Assembly (NCBI GenBank): GCA_016933575.1
Contig: JAFGAR010000064.1
Span: 40,851-104,850, forward strand
Source of the DNA: Candidatus Thorarchaeota archaeon
GTDB taxonomy: Archaea; Asgardarchaeota; Thorarchaeia; Thorarchaeales; Thorarchaeaceae
Length of the DNA stretch: 64,000 bases
Direction of reading: 5' to 3'
Shown: piece after piece, positions 1 to 64,000 of the stretch
Numbering within the stretch: position 1 is the first letter of the stretch
Layout: each line of letters opens with the position of its first letter
Notes under the pieces: model-generated
Seen by the model: only the letters and a program-made list of their open reading frames with translations
What the model was told of the DNA's origin: nothing
The model's database searches: none
Made by a program: the position numbers and the translations under genes

Positions 1-1
1 T

Positions 2-1468
2 ATAGTCACCGAAGCAATTGAGAATGGTTGGGACTGGTTTGATCAGGGTGAACAGACATGGACTTGGCTATCTTTCGGTGTAGGTCAGCATTATGGTGTT
101 GACACTGAGACCGGATGGTCTTCACTTGATCTTCGCTATGAATACTCAGGACTGATGATCTGGGAAGATGGACTTGTTGGCAATAACTCTGTCATGGAAA
201 CCTACATGACAAATCCTGGCGATGGTGAACTCACTCACTACTTTATCCCTGATTCTGTGGATAGCGTAAGCTTTGTCACTCCAGGCATGGCTTACAGTGT
301 TCCTGATGCATCTGGATCACTTCAACTTGATATTGAGGATGAAGTGACTTGGGGCGTCACATTTTCTGGCATCAATGGAACTACATTCCCATTCAATGCC
401 TATGCATATTGGGACTGGTACGGAGGTGTGGTGACAGGAACTGACCTTCGAACATTTGATGAAAGACCCACAAAGGTCGCCATTGATATGATTGAATTCC
501 TAGTCCATTTTCAGGGACATCTCAATTCAACAGAAGGTGCGACAAGTAACTATGCTACCATGAAGGTCGATAACACCGTAGGTCAATGGGGTGTTGATCT
601 TAATGGAGGTATTGAAAATCTAGACGGCAAATCTTTGGCTCTAAACTATCTTGCTGATATCAGCACTTCACAGTTTAAAGTGAATGCATCTGCAGTTGGT
701 CAAGAAGACACGATTGTTTCAGACCGATTCGAGATTGGTGATACTAGTGCAAAGTTCGCTGAGATGATCATTGGAGGCGTAACCTATGAGTGGGCTGGTG
801 ATCCATACACACAATACAATGTATCGAGTCAGACAACTCCATACAGCACCTTCACCAGTGCCTATCAGTCTGATAATGGTCAGTCTGCAACCTCTTGGGC
901 ATTCACATCAACACAGTACTACGTTTCAATAGGTTTTCCAGAGTGGGATGGTCTCTATGTCTATCAAGACCCAGTCTTTGTTGGCTATATATCAACTTCT
1001 GGACAGACTGGTGGTGACAGCGTAGAATTCAGTGCTTTCAGCATCAATCCTTCAGTTCCCACTTCAAGTGATTCTGTTGAAGTGACTGTAGACATCTATT
1101 CCGATTATACAATCTGGAATGTTAACCTTGTCTATAGTACTGATGGTGAAAACTATGGTATGAACACTGCTATGTCAAAGATGAGTGACACTCGATGGAA
1201 CGGAGTAATTCCTCCATTCTCTGATGATACTCAGATTTGGTACAAGATTGTTGCCTACACTGACTCTGGCACTTTCGAGTCAGCTCCACAATCATATATA
1301 GTTGGACAAGGAATGGTGACAATCACTCCTACCTTCCCAACTACAACAACAGGTTCCACTGGTCCGACATGGACTGGCGAGGGTCCCTCGCTGGAACTTA
1401 TTATGATGATTGGTGGGATTGGTCTGGTTGTTGTGATGATAGCAGCGATGGCTAGGCGACGAAAGTAA
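2..1468 (+). CDS. C-terminal part of a large secreted/S-layer-like membrane-anchored protein (5' end outside window)
   Basis: The frame is open from base 2 and joins the listed ORF 155..1468. Ser/Thr/Asp/Gly-rich beta-type sequence, Thr-rich linker (TPTFPTTTTGSTGPT), C-terminal TM helix and basic tail RRRK. Confidence 0.75.
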   Translation: MVTEAIENGWDWFDQGEQTWTWLSFGVGQHYGVDTETGWSSLDLRYEYSGLMIWEDGLVGNNSVMETYMTNPGDGELTHYFIPDSVDSVSFVTPGMAYSVPDASGSLQLDIEDEVTWGVTFSGINGTTFPFNAYAYWDWYGGVVTGTDLRTFDERPTKVAIDMIEFLVHFQGHLNSTEGATSNYATMKVDNTVGQWGVDLNGGIENLDGKSLALNYLADISTSQFKVNASAVGQEDTIVSDRFEIGDTSAKFAEMIIGGVTYEWAGDPYTQYNVSSQTTPYSTFTSAYQSDNGQSATSWAFTSTQYYVSIGFPEWDGLYVYQDPVFVGYISTSGQTGGDSVEFSAFSINPSVPTSSDSVEVTVDIYSDYTIWNVNLVYSTDGENYGMNTAMSKMSDTRWNGVIPPFSDDTQIWYKIVAYTDSGTFESAPQSYIVGQGMVTITPTFPTTTTGSTGPTWTGEGPSLELIMMIGGIGLVVVMIAAMARRRK

Positions 1469-1472
1469 TTCA

Positions 1473-1510
1473 AAGAAGAGGGGTTATCCCCTCTTTCTTT
1501 CTCTTTTTCT
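1473..1510. terminator. Hairpin + T-tract terminator between convergent genes
   Basis: AAGAGGGG-TTAT-CCCCTCTT stem-loop followed by TTTCTTTCTCTTTTT. Confidence 0.6.
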
Positions 1511-1515
1511 AAATA

Positions 1516-2163
1516 CTATTTCTTCGGAACTTTCTTCCAGTCATCAAGAAATTTTTGTATACCAATATCCGTAAGTGGATGATTGACCATCTTGTCCAAC
1601 ACTGCAGGTGGTATTGTTGCAATGTCTGCTCCAATCAATGCAGCTTCATAAACATGGATTGGATGCCTGATACTCGCAACAATTATTTCTGTTTCAAATC
1701 CATAATTTACATATATTTGGGCAATACTCTCAATCAGTTCCATTCCAGTATGACCTACGTCATCCAATCGACCAATGAAAGGCGAAACAAATGAAGCACC
1801 AGCCTTTGCAGCTAGGAGGGCTTGGTTCGCGCTAAAGCACAAAGTGACATTTGTCTGAATTCCTTCATCTGCGCATTGCTTCACAACCTTAAGACCTTCC
1901 CAGGTCATCGGAATCTTAATTGCTGCATTATCTATCCAGCTGTTTAATTCACGAGCCTCTTTCATCATTCCCTCAGCATCCTCACTGACTGCCTCGAGAC
2001 TGATTGGTCCTGTGACGAAAGATGCAATCTCATCTACAATCTTTCTGAAGTCTTTTCCTTCCTTTGCTACTAGCGAAGGATTTGTTGTAACACCGTCAAC
2101 CATCCCTCTCTCATGCGCTTTCCGAATTGCTTCAACATTTGCAGTATCTATGAAGAATTTCAA
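1516..2163 (-). CDS. tal: Transaldolase / fructose-6-phosphate aldolase family (short TalC type)
   Basis: [15 protein letters not shown], Schiff-base [26 protein letters not shown] motifs; TTG start. Confidence 0.93.
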
Positions 2164-2268
2164 TTGTAATTTGCTCCTTGTTGACCTAAGTTGGGTCTAT
2201 ACTGACAAGACAATAATTGTTACAGGATTTAAAACGTAGGGTTTGTCTCTCAAACGGCAATCACCAGT

Positions 2269-2925
2269 CTATTCCATAGCTTTCTTCAGGTCTCTTACCC
2301 GTTGTTCGATATCTAGCGCTTTAAACACTGCAGAACCTGCGATAAAGAAATCTGCTCCAGCTTTTCTCAGATTGCCAATATTTTCGAGTGTGACTCCACC
2401 ATCTACCGCAATACGAACACTCGGTTTTAGTTCATCAAGTAGTGTCCTTAGTTTCGTGATTTTACTTGTTGATGATGGAATGAATTGCTGACCTCCAAAT
2501 CCCGGACAGACACTCATTATGAGAACTGAGTCGATGAGGTCAATGACTCCTTCAACAGACTCCACCGGTGTTGCAGGATTGAGAGTGATTCCTGCTCGTC
2601 CACCATGGTCTACAATCATCTGGACTGTTCGATAAATATCGTAAGAACCCTCAATATGTGGATAAATCAATTCCACACCCGCATCAATAAACTTGGGGAT
2701 ATACTCTCTAGGATTAGTTATCATCAGATGCGCATCAAGAGGACGATCAGTGATCTTCTTCATCTGTTTGGCAACCCAGGGACCAAAGGAGATGTTTGGC
2801 ACGAAGTGTCCATCCATAATATCAAGATGGAAATAATCAGATCCTCCTCTCTCTGCTGCTCTGATATCCTCTTCGAGGTGAGCAAAGTTCGCTGCAAGTA
2901 TGGAGGGTGTCAGTAAGGGCTTCAT
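2269..2925 (-). CDS. rpe: Ribulose-phosphate 3-epimerase
   Basis: PSILAANF, HLDIMDGHFVPNISFG, DAHLM, PGFGGQ, VDGG, AGSA motifs. Confidence 0.95.
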   Translation of the reverse strand: MKPLLTPSILAANFAHLEEDIRAAERGGSDYFHLDIMDGHFVPNISFGPWVAKQMKKITDRPLDAHLMITNPREYIPKFIDAGVELIYPHIEGSYDIYRTVQMIVDHGGRAGITLNPATPVESVEGVIDLIDSVLIMSVCPGFGGQQFIPSSTSKITKLRTLLDELKPSVRIAVDGGVTLENIGNLRKAGADFFIAGSAVFKALDIEQRVRDLKKAME

Positions 2926-2992
2926 GGCATGTTACTCTCGCACATGCTCGTTTTTAATCTTCGCGATTTGTTATAATCGCCCATCTAATCCT

Positions 2993-4636
2993 TCAATCCT
3001 TGAGGAGTTTAGGAATCTGAAAGTGAGCAAGCAATACTATTGCAATCGTAGCAAGTCCTTGCATTGAGAGACTCAAGATCTGTGAGCCAGTAAATATCAT
3101 AGTTATGCCAAAACAGAGCAGTGGTCCAACTCCAACGATGGCTCCTACAAATCCAGCGATCAGTGCCATTCTCTGATCTGCGGCTAGGTTGATTGCCACT
3201 GCACGCCCACCACCTCTGTATCGATACATTGTCGCACCGACTGACATTGGTACTGCATATCCCAAAGGTACCGCAATGATAGGCACCATGATGACAAGCC
3301 AAGTAATTGGATTGAAGATTGAAAGTAGTAAGGCAATCAACAGCATAGTTATAGTATATGGAATGATTGAGATTACTACTTTCCCTCTAAGTACCAGTTT
3401 TGAACTCAAAGGAAGTCCTTCATGAATTGATGATCCCTGTGTATCAAACATCATCACTGAAACAACTGACAACCCTGAGAAGAGATTTCCATAGGCAACT
3501 GCTGTGAGAGCTGTGATACTATGGAGCGGTCCATCGCGAGCCCATCCTGCTATCATAGGATAGAGCATAATCATAAGGAAGACTGGTATTGCAAAGATTA
3601 TTGCTGAACCGACACTCTTTGTAGCCATCTTCATGTCTTTTCTGATGACTGCCATCAAAGGCGTCTTCGTTATAATTTCGATTTCTCTCAATGCAGTTGT
3701 TCTTCCAGTTGAAACTCCACCAAGGGCAAGACCTCTAAGCAGATTTCCACTCTGTCTATAAAGCACGACTGCAATGACTCCATAGAGTAGGGACATACCG
3801 AGAGCAATGTAAGGTATTAGTTGATTGCTCATGACTACTCCCGGTGTAACAATAGAGGTTAAGAATCCAAAAGAGAATGGAAAGAGGATTGACAAGAAGA
3901 GGTAGGTGCCATCGAAGGTTTCTGCGAACTGAATTACAAATTGTATAATGTACGGGATATAGCTTGCCAACATGTAGATGCTCATGATTCCAACAACAAG
4001 ACCAATAGTTGCAGCTAGTCGTATGATCGTTCCTAACTTTGTTTCTTCGGACGAGTGTATTTTTTCTTGGAACCAACAAGAGAATCCAATTAGTGTACGG
4101 AGTGACACTGAGACTGTTGCCGAACAACCTATGAAAGCGACCATAGCTGCCAGTGGACCGAAGAGAATTAGTAATGCAATTGGGAATATAGCTACAGTCA
4201 TTACTGCTGGAGCTAGAAAGACTCGCATAAACGCTAAGACTGCCAGGCTCTCTAATTCTTTGGTGCTGAGTGGTAACGTGCTAGGAAGTTTCATTGCACC
4301 AGACGTAAAGAATCCTGTCGTTGTAGTGAGATTAAGGAAAAAAATCAGAATAAATGCGAGAGCCATGAAGAGTGAAAACCCAATCGCTAATCGGACACCC
4401 AAATTGCCTAGACTAGTATCAAATGCCATGCCTGCAATTGTAAGAGATGCTAGCATAGTGAGTATGATTACACTCATCATGCCATTTACCCTACTTGCTG
4501 AACGGATGCTTCTGGAGATTTTCTCAGGGTCTTCCTTTATCCTAGCTTTATTCCCGGGATTATTTTCAAGGAATCCATCGAATCTCATCTGATTTGCAAT
4601 TACACCTGCGATTCTCCACCGTTCCCTGAAGTTCAA
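2993..4636 (-). CDS. ABC-2 type exporter permease
   Basis: About 12-14 hydrophobic segments in two repeats; overlaps the stop of the upstream ABC ATPase by 4 nt. Confidence 0.75.
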   Translation of the reverse strand: MNFRERWRIAGVIANQMRFDGFLENNPGNKARIKEDPEKISRSIRSASRVNGMMSVIILTMLASLTIAGMAFDTSLGNLGVRLAIGFSLFMALAFILIFFLNLTTTTGFFTSGAMKLPSTLPLSTKELESLAVLAFMRVFLAPAVMTVAIFPIALLILFGPLAAMVAFIGCSATVSVSLRTLIGFSCWFQEKIHSSEETKLGTIIRLAATIGLVVGIMSIYMLASYIPYIIQFVIQFAETFDGTYLFLSILFPFSFGFLTSIVTPGVVMSNQLIPYIALGMSLLYGVIAVVLYRQSGNLLRGLALGGVSTGRTTALREIEIITKTPLMAVIRKDMKMATKSVGSAIIFAIPVFLMIMLYPMIAGWARDGPLHSITALTAVAYGNLFSGLSVVSVMMFDTQGSSIHEGLPLSSKLVLRGKVVISIIPYTITMLLIALLLSIFNPITWLVIMVPIIAVPLGYAVPMSVGATMYRYRGGGRAVAINLAADQRMALIAGFVGAIVGVGPLLCFGITMIFTGSQILSLSMQGLATIAIVLLAHFQIPKLLKD

Positions 4637-5412
4637 TCCGAGAGTGCCTCCCGAAGAGCATCAACGCCAATTTGGACTTCTTCTTCTTGCTCTGTCAATC
4701 TGAGGAATATCTTCTCAAGGGTTGCGCCTTCCTCGTGAGCCTGGCTTCTCAGATCCTCTATTGTCCCCTCACCAACCATGACTCCATCATCCAGTATTCC
4801 AACTCTATCACATAGACCCTGTGCTACTTCCATGATGTGTGTGGAGAGTAAAACAGAACCTCCTCCCTCAACATGAATTTTGATGATGTCCTTCATAATC
4901 TTGGCAGTTCGTACATCAAGACCTGCGAAAGGCTCGTCAAGGATTAGGAGTGTTGGAGCATGAAGTAGAGCTGATATGAGCATGGTCTTCTGTTTGTTAC
5001 CTTGCGAGAGCGTAACGATCATGGAGTCGAAATACCGTTCGAAGTCTAGAGCTTTCACCATCTCTTTGATCCGTTTATTGACTCGCTCAGATGGCAATTC
5101 TCTGATGGACGCAATGAATTCAAAGAGCTCGCGTGGTGTAAGTGAGTCATAGAGATGATGTTCTTCTGGAACATATCCCACCAATCTCTTGACTTCAATC
5201 GGATCATCAAGAGAACTGATACCATAAATCTTCGATGCACCACTATCAGGATCAAGCAGTCCCATGAGACATTTAATCGTAGTTGTCTTTCCGGCACCAT
5301 TTGGGCCAAGAATCCCATAGATCTCGCCCTCTCGAACTTGGAAGGTCACATCACTCACCGCAACGAGACTTCCAAAGGATTTTACAAGATTTTCAATTTC
5401 GACAGCTGCCAT
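4633..5412 (-). CDS. ABC transporter ATP-binding protein (ABC-2/multidrug type)
   Basis: Walker A GPNGAGKTT, signature LSQGNKQK, Walker B LILDEP, H-loop STH. Confidence 0.95.
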   Translation of the reverse strand: MAAVEIENLVKSFGSLVAVSDVTFQVREGEIYGILGPNGAGKTTTIKCLMGLLDPDSGASKIYGISSLDDPIEVKRLVGYVPEEHHLYDSLTPRELFEFIASIRELPSERVNKRIKEMVKALDFERYFDSMIVTLSQGNKQKTMLISALLHAPTLLILDEPFAGLDVRTAKIMKDIIKIHVEGGGSVLLSTHIMEVAQGLCDRVGILDDGVMVGEGTIEDLRSQAHEEGATLEKIFLRLTEQEEEVQIGVDALREALSD

Positions 5413-5635
5413 TTATTTGAGCTCCATCATAATCATGTGTAGATAACGACACATCCGCCTATTGATAATCCGTTTGAATTAATATAACATTTCACAACAA
5501 CGCTAGAATATCAAATCTAGAGTACGTTCTCTGACTTGGAGTCAATAGTTGTTGACTATGTGGCTTAATTCAATTATGCAATAAACCATTTCGAATGATG
5601 AAAATAGATAAATAATTCTAAGTTTCAGCATAGCT

Positions 5636-5866
5636 TTGGTTAGGAACATGGTAGACAATGACGATATCCCAAATATCGATAATGTCAATACTGGCGAGGC
5701 GTGTACAGTACTTCTAATGATAGCTGCTTTTGTTGCTGCGATGAATACTTTCGTAGTCTCATCAGATCCTTTTAGCTTCTATATGACAATAGCACTAACA
5801 TTTGGGCTTATTGCTATCGCATCAGCAATATTGACGGTTGGACGACGAGTCAGTTCCAATGCCTAA
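5636..5866 (+). CDS. Small 2-TM membrane protein, hypothetical (start may be a downstream ATG)
   Basis: Two hydrophobic helices; sits alone in the gap between larger genes. Confidence 0.5.
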   Translation: MVRNMVDNDDIPNIDNVNTGEACTVLLMIAAFVAAMNTFVVSSDPFSFYMTIALTFGLIAIASAILTVGRRVSSNA

Positions 5867-6052
5867 TGCTCGTATTGAATTTAACAACCTCTTGATGCAT
5901 AAGAGACGCCATAAATGATCTTAGTCAGAATGAAGATTCAAATTTCAAAAAGCACTTAGAACAGAACCAAGCATACCCCACACAAGTGGTTCTTTCCTAT
6001 CTATTCTAATCACTAGTCGATAGATTTCCTCAACTTCTAAAGCCATCCTTGC

Positions 6053-7336
6053 TTATTCTGAATTTGAGATACGTTGATAGAGAACATATAGAACTATCAA
6101 CCAAATTGGTGTTATTGGGTCTAATCCAAGTACTAGATAATAGAGAACAATTCCTATTGAGAAGAAAGCAAGTAGGTTGTTAGATCCTGCCCATAGAGTG
6201 TCAAGTTTTCGTTTCTCGCCTTCTTGTAGGGTTGGTGAACTATAGAGTTGCAGCATTGAAGGCGCAAGAAGTGCATACCAGAACGACAGGAATAGAAACC
6301 ATGAATCAGGGTAGACCAAAAGAACAAGAAACATCATAGAAGCAAAGTGATGTGTGTACCTCTTTTTATCCATTGGTGATCTGATGAATGAGATATAGTT
6401 CCTTGAGAAAATGTAACCTCCAAGAGTCAGGATTACTGCATACTGAAGAATATTGGTGTCAATAAAGGGAAGGAGTGCAACTGCAAGTCTTGTAATACTT
6501 GTGCTGTGATGATAAGAAAGTCCCTCAACGAGATTCACATGTATGAAATCCATGAATGCAAAGGGATATAGAAAGAAATACACGATATTTGGTATCATTG
6601 ATACTAGGAATCCAAAAAATACACCACCAAACTTCTTGAATGGAATGGCAATCCCAAGTTTTCTTTTCAATGTGAAAGGTACCAAAAAGGGGAGAAATAC
6701 AACACAGAAGGGTTTGATGGTTATTGCTATACCGATTAGAAGTCCAATCATGATAGGTATTCTAATTGAGTGTTCTGAAGACACAAGTAGTAAGAATAGT
6801 ACTAATAGAACAAGGAGAATCACGAGCTGCGAAATCTGACCGAGTATGAGGTTCACAACATTTGGTGGGGTGATTGCTACGATTGCCAATGTTCTTTCAA
6901 AGTTCTTCGTTGACGGCAATACACCTCTTTTCACACTTATGGCATAGACTGCATAAACTATTAGGATACTGAATATCATCATCATTGTGATATTCAATAT
7001 GTAAAGTGCATACAATGGAATTATTGCAAACAAAGACATGTACGCTGCAAAAGATGGTAAGTATCTGAATGGTAGGCCATTTGGAGCTACAAAATAGATG
7101 TTTCCTGGTGAAATTAAGAATTCCTGACCTGCTTCGTAGAAGACTTGGAAATCCATTGTATAGACTGTAGTGCCTACGCTACCTGTAATCATTAGATAGA
7201 GAAAGATAATGAGAACGCAGAAATAATACCCAAAATTGAAAGCAACTCCTCCAAGAAGTAAGTGTGATCTCTTTAAATACTGTATAAACGACCCTAACGA
7301 AGCAGGTTCATTTTCTACCATATAGGAACACCCCAC
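6053..7336 (-). CDS. GT-C fold glycosyltransferase, family 87 (DUF2029)-like
   Basis: DFQVFYEAG, FRYLP, GQIS and AITIKPF motifs typical of GT87; multi-pass membrane protein. Confidence 0.8.
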   Translation of the reverse strand: MGCSYMVENEPASLGSFIQYLKRSHLLLGGVAFNFGYYFCVLIIFLYLMITGSVGTTVYTMDFQVFYEAGQEFLISPGNIYFVAPNGLPFRYLPSFAAYMSLFAIIPLYALYILNITMMMIFSILIVYAVYAISVKRGVLPSTKNFERTLAIVAITPPNVVNLILGQISQLVILLVLLVLFLLLVSSEHSIRIPIMIGLLIGIAITIKPFCVVFLPFLVPFTLKRKLGIAIPFKKFGGVFFGFLVSMIPNIVYFFLYPFAFMDFIHVNLVEGLSYHHSTSITRLAVALLPFIDTNILQYAVILTLGGYIFSRNYISFIRSPMDKKRYTHHFASMMFLVLLVYPDSWFLFLSFWYALLAPSMLQLYSSPTLQEGEKRKLDTLWAGSNNLLAFFSIGIVLYYLVLGLDPITPIWLIVLYVLYQRISNSE

Positions 7337-7887
7337 AATAAGGCTTCAGAAATGAGCAATGAAACACTCGAACCAAAAAATAAACCTATCACAATCAGTG
7401 CTTCCGGCCATTTGTATCGCTTTGTCCATCTCTCATCAATTATAAAGAACGGAATGAAAAGAATGGCTATACTGAATGCCATCAAGATGAGGTTGGGAGG
7501 TTGAATATAGTTTCTCGCATCAAACAATATCATTAAGATGGCTAATATAACAACAGGTGGATGTAGGGTGAGTCTCTCAAGAATTGCCCAGTTCTTCTTC
7601 TGAGCCCAATGCTCTTGTGTCTGAAATTTGCGAATGAAATTGATATCCCAGACTGATGTCACAAGTAAGATTGGAAATGCTATCATCACCATGATATTTA
7701 AAGGATAGACACTTAGACCAAAGGCTAGTGCAAGACATGTGTAATATGAAAAAAATCGACTGAAATATCTACGTCTAAAATCCAACTCACTCTTCAATTT
7801 TATTTCTACTATCCACACTCTAAAGAGAAAAAACACGATACCTACTACAACGATTATTTCTAGATATCCCAATATTTGAATCCTCAT
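7315..7887 (-). CDS. Hypothetical multi-pass membrane protein
   Basis: 190 aa with about 5-6 hydrophobic segments; overlaps or abuts the GT87 gene. Confidence 0.65.
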   Translation of the reverse strand: MRIQILGYLEIIVVVGIVFFLFRVWIVEIKLKSELDFRRRYFSRFFSYYTCLALAFGLSVYPLNIMVMIAFPILLVTSVWDINFIRKFQTQEHWAQKKNWAILERLTLHPPVVILAILMILFDARNYIQPPNLILMAFSIAILFIPFFIIDERWTKRYKWPEALIVIGLFFGSSVSLLISEALLWGVPIW

Positions 7888-7980
7888 TTCTTTCTCAAAT
7901 ATGCCTATTAAGATAATTTTTTGAATTCACAGATATCGACACAAAAACCTATTGGGTCATGCTTTTTTTCGAATCCTCTA

Positions 7981-8415
7981 TCATTTTTCCTGATGAAGGT
8001 TCTTCTTGCAATCATCACAGATGATGTATACATCCAGACGTTGTCCAATGGGTTGTTTCCCAATCTCTGAGATAATATGATTCCATTTATTTCTTAAAGT
8101 ATCAGAACTATAGTCCCAAATCACTCCACATCCCTTACAGATGATATTGATATGGACCGAGGTGTTGGGATCAAAGCGTGAAGGTTGACTATTGAATCGT
8201 AATTCTGTGAGCATTCCCATTTCTTTAAGCATGTCCAGTGTGTGATATACTGTGGTCATACTGATTGCGGGATGCTTTCTCTTAATCTCTTCAAAGATCT
8301 GCTCAGCGTTAGGATGTTTCTCATTCGATAGAACTATCTTACAAATTGCAATTCTCTGTGGGGTTATCTTATACCCATTCTCTCTAAGTCTAGAGATTAG
8401 TTGTTCCTCATTCAT
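7981..8415 (-). CDS. perR: Fur-family transcriptional regulator, PerR-like
   Basis: KITPQRIAI, HPNAEQI, TTVYHTL wHTH, CxxC...CxxC zinc site; divergent from catalase. Confidence 0.85.
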   Translation of the reverse strand: MNEEQLISRLRENGYKITPQRIAICKIVLSNEKHPNAEQIFEEIKRKHPAISMTTVYHTLDMLKEMGMLTELRFNSQPSRFDPNTSVHINIICKGCGVIWDYSSDTLRNKWNHIISEIGKQPIGQRLDVYIICDDCKKNLHQEK

Positions 8416-8472
8416 ATTATCGCCAGTCTGAAGTTCTTAGTTGGAGCTTTTCATTCAACTTTTATTATTTCC

Positions 8473-8541
8473 CATTATAGATAATGCTTAAATAAAAGTG
8501 TTTGTTATTTAGTTTCTATTACAATTTAGTTTCTATTACAA
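8473..8541. promoter_or_regulatory. Divergent perR/catalase promoter with inverted repeat and 17-bp tandem direct repeat
   Basis: CATTAT-AG-ATAATG (8473-8486), TATA-like CTTAAATA, then ATTTAGTTTCTATTACA twice (8507-8523, 8524-8540). Confidence 0.6.
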
Positions 8542-10014
8542 ATGAGGATGAGAAACATGACCGATTCAAAAAAGAAAAGAAAGGAAGAGCAACTAACAAC
8601 TGCCTCTGGTTTTCCCGTTTCAGATAATCAGAACTCGATAACTGCTGGAGAACGCGGTCCATTATTAGTCGAGGATTTTCATCTATTTGAGAAACTGGCT
8701 CACTTCCATAGAGAACGTATTCCTGAACGTGTTGTTCATGCGAAGGGAGCTGGAGCTTTTGGTACATTCACAGTGACTCATAATATAACCAAATATACGA
8801 AAGCGAAGCTATTCTCAAAAGTTGGAAAGGCGACTGATGTCTTTCTCCGTTTTTCGACAGTCGCTGGAGAGAGAGGATCAGCAGATACAGTACGTGATGT
8901 ACGTGGATTTGCTATCAAGTTCTATACCGAAGAAGGAAATTGGGATATGACTGGAAATAACACCCCAGTATTCTTCGTTCGCGATCCCCTGAAATTTAGT
9001 GATTTTATCCACACACAGAAACGTCTTCCACAGACTAACCTTCGAAGTGAGACCATGTGGTGGGATTTCTGGTCTCTCTGTCCAGAGTCTCTTCATCAGG
9101 TAACAATTCTGTTCTCTGACCGAGGGACGCCCTATGGTCATACACACATGAATGGGTATGGAAGTCACACATATAGTTTCATTAATGCAAAGGATGAACG
9201 ATTCTGGGTGAAGTTCCATATCAAGACCAAACAGGGAATTAAGAATTTCAGTGCTGATGAAGCAGCACGAATGACTTCACAAGATCCTGATTGGTCCACT
9301 CGAGACCTCTTTGAACGGATTAAGAGGGGTGATTTTCCGAAGTGGAGTTTCAAAATTCAGATAATGCCTGAAGAGGACGCAAAGACATATCGTTGGAATC
9401 CCTTTGATTTGACCAAAGTCTGGCCTCATAGTGATTATCCTTTGATGGACGTAGGGGTGCTTGAGTTGAACAAGAATCCAGAGAATTACTTTGCTGACGT
9501 GGAACAGGCAGCTTTTGCTCCTTCCAATGTAGTCCCTGGAATTTCGTTCTCACCGGATAAAATGCTTCAGGCTAGGATTTTCTCCTATGCAGATGCCCAT
9601 CGATATAGGCTAGGGGTCAATTATCAGTTATTACCAGTAAATCGTGCTAGAAATGCAAAAGTACACAACTATCAACGCGATGGCTTTATGAGATTTGATG
9701 GAAATGCTGGCGCCAATGTCAATTACGAGCCCAATAGTTTTGGTGGTCCAGTTGAGAATCCTGCTTTTCGAGATCCGCCTCTGAAGATTTTCGGAGATGC
9801 AGATAGGTATAATCAACCAAGGGTTGAAGATGATTTCACTCAACCTGGCAATCTCTTTAGACTGATGTCAAAAGAGGAACAGGAACGGCTCATTGCTAAC
9901 ATCGTGAATTCGTTGAAGAATGTACCTGAATTCATACAGAAGCGTATGCTTGAGTACTTCCATAAGGCTGATGCTAATTATGGGAAGGGTGTTCAGAAAG
10001 GTTTGGGATTATAG
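8542..10014 (+). CDS. katA: Monofunctional small-subunit heme catalase
   Basis: [13 protein letters not shown] (distal His), [20 protein letters not shown] (proximal Tyr). Confidence 0.96.
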
Positions 10015-10025
10015 AAACTCAATTT

Positions 10026-10061
10026 AAAAAAGAAGGGATTGACTCCCTTCTTCTATCTTTT
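10026..10061. terminator. Bidirectional hairpin terminator
   Basis: AAGAAGGGA-TTGAC-TCCCTTCTT, flanked by an A-run and a T-rich tract, between convergent genes. Confidence 0.6.
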
Positions 10062-10077
10062 GATTTCTTGTTCGTAT

Positions 10078-11220
10078 CTATTCGATAGTCAATAGTGAAT
10101 GAACTGCTGATGCTAGCGCTGCTATGGTGAATAAGGAAAGGATTGATGGAATTCCCATACCTAGTCCCAATAGTAGTGCTGCAGCGAATGATCCCAATGC
10201 AATCGCGGAGTCAACTCCTGCGGAATAGATTGCCATACCTTTTGCTTCTGACTTTGTAGATACACTTGATACAAATGAATTGAGAGCAATGTTCGCAGAG
10301 GCTAAGCCAAAACCAATCAATGCTGCGGCTATAATATATCCAATGATATCCGTGAGAATGACAAGAGTAGTAATTCCTCCTACAACGAATACTGCTCCAA
10401 TTGATGCAACTCCTCTGTATTGAGAGTTGCCTGTCCAGACGCCACCAAATACGGAACCTATTATTTGAGCAAATGCGAAAGCTGTAAAGAACAGTCCTGG
10501 ATTGTCTATACCATGAAGCACTGCTACTTCTGGAGAGTAGCTTAGTAATAATCCATGCGGGATGAAGAGAAGAGCAATAGATATTGTAGGAGTCAGGACT
10601 GCTCGTTCAGGCATTCCCGATATCGGAACTTCATGTTCCAATACAGGTGGAATCGATCTCCAAACACAGATTGATAGTAGTGTGCTTATGATACCTATTC
10701 CAAATCCAATTTGAAAACAGAATATGAAATTCTCAAGTGACTGTATTGTAATAATCCAACTACCAATTACTGGGAAAAACATTAGACTCAGAGACCCGAA
10801 GACATTTAGATATCCCAATGCTGCACTCATTCTAACACTCTCTGTATTTTCAGAGATCATTGTGAGGATAGTGACTGTTGACAGAGCCCATCCAAAACCC
10901 TGAACTGCTCTAATCACGTATACAGTTGCTATGTTCGATGCAAGTGAATACCAACCAAGCGTAAGTGTGAGTACTACATTCCCAATAACAAGTGCGGCAG
11001 CATCGTCTATCTTTTCAATGATCAAACCAGACAAAAACCTTGATAGGACTGCTGAGAGGGTGAAGATCCCAAACGCGGTTCCTAGAGTCCCCGCTTCGCC
11101 AGACAGAAAGAGAATATAGTCCTGTAGTGCTGTCAGGACAAGGTTGTATGCAGAATACACTGCAAATGCAACTACTATAGTGTACTTGGTTGCAGCAGAT
11201 AGGGGCTCTCTGTATTTCAT
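10078..11220 (-). CDS. MFS transporter
   Basis: About 12 TM segments; IRAVQGFG (motif B); size typical of MFS. Confidence 0.85.
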   Translation of the reverse strand: MKYREPLSAATKYTIVVAFAVYSAYNLVLTALQDYILFLSGEAGTLGTAFGIFTLSAVLSRFLSGLIIEKIDDAAALVIGNVVLTLTLGWYSLASNIATVYVIRAVQGFGWALSTVTILTMISENTESVRMSAALGYLNVFGSLSLMFFPVIGSWIITIQSLENFIFCFQIGFGIGIISTLLSICVWRSIPPVLEHEVPISGMPERAVLTPTISIALLFIPHGLLLSYSPEVAVLHGIDNPGLFFTAFAFAQIIGSVFGGVWTGNSQYRGVASIGAVFVVGGITTLVILTDIIGYIIAAALIGFGLASANIALNSFVSSVSTKSEAKGMAIYSAGVDSAIALGSFAAALLLGLGMGIPSILSLFTIAALASAVHSLLTIE

Positions 11221-11428
11221 TTACTCTAGTCACTATATCGCTGAATATTGAATCGGGTTATATCGTTGCTGGCCTGATCTTCAAAATACATACTGTCAGA
11301 TCTTATTTTATTGAGTGAGTGTAATCTTCGTTACGCAAATTATGCACGAAGTCTCAATAATGAGTTAGAAATACTTGAAGAAGAAAATATATGTGGATTT
11401 GAAACTATTAATTCTCAAGTGGTAAGAT

Positions 11429-12313
11429 TTGAGGTTGCAGCAAAAGAGAGCATGTGCTTCCGCGATACTTGTTTCACTCACACTAGCAATGATGCTGGTA
11501 TCACTTCAAACTGACCCCGTGAAAGCGAATCCAGTAGTCATTGGGCTTATCCGATCGGAATATGGCACTATTACTAATGGCACCTTAGTCTCAATGCCTT
11601 TTGCTAATGTCAGAGCTGATATTGTTAGGGCTCAGAATGAAATTAATGTTCAAATGGAGGGCAATTACACAATAACGACAAATCTGTCTCAAAATGCTAC
11701 TCTTGGCTTTGCGTTTCCAAAGAATCAAAGTCTAATTGAAGATTTCACAATGCAAATCTACATGAACAGCACACTTGTGAGTCATCAAATTTTTGGATGG
11801 GACGATTTTGAAATGCAAGCAGTTTTTTCGAATTGCACTGTTGATGATTATCTCACCGTATACTGGGCGAGCTTTGCCATCTTTAATTTCGAATTAATCG
11901 GGAATGCGACATATATTATGAATGTAAATTCCACAATGACCACAGGCATTGCATTTTATGAGGGTTATGAAACTTTGGGAAATGAATATTGGTATGAGTA
12001 CATAGTTGCAAGCGCCAATACTTTCAATGGAAGTACAATTGAAACTGTGACTTTTTCCATCTATGACGAACCAGATTTCGATTCCAAATCCTATATACCT
12101 GATGAGTATCTTACTGTGTCTGACTATGATGATTATAGTGAGGCTATTTGGCATTTTAATACTAGCGAATTCACGGATGAAAGAGTAAGATTCAAGGGAT
12201 GTATTAATGCGCCATTTTATCAACAACCAGGATTCAACACAATCGTCGTATTTGGATTAGTTGTTATTGGACTCATATCTGTGGCTATCATATACCGAAA
12301 ATTCATTTCATGA
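11429..12313 (+). CDS. Secreted, C-terminally anchored protein (paralog of 17623..18498)
   Basis: Signal peptide, many NxS/T sequons, C-terminal TM with basic tail; shared motifs with 17623..18498. Confidence 0.75.
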   Translation: MRLQQKRACASAILVSLTLAMMLVSLQTDPVKANPVVIGLIRSEYGTITNGTLVSMPFANVRADIVRAQNEINVQMEGNYTITTNLSQNATLGFAFPKNQSLIEDFTMQIYMNSTLVSHQIFGWDDFEMQAVFSNCTVDDYLTVYWASFAIFNFELIGNATYIMNVNSTMTTGIAFYEGYETLGNEYWYEYIVASANTFNGSTIETVTFSIYDEPDFDSKSYIPDEYLTVSDYDDYSEAIWHFNTSEFTDERVRFKGCINAPFYQQPGFNTIVVFGLVVIGLISVAIIYRKFIS

Positions 12314-12376
12314 ATTAGTCTAGTTGCTTTCAACAAGAGCTTCTTATAATACCGCTAGTTCAGCTCGAAATAGTGG

Positions 12377-13792
12377 TTGATCTTTTTGAACGATGACACT
12401 GACATCTCATCTCTACGTGATGTACCGAATTCAAAGGATAAAGAACCGGAACTGACTTGGAGAATGTCTGTTAGGTATCTCATGTCTAATAAGAATTTCA
12501 AAGTCTTTGTCATCACGAATTGGATTATGGGAAGCCTAAACGTTGTCTGGGGAGTTCTGAATCTCTACTTGCGAGACCTTGGCATAGAATATGTTTCACT
12601 AGGTATTCTATTCTCAGTGATGACAATTGTCACATTGTTTGGTACACTTGTCGCGAGTTATCTGGCTGATAATTATAATCGCCGGAATCTCGCAATCATT
12701 ACGATGCTAATCAATGGCCTTGCTTTTCTAATCCTCTCAATGGCAAGCTCGATTGAAATAGTGGCGCTTGGTCTGATAACTCTTGCAACATCAAATTTCA
12801 CAGGCCAAGGAGGCACCGCTTACATCTTCCAGGTCACTGATCGTCGATATGGCGGTGTCGCAGTAAGTCTCTTTACCATGGGAACTCTCTTTGCCTTGGG
12901 TCCTCTCTTTGCTATGGCTATTATGTTCAATATGGGCTGGGGTTTTATCGCTATCATGCGTACAATTTTCCTCGTCGGAGCAATCCTATTTGCAGTAACT
13001 GCCATTATTAGAATTATCTGGCTTGACTCAACGCCTATTCCAAATAGGGAAAGACATCAGTCAATACTCAAAGACTTCATCTCTGAGAGTTTTCGCGGTC
13101 TTCGTTTGTTAGTAAGAGTGTTTCCAATCTTTGTCGCAGTGATGATGATTGATGCTATGAGTGATAATATGTATGGATTCTCAAATCTCTTCTATGTAAA
13201 CGAGACCTTGAACTTCAACATTGGTCAGATATTTTTGATGTTACTCATCACCCTTGCATTGTCTGTGCCACTCACGCTCTTTCTCGGTCGCTGGTTTGAC
13301 AAACATGGCGGTAAGAGGATTACAATTGCAGTCTACTCAGTAATGCCATTAGCCCTAACATTATTGATAGTTGCAAAGTACGTGAAATATATAGTTCCTG
13401 AGGAGTGGGTTGCTTTACTTGATGGTCTGTACCCTGGACTTGGAGTAATATTTTCACTTGCATTTATTGCAACAGCAATGAAGACGACTAATGACAATCT
13501 CTGGGGAACTGTGATGAATGCGTACATTCAGAAGTCTCTTCCACGTGAAGATTTGGGTAAAATGCTGGGTCTCTCAGCATTATTGGTCCTTCTTATAGGA
13601 ACCGTTGCTCCAATCTTCTCGGGATATATCTACAGTCTCTTTGAAGGAGTCCCTCTTATTGTCGGCGCAATCATACTCAATATTGTCATTCTGATAATTC
13701 TGATCACTAAAAACATAGAACCTCGGGTTGATATTGAGAAGCTGGAAGCTGAGCTAAGAGGAGAGTCTATTGTACGATCTGACATGTCATGA
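12377..13792 (+). CDS. MFS transporter
   Basis: SYLADNYNRR and GRWFDKHGGK (motif A twice); about 12 TM. Confidence 0.88.
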   Translation: MIFLNDDTDISSLRDVPNSKDKEPELTWRMSVRYLMSNKNFKVFVITNWIMGSLNVVWGVLNLYLRDLGIEYVSLGILFSVMTIVTLFGTLVASYLADNYNRRNLAIITMLINGLAFLILSMASSIEIVALGLITLATSNFTGQGGTAYIFQVTDRRYGGVAVSLFTMGTLFALGPLFAMAIMFNMGWGFIAIMRTIFLVGAILFAVTAIIRIIWLDSTPIPNRERHQSILKDFISESFRGLRLLVRVFPIFVAVMMIDAMSDNMYGFSNLFYVNETLNFNIGQIFLMLLITLALSVPLTLFLGRWFDKHGGKRITIAVYSVMPLALTLLIVAKYVKYIVPEEWVALLDGLYPGLGVIFSLAFIATAMKTTNDNLWGTVMNAYIQKSLPREDLGKMLGLSALLVLLIGTVAPIFSGYIYSLFEGVPLIVGAIILNIVILIILITKNIEPRVDIEKLEAELRGESIVRSDMS

Positions 13793-13840
13793 TTCATGAA
13801 AATTATCCTCCATATAGCAGAACAGGTGAGATTGGAAAAT

Positions 13841-14794
13841 TCACTTGAAATTAATCGAATGTACAATCATGCGAGAATTGACATTGAAACCGATTTTTTT
13901 GTACAGATTGTATGCAGTCGTGTTTTTTGCATCAACACCAATACTGACCATTTTGCACCCCCCTGCTATCATTTCTTTGATAGTTTTAAGAAGCATATTC
14001 TTTGCAATTCCCTTCCTTCTATACTCATCAAGAATTCCAAACAAGTGAATATGCTCTTCTTCGTTTCGGGAGTGAACAATCACAAATCCAAAGATTCTTT
14101 CACCATCCTTCCAAACGAATGAAAGATACTTGTTGAATAGATCACTATGAATAGCTTGTTCAAATTTTTCCCTCTTCTGACTTTCAGAGCTATTAAGGAA
14201 TTCTGTATCTTGACTCTTTGAGAATGTATCATGATAGCATTTGTAAAGGTCCTCTTCGTCCGCATACTGCAACCAGACCAACCAATAGCCAAGCTTGTCA
14301 GTCCGTGGAACCTTGAAATGTTCCAACTGAAGGGTCAGATAGACGTCATCTTCAGATTTTCCAATACCCTTACCATTGAACCACTTTGCACACCTTTGAT
14401 AATCTTCGTGATTGTTATCATTGATTTCACTAAATTTTGCATCAATCCGAGTTATCTCATTGGACTTGGCATAATCCAGTATCCCTTCTAGAAGAAGGTT
14501 AGCAATTTCATCTTCATCATCGGTTTGTTCAATAATAGGCTGCCATCGACCCAATTCAACAATAGACTTTGTATCTCTATTCAATGACGCCCAACCACAC
14601 AGAGTTCCTTTTCTTCTCACCATCAAAATTTTCTCAGCAGGAAATCTATCCTGAATGTTGGTCAAGTATCTTCTAATTCCATCAGCATCTTCCGTATTCC
14701 TATAAACTCCAATTCTATTGTTAAAAACAAAATTGGATACTTCATCTATAATTGATTCGTTCCAACCCTCAGTAATTAGCTCGAGCTCCGTCAT
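13841..14794 (-). CDS. Tandem-domain GNAT N-acetyltransferase
   Basis: C-terminal motif A GILDEYRRKGIA and NTTAYNLYKKIGF; degenerate N-terminal GNAT domain. Confidence 0.85.
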   Translation of the reverse strand: MTELELITEGWNESIIDEVSNFVFNNRIGVYRNTEDADGIRRYLTNIQDRFPAEKILMVRRKGTLCGWASLNRDTKSIVELGRWQPIIEQTDDEDEIANLLLEGILDYAKSNEITRIDAKFSEINDNNHEDYQRCAKWFNGKGIGKSEDDVYLTLQLEHFKVPRTDKLGYWLVWLQYADEEDLYKCYHDTFSKSQDTEFLNSSESQKREKFEQAIHSDLFNKYLSFVWKDGERIFGFVIVHSRNEEEHIHLFGILDEYRRKGIAKNMLLKTIKEMIAGGCKMVSIGVDAKNTTAYNLYKKIGFNVNSRMIVHSINFK

Positions 14795-14872
14795 TATTAC
14801 AGAATGAATGAATAGCTAGTTATGATTCTTTCTACCAATTTCTGGTGTGCGAAAACCAAAAAAAAATTGACA

Positions 14873-17473
14873 TTACTCAGTTCTTCTTTTGGCCTCTTCC
14901 TGCATTTCTTTTAGTTTCACTAGTGCATCTACAGGAGTTGTTCTATCCAAATCCAAGTTCCTGATTTCATCAATAAGTGGATCCTCAATCACAAGGGATT
15001 CCAAACTTGCTTGTTCTGTTGACTTGAAATCGATTGCACTATCACCAACAGTAACACGATTCTCCTTCTCAATCCTCAGGAGGATTTGGTTCGCTCGTTT
15101 CACAACTTCATCCGGAACTCCTGCTAAAGCAGCTACATGTATCCCGTAGCTCTTATCAGTTCCTCCATCGACAACCTTGTGAAGAAATACAATCGTATTG
15201 CCTGATTCTTTAGCAAGTGTGTGCACGTTCTTTACTCCATGATATTGTAACGCCATATCAGTAAGTTGATGAAAATGCGTTGCAAAGAGCGTGCGTGTCT
15301 TCATCTGAACAATTCTCTCAGCAACCGCCCATGCAAGAGCCATCCCATCAAAGGTTGAGGTTCCTCTTCCTATCTCGTCAAGGATAACAAGACTACGATC
15401 TGTTGCATTATTCAGAATATTAGCAGTTTCAATCATTTCGATCATAAAGGTGCTTTGTTGTGCTGTAAGGTCATCAAATGCACCAACTCGTGTGAAGATC
15501 CTATCAACAAGACCAATCTCTGCACTCTTTGCAGGAATAAAAGATCCCATTTGTGCAAGCAGTACAATGATGGCACATTGACGCATCCATGTCGATTTTC
15601 CAGCCATGTTCGGTCCAGTTACGATGATGAGTGTTGACCCACCATCTCCAATCTCTACACTATTTGGCACAAACTCATTTGGCCCAAGTATCATCTCTAA
15701 TGCTGCATGTCTTCCATCTACAATCTTGATTCTTGTTTTTTCTGTGATAGTTGGTCTACAATATCTCCGTGTGACTGCGATATCTGCTAGTGATGTGAGT
15801 ACATCAGCAAGTGCAATAGCAGACGAGTTTTGTCGAAGCTTTGTTGATACTCCTCGTACCTGTTCTCGAAGTTCCTCGTATATCTCAAATTCAAGTTTGT
15901 TTATTCTCTCCTCTCCTGCTAAGACTGCGGATTCCTTCTCCTTTAGATCCGGTGTGATGAATCTCTCAGCATTTGCTAGTGTCTGCTTTCTCTCATATTC
16001 TGATGGAGCCATATTCAGATTTGATTTAGTAATCTCAATATAATACCCAAAGACCTTGTTGAATCCGACTTTGAGAGATTTGATACCCGTTCTTCTTCTC
16101 TCTGTTTCTTGAAGGGCTGCAATCCATTTCTTATCAGAGGATATAGTGCCTTTGAGATTGTCCAAGTCTGAACTGAATCCCTTCTTGATCATCCCACCCT
16201 CTTTCACAGAAACTGGTGGGTCATCGACAATGGCAGCTTTCAAAGTATCATGAAGCGCTTTCAGAGTATCTATTGACCCTGCAGCCTCGTGTAACAACTT
16301 ACTTGAACAGGAAGATAGTGCTTTCTTAGTAGCAGGCAAGTTTGCGAGAGAGTTCCTCAATGCAAGGAGGTCTCGTGCTCCGGATGTACCAAACACAATC
16401 CTGCTTGTAATCCTCTCGAGGTCTCCGAGATTTCGTAAGCTATTTGAAATACTCTGCCGGTTCATTGCATTTCTTGCAAGTTCTTCAACTGCGTCTAATC
16501 TTTGTTCTATCGCATCCCTATTCCGTAGTGGTTGTTGTATCCACTGCTTTAGTTTTCTCTTTCCCATTGGAGTGACAGTCTTTGATAGAACACTGAATAA
16601 AGTCCCTCGTGGAGAACCATCTCTCGCGTTCTTTATGAGCTCAAGATTTCTCTGAGTCTGTGTATCAATGACCATGTGAGCATCAATAGAGTATGTTCTA
16701 AGCCCAGCGAGCGACACATTACTACTCCGATGGACTTCTTTGAGATATACAAGAACAGCTCCCACAGCTCCTAAAGCTACTGCCTTTCCAGCAATACCAT
16801 ATCCCTCAATTGTAGCTACATTGAATTGTTCTTTTAACAGACTCTCTGCATTTGATTTCGAGAAATCTAAATCATTTCGAAGTGTGACATGAATCCCAAG
16901 TTCCGAGAGTCTGGTTCTGACGTCTGATTTTGATTGAGAATTGGGGAGGAGTACCTCGGATGGAGAAATTCTCCCAATCTCGTTCATTACAGTTTCACTA
17001 TCAAGAGTACCCCCAATCTGAGTAGCTGAAAAATCACCTGTAGAAATGTCAATTGCTGCAAGTCCCACCTCTTCATTATCTTCAAGTACAGCCAGTAGAT
17101 AGTTGTTTGTGGAGTCCTCAAGCATTGAACTCTCAAGAACAGTCCCAGGTGTTATGATTCTTACAATATCTCGTTTAACAAGTCCTCTGGCTTGTGATGC
17201 ATCCTCCATCTGCTCTGCGATTGCTACAGTGAATCCCTGTTGCAGTAGTTTTGCAATATAGCCATCAACAGCATGATATGGAACTCCGCAGAGCGGCCAT
17301 CGATCCACTCCCTCACCTCGAGCAGTCAGTACAATATCAAGTGCTTTGCTCGCAACCTCTGCGTCTTCATTAAACATCTCATAGAAATCACCAAGCCTGA
17401 ACATCAAGATGCAATCGGGATACTGTCTCTTCAACTGAAGATACTGCCGTTGCATCGGTGTTTGCTTGGTCAA
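14873..17473 (-). CDS. mutS: DNA mismatch repair protein MutS (MutS1)
   Basis: TPMQRQY, FRLGDFYEMF mismatch-recognition motif, TGPNMAGKST, STFMIEM, DEIGRGTS, FATHF. Confidence 0.97.
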   Translation of the reverse strand: MTKQTPMQRQYLQLKRQYPDCILMFRLGDFYEMFNEDAEVASKALDIVLTARGEGVDRWPLCGVPYHAVDGYIAKLLQQGFTVAIAEQMEDASQARGLVKRDIVRIITPGTVLESSMLEDSTNNYLLAVLEDNEEVGLAAIDISTGDFSATQIGGTLDSETVMNEIGRISPSEVLLPNSQSKSDVRTRLSELGIHVTLRNDLDFSKSNAESLLKEQFNVATIEGYGIAGKAVALGAVGAVLVYLKEVHRSSNVSLAGLRTYSIDAHMVIDTQTQRNLELIKNARDGSPRGTLFSVLSKTVTPMGKRKLKQWIQQPLRNRDAIEQRLDAVEELARNAMNRQSISNSLRNLGDLERITSRIVFGTSGARDLLALRNSLANLPATKKALSSCSSKLLHEAAGSIDTLKALHDTLKAAIVDDPPVSVKEGGMIKKGFSSDLDNLKGTISSDKKWIAALQETERRRTGIKSLKVGFNKVFGYYIEITKSNLNMAPSEYERKQTLANAERFITPDLKEKESAVLAGEERINKLEFEIYEELREQVRGVSTKLRQNSSAIALADVLTSLADIAVTRRYCRPTITEKTRIKIVDGRHAALEMILGPNEFVPNSVEIGDGGSTLIIVTGPNMAGKSTWMRQCAIIVLLAQMGSFIPAKSAEIGLVDRIFTRVGAFDDLTAQQSTFMIEMIETANILNNATDRSLVILDEIGRGTSTFDGMALAWAVAERIVQMKTRTLFATHFHQLTDMALQYHGVKNVHTLAKESGNTIVFLHKVVDGGTDKSYGIHVAALAGVPDEVVKRANQILLRIEKENRVTVGDSAIDFKSTEQASLESLVIEDPLIDEIRNLDLDRTTPVDALVKLKEMQEEAKRRTE

Positions 17474-17622
17474 TGTGTCTCCCTACGTACTCTTCGTTTA
17501 GCTGACTCTCATATAATAGCATCGCCATTTGGAAAAGATACAATCCTGAATTTCCTATTGTAATTCAAGAGAATTCTATGCACACAACATAGTTTATGAA
17601 TCCTGGCGAACTCTGAAAAAGT

Positions 17623-18498
17623 GTGGTTGATGGGATGATAAGAAGAAAGATCTCTAGTTTTCCAATTATACTGATTCTCTTCTCATTGACATTCATTTCA
17701 GTCTCAATACCCTCATGTAGTGCTAACTATGCAAACTGGGGTATCATGGTCAATGGGACGTCATTCAATAATGGGTCTCATATTAGTATGCCATTTGCAG
17801 ATGTTCAAATCAATATAACGAGAACCGCATCAGTAGTCTATACTGCTTTGACTTCCGAATTTCATATAACGACCAACACAACTCAAAATGCAACCCTTGC
17901 TTTTGTCTATCCTTCACCTATTCCGGATCGACTGCTCTATGAGGAAAACTCGAGTATGCAAATTTACGGCAATGGTTCACTATATAATTACACAGTATAC
18001 GAATACGATGATTTTGCGGATGATGGATTCTCTGATAATTTTATGATTGATTATCCCTTTGTACAACCTTGGACAAGTTTTGCTGTCTTTGATATTGAGT
18101 TGACAGCCAATACAACAATGATTCTCTCAACTATATCGAATACTGATTATCTGGCAAATATGGACAAATTTGAGTATCATTACATTGTTGGAAGTGCAAG
18201 AACCTTTGAAGGTCATACAATCGAGCATATTCACTTCCATGTAGTCGAACAAGTACCATTCTCAAGCTCTCACTTCTATCCCAACGAATCACTTTCAATT
18301 GTCAAGGATGGTATTGTGTCTGATGCACTATGGGACCTCAACATTACCGAATTCTCGTTTGATATTGTAGGATTTGATGCTGAATACCAAGATCAGTTAC
18401 TAATTTTCATACAGACGATTTCAGTATCTGGTTTTGTTATTTTCATTATCTTCATCATCTATCAGTTTGGTTACAAGAAATCGAAAAGTACTGGTTGA
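17623..18498 (+). CDS. Secreted, C-terminally anchored protein (paralog of 11429..12313)
   Basis: Signal peptide, SMPFADV, ITTNTTQNATLAFVYP, YIVGSARTF, C-terminal TM followed by KKSK. Confidence 0.75.
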   Translation: MVDGMIRRKISSFPIILILFSLTFISVSIPSCSANYANWGIMVNGTSFNNGSHISMPFADVQINITRTASVVYTALTSEFHITTNTTQNATLAFVYPSPIPDRLLYEENSSMQIYGNGSLYNYTVYEYDDFADDGFSDNFMIDYPFVQPWTSFAVFDIELTANTTMILSTISNTDYLANMDKFEYHYIVGSARTFEGHTIEHIHFHVVEQVPFSSSHFYPNESLSIVKDGIVSDALWDLNITEFSFDIVGFDAEYQDQLLIFIQTISVSGFVIFIIFIIYQFGYKKSKSTG

Positions 18499-18548
18499 GG
18501 AAAAGAAGGCTTTAAACATAAGAATAAGGACTTGTTTAATGAAGAATC

Positions 18549-19751
18549 ATGGATAGTAGCTTCTTTGATGTTGCAGTAGTTGGCGCTGGACCAGCTGGTT
18601 CTTCTGCTGCGGCAATTCTATCTAGAAAAGGTTTCAAGGTTGCATTGTTTGATAGACGAGCAAAGATAGGCGTACCAGTACAATGCGGTGAACTTCTCCC
18701 GACTCCATCTGAGATTAGGGACATTTTTCCTCGATCCAAATATATACCGAAACTAGTAGATGTACGGTCTGAATTCGTGACAAACAGAACTTCTCAAATT
18801 ATGCTAATTTCGCCTGATGGACATGGCGTTGAATTCGATTTCAAAACCAACATTATCGACCGTGCAAAGTACGATTCATATCTTGTTGAGCAGGCTTGCA
18901 ATGCGAGTTGCGAGTTACATCTCTCATCCCTAGTAACCGGTCGTTCTTCAGCGAATAGACTCTCAGTCAAGACACAATCTGGGAGTAAAGAGATGCAGTC
19001 GACAATAGTTGTAGGTGCAGATGGACCCAACTCTCTCATTTCAAAGACCATTGACAACAATTATGCTGATATCGACAGAGACCTGAGCCTATCACTAAAT
19101 TATGTCATGAGAGGCGTAGACTGCGATGAAGAAAAGGTTCTGATGTTCTTTGGCAGAAATATCGCTCCGGGTGGATACTTCTGGATTATCCCAAAGGGTG
19201 ATTCGCTAGCAAATGTAGGATTCGGTCTTAGGAGGTCTCTCTCAGCTCCCCATGTATCTCTAACAAGTCACATGAAGCATTTCATTACCAAGAATGCAAT
19301 TGCCGCTCCAATGTTAAGAAATGCTAAGATTCAATCAAGAGTGGGAGCATTGATTCCAGTAGCAGGTTCCGTTGATCGTTCATATTCTGATAGTGTAGTA
19401 CTCGTTGGAGATGCAGCAGGTCATGTGATGCCATCAAATGGTGGAGGCATTCCACAAGCACTTGGCGATGGATATATTGCTGGTCACGTGATCTCATCAC
19501 ACTTTGAGAAAGGAACAGAGCTTAGCTTCTATGAGAAGATATGGCGAAATGAGTTTGGAAGACAGCTTGATGTAGCTCTTTCGGTCCTCAGGATTGCTGA
19601 TAGTGTAATGGTATCTGACCCATTGACAAATGTCTGTATGAGACTCGCAGGAAGACAATTCTTAGAACCTCTCATCCGTTGCAGACTTCCTATTCCCGTG
19701 GAGTTTATTTCCAAGACTTTTGTGCGAGCCTTCAATGCATTGATGAATTGA
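18549..19751 (+). CDS. Geranylgeranyl reductase family flavoprotein (DGGGPL reductase-like)
   Basis: VVGAGPAG, PVQCGE, GADG, PGGYFWIIPKG, VGDAAGHVMPSNGGGI. Confidence 0.9.
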   Translation: MDSSFFDVAVVGAGPAGSSAAAILSRKGFKVALFDRRAKIGVPVQCGELLPTPSEIRDIFPRSKYIPKLVDVRSEFVTNRTSQIMLISPDGHGVEFDFKTNIIDRAKYDSYLVEQACNASCELHLSSLVTGRSSANRLSVKTQSGSKEMQSTIVVGADGPNSLISKTIDNNYADIDRDLSLSLNYVMRGVDCDEEKVLMFFGRNIAPGGYFWIIPKGDSLANVGFGLRRSLSAPHVSLTSHMKHFITKNAIAAPMLRNAKIQSRVGALIPVAGSVDRSYSDSVVLVGDAAGHVMPSNGGGIPQALGDGYIAGHVISSHFEKGTELSFYEKIWRNEFGRQLDVALSVLRIADSVMVSDPLTNVCMRLAGRQFLEPLIRCRLPIPVEFISKTFVRAFNALMN

Positions 19752-19791
19752 TGCTATTCACATATCGCTTAAATGCTACCTTTCAAGTTCG

Positions 19792-20406
19792 ATGTGCATG
19801 AATGATATTGATCCTTCATACTACAAAGGTATGGAGCTTATATTTCAAGGTCGATTTGAAGAGGCTGAGCCCCTTCTGCTTGAGGCTTTGAAGACTGATC
19901 AAGACAATGCAGAGCTACTTTGTGATCTTGGACTTATTTATGAGAATCTTTCAAGATGGGATGCGGCTGAAACGACCTTCAGAACAGCTACAGAGAAGGC
20001 ACCCGATAGCCTACAGGCTTGGATTAAATATGGCCGAGTGTTAGATAGACAGAAGAAACATAATGACGCAGAGGCTGCATACAAAAAAGCATTAGACCTT
20101 GACCCTGAAAATTCCTTTGTTTGGCTCGATCTTGGATATTGCTTCTATAAACAGAAGATGTTTCCTGAGGCAGAACAGGCTTACATGAAGGCTCAGCGTC
20201 TTTATCCTGAAGATATTAACACCTATTTTCTACTGGCTCAGACTCAATTTGAACAAGAGCATTATGATGAAGCTGAGAAAAATATCCGGAAAGTAGTGAG
20301 TGAAGAACCAGACTTCAAAGAAGGTTGGTGTCTTCTTGGGGATATTCTTGAGAAGCTTGGACGCATTGATGAGTCAAAAGATGCGAGATCCAAAGGCGCT
20401 GATTAA
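19792..20406 (+). CDS. Tetratricopeptide repeat protein
   Basis: About 5 TPR units (e.g. AEAAYKKALDLDPENSFVWLDLG). Confidence 0.9.
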   Translation: MCMNDIDPSYYKGMELIFQGRFEEAEPLLLEALKTDQDNAELLCDLGLIYENLSRWDAAETTFRTATEKAPDSLQAWIKYGRVLDRQKKHNDAEAAYKKALDLDPENSFVWLDLGYCFYKQKMFPEAEQAYMKAQRLYPEDINTYFLLAQTQFEQEHYDEAEKNIRKVVSEEPDFKEGWCLLGDILEKLGRIDESKDARSKGAD

Positions 20407-20420
20407 CAACAGACCTTAGC

Positions 20421-21476
20421 CTAGAAGTCTCTATCACACGCATGGTCAGCTAGTGCGCAGAGAAGATCTTCATTCAGAAAACCTTTGTTCCTAATAGTTT
20501 CTTTTGCCTTGGCCGCATATTCATATGCGAGAGAATCAGCATGTTCTATGGAGTCCGATCTTTTAATCAAATCTAATGCGAAATCAATCTCGCCATTTTT
20601 AAGTAGTTCAATGGAGTGTTTTGCTTCCTCTTCTGAACTTGACTCTAGAGCATGTACAAGTACGTAGTTTGTCTTGTTACCCTTGAGATCTGAGAGAACT
20701 GACTTTCCTACTGAGTTTTCACTAGCGACTACATCTAAGATATCATCCTTGATCTGAAATGCATATCCCATTTGCTCACCAAATATCTCAAGAATGCTAC
20801 TCTGCTCTTCTGAGGCTTTTCCAATCATTGCACCAACTTTCGCAGCTGCTCTCATAAAAGAAACCGTTTTTCTACGAACTACATCGAAATAGCTCTTAGT
20901 AGTGAATTGGTTAGAGGTTATAAGATACATTAGAATATCTGAAGCCTCTCCCTCACACATTTGAATCCCTGCTGCTGCTACGATATTCATTAATTCCAAT
21001 GATGCATGATCGCTTACAAGTTTCATGGCTCTAGCTATCAGCAGGTCTCCAGCAATGATTGCCATTCTACTTCCAAATTTGCGGTGAGTACTTTCTACTC
21101 CTCTACGTATTGCATCATCATCTATGACATCATCATGAATAAGACTCGCAGTCTGAACAAACTCAGTGGCAACAGCAAACGGCAGAGCTTCATTAAAACT
21201 ACCCCCCACTGCTTCACAACTTAGTGTCGTGAGAAGAGACCTAACATGTTTTCCTCCTGCTTGAAGAAGATGCTGTGCAGTATCATATAGTATCTCTGGC
21301 TCTCCTCGCTCTGACTTGAAAACTCTGATAATCTCTTCATCAATGATTGCAAGTCGCTTGTGTAACTCCTTACTGGCACGGAGATCAATCTTTTGTCTTC
21401 GGAGTTGCCTTGATGAATTTTCATTATCATCTAAAGCAGTTTCCAAGATGTCAATATCTTTGCGAGGGTCAGGCAT
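20421..21476 (-). CDS. Trans-polyprenyl diphosphate synthase (probably medium/long-chain)
   Basis: GGKHVR, FARM ASLIHDDVIDDDAIRRG, KT motif, SARM FQIKDDILD. Confidence 0.9.
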   Translation of the reverse strand: MPDPRKDIDILETALDDNENSSRQLRRQKIDLRASKELHKRLAIIDEEIIRVFKSERGEPEILYDTAQHLLQAGGKHVRSLLTTLSCEAVGGSFNEALPFAVATEFVQTASLIHDDVIDDDAIRRGVESTHRKFGSRMAIIAGDLLIARAMKLVSDHASLELMNIVAAAGIQMCEGEASDILMYLITSNQFTTKSYFDVVRRKTVSFMRAAAKVGAMIGKASEEQSSILEIFGEQMGYAFQIKDDILDVVASENSVGKSVLSDLKGNKTNYVLVHALESSSEEEAKHSIELLKNGEIDFALDLIKRSDSIEHADSLAYEYAAKAKETIRNKGFLNEDLLCALADHACDRDF

Positions 21477-21585
21477 CTATAGAATCACCAAATCGCGCTT
21501 CAGATGAATTACATTTTCCTGCTGAAATATACCTTAAAGCAATTACTTTCTGACAAATGGCGTCGTACCCCAATGACGAGGAGTC

Positions 21586-22809
21586 CTATTCGTAAATCTC
21601 CTCAAGTCCATCCCAAGTTAATCCCATTGCTTCTGCAACAAGGACCGCTAGGTCTTTGACAGTCTTGTTGCATCCCGCCTGTGGTAATTGATCTTTCATG
21701 TATTCCACACACGAAGGACATCCAGAAGCAACAACATCCGCTTGGGTCCTCTCTATATCCTGCGCTTTCAACTTCCCAATATCTGCGGCAAATTCGTGAT
21801 CAAAAGCCCGAAGGACACCACCACTTCCACAGCAATAACAATTATCCTTGTTATGCGGCAGTTCTTCGAACTCAACGCCGGGTAGAGCGGCAATGATATC
21901 TCGTGGTTCATCATAGAAACCTGAGTTACGTCCAGCATCACATCCATCATGATAAGTGAGTTTGATATTGAGGGGCTTTGTAAATTTGATCTTGTCCTGA
22001 TCTATGAGTTCCTTTATGTACGAATATCCATAGACAACTTCGAAACCATGATCAATATTCAGGAACTCTTTGTATTCATGAGCCCACATTTTGAAACAGC
22101 CCGGGCAATTTGTGATTATTCTCTTCACCCCAAGTTCCTTATATCTCTCGATGTTATGTTCTGCTAGTGTACGTGCGCCTTCAAAATCGCCAGTCATAAT
22201 CAACGGTGCTCCACAGCAATATTCCTCCTCGCCAAGGACTGTGTAATCCTCACCTATATTATCCATTATAAGCGTCGTTGCGATTGTTGCCTGAATTGAC
22301 ACACCTCTGTAAGATGATGAACATCCAAAGAAGAATGCAGTCTCTGCTGATTTTCCTTGTCTATTGAGAAGGTCATCTTCATTCGGTGTCCAATAGGACC
22401 ACCCTTCAATCCTATCCATCTGCGACTGACCCTGTATATTGCAGGTCTTGAGGAGGGTCTCTTTTGCAGTGTTCATTGACTCAGGCCACATACCACGTTT
22501 CATGAATTCTCCTCGAAGGACCTGGTAAATCTTGACGAAGGGTATGTCAGTCTGACAGATTTCCTCACAACCTCCGCAGAGCGTACAACCGAATATTGCA
22601 TCCTTTAAGCCTTCTAATCCATCTGTTGGACTTATTCTCCCTTGTATCAGCCCTCGAGCAAGAAGCATCTTGCCTCTCCCAGAATAGCTATCTACACGCT
22701 TTACTTTGTATGTCGGACAGGCTCCATGTCCAATCTGGCAATAGCTACATTGGGCACATATGTATGGAAATTCTTCGAGCCCATATTTCCGTAATGCTGG
22801 GAAGTCCAT
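21586..22809 (-). CDS. Fe-S oxidoreductase with two [4Fe-4S] motifs and two CCG domains (GlcF/HdrD-like)
   Basis: CAQCSYC..CP, CTLCGGCEEIC, FGC..YCCG..CPGC, YHDGC..CCG..CPSC. Confidence 0.9.
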   Translation of the reverse strand: MDFPALRKYGLEEFPYICAQCSYCQIGHGACPTYKVKRVDSYSGRGKMLLARGLIQGRISPTDGLEGLKDAIFGCTLCGGCEEICQTDIPFVKIYQVLRGEFMKRGMWPESMNTAKETLLKTCNIQGQSQMDRIEGWSYWTPNEDDLLNRQGKSAETAFFFGCSSSYRGVSIQATIATTLIMDNIGEDYTVLGEEEYCCGAPLIMTGDFEGARTLAEHNIERYKELGVKRIITNCPGCFKMWAHEYKEFLNIDHGFEVVYGYSYIKELIDQDKIKFTKPLNIKLTYHDGCDAGRNSGFYDEPRDIIAALPGVEFEELPHNKDNCYCCGSGGVLRAFDHEFAADIGKLKAQDIERTQADVVASGCPSCVEYMKDQLPQAGCNKTVKDLAVLVAEAMGLTWDGLEEIYE

Positions 22810-22871
22810 TATATGTCACTCCGGAGATTGGATTTGAACGACTTTGCGTGCTGTCCAATTAGGGTCTGCGT

Positions 22872-22958
22872 TGCCTAGCCGCCTTAAAACCTTTCTACAC
22901 GGTATTGAAATAATATCGCACAACGGTGTGCCTCGCTATGTTTTTATGCAACTAGGCA
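22872..22958. promoter_or_regulatory. Divergent promoter pair sharing a TTTT(T/A)A-N5-CTAGGCA arrangement
   Basis: Plus strand TTTTTA-TGCAA-CTAGGCA (22941-22958); minus strand TTTTAA-GGCGG-CTAGGCA (22889-22872). Confidence 0.55.
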
Positions 22959-23009
22959 TTCCCGGCTCTCTAAAACCCTCCTTAGGTTCAAAGCCTGGAG
23001 AGACAATTC

Positions 23010-24950
23010 ATGGGGCTCAAACATAAACAGATTGATCAGCTCAAAGAGATTTTTGGAGACCGTGTAGTCACGGCTAAACATGAGCTATTTCTTCAATCCA
23101 TGGATGTGGGTTCTCTTCCAAAGCAGGTTGGCTGGTTGATGAATCTCAAACCAGATGCTATCGTTCAACCAATGACCCCTGAAGAGATTCGTTCACTCTA
23201 TAAATTCGCAAATGCGGAAAAAATCCCTCTGGTTCCTAGAGGCGCAGGCACTTCTGGCTATGGTGGTGCAATACCACGAAAAGGAGGCGTTGTTGTTGAT
23301 ATGCGCCGTATGGATAATATTGTAACAGTTGATGAGAAGAATCTGACCGTTGTTGTAGAACCCGGTATCTGCTGGTCCAATCTTCAACTAGAACTCAATC
23401 GACTTGGTCTCGACCTACGCTGCTATCCCTCATCTGCCCTCTCCGCCACAGTTGGAGGCTGGGTAGCCCAAGGAGGCGATGGGATAGGTAGTTTGAAGTA
23501 TGGGACTATCAACAAGAACTGTGTTGAATTTGAAGTAGTTCTTCCAAATGAGAAGATAATTCGTACAAGTGATACAGATCTCTTTTGCGATACAGAGGGT
23601 ATCCTTGGTATACTGACAAAGGTAACCCTAAAGATTAAGCCCTTGACCAGGATCAAAGCCTTTGTCTCTAGCTTTCCAGAGAATTACCTAATGAATCTCG
23701 CAATCGAGAAGATTCTAGAAGACGGTCCACTCCCTTTCACAATAAAATTTGAAGAATCTAAATACACAGACTTGAAGAAGTCTGTCTGGGAGGAGGACTG
23801 GAAATTCCCGTATCCTGTTCATCACTGTACTATTATGGTCGTCTACGAAGGTGATGAAGAAGAGATCGAGACCGGTGCTGAAGTGGTTCGCCAAGTCACA
23901 GAGGCTCACAAAGGAGTCCTATATGATGACCATGTAGGCGAGCACGAGTGGCATGAGCGATTCTACCCAATGAGAATCAAGAAGGCCGGACCTACCCTTG
24001 TAGTTGGACAAGCATTTGCACCACTCGAAAACTTAGGTGCTATCTTTGATGACTTCCAGTTTGAACAGGCATCTGCGAAGGCAGGTATTGATGGTTATGT
24101 CAATTCTAAGAACGCAGTCACAATGATGGGATATTTTCTCGAAGATGAACGTCGTTCTTTCTATATGCTATCATGGTCTCAGAGCTTTGTCATTTTCAAA
24201 ATTGCGCAACGTCACGGTGGACATCCACATTCAACTGGTATATGGTTCGCTAATTATGCACATATTTACTTCGGCAAACAGAGATTAGCTCGAATCCGAG
24301 CAGCGAAGCTGAAGTGGGATCAAAAAGAGATTTCGAATCCTGGTAAAATCTTTGCATATTGGCTTCCCTTCATGTTACGTGTGGGCAAGTACTTCATGTG
24401 GATTGGTTTCGATTTGCTACGGAATGGTTTTGGCAGGATTGCACCAATTCTTCTGAAATGGCTTCAGAATGTACCACCACTGAAGTGGTTATTACGGTGG
24501 GGTCGCGCTCACAGTCCTTGGCCGATTCAATACGGACTCGGGTGTTGTATGGCTGATGGCGCAGCCGCAGTAGCATCACGATGGGATATAGAGAGATTCG
24601 GGATGCTCCCTCTCTTTGGACCCCGGCAGACGGATGTCCTTTGGATCTCAGGATCCCTTACAAAGAAGATGGCACCACGACTTCGTCGAATCTATGAACA
24701 GATGCCAGAGCCAAAGTATGTCATATCCTATGGCCAATGTGCAGCATCTGGTGGAATGTTTTTCGATGGATATTCTTTAATCGCTCCTGCTGATACGGTC
24801 GTGCCAGTGGACGTCTATATCCCCGGCTGTCCTCCCAAACCTGCTGACTTTGTGAGAGCTCACTTGATTTTACAGAACAAGATACGCGCTGGGACTACAC
24901 ACTGGCAAAAACGGTACGAGAATCAGGATTCGATGGGGTTGATTCAATAA
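23010..24950 (+). CDS. nuoB: Fusion: FAD-linked oxidoreductase (GlcD/D-lactate dehydrogenase family) + complex I subunit NuoB
   Basis: N-terminal PRGAGTSGYGG, EPGI, PSS..ATVGGW, LKYG, EGILGILTKVTLK, NPGK. C-terminal (from about 24480) WPIQYGLGCC, ERFG..PRQTD, IYEQMPEPKYVISYGQCAASGG, VPVDVYIPGCPPKP. Confidence 0.92.
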   Translation: MGLKHKQIDQLKEIFGDRVVTAKHELFLQSMDVGSLPKQVGWLMNLKPDAIVQPMTPEEIRSLYKFANAEKIPLVPRGAGTSGYGGAIPRKGGVVVDMRRMDNIVTVDEKNLTVVVEPGICWSNLQLELNRLGLDLRCYPSSALSATVGGWVAQGGDGIGSLKYGTINKNCVEFEVVLPNEKIIRTSDTDLFCDTEGILGILTKVTLKIKPLTRIKAFVSSFPENYLMNLAIEKILEDGPLPFTIKFEESKYTDLKKSVWEEDWKFPYPVHHCTIMVVYEGDEEEIETGAEVVRQVTEAHKGVLYDDHVGEHEWHERFYPMRIKKAGPTLVVGQAFAPLENLGAIFDDFQFEQASAKAGIDGYVNSKNAVTMMGYFLEDERRSFYMLSWSQSFVIFKIAQRHGGHPHSTGIWFANYAHIYFGKQRLARIRAAKLKWDQKEISNPGKIFAYWLPFMLRVGKYFMWIGFDLLRNGFGRIAPILLKWLQNVPPLKWLLRWGRAHSPWPIQYGLGCCMADGAAAVASRWDIERFGMLPLFGPRQTDVLWISGSLTKKMAPRLRRIYEQMPEPKYVISYGQCAASGGMFFDGYSLIAPADTVVPVDVYIPGCPPKPADFVRAHLILQNKIRAGTTHWQKRYENQDSMGLIQ

Positions 24951-25468
24951 TGGCACTACGCGAAGATAGCGAACCCTATTGCTTAGCTTGGGTTGGTTTC
25001 CTCTTGATGGGTGCATATTATGCCAATTTCGGATACCAACTATGGACCAATCCTGTTGCAGTATCTGCTTTCATCAACAACTCTCCCTCAATGCTAATCC
25101 TCCTTGGATTGCCTCCACTAATGGTGTTCCTGTTTACAGGGTACTTGCGACCTTCTCGTGGAAAAGCAAAGATGAGCATGCTAGGTCCCTCTGTCATTGC
25201 AGGATTGTTCTTCGTGATTATATCATATCAGGTTGGATCAACGACTACTATCCTCGGAGATCTGATAGTGTTTTCAGCATGGGGTATTGGAAGTGCTTTG
25301 TTGACAGCTGGAGGATTTTCAATTATGGCTTCTTTGGAGAAGAACACATCTCCTGGAATTATGGATATTAGTTCACTTCATTATGGTCCTGTAAAAGAAA
25401 CGCCTGCACCTACTGAGGAGTCAGTACCTCAAGGCTCCGATGTAAAGCCAGCGGAATCGGCACAATAA
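24950..25468 (+). CDS. Hypothetical 4-TM membrane protein, translationally coupled to the FAD-NuoB fusion
   Basis: TAATG stop/start overlap at 24948-24952; four hydrophobic helices and an acidic tail. Confidence 0.7.
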   Translation: MALREDSEPYCLAWVGFLLMGAYYANFGYQLWTNPVAVSAFINNSPSMLILLGLPPLMVFLFTGYLRPSRGKAKMSMLGPSVIAGLFFVIISYQVGSTTTILGDLIVFSAWGIGSALLTAGGFSIMASLEKNTSPGIMDISSLHYGPVKETPAPTEESVPQGSDVKPAESAQ

Positions 25469-25471
25469 TTC

Positions 25472-25846
25472 CTAGTCTGTTTCTGGAAGCCATGCGAGAG
25501 CCGCAAAGGCCAGCAATAATCCACAGGCCATCCAGAAAAAGAGTAGAGCTCCCATTAGACCTTCTGGAAAGAGCGTTATGATAAGGAATCCATGGACACC
25601 ACCTATGATTCCTGACAAAGTTGTCAGACTGACACGACCCGGTCTCGATTTGGTCCTTGCAAGAGCAAAAGTTGAGCATACGGTTACTATGCCACTCAGG
25701 AACAGAACTAGTTTAATCGCTATGTCTGAGATAGTAGCTGTTAGAATTATCCAGAAGTATACTCCAAGGAGTCCCATCCCAATAAGAAGGACCAAGTAAT
25801 AGAAAAATGTGCCACGGATGAATGACAACCAATTCGACCTCTTCAT
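25472..25846 (-). CDS. Hypothetical 4-TM membrane protein
   Basis: 124 aa, strongly hydrophobic; convergent with the previous gene. Confidence 0.65.
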   Translation of the reverse strand: MKRSNWLSFIRGTFFYYLVLLIGMGLLGVYFWIILTATISDIAIKLVLFLSGIVTVCSTFALARTKSRPGRVSLTTLSGIIGGVHGFLIITLFPEGLMGALLFFWMACGLLLAFAALAWLPETD

Positions 25847-26129
25847 TTGTTACTACGAGAAAGTCGAAGTGTTGTGCTGTATATTTAACTCCTTTGAGTG
25901 ATGTTTGTTTGGGCGAATGGTTTTTAACATGCATTCAGAATGCGCCTGCTTAAGTTCGAAAGTACGGAACGTGACCATAAATGGTGATGTGCTGTGCAAG
26001 CCAGGATCAAAGATGCGGAGCTTAGAGAATGAAACATTTGTGCACTGAAACCGCAAGAGATAGATATTGCAGACAAGAAGTCATTTTCCACAACTCACCT
26101 GGCGCTGAGTTTTCACTCTAGGAGGTCTA

Positions 26130-26582
26130 TTGATTACGATGAGGCTTTTCATCGATTTCTTCCCGGTGCTTGTCTGGGCAGTATTAGTTATTGTCCTGAT
26201 TCTCGGAATGTTAGTTGGATCTTGGGTATTGAGGCCTCATGTTCTCCAGAATAGTGAAAAGACATCGAGCTACGAATGCGGTGAAGAACCAATAGGCCCC
26301 GCAAGAATTGCCTATCCCTACAACTATCTTGTCTATACTATCCTGTTTGTTGTTGTTGATGTGCTTGGCGCATTTCTGTGGTTACTTGCTGCATCCTCTT
26401 TTCGATTGAGCCCGACAATCGTTTGGCAAGTCCTTGTATTTGTGCTGATTCTTATGGGTGGTCTCGGCTTTGCCATGAAGATGCTTCCCCAGACTTTCCT
26501 CAGTGGAAAAGAAACTCTAGCACTATATCGCGAAGCTAAGGCTGCAAAGGAAAAACAAGAGCTTGAAGCAGGAGGTCACTGA
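26130..26582 (+). CDS. nuoA: Complex I-like subunit A
   Basis: KTSSYECGEEP loop, LFVVVDV, 3 TM; GGAGG RBS at 26121. Confidence 0.9.
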   Translation: MITMRLFIDFFPVLVWAVLVIVLILGMLVGSWVLRPHVLQNSEKTSSYECGEEPIGPARIAYPYNYLVYTILFVVVDVLGAFLWLLAASSFRLSPTIVWQVLVFVLILMGGLGFAMKMLPQTFLSGKETLALYREAKAAKEKQELEAGGH

Positions 26583-26586
26583 AGAG

Positions 26587-27231
26587 ATGCAACTCGATAT
26601 ATGGTTTGAAGAGGCTGAGTTCATTGTAATTGCTGCCATTGTCATTTTTCTTGCATACCTTGCACTGGAACATCGTGACATTGTCTACGCGGCATTCTTT
26701 TTTGGCTTCATGGCCTCTTTTGTTGCTGGTTTCTTTCTATTGCTTGAAGCACCTTTCATTGCAGGTATGCAGATCGCTGTATACACTGGAGGGATTAGTG
26801 CATTGATAATCTTCGCAGTGCTTCTTCTACCCCGAGCCCAAGACTCTTCCTTGGAGGTCTTCGCTTCGCCTAGAAGAAGGAATGCTGGATTGGTACTATC
26901 AGCGATGGTTGGCTCATTGTCAGCAGCCCTAGCCCTCGTTTTTCCATGGTACGAAACTTTCTCATCAGTGACTCCGCCACTTGAGAACAATCTTGAACTT
27001 CTCTCAAAATGGCTCTGGTCTGATCATGGTATCTATGTTCAGATGATTGCTCTCATCCTTCTCACAGCAATTGTTGGATCTATTGCTATTTTGAAGATGG
27101 AGAAAGCAGAACGTCTCACACCTATAGTAAGTGATTTTGGTGTTGAGTCAGTTCCTGAACCAATTGATGACGAAGCATCTGATATTGAAGATGAATCCCC
27201 GCAGAATGGGACTGAGGAGGTTGATACATAA
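26587..27231 (+). CDS. nuoJ: Complex I-like subunit J
   Basis: LEAPFIAGMQIAVYTGGI motif; 5 TM; ATG at 26587 preferred over the longer listed start. Confidence 0.88.
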   Translation: MQLDIWFEEAEFIVIAAIVIFLAYLALEHRDIVYAAFFFGFMASFVAGFFLLLEAPFIAGMQIAVYTGGISALIIFAVLLLPRAQDSSLEVFASPRRRNAGLVLSAMVGSLSAALALVFPWYETFSSVTPPLENNLELLSKWLWSDHGIYVQMIALILLTAIVGSIAILKMEKAERLTPIVSDFGVESVPEPIDDEASDIEDESPQNGTEEVDT

Positions 27232-27551
27232 TGGTCCCCCTCTCCTGGTATCTGGTGGTGGCGTTCATTCTCATAGGTCTCGGAATCTATGGAATGATGG
27301 TCAAGCGAAATCTCATACGTATTCTAATTGGAGCTGAAATCCTTGGTAATGGAGTCAACATTGCCCTAGTTGCTGTTTCAATCTACAGCCCTGTCTTCAC
27401 ATTTACGGGACAGGGTTTACTCATGCTGGTGATCTCTGTGGCAGCAGCTCACACAGCTCTTGCGATGGTTCTGATGCTTATTTACAATCAACGATACAAA
27501 TCAGTTGACCTTGGTAGACCATTCAAACTGGAGGATGATAGCAATGCCTGA
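27231..27551 (+). CDS. nuoK: Complex I-like subunit K
   Basis: IGLGIYG..KRNLIRILIGAEI, VAAAH; 3 TM. Confidence 0.9.
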   Translation: MVPLSWYLVVAFILIGLGIYGMMVKRNLIRILIGAEILGNGVNIALVAVSIYSPVFTFTGQGLLMLVISVAAAHTALAMVLMLIYNQRYKSVDLGRPFKLEDDSNA

Positions 27552-28053
27552 TGCATCGTCACTGGGTCGTGCAATCATCAATAAGCTGCCTGAGGTCGAG
27601 TCTAAACCACTTCAGGGAAATAAGATCGAGCTCCTGGTCCCTCATGAGAAAATTCGAGATGTGGTATCACTTATTGACGAATTGGTTCCCGATGCCTTAC
27701 CCGAATCTGCATTTGGCATTGATCTTGAGGATGACAAATACGAAGTAGTCTACATATTTTGGTCTCATGAATCAACGATGCTCTGTCAGTTACGAGTTTC
27801 ACTTGTAGGGGAGAAACCATCAATTCAGACTGTTAGCGACATATTTCCTGGGTTGGAATGGCATGAGCGTGAAACTAGTGAGATGTTCGGTATCACCTTT
27901 GAGAACCATCCTGACATGAGACCTCTCCTGCTGCCTGATGATTTGGTTGGAAAATATCCCATGAGAAAACGATTCAAGACCGATCGAAGTCGCCTTGAAG
28001 AAACTGGCCTTTCAACCCCTAGTCCTAGACCTGAACGTGGAGGTGGCGAATGA
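27544..28053 (+). CDS. nuoC: Complex I-like subunit C
   Basis: IFPGLEWHERETSEMFGITFENHPDMRPLLLP..YPMRK. Confidence 0.9.
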   Translation: MPDASSLGRAIINKLPEVESKPLQGNKIELLVPHEKIRDVVSLIDELVPDALPESAFGIDLEDDKYEVVYIFWSHESTMLCQLRVSLVGEKPSIQTVSDIFPGLEWHERETSEMFGITFENHPDMRPLLLPDDLVGKYPMRKRFKTDRSRLEETGLSTPSPRPERGGGE

Positions 28054-29190
28054 ATGTGTCCAGATATCCTTGATGAAACCAGTGAGATCTGGTTTGGTCC
28101 TCAACATGTCAGTGCTCATGGGTGGGCTACAAAACTGAAACTTGTTGGAGACTACATTGTCGAGTGTGACCCGAATGCTGGATATTTCCATCGTTCGGCT
28201 GAAAAATGTCTAGAGTTCCGTAATTTCAGGCAAGGTTCAATGGTATGTGAACGTATCTGCATGATGGAAGCATTCGTTGCAGAATATCCCTATGTGGCTG
28301 CAGTCGAGAAGATTGTTGATCTTGAGGTCCCAGAACGCGCGAAAATCATGCGTACTATCATGATTGAGATGAATCGGATTCATTCTCTTCAGTTTTGGTG
28401 GGGTCAATTTGCAGGGGAGTTAGGTCTCTTTGCGATGCTGCTTTGGCCCTGGGTTGATAGAGAATATACACTTGATGCTTTTGAGGAACTGACTGGGTCT
28501 CGTCATACTGTATCCTATGTCACACCTGGCGGGGTTAAGTATGATTTCACTCCCAAGTTCTTGGAAAAATTTGAAATTGCACTCTCTAGAGTGGAAGAAC
28601 GAATCCCGATCTTCAAGGACATGTTTCTTGGTAGCCCTACGTTCAGGTTACGTACCGAGGGAGTAGGTCAGTACACTGCAAAACAAGGTCTCAAGTGGGG
28701 CTTGAGTGGTCCTAATATCAAAGCTTGTGGTATTCCAATGGACCTCCGTAAGGATGACCCTGACTCGAATCTTGCATATGATATGATTGATTGGGAAGTA
28801 CCCATTACAATAAACGAGAATCATCCTGGTGAATGCGATGCATTTGACAGACTAGTTCAGCGATTCAAAGAAATTGAGACTTCAGTTGGTATTATCAGAA
28901 AGCTCTTACCTCTTGTCCCTGAAGGTCCAATCATTGACCCCAAGGCTCGAGCCAAAGTCAATCGTCTACCTGAAGGAGAGGGTTATGGTAGGATTGAGGG
29001 TACTCGTGGAATCACAACCGTTTGGTTGAAGACATTCGATAAGGCTCAGACTCCATATAGAGCCAAAATACGTGGTCCTTGCTTCGCATCATATTATGCA
29101 TTGAAGCATATTGTGCCAGGTGCTCGTTTTGCGGACTTTCCAGCGATATTTGGAAGCTTGGATCCTTATCCCGGGTGGTGGGACAGATAG
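28054..29190 (+). CDS. nuoD: Complex I-like subunit D (no NiFe site)
   Basis: FGPQHVSAHG, GYFHRSAEK, EMNRIHS, GSR, EGTRG, PYRAKIRGP, C-terminal GSLDPYPGWWDR; lacks both CxxC NiFe motifs. Confidence 0.9.
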   Translation: MCPDILDETSEIWFGPQHVSAHGWATKLKLVGDYIVECDPNAGYFHRSAEKCLEFRNFRQGSMVCERICMMEAFVAEYPYVAAVEKIVDLEVPERAKIMRTIMIEMNRIHSLQFWWGQFAGELGLFAMLLWPWVDREYTLDAFEELTGSRHTVSYVTPGGVKYDFTPKFLEKFEIALSRVEERIPIFKDMFLGSPTFRLRTEGVGQYTAKQGLKWGLSGPNIKACGIPMDLRKDDPDSNLAYDMIDWEVPITINENHPGECDAFDRLVQRFKEIETSVGIIRKLLPLVPEGPIIDPKARAKVNRLPEGEGYGRIEGTRGITTVWLKTFDKAQTPYRAKIRGPCFASYYALKHIVPGARFADFPAIFGSLDPYPGWWDR

Positions 29191-29203
29191 GAGGTGCGAT
29201 GAG

Positions 29204-30349
29204 ATGCAGTTCGATTTCATAACTTGGCTTGACGGGCTTTATAATTGGTTCATCGGTCTCTTGATCTGGTTTTGGAATGTCATTGAATGGTTCTTCTTTT
29301 GGATCATTGATCTTATCAATGGAGTATGGGCCATAGTAATAATCCCTGAGAATTTCATGTTTCTATTCCGTTCTATTATATTCCCTGGACTCATCTTCAT
29401 CGTGCTTGCACTCATTTTCAGTATCTGGTTCATCCGGAAGACATGGGCACGAATTCAGGATAGACGTGGACCGACACATATGGGCAAGTATGGTGGTCTA
29501 CAATTGTTTGCGGATGCAATCAAACTCATGGCTAAGGAAACAATAATTCCCGACAAGGCAAGACGTTGGGCTTATAGGATTCTACCTTCGTTACTCCTCT
29601 TAATTGTACTACTTCCCTTCGCATTCATACCCTGGGATCCAATATGGAATATTCTTGGAAATCCTGCCTTTCCCGACCTTTCTGTGAGCCTAGTGCTAGT
29701 CTTTGCATTTCTCACTGCAGTGCCTGTACTCTCACTACTAATCGGTTGGGTCTCAGGTTCCAAGTATTCTCTGATTGGAGGATTTCGAGCTGCAAATAAC
29801 CAATTTGCCTCCGAGATACCCATGGTCATTTCTTCTATTGGTCCTGCAATGCTTGCTGGTTCTCTGAGTCTCTTCGGAATTGTTCAAGCGCAGACCAGCA
29901 TCTGGTACATTGTTCTTCTCCCAATCAACTTTACCACCTTCATGGTTGCTGCAATTGCCTCTGTAGGAACGTTTCCCTTTGATGCTCCCGTTGCAGACTC
30001 CGAGATTATCTTCGGGTGGCGAACAGAGCTATCGGGCATCTACTTCACGTTGGTCTATTTTGCTGAGTTTGCCGAACAAATGCTTTACTCAGCCTTAATG
30101 GTTGTACTCTTCTTTGGTGGTTTTAATGGACTTCCATTCTTACCAGGAATTGTCAATTTCCTAATCAAGTGGCTTGTCGTATTATTCATCTTTGTAGTTG
30201 TGACATCTTCCTTCTATAGAATCAGACAGGACCAGATAGTGCACCTTTGTTGGAAATACTTACTGCCACTTTCAATACTTAATGTAGTTCTTGTCATGTT
30301 TGCAGTTGTCTACATACCAGGACTACTTCCGCTTGTGATAGGAGGATAA
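29204..30349 (+). CDS. nuoH: Complex I-like subunit H
   Basis: ARIQDRRGP, GGLQLFADAIKLMAKE, SKYSLIGGFR, PFD..SE..G..TE.SG, RIRQDQ..CWK; GGAGG upstream. Confidence 0.92.
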   Translation: MQFDFITWLDGLYNWFIGLLIWFWNVIEWFFFWIIDLINGVWAIVIIPENFMFLFRSIIFPGLIFIVLALIFSIWFIRKTWARIQDRRGPTHMGKYGGLQLFADAIKLMAKETIIPDKARRWAYRILPSLLLLIVLLPFAFIPWDPIWNILGNPAFPDLSVSLVLVFAFLTAVPVLSLLIGWVSGSKYSLIGGFRAANNQFASEIPMVISSIGPAMLAGSLSLFGIVQAQTSIWYIVLLPINFTTFMVAAIASVGTFPFDAPVADSEIIFGWRTELSGIYFTLVYFAEFAEQMLYSALMVVLFFGGFNGLPFLPGIVNFLIKWLVVLFIFVVVTSSFYRIRQDQIVHLCWKYLLPLSILNVVLVMFAVVYIPGLLPLVIGG

Positions 30350-30353
30350 TGCG

Positions 30354-30785
30354 ATGGGTTTCCTAAGTAATCTTGGTGAAATATTTCAAATCCTGAAACA
30401 CGTCTTTCGTCAAACATTCAAAAGACCATTCACTTACTTCTATCCATTTGAAGACAGACCTTATCCTGAGAGAACCCGTGGCAGACACATCCACATTCGT
30501 GAGAACTGTACTGCATGTGCTCAGTGTGTGAGAGCATGTCCTGTTGCAGCAATTCGTATTGACAAGGAAGATAGAAAGTTCGAGAAGGATGCAGCTCTCT
30601 ATTTTGATTATACGCGTTGCATTTTCTGCGGAGATTGCGTCAGTGCCTGTCGATTCGATGCACTTTTCCATACGAAAATCGTGGACCTCTCGGAGGGTGA
30701 CCGTGATGACCTTATCTATGGCCCTGATAAGATAACAAAACTCGATAGAGACCCTCTTGAGTGGCGTGGAAGGAGGTTCAGGTAG
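30354..30785 (+). CDS. nuoI: Complex I-like subunit I (2x[4Fe-4S])
   Basis: FTYFYPFE, RGRH, CTACAQCVRACP, CIFCGDCVSAC. Confidence 0.92.
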   Translation: MGFLSNLGEIFQILKHVFRQTFKRPFTYFYPFEDRPYPERTRGRHIHIRENCTACAQCVRACPVAAIRIDKEDRKFEKDAALYFDYTRCIFCGDCVSACRFDALFHTKIVDLSEGDRDDLIYGPDKITKLDRDPLEWRGRRFR

Positions 30786-32284
30786 TGTTGTTTGGAATTC
30801 CCTTCATGGCACTATCACTCGCCGTGATGTTCATCGGAGGTCTCTTCATCTACCTGTTCAAGGCTAGCATTGGCGATGCAGCTGGTAGAATTGCAGTTGC
30901 TGTGTCTCTTGTAGGAACCATCCTGATGATTCCTCCATTCTACGAGCTCATGATGTTTGGCTCATCCGTTGAAACAGCAGTATGGTCAAATCTACTTGAG
31001 CCATTTGGGCTGTACTTGGATCCAATTGCATTTCCAATCACTTTTGCTGTAGTAGTTCTTGGATTTCTATCAGTTGTCTATGCGGTGGGTTATACCAAAC
31101 ATACTGAGAACAAACCTACTTTTTTCGCAAATCAATTGTTCTTCATAATGGGAATGACATGGGTAACTCTTGCGACTAATATGATCGAGTTCTTTATAGC
31201 TTGGGAGCTTATGTTGGTGCCAAGCTACTTCCTGATTCTGTTCTGGGGTTTCCCTGAAACCAGAAAACGTACTGCTCTGAAATTCTGGTTGTACACACAA
31301 TCTGGAGCTGTCTGTATCCTGATAGGCTTTGGACTTCTCTATGCTCAGGGTGGTTCATTTGTTCTGGCAAATATTGTTGCTAATGGTGACCTCATCTTCA
31401 AGGTCATTTTCATACTTCTAGCTGCTGGATTCCTTGTGAAAATGGCAGTTTTCCCAATCCACTGGTGGTTACCACCAGTTCATGCTGAGGCTCCAACTCC
31501 AATCTCAGTCCTATTGTCTGGTGCTATGATTGAAACCGGCGCCTATGCTCTGGTACGATTCGGTACCCTGACCCTTTACGATGCAGCGATATCGCTCTCA
31601 ATCTGGGTAGCTGCACTCGGTGTTATCACGATGTTCTATGGCGGTTTCATGGCACTAGCTCAGGTGGACATCAAGAGACTCCTTGCTTACTCCTCCGTTT
31701 CACAGATGGGGTACGTACTATTTGCTCTCGGTTCTGTTACAATCATAGGTGTTTCAGGTGGAATGTTCCATCTCATCAATCATGCTTTCTCAAAGGGTCT
31801 GCTGTTTATGACCGCTGGAGCTGTTATTCATCAGACCGGACTTCGTGATATTAAGAAGATGGGAGGTCTCTCAAATAAGATGCCTATCACCGCCTTCGCA
31901 GCTGCCATCGGAATGATGAGCATTGCCGGTAGTCCTCCGCTCTCCGGATTCGCTTCGGAGTGGATGATGTTCCTCGGGGGATTTAATCGTGCTATAATTA
32001 CCGATCCATTTACCCATATTGTCCTAGGAACTAACTTACCATTTCTGATTTTAGCAATTTTAGCTGTTTCCAGCTCTATCCTCAGCGCAGCATACATGCT
32101 TCGTTTCTTCTGGCGAGTCTTCCTTGGGCCTCATCCCGAAGAGCTCGAAGATGTTAAGGAAAGTCCAAGATCCATGACCATTCCGATGATCATCCTTGGT
32201 GTCCTCATTGTAATCTTTGGAATATTCCCGAGCTTGGCACTAGATGTCATTGTCCCGGCGTTTTCGAGTGCACTTGGTCCGTGA
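30785..32284 (+). CDS. Extra antiporter-like proton-conducting subunit (NuoM/MrpD/HyfB-like)
   Basis: AWELML, VKMAVFPIHWWLPPVHAEAP, DIKRLLAYSSVSQMG, HAFSKGLLF, GFASEW; probable GTG start overlapping the nuoI stop. Confidence 0.88.
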   Translation: MLFGIPFMALSLAVMFIGGLFIYLFKASIGDAAGRIAVAVSLVGTILMIPPFYELMMFGSSVETAVWSNLLEPFGLYLDPIAFPITFAVVVLGFLSVVYAVGYTKHTENKPTFFANQLFFIMGMTWVTLATNMIEFFIAWELMLVPSYFLILFWGFPETRKRTALKFWLYTQSGAVCILIGFGLLYAQGGSFVLANIVANGDLIFKVIFILLAAGFLVKMAVFPIHWWLPPVHAEAPTPISVLLSGAMIETGAYALVRFGTLTLYDAAISLSIWVAALGVITMFYGGFMALAQVDIKRLLAYSSVSQMGYVLFALGSVTIIGVSGGMFHLINHAFSKGLLFMTAGAVIHQTGLRDIKKMGGLSNKMPITAFAAAIGMMSIAGSPPLSGFASEWMMFLGGFNRAIITDPFTHIVLGTNLPFLILAILAVSSSILSAAYMLRFFWRVFLGPHPEELEDVKESPRSMTIPMIILGVLIVIFGIFPSLALDVIVPAFSSALGP

Positions 32285-32294
32285 GGTGAATCAA

Positions 32295-34547
32295 ATGCTC
32301 TTTGGTCTACCAGAATATCTAATCATCGTCATTCCACTTGCAGGTTCCTTATTTGTCCCAATAATTGGGAGGTATAGTACTCGTGCTAGAGACTGGACTC
32401 CTGCATTGTTGATGGGCATCTCTATGATTCTATGCTGGTCTCTCATACCTGACATTGGATCAGTCCCTAAGACCTGGAATTGGATCAACATTCCTGGACT
32501 TGTGATTCCCTTTAGTATGCTTCTTGACTCACTGTCCGTCATCATGGGTGTACTTGCTAGCACGCTCTGTTTTCTCATATACGTGTACAGCACCGAGTAC
32601 ATGGCACACGAGGGAGATAGAGACCGCTTCTTCTTCCTGATGCTTGCCTTCGGGGGTGGTATGCTTACCCTGGTCCTCTCAAACAACCTCCTGATTGCGT
32701 TTATTGGATGGGAGATCATGGGATTTTGTAGTTACGGACTCATTGGTTTCTGGAATGACAAGCGCAATCCTCCAGAGGTAGACCCAACTGGCTATGAGTC
32801 AAGTAATCCGTTGCTGCAGTTCAAGACCGAGGGCGAGTACAATACTCATTGCGGAACAAAGGCTTTCGTGGTAACAAGAATTGGTGACGCACTGATGCTG
32901 GGCGGCATCCTGCTTCTATTTACATTCACAGGGTCATTTCTCTTTCAAGACACATCAATTGGAAGTCAGGCTGTTGAAGGTATTGCAGAACATGGCGGCT
33001 GGATAACTGCCCTAGCTGGTGTGGGTCTTCTGTTGCCCACGCTTTTGTTAATCTTTGCTGGCGCGATTGGAAAGTCAGGTCAATTCCCTCTGCAGGTATG
33101 GCTCCCCGAAGCCATGAGTGGTCCGACTGCGGTTTCTGCTTTGATTCATGCTGCAACCATGGTCAAAGCAGGAGTCTATATCACTGCAAGATTTCTCTTG
33201 ACAATCGTATCTGCTACAGAGACAAGCGGACACTCTTCATCTGCTATTGGGATGTTTCCGCTACAGATAGGCTTCCCTGATGCGTTCACCTTCTTTGCCA
33301 TAGTTGCAATCGTTGGTGCTCTCACCGCATTCATTACTGGTACAATGGGAATGGTCTCAAATGAACTGAAGCAGGTGTTGGCATTCTCAACTCTTAGCCA
33401 ACTAGGCTATATGATGCTTGCAATAGGTACTGCTGGCATGTTGACGCATTATGATGTTGCTTATCTGAGTAGCGTCATGCATGTCGTCAGTCATGGTGCA
33501 TTCAAAGCGTTGCTGTTTCTCTCATCTGGTGGGATTATCCACGCGTTACATACCAAGTATATGAGTAAGATGGGCGGGTTGAAGAAGTATATGCCCAAGA
33601 CCTTTGCGCTTATGTGGATTGGAGTGCTAGCGTTGTCAGGAATTCCTCCATTCTCAGGTTTCTGGTCAAAAGACTCAATCATAGAGCATGTATATGCACT
33701 TGGTGTTGAAACGCCTCTGGGAATTTTCCTGTTCATTCTTGCTATCGCAGCTGCGGCTTGTACAATCTTCTATAGCATTCGACTCATGGGAATGGTCTTC
33801 TATGGCCCATCAGAGTTTGACGAACATGACCAAGAGGAGGAATCAATCAGTAGCCATAATGACAAAGAGGAATCCGAAGAATCTCATGACGAACATCGCG
33901 GGGTACCCTCTGATCCAGGTCCAGCTATGATGATTCCGCTCTACATTCTAGCAGCATTCACTATCATTGCCTTCATAATCTATCCAATGATACAGAATAT
34001 TGTCCTCCAGACTAATAGGGACTTGTTTATCATATTTCTTGAGGATATGGTAGCTGCGAAATTTGGTCCAGAAGGTTTAGTTCCCTTCACACTCACCATT
34101 GGAGCACTTGCTCTTGGTGGGATTCCAGCCTATTGGATTTACATTAAAAACCAAGATACTCCAAACTCAATCATTCCAGAGAATGGAATTCTTAGGAAGT
34201 TGCACAACTTCTTGAAGCACCGCTGGTATATCAATGAGGGATACTATTGGTTTGTCAACAAGTTCCTCAGATTTGCTGATCTCTGGCGCAGGGAGATTGA
34301 TGAGCCTATAATTGATGGCATTGACTTCAAGTCTGCAGCCACAGCCCAGGTACTTGCGACTAAGATTCGATGGTTTGATGATAATGTTGTGGATGGTTTT
34401 GCTGAGGCCGTGTCAACAAAGAGTGTTGAAGCTTCTGAGGTTGGACTTGAGTCTCAGACAGGAAAGATCAATGACTACGTCGGAGTGGTGATTTTCGGAG
34501 TAGGTCTCCTGATCATCATTGGACTTCTATCATTGGGGGTGCTCTAA
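32295..34547 (+). CDS. nuoL: Complex I-like subunit L
   Basis: GWEIMG..SY.LIGFW, KAFVVTRIGD, GKSGQFPLQVWLPEAMSGPTAVSALIHAATMVKAG, GFWSKD, C-terminal lateral-helix region ending QTGKINDY. Confidence 0.93.
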   Translation: MLFGLPEYLIIVIPLAGSLFVPIIGRYSTRARDWTPALLMGISMILCWSLIPDIGSVPKTWNWINIPGLVIPFSMLLDSLSVIMGVLASTLCFLIYVYSTEYMAHEGDRDRFFFLMLAFGGGMLTLVLSNNLLIAFIGWEIMGFCSYGLIGFWNDKRNPPEVDPTGYESSNPLLQFKTEGEYNTHCGTKAFVVTRIGDALMLGGILLLFTFTGSFLFQDTSIGSQAVEGIAEHGGWITALAGVGLLLPTLLLIFAGAIGKSGQFPLQVWLPEAMSGPTAVSALIHAATMVKAGVYITARFLLTIVSATETSGHSSSAIGMFPLQIGFPDAFTFFAIVAIVGALTAFITGTMGMVSNELKQVLAFSTLSQLGYMMLAIGTAGMLTHYDVAYLSSVMHVVSHGAFKALLFLSSGGIIHALHTKYMSKMGGLKKYMPKTFALMWIGVLALSGIPPFSGFWSKDSIIEHVYALGVETPLGIFLFILAIAAAACTIFYSIRLMGMVFYGPSEFDEHDQEEESISSHNDKEESEESHDEHRGVPSDPGPAMMIPLYILAAFTIIAFIIYPMIQNIVLQTNRDLFIIFLEDMVAAKFGPEGLVPFTLTIGALALGGIPAYWIYIKNQDTPNSIIPENGILRKLHNFLKHRWYINEGYYWFVNKFLRFADLWRREIDEPIIDGIDFKSAATAQVLATKIRWFDDNVVDGFAEAVSTKSVEASEVGLESQTGKINDYVGVVIFGVGLLIIIGLLSLGVL

Positions 34548-36128
34548 TTGCAGGTAGACTCTACAACTTTGATAACAAGTATTCCAATGAATATCCTCGT
34601 CCTCATACTTGTCATTCCTCTAGTTGGTGCGGTCCTTGCATACATCGCAGGCAGCAAGGGTGCACGTGCAATCACACTCCTGATTACGACACTCGAACTA
34701 GGCTTAGCCCTTCTACTCATTCTAGGTACTCCTTCAGTTGGTCCAGATCCTGGTGGAATGAGTTACACATGGATCTATACGATTGCGAGACTTGGAACCA
34801 CTGTTGATTCTCCTGTCTTTCAAATCATTCTTGGTGTTGATGGAATCTCAGTAGTAATGATCCTCCTCTCCAATCTCGTCGTATGGATTGCAGCAATTGC
34901 ATCAAATCATATCAAGAACGCAGAAGGTGTATACTACTCCTTATTCCTGCTCCTGCAGACAGGCCTCCTTGGAGTTTTTGTATCTCTTGATCTCATTGGA
35001 TTCTTCATCTTTTGGGAACTTGTCCTTGTACCAATGTTTTTCATCATTGGCAGATGGGGCGAAGATGGAAGCAGACACGCGGCTATCAAGTTCTTCATCT
35101 ATACTCATCTTGGTTCTGCAGTAATGCTCGTTGGATTCTTCTACATCTATTTCATGTCTTATCAGTTCAATATTCTTGGATATCCAACTGCAGTCCCAAC
35201 ATTCAGCATGGTTGCGCTTCGGAACATCGGACTTGACCCAACCATTCAGATAGGTTTTGCTCTTGCCATATTCATGGGTGCAGGCGTGAAACTTCCAGTA
35301 TTTCCATTACATAACTGGTTGCCATGGGCTCACGTAAAGGCACCAACTCCTGGTTCAGTTATCCTCGCTGGAATTCTTCTGAAGATGGGTGGGTATGCAT
35401 TCATCAGACTCGGACTTTGGATGGTCCCAGAAGCAATGGCTAGACTTGCCATTCCCTTTGCCTTTGTGGCTGTCTTCACATGTATCTACGCTGCATTTAC
35501 CGCACTTGCTCAGACTGATATGAAGAGCCTTGTAGCTTATACGTCTATCAACCACATGTCATGGGTCCTACTTGGCGTTGCTGCGTATGCGGCTGCCTAC
35601 AATTCTCCAGATGCAGCTATTCGAGCTGCTGCGAACTTGGCTATCCAAGGTTCTATATTCATGATGTTCTCACACGGCACCATAATCTCTGTCATGTTCA
35701 TTGTAGCTGGGCAGCTCAAATATAGTGTAGGTACTCGTGAGATTCCCGAAGTTAAGGGATTGATGACACAGGCTCCTAAACTCTCAGCGATTATGATCAT
35801 TGCTACCTTGGCAGCTTTCGGTCTTCCTGGATTTAGTGGATTCATAGCAGAGGCACTGGTCATCTTTGGAGCCATTGTCATTCATCCGTGGACCGCATTC
35901 ATCGCGTTTGGCATTTTCTTGACAGTAGGCTACATGCTCTGGATGTTAAATCGAATTGTCTTTAGTGATATTGACCCCGAAAAAAGCGTGAATGAAGCCG
36001 CACGAAGCGATCTCATTGCTCCAATCCTCATGTTAATTCCTGTGATTCTGCTTGGGATTTGGCCTGATCTGATATTGAATCTCGTTCAACCAGTTGTTGA
36101 ACTGATGCTGAGCGGAGGTTTACCATAA
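34548..36128 (+). CDS. nuoM: Complex I-like subunit M
   Basis: GVDGIS, FWELVLVPM, VKLPVFPLHNWLP.AHV.AP, LLKMGGY, GFIAE; TTG start abutting nuoL. Confidence 0.92.
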   Translation: MQVDSTTLITSIPMNILVLILVIPLVGAVLAYIAGSKGARAITLLITTLELGLALLLILGTPSVGPDPGGMSYTWIYTIARLGTTVDSPVFQIILGVDGISVVMILLSNLVVWIAAIASNHIKNAEGVYYSLFLLLQTGLLGVFVSLDLIGFFIFWELVLVPMFFIIGRWGEDGSRHAAIKFFIYTHLGSAVMLVGFFYIYFMSYQFNILGYPTAVPTFSMVALRNIGLDPTIQIGFALAIFMGAGVKLPVFPLHNWLPWAHVKAPTPGSVILAGILLKMGGYAFIRLGLWMVPEAMARLAIPFAFVAVFTCIYAAFTALAQTDMKSLVAYTSINHMSWVLLGVAAYAAAYNSPDAAIRAAANLAIQGSIFMMFSHGTIISVMFIVAGQLKYSVGTREIPEVKGLMTQAPKLSAIMIIATLAAFGLPGFSGFIAEALVIFGAIVIHPWTAFIAFGIFLTVGYMLWMLNRIVFSDIDPEKSVNEAARSDLIAPILMLIPVILLGIWPDLILNLVQPVVELMLSGGLP

Positions 36129-37633
36129 TGCTGCAATTAGACATCTTGCTTGACAGCCTAAGGGCTTTATTAGCCCCTCTAAGAGACCTATTGCTCGCAA
36201 TTGTACCAGCTGAATGGATCATGTCCCTTCCTGCTATTACTCTGGTAGTCTTTGGATTACTTGCCCTAATGGTCGGACTTCGATATAATCCATTAGTCAT
36301 AAGCTTCATCGGTGTCATTCTTGCAACATTTGAGATGCTTCTGTTCGATCCCAGTGCTATGAGTGGCTATTCGTTTGGAACATTATTCATTCGCGATGCT
36401 TTCACCGATTTCTTCATCTACATTGTTCTTATCGTTGCTTTCCTAGTCTTGCTCTCTTCCACTCTTTGGGGGGGTGACAAAGGGACCTACAATTTCCTAC
36501 TTCTCCTCTCTTTTGCAGGAGCTCTCTGGGTAATTATGGCGACAGATCTTGTAGCTCTATTTCTTGCCTGGGAACTGATGTCCACGCCAACTTATGTTCT
36601 CGTTGCTCTTAGTCCAAGACGGGAATCTGTAGATGGCGCTACAAAATACTTCGTTATGGGCTTGCTTGCAACAAACCTCATGCTACTTGGCATTGCTCTG
36701 ACTATTGGTGTTACTGGAACCACTGACCTTCACACCATTGGAGTGTTCATTAATAGCCTATGGGCTTCACCAGCTGGTAGTGAACCAGCGGTCTACACAA
36801 TGCTTCTTGCAATGGTCTTGTTTATTGTTTCATTCGGATTCAAGGTCGGTATATTTCCTGGATGGCAATGGGTTCCTGATGCATATGCAAGTGCTGATGG
36901 TAGTGTCACTGCTTATCTTGCAGGAGGTTCTAAAAAGACAGGAGTGAGTGCCCTTCTACGAATCTTGATGGTTGCATTCTTTGTTGCTAGGACTGAGTGG
37001 ACTCTATTAATAGCTGGTGTAGCAATCCTAACAATGATCATTGGTAATCTATTAGCTCTCGCTCAGAAGGATATCATGAGGATGTTAGCGTATTCCAGCA
37101 TTGCGATGATGGGTTATCTCTTCATTGGTATCGCCGCAGCTAACGAATTGGGCATGGCTGCAGCTAGTTTTCATGCATTCACTCATGCAATAATGAAGAC
37201 AGCTGCCTTCATCCTTGTGTGGATGCTATCTTTAAGACTCACGAAGAGAATAACCTATGATGACCTCGCGGGATTGAACAAGCGAGCACCCATTGCAGCA
37301 GCTATGTTTGCCATACTGATGCTCTCTCTTGCAGGACTTCCTGTAGGTGTAGGGTTCTGGTCAAAATTAGTACTCTTCCAGAGTGCAATCCTCGCAGACA
37401 TGTGGTGGTTGGCTTTGATAGGTCTCTTGAACTCAGTCTTCTCCTTGGGCTATTATTTACGAATACTGAAATATACTTACATGATTGAACCTGTTGATGA
37501 CTCGAAATTAAATCTACCAAGAGTACCCCTATTTGCAGTAGGCATTTGTGTAGCTATTGTTCTCTTGCTGTTGGTATTTCCAAACCTTGTCCTTGATTAT
37601 GCCTTTCAAGCGGCATTGACCTTCTTCCCATAG
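36128..37633 (+). CDS. nuoN: Complex I-like subunit N
   Basis: AWELMS..Y.L, TKYFVMG, FKVGIFP..WVPDAY, RMLAYSSI, GFWSK, YYLR. Confidence 0.92.
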   Translation: MLQLDILLDSLRALLAPLRDLLLAIVPAEWIMSLPAITLVVFGLLALMVGLRYNPLVISFIGVILATFEMLLFDPSAMSGYSFGTLFIRDAFTDFFIYIVLIVAFLVLLSSTLWGGDKGTYNFLLLLSFAGALWVIMATDLVALFLAWELMSTPTYVLVALSPRRESVDGATKYFVMGLLATNLMLLGIALTIGVTGTTDLHTIGVFINSLWASPAGSEPAVYTMLLAMVLFIVSFGFKVGIFPGWQWVPDAYASADGSVTAYLAGGSKKTGVSALLRILMVAFFVARTEWTLLIAGVAILTMIIGNLLALAQKDIMRMLAYSSIAMMGYLFIGIAAANELGMAAASFHAFTHAIMKTAAFILVWMLSLRLTKRITYDDLAGLNKRAPIAAAMFAILMLSLAGLPVGVGFWSKLVLFQSAILADMWWLALIGLLNSVFSLGYYLRILKYTYMIEPVDDSKLNLPRVPLFAVGICVAIVLLLLVFPNLVLDYAFQAALTFFP

Positions 37634-37685
37634 AAATAGGTAGCAAGTAAATTATCATAGAAGGATGCAACTCAATGCTTTAAAT

Positions 37686-38237
37686 TCAAATCTCTGAATC
37701 TCTCTCCCTTTCCTGCAATATAGCCAGTTTGGTACATTCTTCGAATAGCTTATTGATATTGTGTCCTGTGCGTGCTGATGTTTCAAAATAACGGACACTC
37801 AACCATTTCCTGAGCATTTCACCAGCCTCTCGAGGAACAAGTCTGTCAGCTCTATCAACTTTATTTGCAACTAATGCAATAACAGCTTCTGGGCAGACAG
37901 ATCGGAAACTGTTGTACCATTCATTCACATTGAGATAGGTATCCGGTCTTGTAACATCATAAACAATGAATGCCATTGATGATCCAGTCATGTATCTTTG
38001 CCGAAGGTCTTTATACGTGGGTTGTCCTGCTAGATCCCACAAGACTACTTGCGTCTGAAAATGTTCTCCATCAATTTCAATATTTACAATCTTAACTGCT
38101 ATACTAGTACCAATTGTAGCCTTATACTGCTCACCAAATCTGTTCTCCGTGTATCGCATTATACAGCTGGTCTTGCCAACTGCTCCATCTCCTAATGCCA
38201 CCATCTTGAGAACATATTGCGGACCTTCATCAGTCAA
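37686..38237 (-). CDS. Rab/Ras-superfamily small GTPase (eukaryotic signature-type)
   Basis: G1 GDGAVGKT, G2 ATIG, G3 WDLAGQ, G4 NKVD, G5 ETSAR; no C-terminal Cys prenylation motif. Confidence 0.92.
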   Translation of the reverse strand: MTDEGPQYVLKMVALGDGAVGKTSCIMRYTENRFGEQYKATIGTSIAVKIVNIEIDGEHFQTQVVLWDLAGQPTYKDLRQRYMTGSSMAFIVYDVTRPDTYLNVNEWYNSFRSVCPEAVIALVANKVDRADRLVPREAGEMLRKWLSVRYFETSARTGHNINKLFEECTKLAILQERERDSEI

Positions 38238-38318
38238 GATAGTTACATCCTATTGCACTGCTCCGTTTAATAATCTGAGATTTAACCATTCTGGCAAAAA
38301 TCGATACTTTGATTTCAT

Positions 38319-40289
38319 CTAGCACCCATGGGGCAACAATACAATGAATCTAGAACCCTTTGAATGATCACCCTTTACTCGATTCTCAATACGAATACTC
38401 CCACGATAATTGTCAATGATCTGCTTAACAAGGGTAAGCCCCACTCCTGAGATTCGTCGAATATGGTCACTCATTCCAGTGAACAGTCGCTCTTTGGTAT
38501 GGTCATCAATTCCATCTCCCCAATCGAGGAATTCCATTTTCAGAAACTCGCCATCATTGATAACTTCTGTATTGACCTCTATGTACACATCCTTTGATGC
38601 TGTAAATTTTACAGCATTATGAAGAAGATTATAGAAGACGTCCTGAAGGAAGTCGTCAGCCATGATACAATAACTACCTCTCTCGATATTCGTCTTTACA
38701 GTGATTGGTCTATTTGGAAAAGACTGTTTAACAGTTTCAATGGCAACAAACAACGAGTTTGCTGGGTCTGTCTTCTCAAGAGCAGGAGCAGATTGATTGA
38801 CTAATGAGAATTTCTTCACATTTGATATCAGAGACACGCTCCGATTCACTTGCATCAATGCATTTTCAGCCATGATGCGGAGTCTATCTGGTAAGTATTC
38901 ATCCTCTAATATCAATTCAAGACTTGCCATTATTCCTTGATGCATATTGTTGAGGTCGTGAGCCATCAGATCTGTTGCCCATTCAGCCCTTGCTAAAGCC
39001 TCTTCTCTCTGTTTCTGAGCCTCGATTCTTTCAGTTATATCTAACGAGAATCCACCAATAAGCGGTGGTTTGCCATCTCGGAAGATTGGAAATTTATGTG
39101 TACGGAATATCTTGATTTTACCATCTCTGTCTCTGACTTCCTGAATTCTATCAATTGGTCCCCTTACAAGAACTTTCTGATCCTCTTCAGTTAACATCGC
39201 AGCACGATCTTGTCTAAAGAGATCAATATTCTTGAGACCTTCCCAGTCAGTTCTTGGTGGCATGTTTTTCATATAATGATTTATGAAGACAACTCGGGAG
39301 TCATGGTCTTTGATATATACTGGTCCTGGCATATTATCTGCAAAAGCCTTGAATTGCTCTTGACTATCTTTTAATTGCTCGTCAGTTCTTTTTCGTTCGA
39401 GAACAGTCCCGAACATACCAGCAATTGTAGCAAAGACAATTCTATGGTCCTGTGTTAGAGGTCTCACTTTCCTTGATGCAATATTAATGACTCCAACTAA
39501 TGAACGATCAGCTCCAATTATTGGCCAAAAAATCAGGGTTTTAATTCCTATCGAAATTGCTCGAGACATTCTATCTATGCTCTCAGATGATTTGGTCACA
39601 TCTTCAACAAAAAGCGGTTCTAGAGTTCGAGCAGTCCTTGCGACAAGATACGTCGAATCATCCACGGATACACTATCTGCAATCGATGTGGTATCTAGAT
39701 TCACTGAGGCTATAAGTTCTAGAGAATTGCTCTCTTCCACGAATAGACGAATGGTCCCGACTTCAAAGTCTAGAGTGTCAATAAGTTCTTGAAGGACATC
39801 CTTGCAGACCTGGGATAAATTCTCAGTACTTAATGCGGCCTCTGCAATGATACTATACGCTTTCCTCTCTTGAGCAATTGTTTTCTTCGACATTTCATCT
39901 TTAGTCATATCTGATGCGTAAGCGATAATGTATTTTTTACCAGAAATGTCCAGAGTATTCGCTGTAATCTCTAATATGACAGTTTCTCCGTCCTTGCTTG
40001 TGAAGGAATAACGGTCTTGGTCAACCTGGTGGTGTTTCTCCATTAGATTCGTGAATCTCTGTAATGCTTCTTCTCTTTGGTCTTCAGCTAGGACACTGGC
40101 TAAGTCTGAAACATCTTGACCTATTGCCATATCGTATGGGATTCCAACTTTATTGCTAAGCCATTTGTTAATGTATTCTATCTTCCTATCTCTTACTATA
40201 ATGACTCCCTGTGGTGATGCCTCAAAAAACATCTTGAAAATCTCGCACTCATCATTACTCTTCAATGCGCGAGTCATTTCATCATACAT
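38319..40289 (-). CDS. Cytoplasmic PAS-GAF-PAS sensor histidine kinase
   Basis: H-box MAHDLNN, N-box NLLHNAVKF, DWGDGI, SGVGL, GSRF; PAS (FADNMPGPVYIKD..DITER) and GAF segments; no TM. Confidence 0.9.
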   Translation of the reverse strand: MYDEMTRALKSNDECEIFKMFFEASPQGVIIVRDRKIEYINKWLSNKVGIPYDMAIGQDVSDLASVLAEDQREEALQRFTNLMEKHHQVDQDRYSFTSKDGETVILEITANTLDISGKKYIIAYASDMTKDEMSKKTIAQERKAYSIIAEAALSTENLSQVCKDVLQELIDTLDFEVGTIRLFVEESNSLELIASVNLDTTSIADSVSVDDSTYLVARTARTLEPLFVEDVTKSSESIDRMSRAISIGIKTLIFWPIIGADRSLVGVINIASRKVRPLTQDHRIVFATIAGMFGTVLERKRTDEQLKDSQEQFKAFADNMPGPVYIKDHDSRVVFINHYMKNMPPRTDWEGLKNIDLFRQDRAAMLTEEDQKVLVRGPIDRIQEVRDRDGKIKIFRTHKFPIFRDGKPPLIGGFSLDITERIEAQKQREEALARAEWATDLMAHDLNNMHQGIMASLELILEDEYLPDRLRIMAENALMQVNRSVSLISNVKKFSLVNQSAPALEKTDPANSLFVAIETVKQSFPNRPITVKTNIERGSYCIMADDFLQDVFYNLLHNAVKFTASKDVYIEVNTEVINDGEFLKMEFLDWGDGIDDHTKERLFTGMSDHIRRISGVGLTLVKQIIDNYRGSIRIENRVKGDHSKGSRFIVLLPHGC

Positions 40290-40339
40290 GGACTACACCA
40301 GCTAATGTTCCTCTAAAATGATTTTGAATGTATTTGCGT

Positions 40340-40441
40340 TGTAAACCTTTGTAAATGACAAGGATTATTTTTTACAACTTCCCCTCTCATATAGTGTACA
40401 CTTGTATACATTAATGTCTTTTTATGCACAATCTTTATAAA
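40340..40441 (+). promoter_or_regulatory. trpB2 promoter region with paired TGTACA-like boxes and TATA box
   Basis: TGTAAA-N4-TGTAAA (40340-40355), TGTACA-N4-TATACA (40395-40410), TTTATAAA (40434-40441). Confidence 0.55.
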
Positions 40442-40463
40442 TGAGTCAAAACTCGGGGTTTCA

Positions 40464-40679
40464 ACCGTTTCTGAGTGTGGAGACATGATTCGAGTGTGCC
40501 TTGGCCAATGGCAAAGGGGCCTTGTCGGGCCCGTTTAGTCATTCCGCCATATATCACATTCAGCACTCCATCTTTGGCTTCTTTTCTATGGAAATCATTG
40601 AGATTCCTAGTTCACTCTAGGATACAATCTCTGAAGCACTTGCTACTGATTCAGAGGAGATGCTACACAGAGAAACGGT
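40464..40679 (+). ncRNA. Candidate structured 5' leader RNA of trpB2
   Basis: ACCGTTTCT..GTGTG (40464-40479) pairs with TACAC..AGAAACGGT (40664-40679) and encloses several hairpins (GGGCC/GGCCC, GAGATT..CCTAG/CTAGG..AATCTC, CTCTGAA/TTCAGAG). Confidence 0.45.
40485..40538 (+). CDS. Candidate leader peptide MIRVCLGQWQRGLVGPV
   Basis: ATG preceded by GTGGAG; one TGG codon; lies inside the trpB2 leader. Confidence 0.3.
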   Translation: MIRVCLGQWQRGLVGPV

Positions 40680-40698
40680 GAGTAGAGGAGTTTGAAAA

Positions 40699-42054
40699 AT
40701 GATAAAGACAAGAATCCTACTAGATTGTGAAGAAACACCAACTCACTATGTCAACATCTTGCCACACTTGGAAACACCCCTTCCACCGCCCTTGGATCCA
40801 GGCACTGAGGAACCAATTAGTGCAGACGCCCTGTTGGCTCTCTTTCCGAAGGAGTGTGTAAAACAAGAAGTGGCAACAGAGAAACGAATTGCTATTCCTG
40901 AAGAAGTAAGAGATATCCTGATTCGCTCAGGGCGCCCCACACCTCTTCAGCGAGCAGTAGGTCTTGAAAGATATCTCAAGACACCCGCTCGTATCTACTT
41001 CAAAAGAGAGGATGCTTCACCAACAGGAAGTCATAAGCTCAATACAGCTACAGCACAGGCATATTATGCTCAGAAAGAAGGAACTGAGCGACTTGCAACA
41101 GAGACTGGAGCTGGACAATGGGGTAGTGCTGTTGCCCTTGCCTGTTCGTATTTTGGACTTGAAGCAATGATATACATGGTTCGTATCAGCTACGAGCAGA
41201 AACAATATCGTGGTACACTGATGCGTACATATGGGGGAACAGTTGTCCCTAGTCCGTCAGATAGAACAGCATACGGTCGGAAGGTGAACGCTGATAATCC
41301 TGACCATCCAGGTACTTTAGGGATTGCAATTAGCGAGGCTCTAGAAGACACGATCAATACAGCAAATACAAAGTACACTCTAGGTTCGGTTCTGAACTTT
41401 GTATTGTTACAACAGACTGTAATTGGTCAAGAGGTCAAGGCTCAATTAGCAGCTGCTGAAGAGACTCCGGATGTATTCATTGGTTGTGTTGGCGGCGGCA
41501 GTAATTTCGCGGGAATGACCTATCCATTTCTTGCTGATGACAAGTTTCGAGAATGTGATTATATTGCTGTTGAACCTACTGCATGTCCATCCTTGACAAA
41601 GGGTGAATATCGTTATGATTTCGGTGATACAGCAGGTATGACACCAAAACTAAAGATGTATACTCTCGGAGCGGATTTTGTTCCTCCAAAGATACATGCT
41701 GGTGGTCTTAGATATCATGGAGTTGCTCCTACTATCAGTGCTCTGGTAGAGGAGAGTCGCATTAGACCAATAGCATATGACCAGCTGGAAGTACTAAACG
41801 CTGGTGTTGTATTTGCTAAGACTGAGGGAGTAATTCCAGCGCCTGAATCTGCACATGCAATAAAGGCAGCCATTGATATTGCGCTAGAGGCCAAGAAGAA
41901 AAAGAAGTCGAAAGTCATCGTATTCAACCTCTCGGGGCATGGTCATTTTGATATGGCTGCATATGGAGCTCTTCTTGATGGAACACTCAACGGTGAAGAC
42001 GTGAGTACAACCACCCAAGTGCAGAGGGAAGCAGTAGCATTCACAGAGAGATAG
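40699..42054 (+). CDS. trpB2: Tryptophan synthase beta chain 2 (TrpB2, stand-alone)
   Basis: [20 protein letters not shown] (PLP Lys), [45 protein letters not shown]. Confidence 0.95.
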
Positions 42055-42062
42055 ATCATTAC

Positions 42063-42095
42063 GCCGTTGGTTTTGCCAGCGGCTCTTTTTTTTTT
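42063..42095 (+). terminator. Hairpin + poly-T terminator after trpB2
   Basis: GCCGTTGG-TTTTG-CCAGCGGC followed by 10 T. Confidence 0.7.
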
Positions 42096-42130
42096 GAACT
42101 GAACAGCCTGATGATCCAACTGTATGTTAT

Positions 42131-43561
42131 CTAATTCGCGGAACGTGTCACAGGCTCTATTGTGTTTTCATTTTTTTTTGCAATTTTGATTACATTCACC
42201 AGTGCTTTGCTAGCTCTTTGGGGATTGGAATAGAACGGAATACCTGCAGCCTCAAGAATTTCATAACCCGGTGGTTTATTCTGCTCTGGTGATGAGAGGA
42301 TACTTACTATTGGTTTTGAGACCTTGCTGGATGCTTGGACTATTTTTTCAATTGGAATGCCTCCCCCAATACCCTCTTGATAATTCGGAGCAAAGACAAT
42401 CATGACAGAATCATAGCGATCATCATTTAGTATAATATCGAATGCTCTTCCAAAGATGTCTGGATTTGCCCATCCTTGAGCTAGTAGATCCACAGGATTC
42501 TTGATAGGTATCTCAATAGGCATGTTGAGTAGAGATTGAATCGATTTTGCCGCTTCTCTCGAGGGGGGTGGCAGAATAGCACCATCTAGCTCCAGAGTCT
42601 GCGCAGCAATCAAGGCAATTCCAAGCGTATGAGTGACAATCGCAACGCTGTCACCTTTTGGTCTATGAGGACAAACCGAGAGTAGATGTGCTGTGTCGAT
42701 CATCTCTGACACACCTGCAACCTCAATCGCTCCAGATTGTTTTATTGCACCACTATAGATCTCCGAGTTGCCTGCAAGACTTCCAGTATGACTCAACGCA
42801 GCATCTCTCGATGCAGGGGTCTTGCCCACCTTGAATACAATTACTGGTTTCATTGGAGTTGTTTTTGAGATCTCATCTTTCATTTCACGTCCATATTCAG
42901 TACCTTCGACAAACAGACAGATAACATCAGTTTGCGAATCATCTCGTAGATATCGAATCATATCATGAAAATCGATATTCACTCTATTCCCGACACTGGC
43001 GAACTTTGATACTCCAAGTCCTCTATCAGATGCTTGGTACAACATCAGTCCTGTAACTCCACCACTTTGACTCACCATTGCTACAGAGCCTGCTTTCATG
43101 GGAACTGGATGTGGGAAAAAAGTCGCATTGAGATTCAATCTTGGGTTTCCAGCTCCCAGACAATTCGGACCAATCACTGCAATCCGTGCTTTATCTGCTA
43201 GTTCCTTTACCCGTCTCTGATGTTCAACACCCATTCCACCAAGTTCTTTGAACCCGGCTGAAAAGATGATAGCTCCCCGAACTTTACCTTCTGCACAATC
43301 CTCTAAGGCTGATAGCATTTGTTGCGGACCTACCGCAATCATTGCGAGATCGACAGGACTCTCAATAGATGTCACGGTTGGATAACATCGAACTCCTTGA
43401 ATTGAATCCAGTCGGGGATTGACGGGGAAGACATTCTTTTCAAAAGATTTCAAAGCAAGTAATGTCAATGCTCCAAGTTTGTCAGGTTTATTGGAAGCCC
43501 CAATGACAGCTATGGACTGTGGGTTGAAGAGCCTTTCAAGGGATTCATTTTTCCAGCTCAT
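42131..43561 (-). CDS. ADP-forming acyl-CoA synthetase (ACD) alpha-type subunit
   Basis: FNPQSIAVIGAS, FSAGFKE, IGPNCLG, SQSGG, SVGN, SHTGSLAG (phospho-His), NPVDL. Confidence 0.9.
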   Translation of the reverse strand: MSWKNESLERLFNPQSIAVIGASNKPDKLGALTLLALKSFEKNVFPVNPRLDSIQGVRCYPTVTSIESPVDLAMIAVGPQQMLSALEDCAEGKVRGAIIFSAGFKELGGMGVEHQRRVKELADKARIAVIGPNCLGAGNPRLNLNATFFPHPVPMKAGSVAMVSQSGGVTGLMLYQASDRGLGVSKFASVGNRVNIDFHDMIRYLRDDSQTDVICLFVEGTEYGREMKDEISKTTPMKPVIVFKVGKTPASRDAALSHTGSLAGNSEIYSGAIKQSGAIEVAGVSEMIDTAHLLSVCPHRPKGDSVAIVTHTLGIALIAAQTLELDGAILPPPSREAAKSIQSLLNMPIEIPIKNPVDLLAQGWANPDIFGRAFDIILNDDRYDSVMIVFAPNYQEGIGGGIPIEKIVQASSKVSKPIVSILSSPEQNKPPGYEILEAAGIPFYSNPQRASKALVNVIKIAKKNENTIEPVTRSAN

Positions 43562-43573
43562 TATTCTATCTCC

Positions 43574-44479
43574 TCAGCTGTATTTTTTGAGAAGTGTCTT
43601 TATTGTCTTAAGAATAAATTCGGATACTTCTTCTCTCGCTTTCTCGTAGCTCTCCATCTTAATAATTGGAATCTCATTTTCTAGAGCCCGATTGACCAGA
43701 TAATCTTGGATTAGTCTTGTTGAATTAAATTCCTGCTCCCTGATTTCCTTGTCTGATGTGACAGTTCTTAGTTTTCCAGAAGCGTGTTTTTCAAAGAACA
43801 TTGCTCTATGTGTATTAACGCTCGGATTAACGAGTACCTCAAGTATTCCATCACTTAGTGAATTCAAAGATCCTGGTTGAATATGAACACCCTCAACAAC
43901 GACCTGAGTTCCTTCACTCAGAACTCGTTGAATGAGGTCATCAATGAAGGGTTTCATCAGGTCTATTTGAGCTAGGTATCCTCTGACCACAGGATGGAGA
44001 TATTGGTCACCCAGTTGTTTGTATCTGTATGCTTGATATGTATGACAAAAGATCTCTGGAGCTTGCTTTTCTTGATAGACTCCGCGAACCAATTGTCGAA
44101 CTGTATCAGTACTAATGAATCGGGTAGCTGTAAGGTCTTGAATCAATTCAATCGCTAAGAGTGATTTTCCTGTGGCTGAAGCACCTTCCAATACGAGGAC
44201 CAATGGTGGTATTGATTCATCCTCCCCCCTTAGTTGTTCATACTGCATTAGTAAATCGTAATTCTGTTTTACTGAATCAGGATAGTTGGAAAGTGAACTT
44301 CTTATCGACTCTATTAGTTGATTTTCAGTCAACGTTTCAGAATTTGCAGGGTCAGGCATGGTTGATGAGATGATATCCGATATCTCATGAAGATCTAGAC
44401 CACTGAGCCTAAGTTTTCCCCTCTGAATTGAAATTGGATATGGTATTGAATTGTCTTGGAATCTTAGTTTCATCTTCAT
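43574..44479 (-). CDS. 2-phosphoglycerate kinase-like P-loop kinase
   Basis: EGASATGKS, ISTDTVRQ, VVEGVHI, IQDYL. Confidence 0.75.
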   Translation of the reverse strand: MKMKLRFQDNSIPYPISIQRGKLRLSGLDLHEISDIISSTMPDPANSETLTENQLIESIRSSLSNYPDSVKQNYDLLMQYEQLRGEDESIPPLVLVLEGASATGKSLLAIELIQDLTATRFISTDTVRQLVRGVYQEKQAPEIFCHTYQAYRYKQLGDQYLHPVVRGYLAQIDLMKPFIDDLIQRVLSEGTQVVVEGVHIQPGSLNSLSDGILEVLVNPSVNTHRAMFFEKHASGKLRTVTSDKEIREQEFNSTRLIQDYLVNRALENEIPIIKMESYEKAREEVSEFILKTIKTLLKKYS

Positions 44480-44511
44480 AACCTAGCAGATAATCCATTG
44501 TCTGTTCCAAC

Positions 44512-45051
44512 TCAAAAGGACTTCCGTGAGCAATATCCTCTTGCTTCTCTACCCTTTGTTCCTTCCAATGTTCTGGTTGTTACTGGGCGAGTCTTGCTCT
44601 TTCTTTGTCTACCCATGAATGGTCTGCTCATGTCTATGGAATCCATTGATGTTTCTATTTCTTCATCGGATGGAGTAATTCTTCCCCTCCTTCCTTTCGA
44701 AAGAATCATACATTCATCATGCATACTAATGAATCCCTCCGATAGAACGTATGAGTGATCCGGTTCAACAAGTTCGATGTCATCATTCCAAAGAGTTAGT
44801 TTGATTCTTGCAGTAGAATCTCCGACTATACACTCACAGATTTTATACTCCGTACCTGTTGATTTTGATCTTACAATCCTAATGAGGCTTTTCTCAATGA
44901 CTTTGAAAAGAATATTGATACATGTCATTCGTGGTTCTAGATGAACAATCTCGGTTGAGTTAAATGAACTAGCAGGATTTGAATTATCTGTAATATGAGT
45001 CATGATAAGGTGCGCATCCAAAGATGTGTCCATTCTCACACTAAAGAACAC
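44512..45051 (-). CDS. Single OB-fold ssDNA-binding protein (SSB/RPA-like); true start may be downstream
   Basis: INILFKVIEK, ECIVGDSTARIKLTLWND; basic C-terminal tail. Confidence 0.75.
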   Translation of the reverse strand: MFFSVRMDTSLDAHLIMTHITDNSNPASSFNSTEIVHLEPRMTCINILFKVIEKSLIRIVRSKSTGTEYKICECIVGDSTARIKLTLWNDDIELVEPDHSYVLSEGFISMHDECMILSKGRRGRITPSDEEIETSMDSIDMSRPFMGRQRKSKTRPVTTRTLEGTKGREARGYCSRKSF

Positions 45052-45063
45052 CTATCTAGTTAC

Positions 45064-46233
45064 TCAACTATGAATCTCTCTCAATGCTTGTTTGAGCATA
45101 TCTAATCCCTTGACAAGTTCTTCGTGTTCTCCACCGAAACCAATTCGTAGATGTCCATCCAGCTCCATATGAGACCCCGGAACAGTGAATGTACGGTATT
45201 TAGTTACGAGCAATTGACATAACTCATCCGTACTACCTCTTCTTCTGAGTCTGGGAGCTCCAACGACGCCACTCTTTGGTTCAATCCATTCTAACCAATC
45301 TTGATTATCCATCCACTCTTTTAGAACGACAAAATTTGCCATCATAGCCTCTCTTCTCTCTTTGAGCAGAGTCTCTCTCTTTTCTAAAACTGCCTTAGCA
45401 ATAGCCTCTCCTATTGAAGAATTGCAGATTGTCACTTGTTCACGAACAGCTCTTACTGCCTGTATTATTGGAGTGTCCGCAACCACCCATCCAATACGGA
45501 TGCCTGGAAGTCCCCATGTCTTTGACATGCTGGTCAGGCTGATAGCATTAGAACTCATTGTTGCAGCTAAGGGTGGTGGTGTTTCGAACATCATTTCACG
45601 ATAGGTTTCATCCACCATAAGATATGCCCCAACATCTTCTGCAATCTCAATAGCTTCTTTCAATTCCTTCTCTGTTATCACAGATCCTGTTGGATTATTG
45701 GGGTGAGTAAGTGTAATGAGTTTTGTATTAGGTCTGACGAGTCTACGTAACTCATCCATATCTGGTCTGAAGTCATTATCCCATTTCAATTTGAACAGTG
45801 AAAGATTTCTATTTAGAGACCTTGGAATCTGGTATAATGAGGGATAGGTCGGATGTTCGACAATAATGTGGTCATTCGGTCCCACTAGGTGGCCTATCAC
45901 TGAGAAATTGCCTTCGCTTGCCCCTGTAGTCACTGCAACATTTTCGAAGTCTAAGCTCCTGTAGCCCTTTGCAATCTCTGCTCTAAGTTCTGGATTTCCT
46001 AGGTGGTAACCGTATCTCAGCTCAATCTCGTTAAGGTCAATACCCAAGTCTTTGACTGAGAGATATTTCATTCCACTCTCACCGATATCGTAGTCGACCT
46101 CAAACTGATACTTGTCAAACCATATCTCCAAAGGCATTCGTTCGAAGACCAAAAATGTCACCAGCCTCTGTTTTAACCAACGATAATATATAGATTCGCG
46201 AATGTTCATATTTGCTAAGTAATAGCAATCCAT
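45064..46233 (-). CDS. PLP-dependent aminotransferase class I/II (true start probably near 46150)
   Basis: GNPELR, TTGASEG, HPNNPTG, VDETY, SMSKTWGLPGIRIGW, LRIGFG. Confidence 0.9.
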   Translation of the reverse strand: MDCYYLANMNIRESIYYRWLKQRLVTFLVFERMPLEIWFDKYQFEVDYDIGESGMKYLSVKDLGIDLNEIELRYGYHLGNPELRAEIAKGYRSLDFENVAVTTGASEGNFSVIGHLVGPNDHIIVEHPTYPSLYQIPRSLNRNLSLFKLKWDNDFRPDMDELRRLVRPNTKLITLTHPNNPTGSVITEKELKEAIEIAEDVGAYLMVDETYREMMFETPPPLAATMSSNAISLTSMSKTWGLPGIRIGWVVADTPIIQAVRAVREQVTICNSSIGEAIAKAVLEKRETLLKERREAMMANFVVLKEWMDNQDWLEWIEPKSGVVGAPRLRRRGSTDELCQLLVTKYRTFTVPGSHMELDGHLRIGFGGEHEELVKGLDMLKQALREIHS

Positions 46234-46245
46234 ACTATTGATAAG

Positions 46246-46707
46246 GTGCGGAAGCAGATACCATACATACTAATCAATAATGAGGAATCATCTATGACTC
46301 TACGAATTCTAATCGTGGATGACGAACCCGCAATCCACGAGGTTATGGAGGCATATTTGAGGAAGTTTCTAGATGATTTTGAGTTGATCTCGGCTGCAAA
46401 CGGGTTTGAAGCAGTTTTGCGTGCAAAGGACTGTATGAAAAAGGGACGCACTCCAGATTTTGTTCTTATGGATATGAAGATGCCTGAAATGAACGGTTTC
46501 GAATGTACAAAGACTCTAACAGAACTTGGTATTTCTAATATCCATCTGTTAACAGCCTATTTTGATGGAGAATCGTTGAAACAAGCAGCAGAAGTGGGTG
46601 CAAAGGGTGTCCTGAAAAAGAGTGATGGATTCGCATCAGTAGCCAAGAAAGTCGCTGAATTACTGCGTGGTTCCAAGGAACCTACTCCACAACCTAGTTC
46701 TGTATAA
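46246..46707 (+). CDS. Stand-alone response regulator receiver (start probably ATG ~46294)
   Basis: ILIVDDE, LMDMKMPEMNG (phospho-Asp), LTA, GAKGVLKK. Confidence 0.9.
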   Translation: MRKQIPYILINNEESSMTLRILIVDDEPAIHEVMEAYLRKFLDDFELISAANGFEAVLRAKDCMKKGRTPDFVLMDMKMPEMNGFECTKTLTELGISNIHLLTAYFDGESLKQAAEVGAKGVLKKSDGFASVAKKVAELLRGSKEPTPQPSSV

Positions 46708-46727
46708 ATCATCAAAACCCTTTTCAA

Positions 46728-48371
46728 TTGAGACTTATAGAATTGCACTCCAATCTATTCCTGCTGGAGATGAAATTGAAAATGCGTCGCTCACCATCAA
46801 AGATTCTATTCTTTGGTATCATGACGGTATTTATCGTGGCTTTGCTTGGTAGTTATACGGTAACTACTACAACTGCACAACTACCGTCTTTTCCTGATGA
46901 CTTTTTGCATGATGATACACTCTATGTGTATACTGCCTTGGATGGCGAAAATGTCCTTGAAGCTAATTCACAATCTGCACCAATCGTACTCAATACAGAG
47001 AGTCCTATGTTGCTGACTCTGCAAATAAACGTGTCAAGTACACATGACCTGAATATGAGTGGTACGATTGTATTTTACTATCAGGGGATACCAATCTTCC
47101 CGATAGTGATAGTCGAACCCGGAACAAATTCTTCATGGATTTGGGTGCCTCATGATGTGGCCATACCTGTTGTAGAGGCTTACATCGACTTCAGCTCAAT
47201 TCTAAATTATGGTCCATTGCAACTCATCACGGGCATTATCCAGGCTGCGATCGATTTCAATTATTATGTTGAGGGAGATGCAACTCTTCACACACTCCAA
47301 AGTGACTCGTTTTATTTTAGCATTCCTGCCACACCGACCTCTGTATTCACATCTGTAACGGGTATCAGTGCATCCATTGCAACCGTTGGAGCTGTTGTTG
47401 GTGTAGGAAATGGCTTCATGAGTCTCTTTGAAGGTCTAAAAACTGCTTACAAACTCAGAGGAATTCACAAGAAAGCCTCTGAGATTAGATCACTGCCAAA
47501 TCTCACTGTTATTGGTGCATTGCCCCTCCTCTTCTCTATGCTTGCAGGAATGATGAAAATTGGAAAGAAGAAAGATGTGAAGATAGAAGAATCCCGAGAG
47601 GATGGAAGTGTAAGCGAGTATATAATCCGGCAGAGACTACGCGAAGTAGCGCCTGATGCATGGCCAGTTGATAAGTGTCCAAAGTGTAAGAAAGATTGGA
47701 ATAAAAAATTGGACATGTGTAAGAAATGTAATTTCACACAGACAGATGCACGTGAATACTATTCTGATTTACTTGTTTCAAAAGTTCCTAGTGCCTTAAA
47801 GGTCATGGGGAAGAAGAAATCATCTGATATCCGAACCTTGGCAAAGAAGACCAAATCTACAGACTATAACGCTGGAGTTATTGCAGCCGCAATGGTTGAC
47901 ACTGGGGTGACTGAGATAGTAAAAGTTGGTACTCCATTCAGATCCTTTGTCATGAATATTGCAGGTCTAGCTTTCCTCGTTGTCACATGGCAACAACTCC
48001 TTGGTGACAGTGCAAGTACCTTCCAGACAACAATTACAATTGTCGGAGCGGCAATGTCCCTTGGAGTAATAATTGCACTCTATGTGAGTCGCAAGACGCA
48101 AATTCAGAAATTCCAGAGTGACATGGATGCAGGTAAGAAATGGATGCCAACAGAGGAAGAAGCGAAAGCAGAAGCAGTCGCTGAAGAATCGCAATCAGAA
48201 TCCTCTGAAGAATCAGAATCTGCCTCTGGAGAGGATATTCGTGACTCAGCTCCTGATGATGCAAGGTCTCCTGAAAGTTCAATAGAAGAAGAACCTGAAC
48301 ATGAAACTGTGTCTCATTCAGATGAAGTCGATGAGAATCTGGACTCATTTGAAGAAGATGGTGAAGATTGA
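46728..48371 (+). CDS. Hypothetical membrane protein with extracellular domain, Zn-ribbon and acidic tail
   Basis: N-terminal TM/signal, several TM, CPKC..CKKC, E/S/D-rich C-terminus; start likely at a downstream ATG. Confidence 0.7.
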   Translation: MRLIELHSNLFLLEMKLKMRRSPSKILFFGIMTVFIVALLGSYTVTTTTAQLPSFPDDFLHDDTLYVYTALDGENVLEANSQSAPIVLNTESPMLLTLQINVSSTHDLNMSGTIVFYYQGIPIFPIVIVEPGTNSSWIWVPHDVAIPVVEAYIDFSSILNYGPLQLITGIIQAAIDFNYYVEGDATLHTLQSDSFYFSIPATPTSVFTSVTGISASIATVGAVVGVGNGFMSLFEGLKTAYKLRGIHKKASEIRSLPNLTVIGALPLLFSMLAGMMKIGKKKDVKIEESREDGSVSEYIIRQRLREVAPDAWPVDKCPKCKKDWNKKLDMCKKCNFTQTDAREYYSDLLVSKVPSALKVMGKKKSSDIRTLAKKTKSTDYNAGVIAAAMVDTGVTEIVKVGTPFRSFVMNIAGLAFLVVTWQQLLGDSASTFQTTITIVGAAMSLGVIIALYVSRKTQIQKFQSDMDAGKKWMPTEEEAKAEAVAEESQSESSEESESASGEDIRDSAPDDARSPESSIEEEPEHETVSHSDEVDENLDSFEEDGED

Positions 48372-48375
48372 ACAT

Positions 48376-48423
48376 AAAAAAAAGGTGAGCTGGGTGGTAT
48401 GAAAACCACCCTCTTCCACCTTT
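48376..48423. terminator. Bidirectional hairpin terminator
   Basis: A-run + AAAGGTG..GGGTGGT-ATGAAA-ACCACCC..CACCTTT between convergent genes. Confidence 0.55.
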
Positions 48424-48445
48424 AATTTTCATCTAAATCGATAGT

Positions 48446-51400
48446 CTAATCACTGCTAGTTTTTGTATCTTCTTCAGAGTCGTCTTTTGATTCGTCAAGA
48501 CTCTCAACATCTTCTGTTGGAGATTCGGGGATGGAATCGATAGACTCTTTCACAAATGGTTCTGATTCTGCTTTGATAGTTGGATTTGAAGCACGATCGA
48601 TGACTTGTACTATCTTTGATGAGATGAACGGTATCACAACCAAGAAAGCTATTGGCATGAGTACAATCACACCTAGCTCGTAACTCTGAAGGAAGTCCAT
48701 GGTTGTAACTGCTGCAGCACCAACTACTACAAGAAACATTAGGAACTTGATTCTGATTGATGAACTGAATCTACTTACCAACGTATCTCTTTCATCCTGA
48801 ATGATGCTTGTTGGAGTATCTGCATCTTTCATCTTCTCAATCCTCTTCAATCCCTTACTTACCTCTCTATAGAGATTTACCACAACTACCAAGATTGAAG
48901 AAAGATATGCCGTAAAGATTGTCGTCATGATTGTTGGTATAGAAATCTCACCTATCGTGAATGCTTGATCTATCATGTAAGCCTTAAACCAATCAATCTC
49001 TGTACCATAAGTCAGTATCATAACTATGACAACAGGAACGAAGAATAGATGTCCAAGACCGGCTATCATGCGTTTCTTACTGAGCGCACCTGTTACCATG
49101 ACTGCAGATACAGCATCTCTATAGAGCCAGAGTCCGTAGAGCAGAACAGATGCACCAAGCAACGCAACAGTTAGAATCAATGCACCACCATAGTCTCCAA
49201 CTGCATAAAGTTGAGTCGATACGATAAACCCTGCTATACTTGCTAATATGATTAAGATATAGAGTCTATCCATTCGTTTGACTGCTCTCTTCAGTTCTTC
49301 TTTGCTGGAGTATGTTCTCCTGAGCGTAGGTGCTAGTCTGAAGTAAATGAACATACCCAACAGACTTACAATAAATGAAATTCCTGTAAAGGTGAATATG
49401 GTTGGAGTATCCATGACCCCGATCTCAGGTTCTGCAACAGATAGATAGAACGAGGTTGCCATCTCTTTAGATTGAACAAATTGACCTTCAACTTCTATCG
49501 AAATATTCTTCGTCCCGTATCCTTCAGTTATCGGAAGATGCTCGATGAAGAGTATATAGAGCCCCATCTGATCTGATTCTTCAGCTATCATCGTTGGCAT
49601 GCCCATTGTTGTAACAAAGACATCCAACCCTGGAACTGGATTGCCATATGCATCGACTATTGTGATGCCAATCAGGAGCGATTCTCCTTGAGAGGGTTGC
49701 TCTGGATTGAAGTCCACAAAGAATTCCAATACACCCAGAATGGTGATATTTCCGCTGATTGCGTTTCCACTCTTGATATCTTCGTGACTGACAGAAACCG
49801 AGTAGCCATATTCACCGGGTGCCCATCCAGTTGTTGACATGTTGACTGCGTATACACCTTGGCCAATCTCCATCAAATTGTACGAGAGGGCCTTCACAAA
49901 GAATTGAACAGTTGCCCCTGATACCGGCCGTCCAATCCAATCTTCAAGTGTCAATTCAAGACGTGTTCTCTCACCCTGCAGAATTGTCCACCCTTCTGAT
50001 GAGGTTATCGAGGCAGAAGCTGCAGCATCAGAATATGCTCGTATCTTGAAGGTTCCAGACCAAGGATTAGCAAATGTTGCATTGACATAGATTGTAAAGT
50101 TATTCTCGCCCATTAGGAAATCCGCTTGAACCGTCAGGGCATAGTCAGGATCACCTGTTGTATCAATCTGAGTGTATAGAGTTCCATTGATATCGATCGT
50201 GACACTCGTTCCAATGAATACAGGTCCGTACTTGTCCTTCACAAAGATGTTAATAGTAAACCATGAGCCGCCTTCGACTCTGGTTTCATAGAACACATTA
50301 GGTTGAAGATTGCCATAGACATCAAAACTAATCTCTGTGGCAGGAGGTCCAATAACATCCGGCTTATTCACACTGAGTTCGAAAGTCTGGTTACCAATTC
50401 CAAGGCTTATTGTATGAAGGAACCTGTAGCTGCCGGGACTTGTCGGACTCTCAATCATACCATATACCTGTGGACCACTCCTTAATGTGACATCAGCTCC
50501 GGCAATCACATGACCATATGCATCTGAGATATTGAACCACGCTCCAACAACCGAATCCTGTTGGACGATAGCTGGGAAATCTGTTGAAATCACCAAGTTC
50601 TCTGTTAACACTTGTACTGTGAAGACTTTCCCTCTGACGCCTTCAGCTAATGCATAGGCATGATTTGCTCTACCCACAGCAATATGATTTCCTGCTTCAA
50701 GTTGAACCTCAGGAATTTCCAAGATATGTGCTTGACCTGATACTATCGTTCCCAAAACAACACTATCAATGGAAATAGTCACAGTAGCATCATCTACAAC
50801 CCCACCAAGATTATCAAAGATTATTGCGCGGAATGATGTATTTACTCCCTGTTGGACTATGTCTGGGACTTGCAAATCAACATGCAAATTACTTCTCACA
50901 ACAAGTGCATTTTCATATGAATGGTGGAATAAGTGATAGAATCCATTGTCTACAGTAATCGTCAAATTGATTGTACCTATTGGCCAAGTCACGTCAGTCA
51001 ACGCTGAGTATTTGCCTTCAGCTGCCCAGTAATAGAACCCGAAGGTATTATCCCCAGCTCCCTCAGGTGTCATGTAGTGAGCTGTCATATAGATACTTGC
51101 GTCATCTACGATATCTCCATGGATATCCAATACAGTGACATTCACAGAGAAACTCTCTCCCTGAACTAAATCTGTTGAGGAATATGACAGTGATACGTCA
51201 AGAAGATAACTACTATCGAGATTTCTGACTGCTCCAAGAATCATACTATTGATTGAAGCGAATGGATATGCAGCAATCTCCGCTCCAGGAACTACATCAA
51301 TATTTCCAATGACCAGAGGATTACGCACCTCGCCCACCTTGACAGTCCACTCCACAACTCCGTGGAGCGAGACTGATGTAAGTAGCTCATCCTGATCCGT

Positions 51401-54124
51401 AAAAAGTAGAAACTCTTCATTAGTATCTCCATCAAAATCAGTGACTACTGCACTGAGTGGCGTAGCCCCTGTAACCTGTATTGACCAATGCGTTGTTAAT
51501 GATGTTTCAGCACTAACTAATTGAAGTTCTCCAGAGCTAAGCAGGACCATTAGTTCATCGGTTTCACTACCCATTGCATCATGTGGAAATATGTAAGTAA
51601 TGTCTTCATGAGGAATTGCATAATATTGGGTATCATTCATATTAGTCGTCGTCTGATCGAACACGAGTATACGTCCTGTTGGATCCGATCCATTCCAGTA
51701 ATTAATAGCAGCAACGAATTCTTCTTCGCCTGTCAGCGCATTATATCTACTCCAGATTCCAGGAGTATCTTGGTCTGAATACGCGCTGAGGTCAACATCA
51801 AGTGACCTAATGAATGACAGGTCATCAGCATTATGGAGATCAATAGCTGAACTTGATCGAAGAATCGCAATATACCCATCGCCTGTACTGGCATCATTGA
51901 TTACTGAAAAACCCCGAATTCCAACACTGCCAGCAATAGGCACTTGTGACCAGCTTGTGTCTGAATCCATTTTAATTATCGAATATGGCGATGTATCTGA
52001 TACGAGAAGCAATTCTTGGTTTCCATCACCGTCATCATCAATTACTCCTAGATAATTGAAACTCTTGTATGGGTAGGGACTGATTCCTTCATTAATTAGA
52101 GAGAGTGTAGATCCATGATATGCATGATATCCCAGGAATGAGCCACTCTTGTAGTAGTAGTCGAGTACAATGATATCTGCAACATTATCCCCATCTAGCA
52201 TTGCAGTATAGACCTCGAAGTACTCCCATCTAGTTCCTCCGTTGACAATGGTCACATTATCAAGAACTGCACCAGAGCTTGAATACTGGGTGAGCGTTAA
52301 ATCTTCGACACTTCTCTCTCTCTCAATTGTATAAATTACAGTCTGTCCGTCAGAAAGATTTCCGATATCTGATTGATGAGCTCTGTACGTTACATAGTCA
52401 GTATCACTCTTGTCTACTTGCCATACAAAATTACCCATAACATTGAAACTTAACGGATGTGTTGTGTTGCCCATATTGATTGTATTCAGATATGTGTCTT
52501 GGAATTCGAAGTAGTATTCATAGAGGCCAGTTACAAGATTTCCAATGAACGCGTAGTATAGTCCTTCAGAATGGGAAGAATACATCTCGTCTTGTGGTTG
52601 AATCCAAGGACCCGCACCACCGACTCTCATGAAAATGTCTGCATGCTCAATATCTGATGTTTCATTGACTTGTATTTGAATTGTCACGTAATCATCAAGA
52701 ATTGTAGGGTGGCTTGGTTCCATCGGTAGTTGAGCCAGATCTGGAGGTGTGGAATCGCTCAGGAGTAAATAAACATCTCCCAGTACTCTACAGATGACAT
52801 CGACCCTTGAATCTCCATTAGTATCAATTGTATCAATCTGGTATGAATTAGCTACATTACGCACATCAATCAGATATTCAGTATAGGCAAGATTACCATC
52901 ATTACCACGGACTATTCCAAGACCACCATCGGTCGTACCAATAGCAAGATCATCAAGTCCATCTGCATCCATTGGACCTACATCTTGTTTTTTATCACCG
53001 GGAATATAGATTCCAGATACTTCTCTTATTGGGAAACCCATATTTCCATTTCTGAAATAAGCTGTTTCTTGATCCCGACTGACAATGACTAGGTCCTCTT
53101 GGGTGTCAAGGTTAAAATCGCCAGTTTGTATTGACCTGTATGAACTATAGAGTAAATCCACATTTTGCGTATATGAAACTCCAAGAGTTGGACCCGAATA
53201 GACAACAATATCTCCATTCGATTCTATTGTGGCAATTTCATCGAGGCCGCTTCCCCATTGAAATGTCACCATATCTTGGATGCTATATGAAAGTAGAATT
53301 GATTGAAGCTGAGACCCATCAGCTGCGACCAAGGTCAAATTTCTCTGTCCACTGGTACCTGCTGTATTCGCAAGAGCTATTGAATCCTCAGTGAGGCTAG
53401 CAAACTTACCAATTGCCAAACCATAACTATAATCCAAGAGAAATGAACCAATTGTTGCATTGTTGTGTAGATCAAAAGTCAGAAAGTTATCATTGTTATT
53501 TGTATTCTTTATCACGGCGTCTGGATATTCATCACCACTAAAGTTGCCGAAACCGACCACTGATGCATAAAATGGTACGGGATATTTTGATACGACTCCA
53601 TCATCTAAATCGACAACCAGAATGTAATACTGAGGATTGACATAATTACGAATCATAAATTCTGAATCGCCATCGTTATCGACATCGCATGCAATGATAC
53701 CTGATCCCGACCAAGTGTTTCCTGCTGGAATTGATATATCCAAAGAGAAGTCATTTGCGATATCTACAAAATAGAGTTTATCCTCATCATCGATGACATA
53801 TGCAAAACCCTGATGGCTTTGAACAGTTCCGACTGCAATTGGAATACTCGAAGAACCCGGCAATGTGTAATGATAAAGAGATTGTGCCGGTAGGAATCCA
53901 TCACTATCATATAAACTTAGGTCTGTTGAAGATGGACCTAGATTTATCATAATTGGCATTAGAAGCATGAATGAAATGAATGCTATCGTAATCAATCTAA
54001 AAATCCTCAAATCTGTGCTATGCATTTGCTTTGATTTGGGACGGTAACTACTCTCTTTTCTGATTGCAGAATTAACACTCATTTTAGATGCATCCCTCTC
54101 TTTCTTGATGGTGGCATAGTTCAC
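48446..54124 (-). CDS. 1892-aa surface protein: FG-GAP/VCBS-like repeats, Ig-like repeats, C-terminal multi-pass (~7 TM) domain
   Basis: DVDNDGDSE, DFNLDTQED, DTNGDSRVD, DDDGDGNQE, DFDGDTNEE Ca-loop motifs; repeated D..G..V..A.V Ig-like units; seven hydrophobic segments in the last ~310 aa. Confidence 0.8.
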   Translation of the reverse strand: MNYATIKKERDASKMSVNSAIRKESSYRPKSKQMHSTDLRIFRLITIAFISFMLLMPIMINLGPSSTDLSLYDSDGFLPAQSLYHYTLPGSSSIPIAVGTVQSHQGFAYVIDDEDKLYFVDIANDFSLDISIPAGNTWSGSGIIACDVDNDGDSEFMIRNYVNPQYYILVVDLDDGVVSKYPVPFYASVVGFGNFSGDEYPDAVIKNTNNNDNFLTFDLHNNATIGSFLLDYSYGLAIGKFASLTEDSIALANTAGTSGQRNLTLVAADGSQLQSILLSYSIQDMVTFQWGSGLDEIATIESNGDIVVYSGPTLGVSYTQNVDLLYSSYRSIQTGDFNLDTQEDLVIVSRDQETAYFRNGNMGFPIREVSGIYIPGDKKQDVGPMDADGLDDLAIGTTDGGLGIVRGNDGNLAYTEYLIDVRNVANSYQIDTIDTNGDSRVDVICRVLGDVYLLLSDSTPPDLAQLPMEPSHPTILDDYVTIQIQVNETSDIEHADIFMRVGGAGPWIQPQDEMYSSHSEGLYYAFIGNLVTGLYEYYFEFQDTYLNTINMGNTTHPLSFNVMGNFVWQVDKSDTDYVTYRAHQSDIGNLSDGQTVIYTIERERSVEDLTLTQYSSSGAVLDNVTIVNGGTRWEYFEVYTAMLDGDNVADIIVLDYYYKSGSFLGYHAYHGSTLSLINEGISPYPYKSFNYLGVIDDDGDGNQELLLVSDTSPYSIIKMDSDTSWSQVPIAGSVGIRGFSVINDASTGDGYIAILRSSSAIDLHNADDLSFIRSLDVDLSAYSDQDTPGIWSRYNALTGEEEFVAAINYWNGSDPTGRILVFDQTTTNMNDTQYYAIPHEDITYIFPHDAMGSETDELMVLLSSGELQLVSAETSLTTHWSIQVTGATPLSAVVTDFDGDTNEEFLLFTDQDELLTSVSLHGVVEWTVKVGEVRNPLVIGNIDVVPGAEIAAYPFASINSMILGAVRNLDSSYLLDVSLSYSSTDLVQGESFSVNVTVLDIHGDIVDDASIYMTAHYMTPEGAGDNTFGFYYWAAEGKYSALTDVTWPIGTINLTITVDNGFYHLFHHSYENALVVRSNLHVDLQVPDIVQQGVNTSFRAIIFDNLGGVVDDATVTISIDSVVLGTIVSGQAHILEIPEVQLEAGNHIAVGRANHAYALAEGVRGKVFTVQVLTENLVISTDFPAIVQQDSVVGAWFNISDAYGHVIAGADVTLRSGPQVYGMIESPTSPGSYRFLHTISLGIGNQTFELSVNKPDVIGPPATEISFDVYGNLQPNVFYETRVEGGSWFTINIFVKDKYGPVFIGTSVTIDINGTLYTQIDTTGDPDYALTVQADFLMGENNFTIYVNATFANPWSGTFKIRAYSDAAASASITSSEGWTILQGERTRLELTLEDWIGRPVSGATVQFFVKALSYNLMEIGQGVYAVNMSTTGWAPGEYGYSVSVSHEDIKSGNAISGNITILGVLEFFVDFNPEQPSQGESLLIGITIVDAYGNPVPGLDVFVTTMGMPTMIAEESDQMGLYILFIEHLPITEGYGTKNISIEVEGQFVQSKEMATSFYLSVAEPEIGVMDTPTIFTFTGISFIVSLLGMFIYFRLAPTLRRTYSSKEELKRAVKRMDRLYILIILASIAGFIVSTQLYAVGDYGGALILTVALLGASVLLYGLWLYRDAVSAVMVTGALSKKRMIAGLGHLFFVPVVIVMILTYGTEIDWFKAYMIDQAFTIGEISIPTIMTTIFTAYLSSILVVVVNLYREVSKGLKRIEKMKDADTPTSIIQDERDTLVSRFSSSIRIKFLMFLVVVGAAAVTTMDFLQSYELGVIVLMPIAFLVVIPFISSKIVQVIDRASNPTIKAESEPFVKESIDSIPESPTEDVESLDESKDDSEEDTKTSSD

Positions 54125-54306
54125 TCAATTCCTCAGTAAGAACCTTACAGTGTACCATTCTAATGTGAATCGAGTGATTTCTCAAAGCACCACTCAGAAA
54201 CTTTTGATTTTTTTCCTTTTATCGATTCTGTGCGTTTCTATGTTGATACCGATATGCTAAATATGATGATGTCCGGAAGAAAAATCAGTAATTGGAGAGT
54301 AGTTTC

Positions 54307-55668
54307 ATGGTTGAACATATCGCAATTATTGGCTGTGGTGCTGCTGGTGCAACAGCAGCCATGCAGGCTCGAAAATTCGATCGGAATGTCCAGATAACAC
54401 TCTATAACAGTGAGAAGTATTCCCAATACTCTCGTTGTGGTCTGCCATACACAATATCAGGAAAAGTCAAAGCCTTTGATGATCTGGTTCTGATGCCAGC
54501 TGAGAACTGGGAGAGTCTGAATATATACGCAAAACTCGGGATTACTGTTACTGATATTGATCACAGTAATCATGAACTCTCCTTTGGTGGAGTTGGTGGT
54601 GAAGGCAAACAGGAATATGATGCTCTCATCTTCGCAACTGGGGCTAAAAATGCAGATCCTCCAATTACCGGACTGGAAAAGAAACGTGTGTACGGTCTAA
54701 GAACACTTGATGATGCAAAAGCGTTGGCAGAAGAGGCAAAGAAATCCAAGAATGCGGTCATCATCGGAGGTGGTCTAGTTGGGATGGAGGCCGCGGAAGC
54801 ATTTCATGAACGAGGACTACATGTCACAGTTGTAGAGTTCTTGCCACACGTTCTCTTGGCAATGGTTGATCCAGACATGGCTCAGATTATTGAAGACCAC
54901 TGTACAGAACATGGCCTTACGATATTGAATAACACTGCAGCCCAAGAGATCAAGGGCAAAGATACTCCCACAGGTGTCATCGTGAAGAGTAGAGAATCTG
55001 GTGAAATATCAGAGATACCTGCAGATTTTGTAGTTGTTGCTACTGGTGTCCGTCCAGTCACTGAATTAGCTGAGAAGATTGGAGTGGAAATTGGACCAAC
55101 TCGTGGAATCAAGACCGATGATAGAATGATGACGAACTTACAAGATGTCTATGCAGTAGGTGATTGTGCAGAGAATTTCGAGTACATCACAAAGACTCCA
55201 TTTACAGGTGGTTTAGGAACAATAGCTGTCCGGCAAGCTCGTGTTGCAGGAATAAATGCAGCAGGTGGGGATGCCAAGTTCCCCGGAATTGTAGGTGCAA
55301 AGGTGACCAAGATTTTTGATCTTGAGATTGCAAGTACCGGCCTTACTGAAGACCTAGCTCAACGATTCAATGTGCCTATCGTTAAAGGCTCTATTAAGGG
55401 GAGCACCAAACCTCCATACTATGTTGGCGGCAAGGACTTGAAGTTAAAGACCTTCTTCAACAAAGAAACTGGCAAGCTCGTTGGTGGTCAACTGGTTGGG
55501 CTTGAGGATGCAGCAATGCGACTTAATGTGTTGACTCTAGGTATTCAGCAGGATATCAATGCGGTTGAATTATTCGACTTTGAGAATTGCTATGCTCCTG
55601 CAGTCTGCGATACTTGGGATCCATTGGTTCAATCTGCAGATGCTGCACGCAAGCGGTTGAAGTTGTAA
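54307..55668 (+). CDS. CoA-disulfide reductase / NADH oxidase family flavoprotein
   Basis: IIGCGAAG, YSRCGLPY (redox Cys), ATGA, IIGGGLVGME, YAVGDC, YAP. Confidence 0.9.
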   Translation: MVEHIAIIGCGAAGATAAMQARKFDRNVQITLYNSEKYSQYSRCGLPYTISGKVKAFDDLVLMPAENWESLNIYAKLGITVTDIDHSNHELSFGGVGGEGKQEYDALIFATGAKNADPPITGLEKKRVYGLRTLDDAKALAEEAKKSKNAVIIGGGLVGMEAAEAFHERGLHVTVVEFLPHVLLAMVDPDMAQIIEDHCTEHGLTILNNTAAQEIKGKDTPTGVIVKSRESGEISEIPADFVVVATGVRPVTELAEKIGVEIGPTRGIKTDDRMMTNLQDVYAVGDCAENFEYITKTPFTGGLGTIAVRQARVAGINAAGGDAKFPGIVGAKVTKIFDLEIASTGLTEDLAQRFNVPIVKGSIKGSTKPPYYVGGKDLKLKTFFNKETGKLVGGQLVGLEDAAMRLNVLTLGIQQDINAVELFDFENCYAPAVCDTWDPLVQSADAARKRLKL

Positions 55669-55681
55669 TTATAAAATAGTC

Positions 55682-56176
55682 CTAGGTCCCTCTGATGATT
55701 TTGATATTATTGAGAGCAAATTGAAAAGAACTGACTTGTGTCGGGGAACTTGCAACCAATATAACATTCTCAAGACCACACCCATCCTTCGAATGCTCAT
55801 AGACAGCTTTCACTAGTTCCTCTGCAATTTCCCAGCTCGGAACCCGCGCAACTTCCAGAGCCATAGTATAGAATCCAACACTTGCAACATTTGCCTCTTC
55901 AGCATCAGATAATGCATTCTTTGCGGTTTGATAGACGACCTTCCTTCTATCTGGATCAAGAATCGAAACACTTGGCCAATGACGGATAATTTCTGCATTA
56001 GTAGACTCCTTTATAGTGATTCCAAAACCCCCAATAGTGCCACCAGCTCCAATAACTCCCGAGGGCGATATCCCAACTGGGATCTCTTTAGCTTTTACTA
56101 CTAGACCTATGTCACTATCATTATGTGGTCCAAGCCGGACAGATACTGAAATTCCTCCGATAACGTGATGATCCAA
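55682..56176 (-). CDS. Degenerate macro-domain-like protein
   Basis: Parallels the neighbour: VIGGISVSVRLG, KNALSDAEE..VASVGF, AEELVKAV, LENVILV; lacks NAAN. Confidence 0.55.
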   Translation of the reverse strand: MDHHVIGGISVSVRLGPHNDSDIGLVVKAKEIPVGISPSGVIGAGGTIGGFGITIKESTNAEIIRHWPSVSILDPDRRKVVYQTAKNALSDAEEANVASVGFYTMALEVARVPSWEIAEELVKAVYEHSKDGCGLENVILVASSPTQVSSFQFALNNIKIIRGT

Positions 56177-56181
56177 GGTGC

Positions 56182-56709
56182 CTACCCCTCAATTTCGTCG
56201 AGTGCTTGACTGAAGCAATCACACACGTACTTGTTAAGGCCAACAAGTGTTATTTCCTTTACTGAATGTGGTTCTTGCGCATAGTGTGCAACTCCAGTCA
56301 ATATTGCTTTTGCAGACTCTTGTTCTGTTAATCCTCCCACGCCTGCTCCAATCGCAGGAAATGCTACTGAGTGCAGATTATGATCTGAGGCGATATTCAG
56401 AGCATTCTGGACTGATGAAAGAACTTTCCAATAGGTGGCTTTTCCTCCTGGCGGCATACCTGCGCAGTGTATCACATATTTAGCTGGTAATGAGCCTCCT
56501 GTTGTCATCACCGCCTCACCCGGCCTTATTGGACCCAGTGACATGGCCTCAGTTTCTATCTCAGTTCCCCCCTTTGCCTTAATTGCCCCTGCAACACCAG
56601 ATCCCATCCAAAGATCTGAATTTGCAGCATTAGCAATTGCATCGACAGCTAGATTGGTAATGTCTCCAATATAGATCTGAATGATAACACCACCAATGCT
56701 TCTCCTCAC
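56182..56709 (-). CDS. Macro domain protein (ADP-ribose binding/hydrolase)
   Basis: GDIT..VDAIANAAN..GSGVAGAI, GEAVMT..G.LPAKYVIH, VAFPAIGAGVGG. Confidence 0.93.
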   Translation of the reverse strand: MRRSIGGVIIQIYIGDITNLAVDAIANAANSDLWMGSGVAGAIKAKGGTEIETEAMSLGPIRPGEAVMTTGGSLPAKYVIHCAGMPPGGKATYWKVLSSVQNALNIASDHNLHSVAFPAIGAGVGGLTEQESAKAILTGVAHYAQEPHSVKEITLVGLNKYVCDCFSQALDEIEG

Positions 56710-56803
56710 AACACTCTCTCCTAATAGAAGCTAATTACAGTTGTAAACAAATTCGTAAAAAGTTGTTGTCCCAAACTTTTTGAAGGGTAATAGGTGTTGA
56801 GAA

Positions 56804-57394
56804 GTGGCGAGTAACCTGAATGATGTCAATGATGAAGAGATGCTTTCATTAATTGAACGCTTTGGCGAACCGCATCGGCTTCATTTCTCTGCAAATTTCC
56901 TCAGATTTGAATGCGACTTGGTCAAATTAAGTAGAGAAAAGGGTAGACTTCATGATGTGACCTGTTTCATACGACAAAAGGACAACCGATATGTTGTGAT
57001 ACAGAAACATCAGTACGCTAGAACTGGAATTTATCGCGCTCCCTCAGGTGGCAGACATTTCGGAGAGAGTATTGAAGAAGCAGCTCATCGAGAGATGTAT
57101 GAGGAGACTGGTCTCACAATCAGATTGGTTCATTTGGTTCTTGATGTTAGTCTTGATGTGGTGTGTAATGACGAGGTTATTCCTTGGCGTTCTTTCGTCT
57201 TTCTTGCAGAGCCCACAGGTGGTGATATGAAACCCATCGATGTTCGTGAGATATTCGACGTTTCTGTTATGACCCGTGATCAACTTTTAACAGATGTCGA
57301 TAGATTGATGCAAGAGTCAGGATGGGGCGGTTTTGCTTATCGTGCCTTTCTGACAAGAGAGTTCTTTAAACAACTCGACATTTTGTATATTTGA
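56804..57394 (+). CDS. Nudix hydrolase
   Basis: Nudix box GGRHFGESIEEAAHREMYEETGL. Confidence 0.9.
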   Translation: MASNLNDVNDEEMLSLIERFGEPHRLHFSANFLRFECDLVKLSREKGRLHDVTCFIRQKDNRYVVIQKHQYARTGIYRAPSGGRHFGESIEEAAHREMYEETGLTIRLVHLVLDVSLDVVCNDEVIPWRSFVFLAEPTGGDMKPIDVREIFDVSVMTRDQLLTDVDRLMQESGWGGFAYRAFLTREFFKQLDILYI

Positions 57395-57771
57395 GTCAGT
57401 GTTACTCAGTTCCATATTTCAGTAATCAATCCACACTATAGAGCAGAGTTAGATTGGCAATCTGAGTTTTTTCGAAGATGACATTAACTCAACATTTACT
57501 CCCTACCCCACGATCATGCCAAGACATACCTGCTCTTTCATTTTTCATTATAATGAATCATAATACTATTTGTTAAGAGGACTCTCTATCCGGAATGTAT
57601 ATTAGCTCCTAATGTTAGCCAATAGCTCCAAGATGGCAATATATTTCCCGAAAGGCTTAAACAGCCTTGAGGCAATTGCCATTATATCCAATCTAATTCC
57701 AAATTCAGTCGCAACTGAAGGAGTTTCGGAAGGCTTCTTGCCTTTCTAGAACTTCCAATGGAGGAAGCTAA

Positions 57772-59634
57772 GTGGAAAGAAATCAACTACTCGCGATTGT
57801 TGTGATTGTAGTTGTCGTAGCGGGCGCAGGAGTCGCCTTTGTCTTCATGCAGCAGCCAGGAAGGCCGCCAGAGAATACTCTGATATGGGAGACAATTGGT
57901 AATCCTGACTATATGGACCCTCACGTCAACTATGAGAGCTTCGGTTCGTGGGTACAATTCAACATATATGAAACGCTATACACATATCCGTGGGATAGCG
58001 CTGTAACCGATCCATCGGTTCCATTACTGGCTGCATCAGCACCAGTATTATCAGCCGATGGTAAGAACTATACTATTACTCTTCGACAAGGCATCACCTT
58101 CCATGACGGCACACCATTCAATGCTAGCTGTGTCAAATGGAATATGGAGCGTGCGATGAAGATTTTCTACCCAGATGGTCCAGTCTGGATGGTTGCTGAA
58201 CCACTCGTTGGTGGTGGTGCAGTTGAGGCAGCCGCTTTTGGCGACGGTCCAACATCTGCAGCATTCAAGGCAGCATTCGACAACTGGGTTGAGAATTCCA
58301 GTGCCATCATTGTCATGGACACGTACGTGATTAGATTCCGTCTTGCTGATCCTTACCCGGCCTTTATCGCTGCAATTACCTATGAGGTAGGCGCAATGAT
58401 AAGCCCAACCTACGCTATTGCTCACGCAAGTGATGCAGCTTGGGCAACCTGGGATGCATATGGTGTTGATTACGGCGAGTATGAGAATCCAATGACTACT
58501 CAGACTTGCGGTACTGGCCCATACATGCTTACCAATTGGGTACCCGATCAGTACATTGAATTAACTCTGTACGAAGACTACTGGAGAACCTCTACCAGCA
58601 CTGGTGCAGGCTCACTCGAAAAGGTCTTCATTCGAACCAATGAAGATGTCAACGGCAGGTCATTGAACCTGAGAGCTGGTACAACTGATGCTTGTTACTG
58701 GCCAACCACAAACGCTCTAGATATCTGGAGCAATGTAACCGACGATTCCACCGATCCAAACATCTTTGTCTCAACTGGTGGTTATAGCTACACTGTAACA
58801 TTCTTTGGATTCAACATGGGAATCATCAACATGACCACTGGCGCAGTTCTTGATGAGAAGGTTAGTCCCTTCCAGTGGCTGAACTTCAGGCGCGCAGCAT
58901 CATGGGCTATGGACTATGAAGCGTTCCTGTCAGCAGCTGTCAATGGATTTGGTGTCCAGGGTAAGGGATGCATACCCATCGGAATGTTCGGTCATAATGG
59001 AAGCGCATACAACTGGGAATACAATCTTACTGCAGCAGTAGAAGAATGGAACCTTGCAATGGCTGATCCTAATTTCGTTGATTCACTCAATGAGTTGGAC
59101 AACCATCTAGTTCTCTACTACAACTCCGGTAACACCGTGAGAGAGCAGGGCTGTCTATTGCTAGCTGATGGTCTCAATGCAATGTGGGGTGATGACGATG
59201 CTGACGACACTGGTCTGGATGCAGCAATGACTGTCACAACCCAGGCACTCGAATGGTCCAACTATCTAGATGCCATTCGTGAGAAGAGGATGGCAATCTT
59301 CTTCGTCGGTTGGGCACCTGACTATGCAGACCCAGACAACTATGTCTATCCATTCGCATACCACTACGGTACATACGCTCAGAGAATCTCCTACAACGAT
59401 ACTGACGTTAACACCTGGTACGAGGAAGCTAAGATCGAGACTGATGAAACCGCTCGAAAGCACTTGTACAACTTGATTCAGGAGAAGCTCGCTGAAGATG
59501 CACCCTATCTGTGGATGTACCAAGCTACCGAGTTCAGAACTTGGAGAGCCTGGCTACACGGTGATGGTTTGGTCTACAACCCAATGCACCAAGCTTACTT
59601 CTACCACATGTACAAGACATACCCAACCACATAG
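57772..59634 (+). CDS. ABC peptide/nickel-family (SBP family 5) substrate-binding protein
   Basis: N-terminal anchor, MDPH, IYETLY, YTITLRQGITFHDGTPFNA, GTGPY, GWAPDYADPD; GGAGG RBS. Confidence 0.93.
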   Translation: MERNQLLAIVVIVVVVAGAGVAFVFMQQPGRPPENTLIWETIGNPDYMDPHVNYESFGSWVQFNIYETLYTYPWDSAVTDPSVPLLAASAPVLSADGKNYTITLRQGITFHDGTPFNASCVKWNMERAMKIFYPDGPVWMVAEPLVGGGAVEAAAFGDGPTSAAFKAAFDNWVENSSAIIVMDTYVIRFRLADPYPAFIAAITYEVGAMISPTYAIAHASDAAWATWDAYGVDYGEYENPMTTQTCGTGPYMLTNWVPDQYIELTLYEDYWRTSTSTGAGSLEKVFIRTNEDVNGRSLNLRAGTTDACYWPTTNALDIWSNVTDDSTDPNIFVSTGGYSYTVTFFGFNMGIINMTTGAVLDEKVSPFQWLNFRRAASWAMDYEAFLSAAVNGFGVQGKGCIPIGMFGHNGSAYNWEYNLTAAVEEWNLAMADPNFVDSLNELDNHLVLYYNSGNTVREQGCLLLADGLNAMWGDDDADDTGLDAAMTVTTQALEWSNYLDAIREKRMAIFFVGWAPDYADPDNYVYPFAYHYGTYAQRISYNDTDVNTWYEEAKIETDETARKHLYNLIQEKLAEDAPYLWMYQATEFRTWRAWLHGDGLVYNPMHQAYFYHMYKTYPTT

Positions 59635-59668
59635 GTTAGGTCCGGTAGTTAGTAACTACAACTAGATG

Positions 59669-59703
59669 CAGAGGCTTCGGCCTCTGTCATCCTTTTCTTT
59701 TTT
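59669..59703 (+). terminator. UUCG-loop hairpin + T-tract terminator
   Basis: CAGAGGC-TTCG-GCCTCTG followed by CCTTTTCTTTTTT. Confidence 0.75.
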
Positions 59704-59887
59704 CAAACTTCACTTTCCTGAGTGATTACTATTCAAACTCAATTACTCAACAAGGGAGTAGAACTCTGTTATTGCCCTGATATGATAGTTAAAAAAGTCA
59801 GTATCAATTTGTGATTAGAATAATTTTGCTTAGTGGCGAATCATTATATTATCCAAAAAACAAACATAATCGATAGTTGGTGAAAAA

Positions 59888-60793
59888 ATGAAGGACCTAT
59901 CATCCATAACTGCTACAGAGTTATTCACTAAGTGGTGGGATGAACGCTGGATTCGTGGAATAGTTCTCATGTTGATTCCTATTGGCATAATTGACACTGT
60001 GTTTACTATTAGCATTGCACAGCTCTATGGAATTGAAGCTGAGTTCAATCCCATTACCCGGTTCTTTCTTTCCTCATCATTCTGGTTCTTATGGCCAATT
60101 CTTAACATAAGTGGTTTCATGTTCTTCTGTATGATGGCCGGGTCATATTACTTGCATTCTAGACTAAAACTAGGTGGCCCCGATACATCTTGGATTTCAG
60201 TAATTATCGCATTGCGCGTTGCTATGGTTGGCTATAATGTCACATTCTACTACCTACCCTTTGTCATTACGGTGTACCCTCCATTTTGGGCTGCCTTCAT
60301 CAGCTTTGTAATGACATTCTTCCTAATGAACAACCTTCTAAAACGCCAAAATGATATTAGTTGGGAACAAACAAAATACACAATCACCAGTAAATACATC
60401 AACTATCGAGATTCAAAATTGATCTCTTCTGCTGGAATCCCTGAACAAGATAAGGAAGATACAAGCTCCATCAAGGAAGATCTCAAGAAAGAGGTTCTTT
60501 CTGGCATACCGAAAAAGAATCAACCTCTATGGAAAAATCCTTGGGTAAAACGAGTTGTATATCTTAGCAGTGCAGCCTTTTCGTTTGTATTAATGGGGAT
60601 GGCGATTGAATTCATTAGCAACATTTCAGGATTATCAACATGGAACGACCAACGTGGTGCCTATTTTGTACTTAATGAGATAACAGGCCCTCCTGTTATG
60701 GCCTCTTTTATTGCGATATTGTTCTTCATGGGGCTATCATTATTCTTTATTCTTAGAGCATTTTCTACTACTCAAGAAATTGACCTTGATTAA
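59888..60793 (+). CDS. Hypothetical membrane protein (N-terminal D..T..E.NP motif, DUF5658-like)
   Basis: IIDTVFT..GIEAEFNPI; about 6 TM. Confidence 0.7.
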   Translation: MKDLSSITATELFTKWWDERWIRGIVLMLIPIGIIDTVFTISIAQLYGIEAEFNPITRFFLSSSFWFLWPILNISGFMFFCMMAGSYYLHSRLKLGGPDTSWISVIIALRVAMVGYNVTFYYLPFVITVYPPFWAAFISFVMTFFLMNNLLKRQNDISWEQTKYTITSKYINYRDSKLISSAGIPEQDKEDTSSIKEDLKKEVLSGIPKKNQPLWKNPWVKRVVYLSSAAFSFVLMGMAIEFISNISGLSTWNDQRGAYFVLNEITGPPVMASFIAILFFMGLSLFFILRAFSTTQEIDLD

Positions 60794-60916
60794 ACAGGAA
60801 ATGGCCAACACCTACGAAGTAAGTTTTTCTACGCATATAGTAGTATTATTAACTGAATCATTAAGAGTCATTCAAACGTGAGTATATCACTCTTTGAGTG
60901 CAAATCGAAGTGATGA

Positions 60917-61201
60917 TTGATTATGTCACATGACGCAAAACCTTGGTATAAGAATATCTGGCTACAAAGAATCTTCTATATTACATGTGCTATATTATCC
61001 TTGCCAGCGATGAGCTTTGCTATTCAATTAACATCCGATGCCACCGGTTTATCGAACTTTAATTATGGTGTTTTCATCTTAAATGAGGTAACAGGTCCAA
61101 TTGTCATGCTCAATTTTATTTTCATTCTCTTCTTCATTGGTCTGTGTATGGTATTCATCTTCAAGGCATTCAGTATACAAGAAGACTTGCCTATCGATTG
61201 A
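60917..61201 (+). CDS. Small 2-TM protein, duplicate of the C-terminal domain of the upstream gene
   Basis: PWYKNIWLQR..LNEVTGP..FILFFIGL..KAFS aligns with PLWKNPWVKR..LNEITGP..AILFFMGL..RAFS. Confidence 0.7.
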   Translation: MIMSHDAKPWYKNIWLQRIFYITCAILSLPAMSFAIQLTSDATGLSNFNYGVFILNEVTGPIVMLNFIFILFFIGLCMVFIFKAFSIQEDLPID

Positions 61202-61292
61202 AAAATACTCAATCTTCAAGAACAGGAATTATCATCTCTCTAACTGATACAGAGAGCGATTTCTAAAAAAAGCTGGGTAGCTCGAAAAGGAG

Positions 61293-62339
61293 CTACCTCA
61301 TTGTTAGAGCCATTACTGCTTTTTGAGCATGTAATCGATTTTCAGCTTGATCAAAAGCAATGGATTGTGGTCCGTCAATGACTGAGTTTGATACTTCGAA
61401 TCCGCGGTCGCATGGGAGACAGTGCATATAGGCTGCCTTCGGTCCTGCAATCTTCATCATATCATCATCACAGATCCAGTGTTTGTTCTTATCAAACACA
61501 ACCTGTGATTTCTCTAGCTCTGGCTTACTATTGAACGGTGGAATGAACTCCTTACATGTCCAAGCCTTAGGATAGACTACATGTGCACCTTCAAAGGCTT
61601 CCTCCATGTCATTCACAATCTCGAAACTCGATTCGTTCTCTTCTGAGAAGACTCTGCACTGATCAAGGATTTTATCATCAAGCTCCATTCCCTTTGGATG
61701 CGCAAGAACAGTTTCACAGCCCATCTTCGTAGCTGCTATTATTGCGCTCTGAGGAACAGCAAGAGGCTTGTGAACTGATGGTGAATATGCCCATGACATA
61801 ACAAATTTGACACCTTTGAAAGTGCCAAACTTTTCCTTAATGGTCATGATATCAGCAAGTCCTTGACATGGATGGTAGATGTCATCCTCCATGTTAATTA
61901 CAGGGATATGACTCCAGTGAGCAAAATTCCGTATAACCTCATTTGCTCGACCATAGATCCATCCAACAGGATCGCCATAACATCGAATAGCAATCCCGTG
62001 TCCCATTCTAGCAAGAACTCGTGCTACATCAGACACACGTTCCGTGGAATAGGCTTTCTCATCTCCTTCAAGTGCTGGAGCATATATCTTGCCGGGGTCA
62101 AGAAAATGTGCATGACCACCGAGCTGTGTCATTCCAGCCTCGAATGAGTTGCGAGTTCGAAGACTCTGGTTGTAGAAGATCATGAACAGCGTTTTTGCAT
62201 CGAGAAGCTTATGAGGTTCACCAGTGGCAAACTTCCGTTTGAGGTCAAGTGCGACCTCAAGGAGGGTTTCGATTTCCTCCTTTGAGTAATCAAGCAGAGT
62301 TATGAAATCTCTGCCACGAAAACTTTCTGTTTTAACCAT
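61293..62339 (-). CDS. Knotted-type carbamoyltransferase (YgeW / N-acetylornithine carbamoyltransferase-like)
   Basis: SLRTRNSF, HPCQGLAD, WAYSPSVHKPLAVPQS, YPKAW, YMHCLP, DQAENRLH. Confidence 0.85.
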   Translation of the reverse strand: MVKTESFRGRDFITLLDYSKEEIETLLEVALDLKRKFATGEPHKLLDAKTLFMIFYNQSLRTRNSFEAGMTQLGGHAHFLDPGKIYAPALEGDEKAYSTERVSDVARVLARMGHGIAIRCYGDPVGWIYGRANEVIRNFAHWSHIPVINMEDDIYHPCQGLADIMTIKEKFGTFKGVKFVMSWAYSPSVHKPLAVPQSAIIAATKMGCETVLAHPKGMELDDKILDQCRVFSEENESSFEIVNDMEEAFEGAHVVYPKAWTCKEFIPPFNSKPELEKSQVVFDKNKHWICDDDMMKIAGPKAAYMHCLPCDRGFEVSNSVIDGPQSIAFDQAENRLHAQKAVMALTMR

Positions 62340-62446
62340 AGTTGGTCACGACCTCTAATGTGAAGGTGGGCATTACAGAAAAAGGTTACTTATTGTGAAT
62401 AATTAGTCGGTCCAATTCTGTGTCTCGATTTTTCATTTGAGATCAA

Positions 62447-62551
62447 TTACAATTGTACTCGACCAACAGGATTCATATTGAGTCTATTCCCTTCATCCAC
62501 TGTCGGATTATCGAAGTGGCTTCTGATGATATCCGGGTCATATTTTGGCAT
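62447..62551 (-). pseudogene. 34-codon ORF, possible remnant of a methyltransferase N-terminus
   Basis: GGTGA RBS + ATG; MPKYDPDIIRSHFDNPTVDEGNRLNMNPVGRVQL*. Confidence 0.3.
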
Positions 62552-62709
62552 TCTCTCACCCTCAAAGTTTTCTTATGATGGATGAAGTTACACAAAAAGA
62601 GTTTGGTCAACTTTTCTTACCAAGATAGTTTTGTCATTCTGTTCCTCCTAATGCTTAAGAGCCACGGTGTATACAGTAATGGAATACGATTAGTAGGGAA
62701 GGAGAGATC

Positions 62710-64000
62710 TTGAAGAGGAAGATCATTAACCTTGGTCTATCATGCATAGGCCCAATCGCCCTTGTTGTCTTGTTGACTATGCCAATTGGTCCTCTAGCCG
62801 GAGGTCTTGGCATACTACAGCCTTGGGGTGGAATCTTTGATGTCGGAAGAGGTATCCAACACTCAGGTGTTGAGCTAGTGTCACTTCCTGATACAATATC
62901 CGGTGCGGATGTTATCATAGATGAATGGGGTATACCTCATATCTACGGTGATACAGTAGAGGATGCATTCCTAGCATTGGGATATATGCATGCGCGAGAC
63001 CGACTTTTCCAGATTGTCATGCAGACATATTTGGCATCTGGGAGAATTTGTGAAGTAGTCGGTGGTGCAAGTTATTACGTTGACACTGACAAGTTTCACC
63101 GTTCAATAGGACTTGCGAAATCTGCCGAAAATACCTATCAGTGGTATCTAGACAATGCTGCTACAAATGAGGATGTCAACTACACGCTACGCTGCGTATA
63201 TGCACATGTAGCTGGAATGAATGCTTTTATTGATTCAATGACCATGGAAAATACGCCAATCGAGTTCAAGATTCTCGGGTTCACTCCTCAACATTTCACT
63301 CCTGTTGACTCATTCATTTGGGCCAAATACATGACCTGGGGTCTATCAGGAGGAGTTCGTGATCTGCGTAATGAATTCATTCGAAGCAGTCTTGATAATG
63401 ATTCGATGTACGGTGAACTCTTTCCAGAGTTTTATCCAAACACAATTCCTGTTATTCCAGAACAATATAATCTGAGTCTATCTGACTATGTAGATGCTCC
63501 TGGAGGTTATCCTGTAATGACAGTACCACCGCCAAGTGCTCTGATTCATGATGAACCCACTAATCTGATTTCGCTTGATCAGATTGAAGATGTTCTAGAG
63601 ATGGTCTCTGACATAATCAATATCTTCGGTGATGTAGAATTTGTTGGAAGTAACAGTTGGGCTGCAAATGGAAGCAAGACTGCTACTGGTCATGCTATGT
63701 TGGCGAACGATCCCCATTTGTCTCTGCAGGCTCCATCTCTCTGGTATGAAGTTCACATTGTGGTCTTGGATGTAGATGAACCACTCAACGTACAAGGTGG
63801 AAGTCTCCCAGGTACGCCTGGTATTCTTATCGGTCATACACAACACATCACATGGGGGATGACGAATGTCGGAGCTGATGTTCTTGATATCTTCGTAGAG
63901 GAACTAAATCCTTCAGACTCAACGCAATACCGATACAATGGAGAATGGCAAGATTTCACTATTCGAGAGGAAATCATTCATGTAAAGGGTGGAGCTGATA
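62710..64000 (+). CDS. Penicillin acylase (Ntn-hydrolase S45) family protein, 3' end outside window
   Basis: Not in the ORF track because it runs off the end. TTG start after GGAGAG; DEWGIPHIYG, LGYMHARDRLFQ, catalytic GSNSWA (Ser at 63649), LANDPHL, WYEVH, WGMTN. Confidence 0.92.
   Translation, partial: MKRKIINLGLSCIGPIALVVLLTMPIGPLAGGLGILQPWGGIFDVGRGIQHSGVELVSLPDTISGADVIIDEWGIPHIYGDTVEDAFLALGYMHARDRLFQIVMQTYLASGRICEVVGGASYYVDTDKFHRSIGLAKSAENTYQWYLDNAATNEDVNYTLRCVYAHVAGMNAFIDSMTMENTPIEFKILGFTPQHFTPVDSFIWAKYMTWGLSGGVRDLRNEFIRSSLDNDSMYGELFPEFYPNTIPVIPEQYNLSLSDYVDAPGGYPVMTVPPPSALIHDEPTNLISLDQIEDVLEMVSDIINIFGDVEFVGSNSWAANGSKTATGHAMLANDPHLSLQAPSLWYEVHIVVLDVDEPLNVQGGSLPGTPGILIGHTQHITWGMTNVGADVLDIFVEELNPSDSTQYRYNGEWQDFTIREEIIHVKGGAD

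Follow-up and report, generated by a model that had tools for sequence, protein, structure and literature searches.

A conserved flavoprotein-NuoB fusion suggests a redox module tethered to a complex I-like pump in Thorarchaeaceae

In Thorarchaeaceae, a single unbroken open reading frame of 646 aa (23010..24950, plus strand) joins a flavoprotein to NuoB. The fusion has been conserved within a single lineage, to which it is specific. A flavin enzyme and NuoB in one protein suggest a redox module that is hard-wired onto an ion pump, and no description of such a covalent fusion was found in the literature that we searched. The gene lies in a stretch of 64,000 nucleotides from a Candidatus Thorarchaeota archaeon (the window), with the following features.

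21586..22809, minus strand: HdrD/TfrB/GlcF-like iron-sulfur protein (CCG protein), 407 aa, divergent from the fusion gene
23010..24350, plus strand: N-terminal flavoprotein part of the fusion (aa 1-447), with a VAO/PCMH fold nearest to that of LDHD/LctD
24351..24476, plus strand: amphipathic linker, aa 448-489, from hydropathy, hydrophobic moment and conservation
24477..24950, plus strand: NuoB part of the fusion (aa 490-646), carrying all four N2 cysteines
24950..25468, plus strand: 172-aa membrane protein of no known family, start overlapping the fusion stop
25472..25846, minus strand: polytopic membrane protein of 124 aa, no known family, separating the fusion unit from nuoA
26130..26582, plus strand: nuoA (Pfam Oxidored_q4)
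26563..27231, plus strand: nuoJ (Pfam Oxidored_q3)
27231..27551, plus strand: nuoK (Pfam Oxidored_q2)
27505..28053, plus strand: nuoC (Pfam)
28054..29190, plus strand: nuoD (Pfam)
29111..30349, plus strand: nuoH (Pfam NADHdh, 291.6 bits); the true start probably lies downstream of 29111
30354..30785, plus strand: nuoI, two [4Fe-4S] (Pfam Fer4; NCBIfam NuoI matches below cut-off)
30761..32284, plus strand: extra M-like antiporter subunit (Pfam Proton_antipo_M)
32244..34547, plus strand: NuoL, 767 aa, with a long C-terminal extension (Proton_antipo_M; TIGR01974 460, cut-off 407.5)
34548..36128, plus strand: M-like antiporter subunit (Pfam Proton_antipo_M)
36128..37633, plus strand: N-like antiporter subunit (Pfam Proton_antipo_M)

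All sequence-level statements of the original prediction were reproduced, i.e., an FAD-binding oxidase domain pair in the N-terminal part of the fusion, a NuoB with all four N2 ligands at its C-terminus, an uninterrupted amphipathic linker of ~40 aa between them, a divergently transcribed protein with two [4Fe-4S] and two CCG domains, and a nuo operon lacking nuoB and nuoEFG/fpoF. The operon at 26130..37633 contains nuoA, J, K, C, D, H and I and four Proton_antipo_M proteins; nuoB and nuoEFG were not found in it by Pfam, nor was an FpoF-type module found at the locus. The earlier picture needs one correction: the fusion gene lies outside the nuo operon, and the two are separate transcription units. 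The fusion gene is translationally coupled to the 172-aa membrane ORF, after which the antisense 124-aa ORF precedes nuoA.

The domain order of the fusion is FAD_binding_4 (aa 48-187, E 6.6e-38), FAD-oxidase_C (aa 231-447, E 7.1e-09), amphipathic linker and Oxidored_q6/NuoB (aa 512-617, E 1.6e-24), the domains being assigned with Pfam. The NuoB part scored above the NCBIfam NuoB subfamily cut-offs (NF005012, 180.7 against 116; TIGR01957, 173.2 against 142.7). Thermus thermophilus Nqo6 aligned to aa 491-628 with the CC, GxC and PGCPP motifs all in register, and its 149 bits exceeded those of MbsJ (105) and MbhJ (96). The nearest free NuoBs, at 58-67% identity, come from other Asgard families. 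By these comparisons the C-terminal part of the protein classifies as a true complex I-type NuoB.

Of 86 genomes in this family, 56 have a single frame across the fusion junction (51 full-length in one frame without stops, and 5 contig-end fragments across the junction). All 56 fall within genera g1-g12, and the fusion occurs in none of 314 other Asgard genomes. Proteins carrying all three domains form ~47 clusters at 90% identity. NuoD of the window type occurs in 60 of 85 further genomes of the family, again all within g1-g12; none of the 15 genomes of g13-g16 has it. In the relative G320, a single contig preserves the identical order of CCG gene, fusion and 172-aa ORF, 124-aa ORF and nuoA to nuoN. 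The chance that two neighbouring genes were read as one through an assembly or gene-calling artefact is practically negligible. It could be argued from G334, where the fusion gene is split into two overlapping frames, but nuoD is split there too and that assembly therefore carries frameshifts; the 56 junction-spanning genomes and a 331-nt contig from another study, which joins the linker to NuoB without an indel, both speak against it.

Separately encoded domains in relatives, which the original prediction regarded as contrary evidence, were encountered in part. In genus g14, which is without the window-type nuo operon, the flavoprotein is unfused and its gene adjoins the CCG gene. Its tail still bears the start of the NuoB-derived segment, so that this looks like a secondary truncation. 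Since g14 keeps flavoprotein and CCG protein in the absence of the operon, the module can work alone.

The genome contains five other Oxidored_q6 (NuoB-family) genes. Each adjoins a [NiFe] large subunit, and all five are [NiFe]-hydrogenase small subunits; the C57 'NuoD' retains RICGICS and DPCFSC. No free nuoB of complex I type was found in the genome, a check that the original prediction had called for together with one for NuoF, and the analysis supports the fused NuoB as the only candidate for the nuoAJKCDHI complex. NuoF (Complex1_51K) was not found in the genome, and four FrhB-family genes lie elsewhere in it. MqnA/D was not found in G000 and five relatives; in G000 and four relatives, MenD gave no match above cut-off and CofH, for F420 synthesis, was not found. 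The genome is 85.5% complete and these absences are therefore provisional. There may be a membrane carrier other than those searched for, and two UbiA-family genes are present.

The flavoprotein was modeled by AF2 with pLDDT about 90 across aa 1-450. Its top Foldseek match was mLDHD (TM 0.83), followed by LctD and AGPS. The original assignment to the GlcD/Dld family thus stands at the level of fold, but not at that of subfamily: the NCBIfam GlcD, YdiJ and GlcE models all scored far under cut-off (GlcD equivalog 131 bits, cut-off 568; YdiJ 67 bits, cut-off 1350), and in a profile alignment the domain does not keep the His/His/Glu residues with which LctD and mLDHD bind their metal. The same alignment shows W314 and R317 retained, R317 being the equivalent of the carboxylate/substrate-binding Arg. 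Judged from sequence, the domain belongs to an unnamed subfamily and is not a canonical GlcD. The subfamily is marked by EW.ERFYPMRIK, DER, GG..(Y/H)S.G.W and NPGK; elsewhere, bacterial members are fused to Fer4 and CCG domains, and a member from one archaeon carries an NrfD/PsrC anchor. The missing metal ligands and the low scores with curated models could also indicate a catalytically dead domain, kept on NuoB for a structural or regulatory purpose, which we regard as very improbable. The substitutions are common to the whole subfamily, including stand-alone and Fer4-CCG-fused members, and would mark different chemistry rather than decay. FAD-binding residues are invariant in 75 subfamily members, the invariant columns including the FAD loop PRG..G..GG and G150/W151/G156/G158/G160, and across fused orthologues the domain averages 0.82 in conservation.

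The linker is not transmembrane (maximum 19-residue hydropathy 1.05) and is modeled with helices at aa 452-472 and 474-487. Its conservation among 43 fused orthologues is 0.88, against 0.82 for the flavoprotein and 0.92 for the other flanking domain. Alignment with free NuoBs and g14 tails indicated that its first part is the C-terminal tail general to the flavoprotein subfamily, and that the last ~10-15 residues stem from an N-terminal extension of Asgard NuoB.

The divergently encoded CCG protein has an N-terminal ferredoxin-like domain with two [4Fe-4S] and two CCG domains, each with a complete CX35CCX35-36CXXC signature (Pfam CCG 107 bits over two stretches, and Fer4_8). Its top NCBIfam match, TfrB, scored 168.8 bits, under the cut-off of 385. 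The cysteines of the N-terminal domain (C18/21/24/31, C75/78/81/85) and of the CCG domains (C163/198/199/235/238, C290/326/327/364/367) are invariant or at least 90% conserved. Thor orthologues share 61-85% identity, falling next to 35%. The gene is the divergent neighbour of the fusion in 7 of 11 relatives' loci, examined with 1.5-kb flanks, and is absent from those flanks in the other 4; in G334 it lies 7 kb away. A complex model of flavoprotein and CCG protein scored 0.87, and the best of three controls scored 0.00. Of 80 solved complexes 58 attained that mark, as did 2 of 110 mismatched pairs. Runs agreed in at least 96% of contacts, with partner pLDDT of at least 89. The modeled interface places subfamily motifs (318-330, 379-381) and FAD loops (79-81, 142-145) of the flavoprotein against the two-[4Fe-4S] domain (13-68, 84-88) of the CCG protein. 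This supports a predicted binding through that domain, beside the FAD loops; of the tethered redox module in the original prediction, it is this pairing that the modeling favours.

We propose, with about an even chance of being right, that the pump works with a second redox partner in addition to ferredoxin, namely the tethered FAD/FeS/CCG module. The 646-aa protein would supply NuoB, with cluster N2, to a Thorarchaeaceae complex I-like pump without an NADH or F420H2 module, and the amphipathic linker at the NuoB N-terminus, presumably near the membrane and the Q site as in published structures, would permanently tether the flavoenzyme to it. By heterodimerizing with the HdrD-like protein, the flavoenzyme may form a chain from FAD through two [4Fe-4S] to two CCG clusters, which in bacteria is a single polypeptide. 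Ferredoxin would exchange electrons at NuoI and the tethered module with the N2 end, in the usual role of the quinone pool. The assembly would thereby couple ion translocation to a reversible ferredoxin:(organic acid or disulfide) oxidoreductase reaction. We infer the electron transfer between module and Nuo chain as well as its direction, the substrate and the ion pumping. The second-partner role is favoured by the domain architecture with its N2 ligands, the conservation of fusion and linker, the distribution of the window-type NuoD, the synteny in G320, the sole NuoB, the flavoprotein-CCG model, the Fer4-CCG and NrfD fusions of the same flavoprotein subfamily, the failure to find NuoF, MqnA/D, MenD and CofH in the genomes searched, and a NuoD without a Tyr87 equivalent. 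On the other hand, the CCG gene is not always near the fusion, AF2 modeled the NuoB part poorly (pLDDT below 50), g14 has the module without the operon, the transcription units are separate, and the NuoD pocket is shared with free-NuoB Asgard. The incomplete genome and its UbiA-family and FrhB-family genes also count against this role.

This NuoD lacks the [NiFe] cysteines and keeps the His38 equivalent (SAHG), but has Met where the quinone-binding Tyr87/Tyr144 stands (RICMME against RLDYVS). Asgard relatives with a free NuoB share this pocket, with Met/Phe for Tyr and the His kept; pocket chemistry is therefore independent of the fusion. That agrees with the main reading of the original prediction, in which the module is an input like NuoEFG or FpoF: electrons would pass from an organic substrate through the flavoprotein and the [4Fe-4S] of the CCG protein to NuoI, N2 and a membrane acceptor in the NuoD/NuoH pocket, the same as in those relatives. 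Other Asgard families have the base complex but not the module, which fits an input-side add-on; this reading is also consistent with the lack of NuoF or an FpoF-type module at the locus, the invariant FAD-binding residues with R317 kept, and the confidently predicted flavoprotein-CCG interface. We nevertheless consider it possible but rather unlikely. Menaquinone or F420 synthesis genes that would point to an acceptor were not found in the genomes searched, and a 2-hydroxyacid-like donor, at about -190 mV, would leave a pump of four antiporter-like subunits little driving force. Input modules of known complexes attach at NuoI or NuoC, whereas the tether here is at NuoB.

Less probable still is mere co-localization, i.e., flavoprotein and CCG protein form a peripheral membrane dehydrogenase in its own right, for which NuoB serves as anchor or assembly handle without electron exchange between the two, as accessory enzymes ride on mitochondrial complex I. 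The module occurs alone in g14 and as a single polypeptide in bacteria, the amphipathic tail is common to the whole subfamily and older than the fusion, and the transcription units are separate. However, with the only NuoB supplied by the fusion, no complex can lack the enzyme, and the ratio must be 1:1. A fusion free of stops in 56 genomes across 12 genera, a linker conserved like the domains, and an occurrence that matches that of the window-type nuo operon also argue against independence.

A related idea is already in print for other archaea: an Fpo-like complex working with HdrD, or HdrD/GlcD, was hypothesized for Methanomassiliicoccales, Methanomethylicia, Bathyarchaeia and Korarchaeia (PMC10667645, citing Lang 2015 and Vanwonterghem 2016). 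The hypothesized system shares with our locus an input-less complex I-like pump, an HdrD-type CCG protein and a GlcD-type flavoprotein. There, the association was deduced from which genes are present or lie close together, and GlcD and HdrD form a fusion, whereas here the flavoprotein, from a subfamily other than canonical GlcD, sits covalently on NuoB, the CCG protein is separate, and the Thor lineage has no methanogenesis context.

The subunit set resembles that of 11-subunit ferredoxin-dependent relatives (NuoA, B, C, D, H, I, J, K, L, M and N without NuoEFG), such as the Fpo-like complex of Methanothrix and Methanomassiliicoccales and photosynthetic NDH-1, and so does a NuoB nearest to that of true complex I. 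Unlike these, it has NuoB fused to a 450-aa flavoprotein, a fourth antiporter-like subunit (G320, G397, G311 and G015 have the same four), a NuoD without the Tyr87 equivalent, and no F420, menaquinone or FpoF context that we found. Single-chain FAD-Fer4-CCG dehydrogenases, i.e., the Escherichia coli YdiJ D-2-hydroxyglutarate dehydrogenase type and ~1000-aa bacterial homologues such as P0083 and P0097, share the subfamily motifs and the partner domains, and the predicted interface would be a split version of their architecture; in our case the FeS/CCG part is a separate gene, the C-terminus bears NuoB and the YdiJ score is low. LDHD, LctD and GlcD share fold, FAD-binding domain and the W..R motif, but differ in the metal site (LDHD/LctD) or the equivalog score (GlcD). 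MBS and MBH of Pyrococcus are also related. The best solved match of NuoD is chain L of 6u8y (205 bits; complex I 49-kDa subunits gave 183), which we take to be MBS, the membrane-bound sulfane reductase, the match table labeling the chain only 'NADH dehydrogenase subunit D'; NuoD and this chain each have a single Cys in 'RIC' and no [NiFe] site. In our case the membrane arm consists of Nuo-type subunits (A, H, J, K, L, M, N) and not of Mrp type, and NuoB is nearer to Nqo6 than to MbsJ.

The 172-aa ORF has hydrophobic segments; it gave no Pfam or NCBIfam match, and an Atlas search returned no family. G320 and G334 have an orthologue directly behind their fusion gene (41% identity). The ORF reaches >40% identity in 6 of 11 relatives' loci, and is possibly an extra subunit or anchor. 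The 124-aa ORF is kept in G320 (52%), G334 (33%) and 9 of 11 relatives' loci.

The region holds three transcription units, in a genome of 3.47 Mb in 215 contigs that was rated 85.5% complete and in which the window belongs to contig C38. Its features are as follows.

21586..22809, minus strand: CCG protein, 407 aa, with a 2x[4Fe-4S] ferredoxin-like domain and two CCG domains
23010..24950, plus strand: fusion gene, 646 aa, divergent from the CCG gene
24950..25468, plus strand: membrane ORF, 172 aa, start overlapping the fusion stop
25472..25846, minus strand: membrane ORF, 124 aa, antisense
26130-37633, plus strand: nuoA, J, K, C, D, H and I, and four antiporter-like genes

The antiporter-like genes encode an extra M-like protein, a 767-aa NuoL, an M-like and an N-like protein. 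The two small ORFs, which encode polytopic membrane proteins between the fusion gene and nuoA and are kept in relatives, match no known family; that of 172 aa is translationally coupled to the fusion gene. Atlas searches with the 172-aa ORF and with the flavoprotein part returned generic names or none.

The fusion protein, publicly annotated simply as 'NuoB', carries Pfam domains FAD_binding_4 (residues 48-187), FAD-oxidase_C (231-447) and Oxidored_q6 (512-617) on one chain, so that the stoichiometry of flavoenzyme and NuoB is fixed at 1:1. The NuoB part scored above the curated NCBIfam cut-offs (NF005012, 180.7 bits against 116; TIGR01957, 173.2 against 142.7) and above that of Pfam Oxidored_q6 (86.5 against 27), and its residues 491-628 matched Thermus thermophilus Nqo6 with 149 bits, compared to 105 for the MBS and 96 for the MBH small subunit. 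The original observation that the fused NuoB has all four N2 ligands was borne out: GLGCC, GQCAASGG and PGCPP lie in register with the Nqo6 motifs, and these cysteine motifs are kept across the fused orthologues. An AlphaFold2 model based on a 75-sequence alignment was good for residues 1-450 (pLDDT ~90) and poor for the NuoB part (pLDDT <50), and placed helices at 452-472, 474-487 and 491-501 in and next to the linker. The linker is strongly amphipathic and its first part is the tail common to the flavoprotein subfamily; with a maximum 19-residue hydropathy of 1.05, a transmembrane helix is ruled out.

The fusion recurs in many genomes. In a search of 400 Asgard genomes, 86 from the family of the window and 314 from other families, 51 showed a match over the whole 646 aa in a single open frame without stops, and 5 more had contig-end fragments that still bridge the junction. 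All 56 come from the family of the window and belong to genera g1-g12; in the other families, no genome out of 314 gave a match across both halves. All three domains also occur together in about 47 protein-database clusters (at 90% identity), where identity to the query ranges from 73 to 93% and the length is 646 aa in almost every case. A Logan contig, the run of which may be the source sample, spans the region, and the stretch from linker to NuoB is crossed, with no indel, by a 331-nt contig (90-95% alike) of another study. In genome G334 (locus L034), the fusion gene (8239-10193) is split into overlapping frames; because nuoD (13649-14786) is split as well, these look like assembly frameshifts rather than biology. 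We regard the chance that the fusion itself is an artefact as negligible.

When proteins of 355-1131 aa were searched with the NuoB part, 52 matches were obtained, of which 47 were the Thorarchaeota fusion set (one of these a contig-end fragment), four were of NuoBCD type and the remaining one, of 405 aa, had a NuoB domain only. No other flavoprotein-NuoB fusion was found among these 52, in a search that relies on shared 5-residue words and that distant fusions could escape. The NuoD type of the window occurred in 60 of the 85 other family genomes, all from g1-g12, and in none of the 15 genomes of g13-g16. Its distribution equals that of the fusion, in related genomes that are not independent observations.

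The nuo operon of the window is without any nuoB, and the rest of the genome does not supply one. Besides the fusion, there are five Oxidored_q6 matches, and each of these NuoB-family genes adjoins a [NiFe]-hydrogenase large subunit, which rules out a free NuoB of complex I type elsewhere in the genome at its 85.5% completeness. Indirectly, this points to the fused NuoB as the subunit that would assemble with NuoC, NuoD, NuoH and NuoI of the operon. The best-scoring of the five lies outside the window in a six-gene nuoA/B/C/D/H/I-like cluster (contig C57, locus L007, 9792-13912). Its large subunit shares only 30% identity with the NuoD of the window and retains the two [NiFe] CxxC pairs (RICGICS, DPCFSC); the cluster is a group-4-type hydrogenase and offers no spare NuoB. 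It contains no antiporter-like gene, and is located directly downstream of genes for HgdA/B- and HgdC-like 2-hydroxyacyl-CoA dehydratase proteins, an AMP-dependent ligase and a UbiA-family protein.

Because the same type of operon occurs with a free nuoB in other Asgard families, the genome comparison indicates that the fusion arose within the family of the window and is derived there. Such operons, including the fourth antiporter-like gene, were found in G311 and G015, and the closest free NuoBs (58-67% identity) in G397 and G003. In G003 (locus L037), a different flavoprotein-CCG-flavoprotein trio (247-4463) sits 2-5 kb from nuoJ/K/N and divergent nuoA-nuoB genes (6205-10030), of which the free NuoB is 58% identical; this may be a non-covalent form of the same association, or chance.

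Genus g14 shows that the module can exist alone. In two genomes, G385 (L032, 7510-10378) and G386 (L033, 8072-10941), the CCG gene is followed by an unfused flavoprotein of 498-499 aa (58-59% identity), and the window-type nuo operon is absent from both. The tails of these flavoproteins align with the entire linker and end in ...FPPLKW(I/L)RN, just inside the segment that aligns to the N-terminal extension of free Asgard NuoBs (WLQ..., LKK/LKW...WGR). From these alignments, the g14 flavoprotein probably descends from a fused ancestor by secondary truncation, accompanied by loss of the pump. Genes for GGR and a polyprenyl synthetase adjoin the CCG/flavoprotein pair both in the genome of the window and in g14; they are absent from the 2.4 kb of locus L035 beyond the CCG gene of relative G320.

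The identity of the flavoprotein was examined at the levels of fold and family. It belongs to the VAO/PCMH superfamily, with a FAD_binding_4 score of 130 bits (cut-off 26.4), and a Foldseek search with the AlphaFold2 model (pLDDT ~90) gave a fold of the LDHD, LctD and AGPS type, with a TM score of 0.83 to mLDHD. The proposed assignment to the GlcD/Dld family thus stands for the fold but not for the family. None of the curated equivalogs was reached (TIGR00387, 131.3 against 567.9; NF008408, 87.8 against 897; YdiJ, 67 against 1350; GlcE, 30.2 against 284), and the residues H..DGN.H and GEHG.G, which we take to form the His-His-Glu metal site of LctD and mLDHD, are not conserved. In a profile alignment to these enzymes 'NSKNAVTMMGY' and 'GGHPHSTG' stand at the metal-site motifs; the first segment contains no His, Pro or Ala occupies the Glu position, and neither the two His nor the Glu had a counterpart in single-sequence or profile alignments. 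A canonical GlcD or D-lactate dehydrogenase is ruled out at the family level by the scores and the missing metal site. The W..R motif, presumably also functional in these enzymes, is kept as W314/R317. Conservation among 43 fused orthologues was 0.82 for the flavoprotein, 0.88 for the linker and 0.92 for NuoB, and we consider it highly improbable that the flavoprotein is a dead domain.

The flavoprotein subfamily is recognized by the motifs EW.ERFYPMRIK, DER, GG..(Y/H)S.G.W and NPGK. Its bacterial members (e.g., from Thermincola and Thermanaeromonas, according to the source labels) are about 1000 aa long and have C-terminal Fer4 and CCG domains, whereas the 867-aa protein P0062 (source label Hydrothermarchaeota) has an N-terminal NrfD/PsrC-type membrane anchor. 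Thorarchaeota paralogues with hydrophobic tails also belong here. None of these bacterial, Hydrothermarchaeota or paralogous members reaches a curated family cut-off.

The divergently encoded partner has the HdrD/CCG architecture, with Pfam CCG matches in two stretches (107.2 bits) and a Fer4_8 match, corresponding to two CXnCCXnCXXC domains and a 2x[4Fe-4S] domain with conserved Cys pattern. It too stays below the named equivalogs: TfrB (168.8 against 385), GlpC (114.2 against 278), GlcF (54 against 333), HdrB (56.6 against 345) and DsrK (59.3 against 400). Orthologues in Thorarchaeota genomes are 61-85% identical, the next sequences 35%. The CCG gene is the divergent neighbour of the fusion gene in 7 of 11 loci of relatives (1.5-kb flanks) and also in G320; in G334 it lies 7 kb away.

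We modeled the complex of the flavoprotein plus linker (residues 1-500) with the CCG protein, using a separate alignment for each. The complex score was 0.87-0.88 in three runs and 0.00 for the best of three controls; among benchmark cases, 58 of 80 solved complexes attained that mark, as did 2 of 110 mismatched pairs. At least 96% of the contacts agreed between runs, and the pLDDT of the partner was at least 89. In the predicted interface, the FAD loops (79-81, 142-145) and the subfamily motifs (318-330, 379-381) of the flavoprotein face residues 13-68 and 84-88 of the CCG protein, i.e., its 2x[4Fe-4S] domain. The prediction supports binding of the flavoprotein to the CCG protein through the FeS domain of the latter.

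The NuoD of the window is not a group 4 [NiFe] hydrogenase subunit, as it has RICMME and DPYPGWW and lacks the two CxxC pairs. Its best solved relative was 6u8y chain L (205 bits, compared to 183 for complex I subunits). An Fpo-type F420H2 dehydrogenase did not fit either: NuoD scored 246.5 bits with the FpoD model (cut-off 600), none of the four FrhB-family genes in the genome is at the locus, and CofH was not found in this genome and four relatives. His38 and Tyr87 (T. thermophilus numbering) are the residues that we assume to bind the quinone head group. The equivalent of His38 is kept (GPQHVSAHG), while Tyr87 is replaced by Met (RICMME versus RLDYVS in Y. lipolytica). All Asgard Nuo-type NuoDs examined (window 28054-29190, L043-L046) keep the His of the beta1-beta2 loop and have Met or Phe at the quinone-Tyr position, with NuoB fused or free. 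Because relatives with a free NuoB share it, the loss of Tyr is, as far as these sequences tell, a trait that marks the clade rather than the fusion; loss as a result of the fusion is ruled out.

The usual input modules and carriers were not detected. A check of the genome for NuoF gave no Complex1_51K match at its 85.5% completeness, MqnA/D had no match in this genome or five good relatives, and nothing scored above the MenD cut-off here and in four relatives. Two UbiA-family genes are present. The main rival explanation is that the module itself is a NuoEFG-like input that feeds NuoI, with some further acceptor; we consider this rather unlikely.

The reading that we favour, and hold to be evenly balanced between right and wrong, is a reversible ion-pumping ferredoxin:(module substrate) oxidoreductase with the module at the N2 end. 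In such an enzyme, electrons would pass between the tethered FAD/FeS/CCG module and the Nuo cluster chain, with NuoI as the site of ferredoxin and the N2 end as that of the module, which would stand in for a quinone pool; the reaction would be reversible and coupled to ion translocation. The site of attachment fits this, because in published structures the N-terminus of NuoB is near the membrane and the Q site. On the other hand, the same NuoD pocket is found in relatives with free NuoB, and in g14 the module is autonomous; both argue against a ferredoxin:module oxidoreductase. A fusion that provides anchoring without electron transfer is decidedly unlikely in our view.

More tentatively, and short of what we would call probable, the complex may be a quinone-free and F420-free respiratory-type pump that works with ferredoxin and a covalently attached FAD/FeS/CCG enzyme at the N2 end. 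If so, the 'complex I + HdrD/GlcD' energy converter, long a hypothesis, would have its first example that is hard-wired genetically. The complex could save energy in fermentation by pumping ions during reduction of an organic acid or disulfide; in reverse, the ion gradient could drive electrons uphill from an organic substrate, so that reduced ferredoxin is available for CO2 fixation.

Exchange of electron-input modules is an established trait of complex I relatives, and the constituent parts found here, i.e., a complex I-like pump, a VAO-fold flavoprotein and an HdrD-like CCG protein, are of known families. The new elements are a flavoprotein covalently joined to NuoB, the confinement of this architecture to about twelve genera within a single Asgard family, and the assignment of the flavoprotein to an unnamed subfamily that has been linked more than once to modules of CCG, NrfD or NuoB type. 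Asgard archaea are the closest prokaryotic relatives of eukaryotes, and the fusion bears on their bioenergetics; beyond them, the finding draws attention to a widespread, uncharacterised group of flavoproteins with repeated connections to electron-transfer modules of the membrane. The idea that Fpo-like pumps work with HdrD/GlcD proteins has already been published, and the difference here is the covalent fusion. A hypothesis for quinone-free methanogens, as outlined in PMC10667645, follows the same logic as the favoured reading, with an Fpo-like complex and HdrD. Closure of the circuit in quinone-free archaea has so far been a hypothesis from gene content. With a conserved covalent fusion, the stoichiometry is set at 1:1 and the flavoenzyme is attached at a known place on the N2 subunit, and the question thereby becomes directly testable by structure work and enzymology. 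The main text of a survey of archaeal fusions names only NuoBC and NuoBCD fusions (PMC11237513). A flavoprotein-NuoB fusion was not described in the main-text literature searched, which also took in PMC9723677, 10.1101/2024.07.04.601786 and 10.1101/858530, and a search for Thorarchaeota plus NuoB returned 0 papers.

Two further genes in the window deserve mention. A Ras-family small GTPase gene (37686-38237, minus strand) directly follows the last nuo gene and has the same position in G320, a relative represented by a single contig. A full-length catalase (8542-10014, plus strand; Pfam E-value 1.2e-196) is encoded in a genome that is otherwise anaerobic in type.
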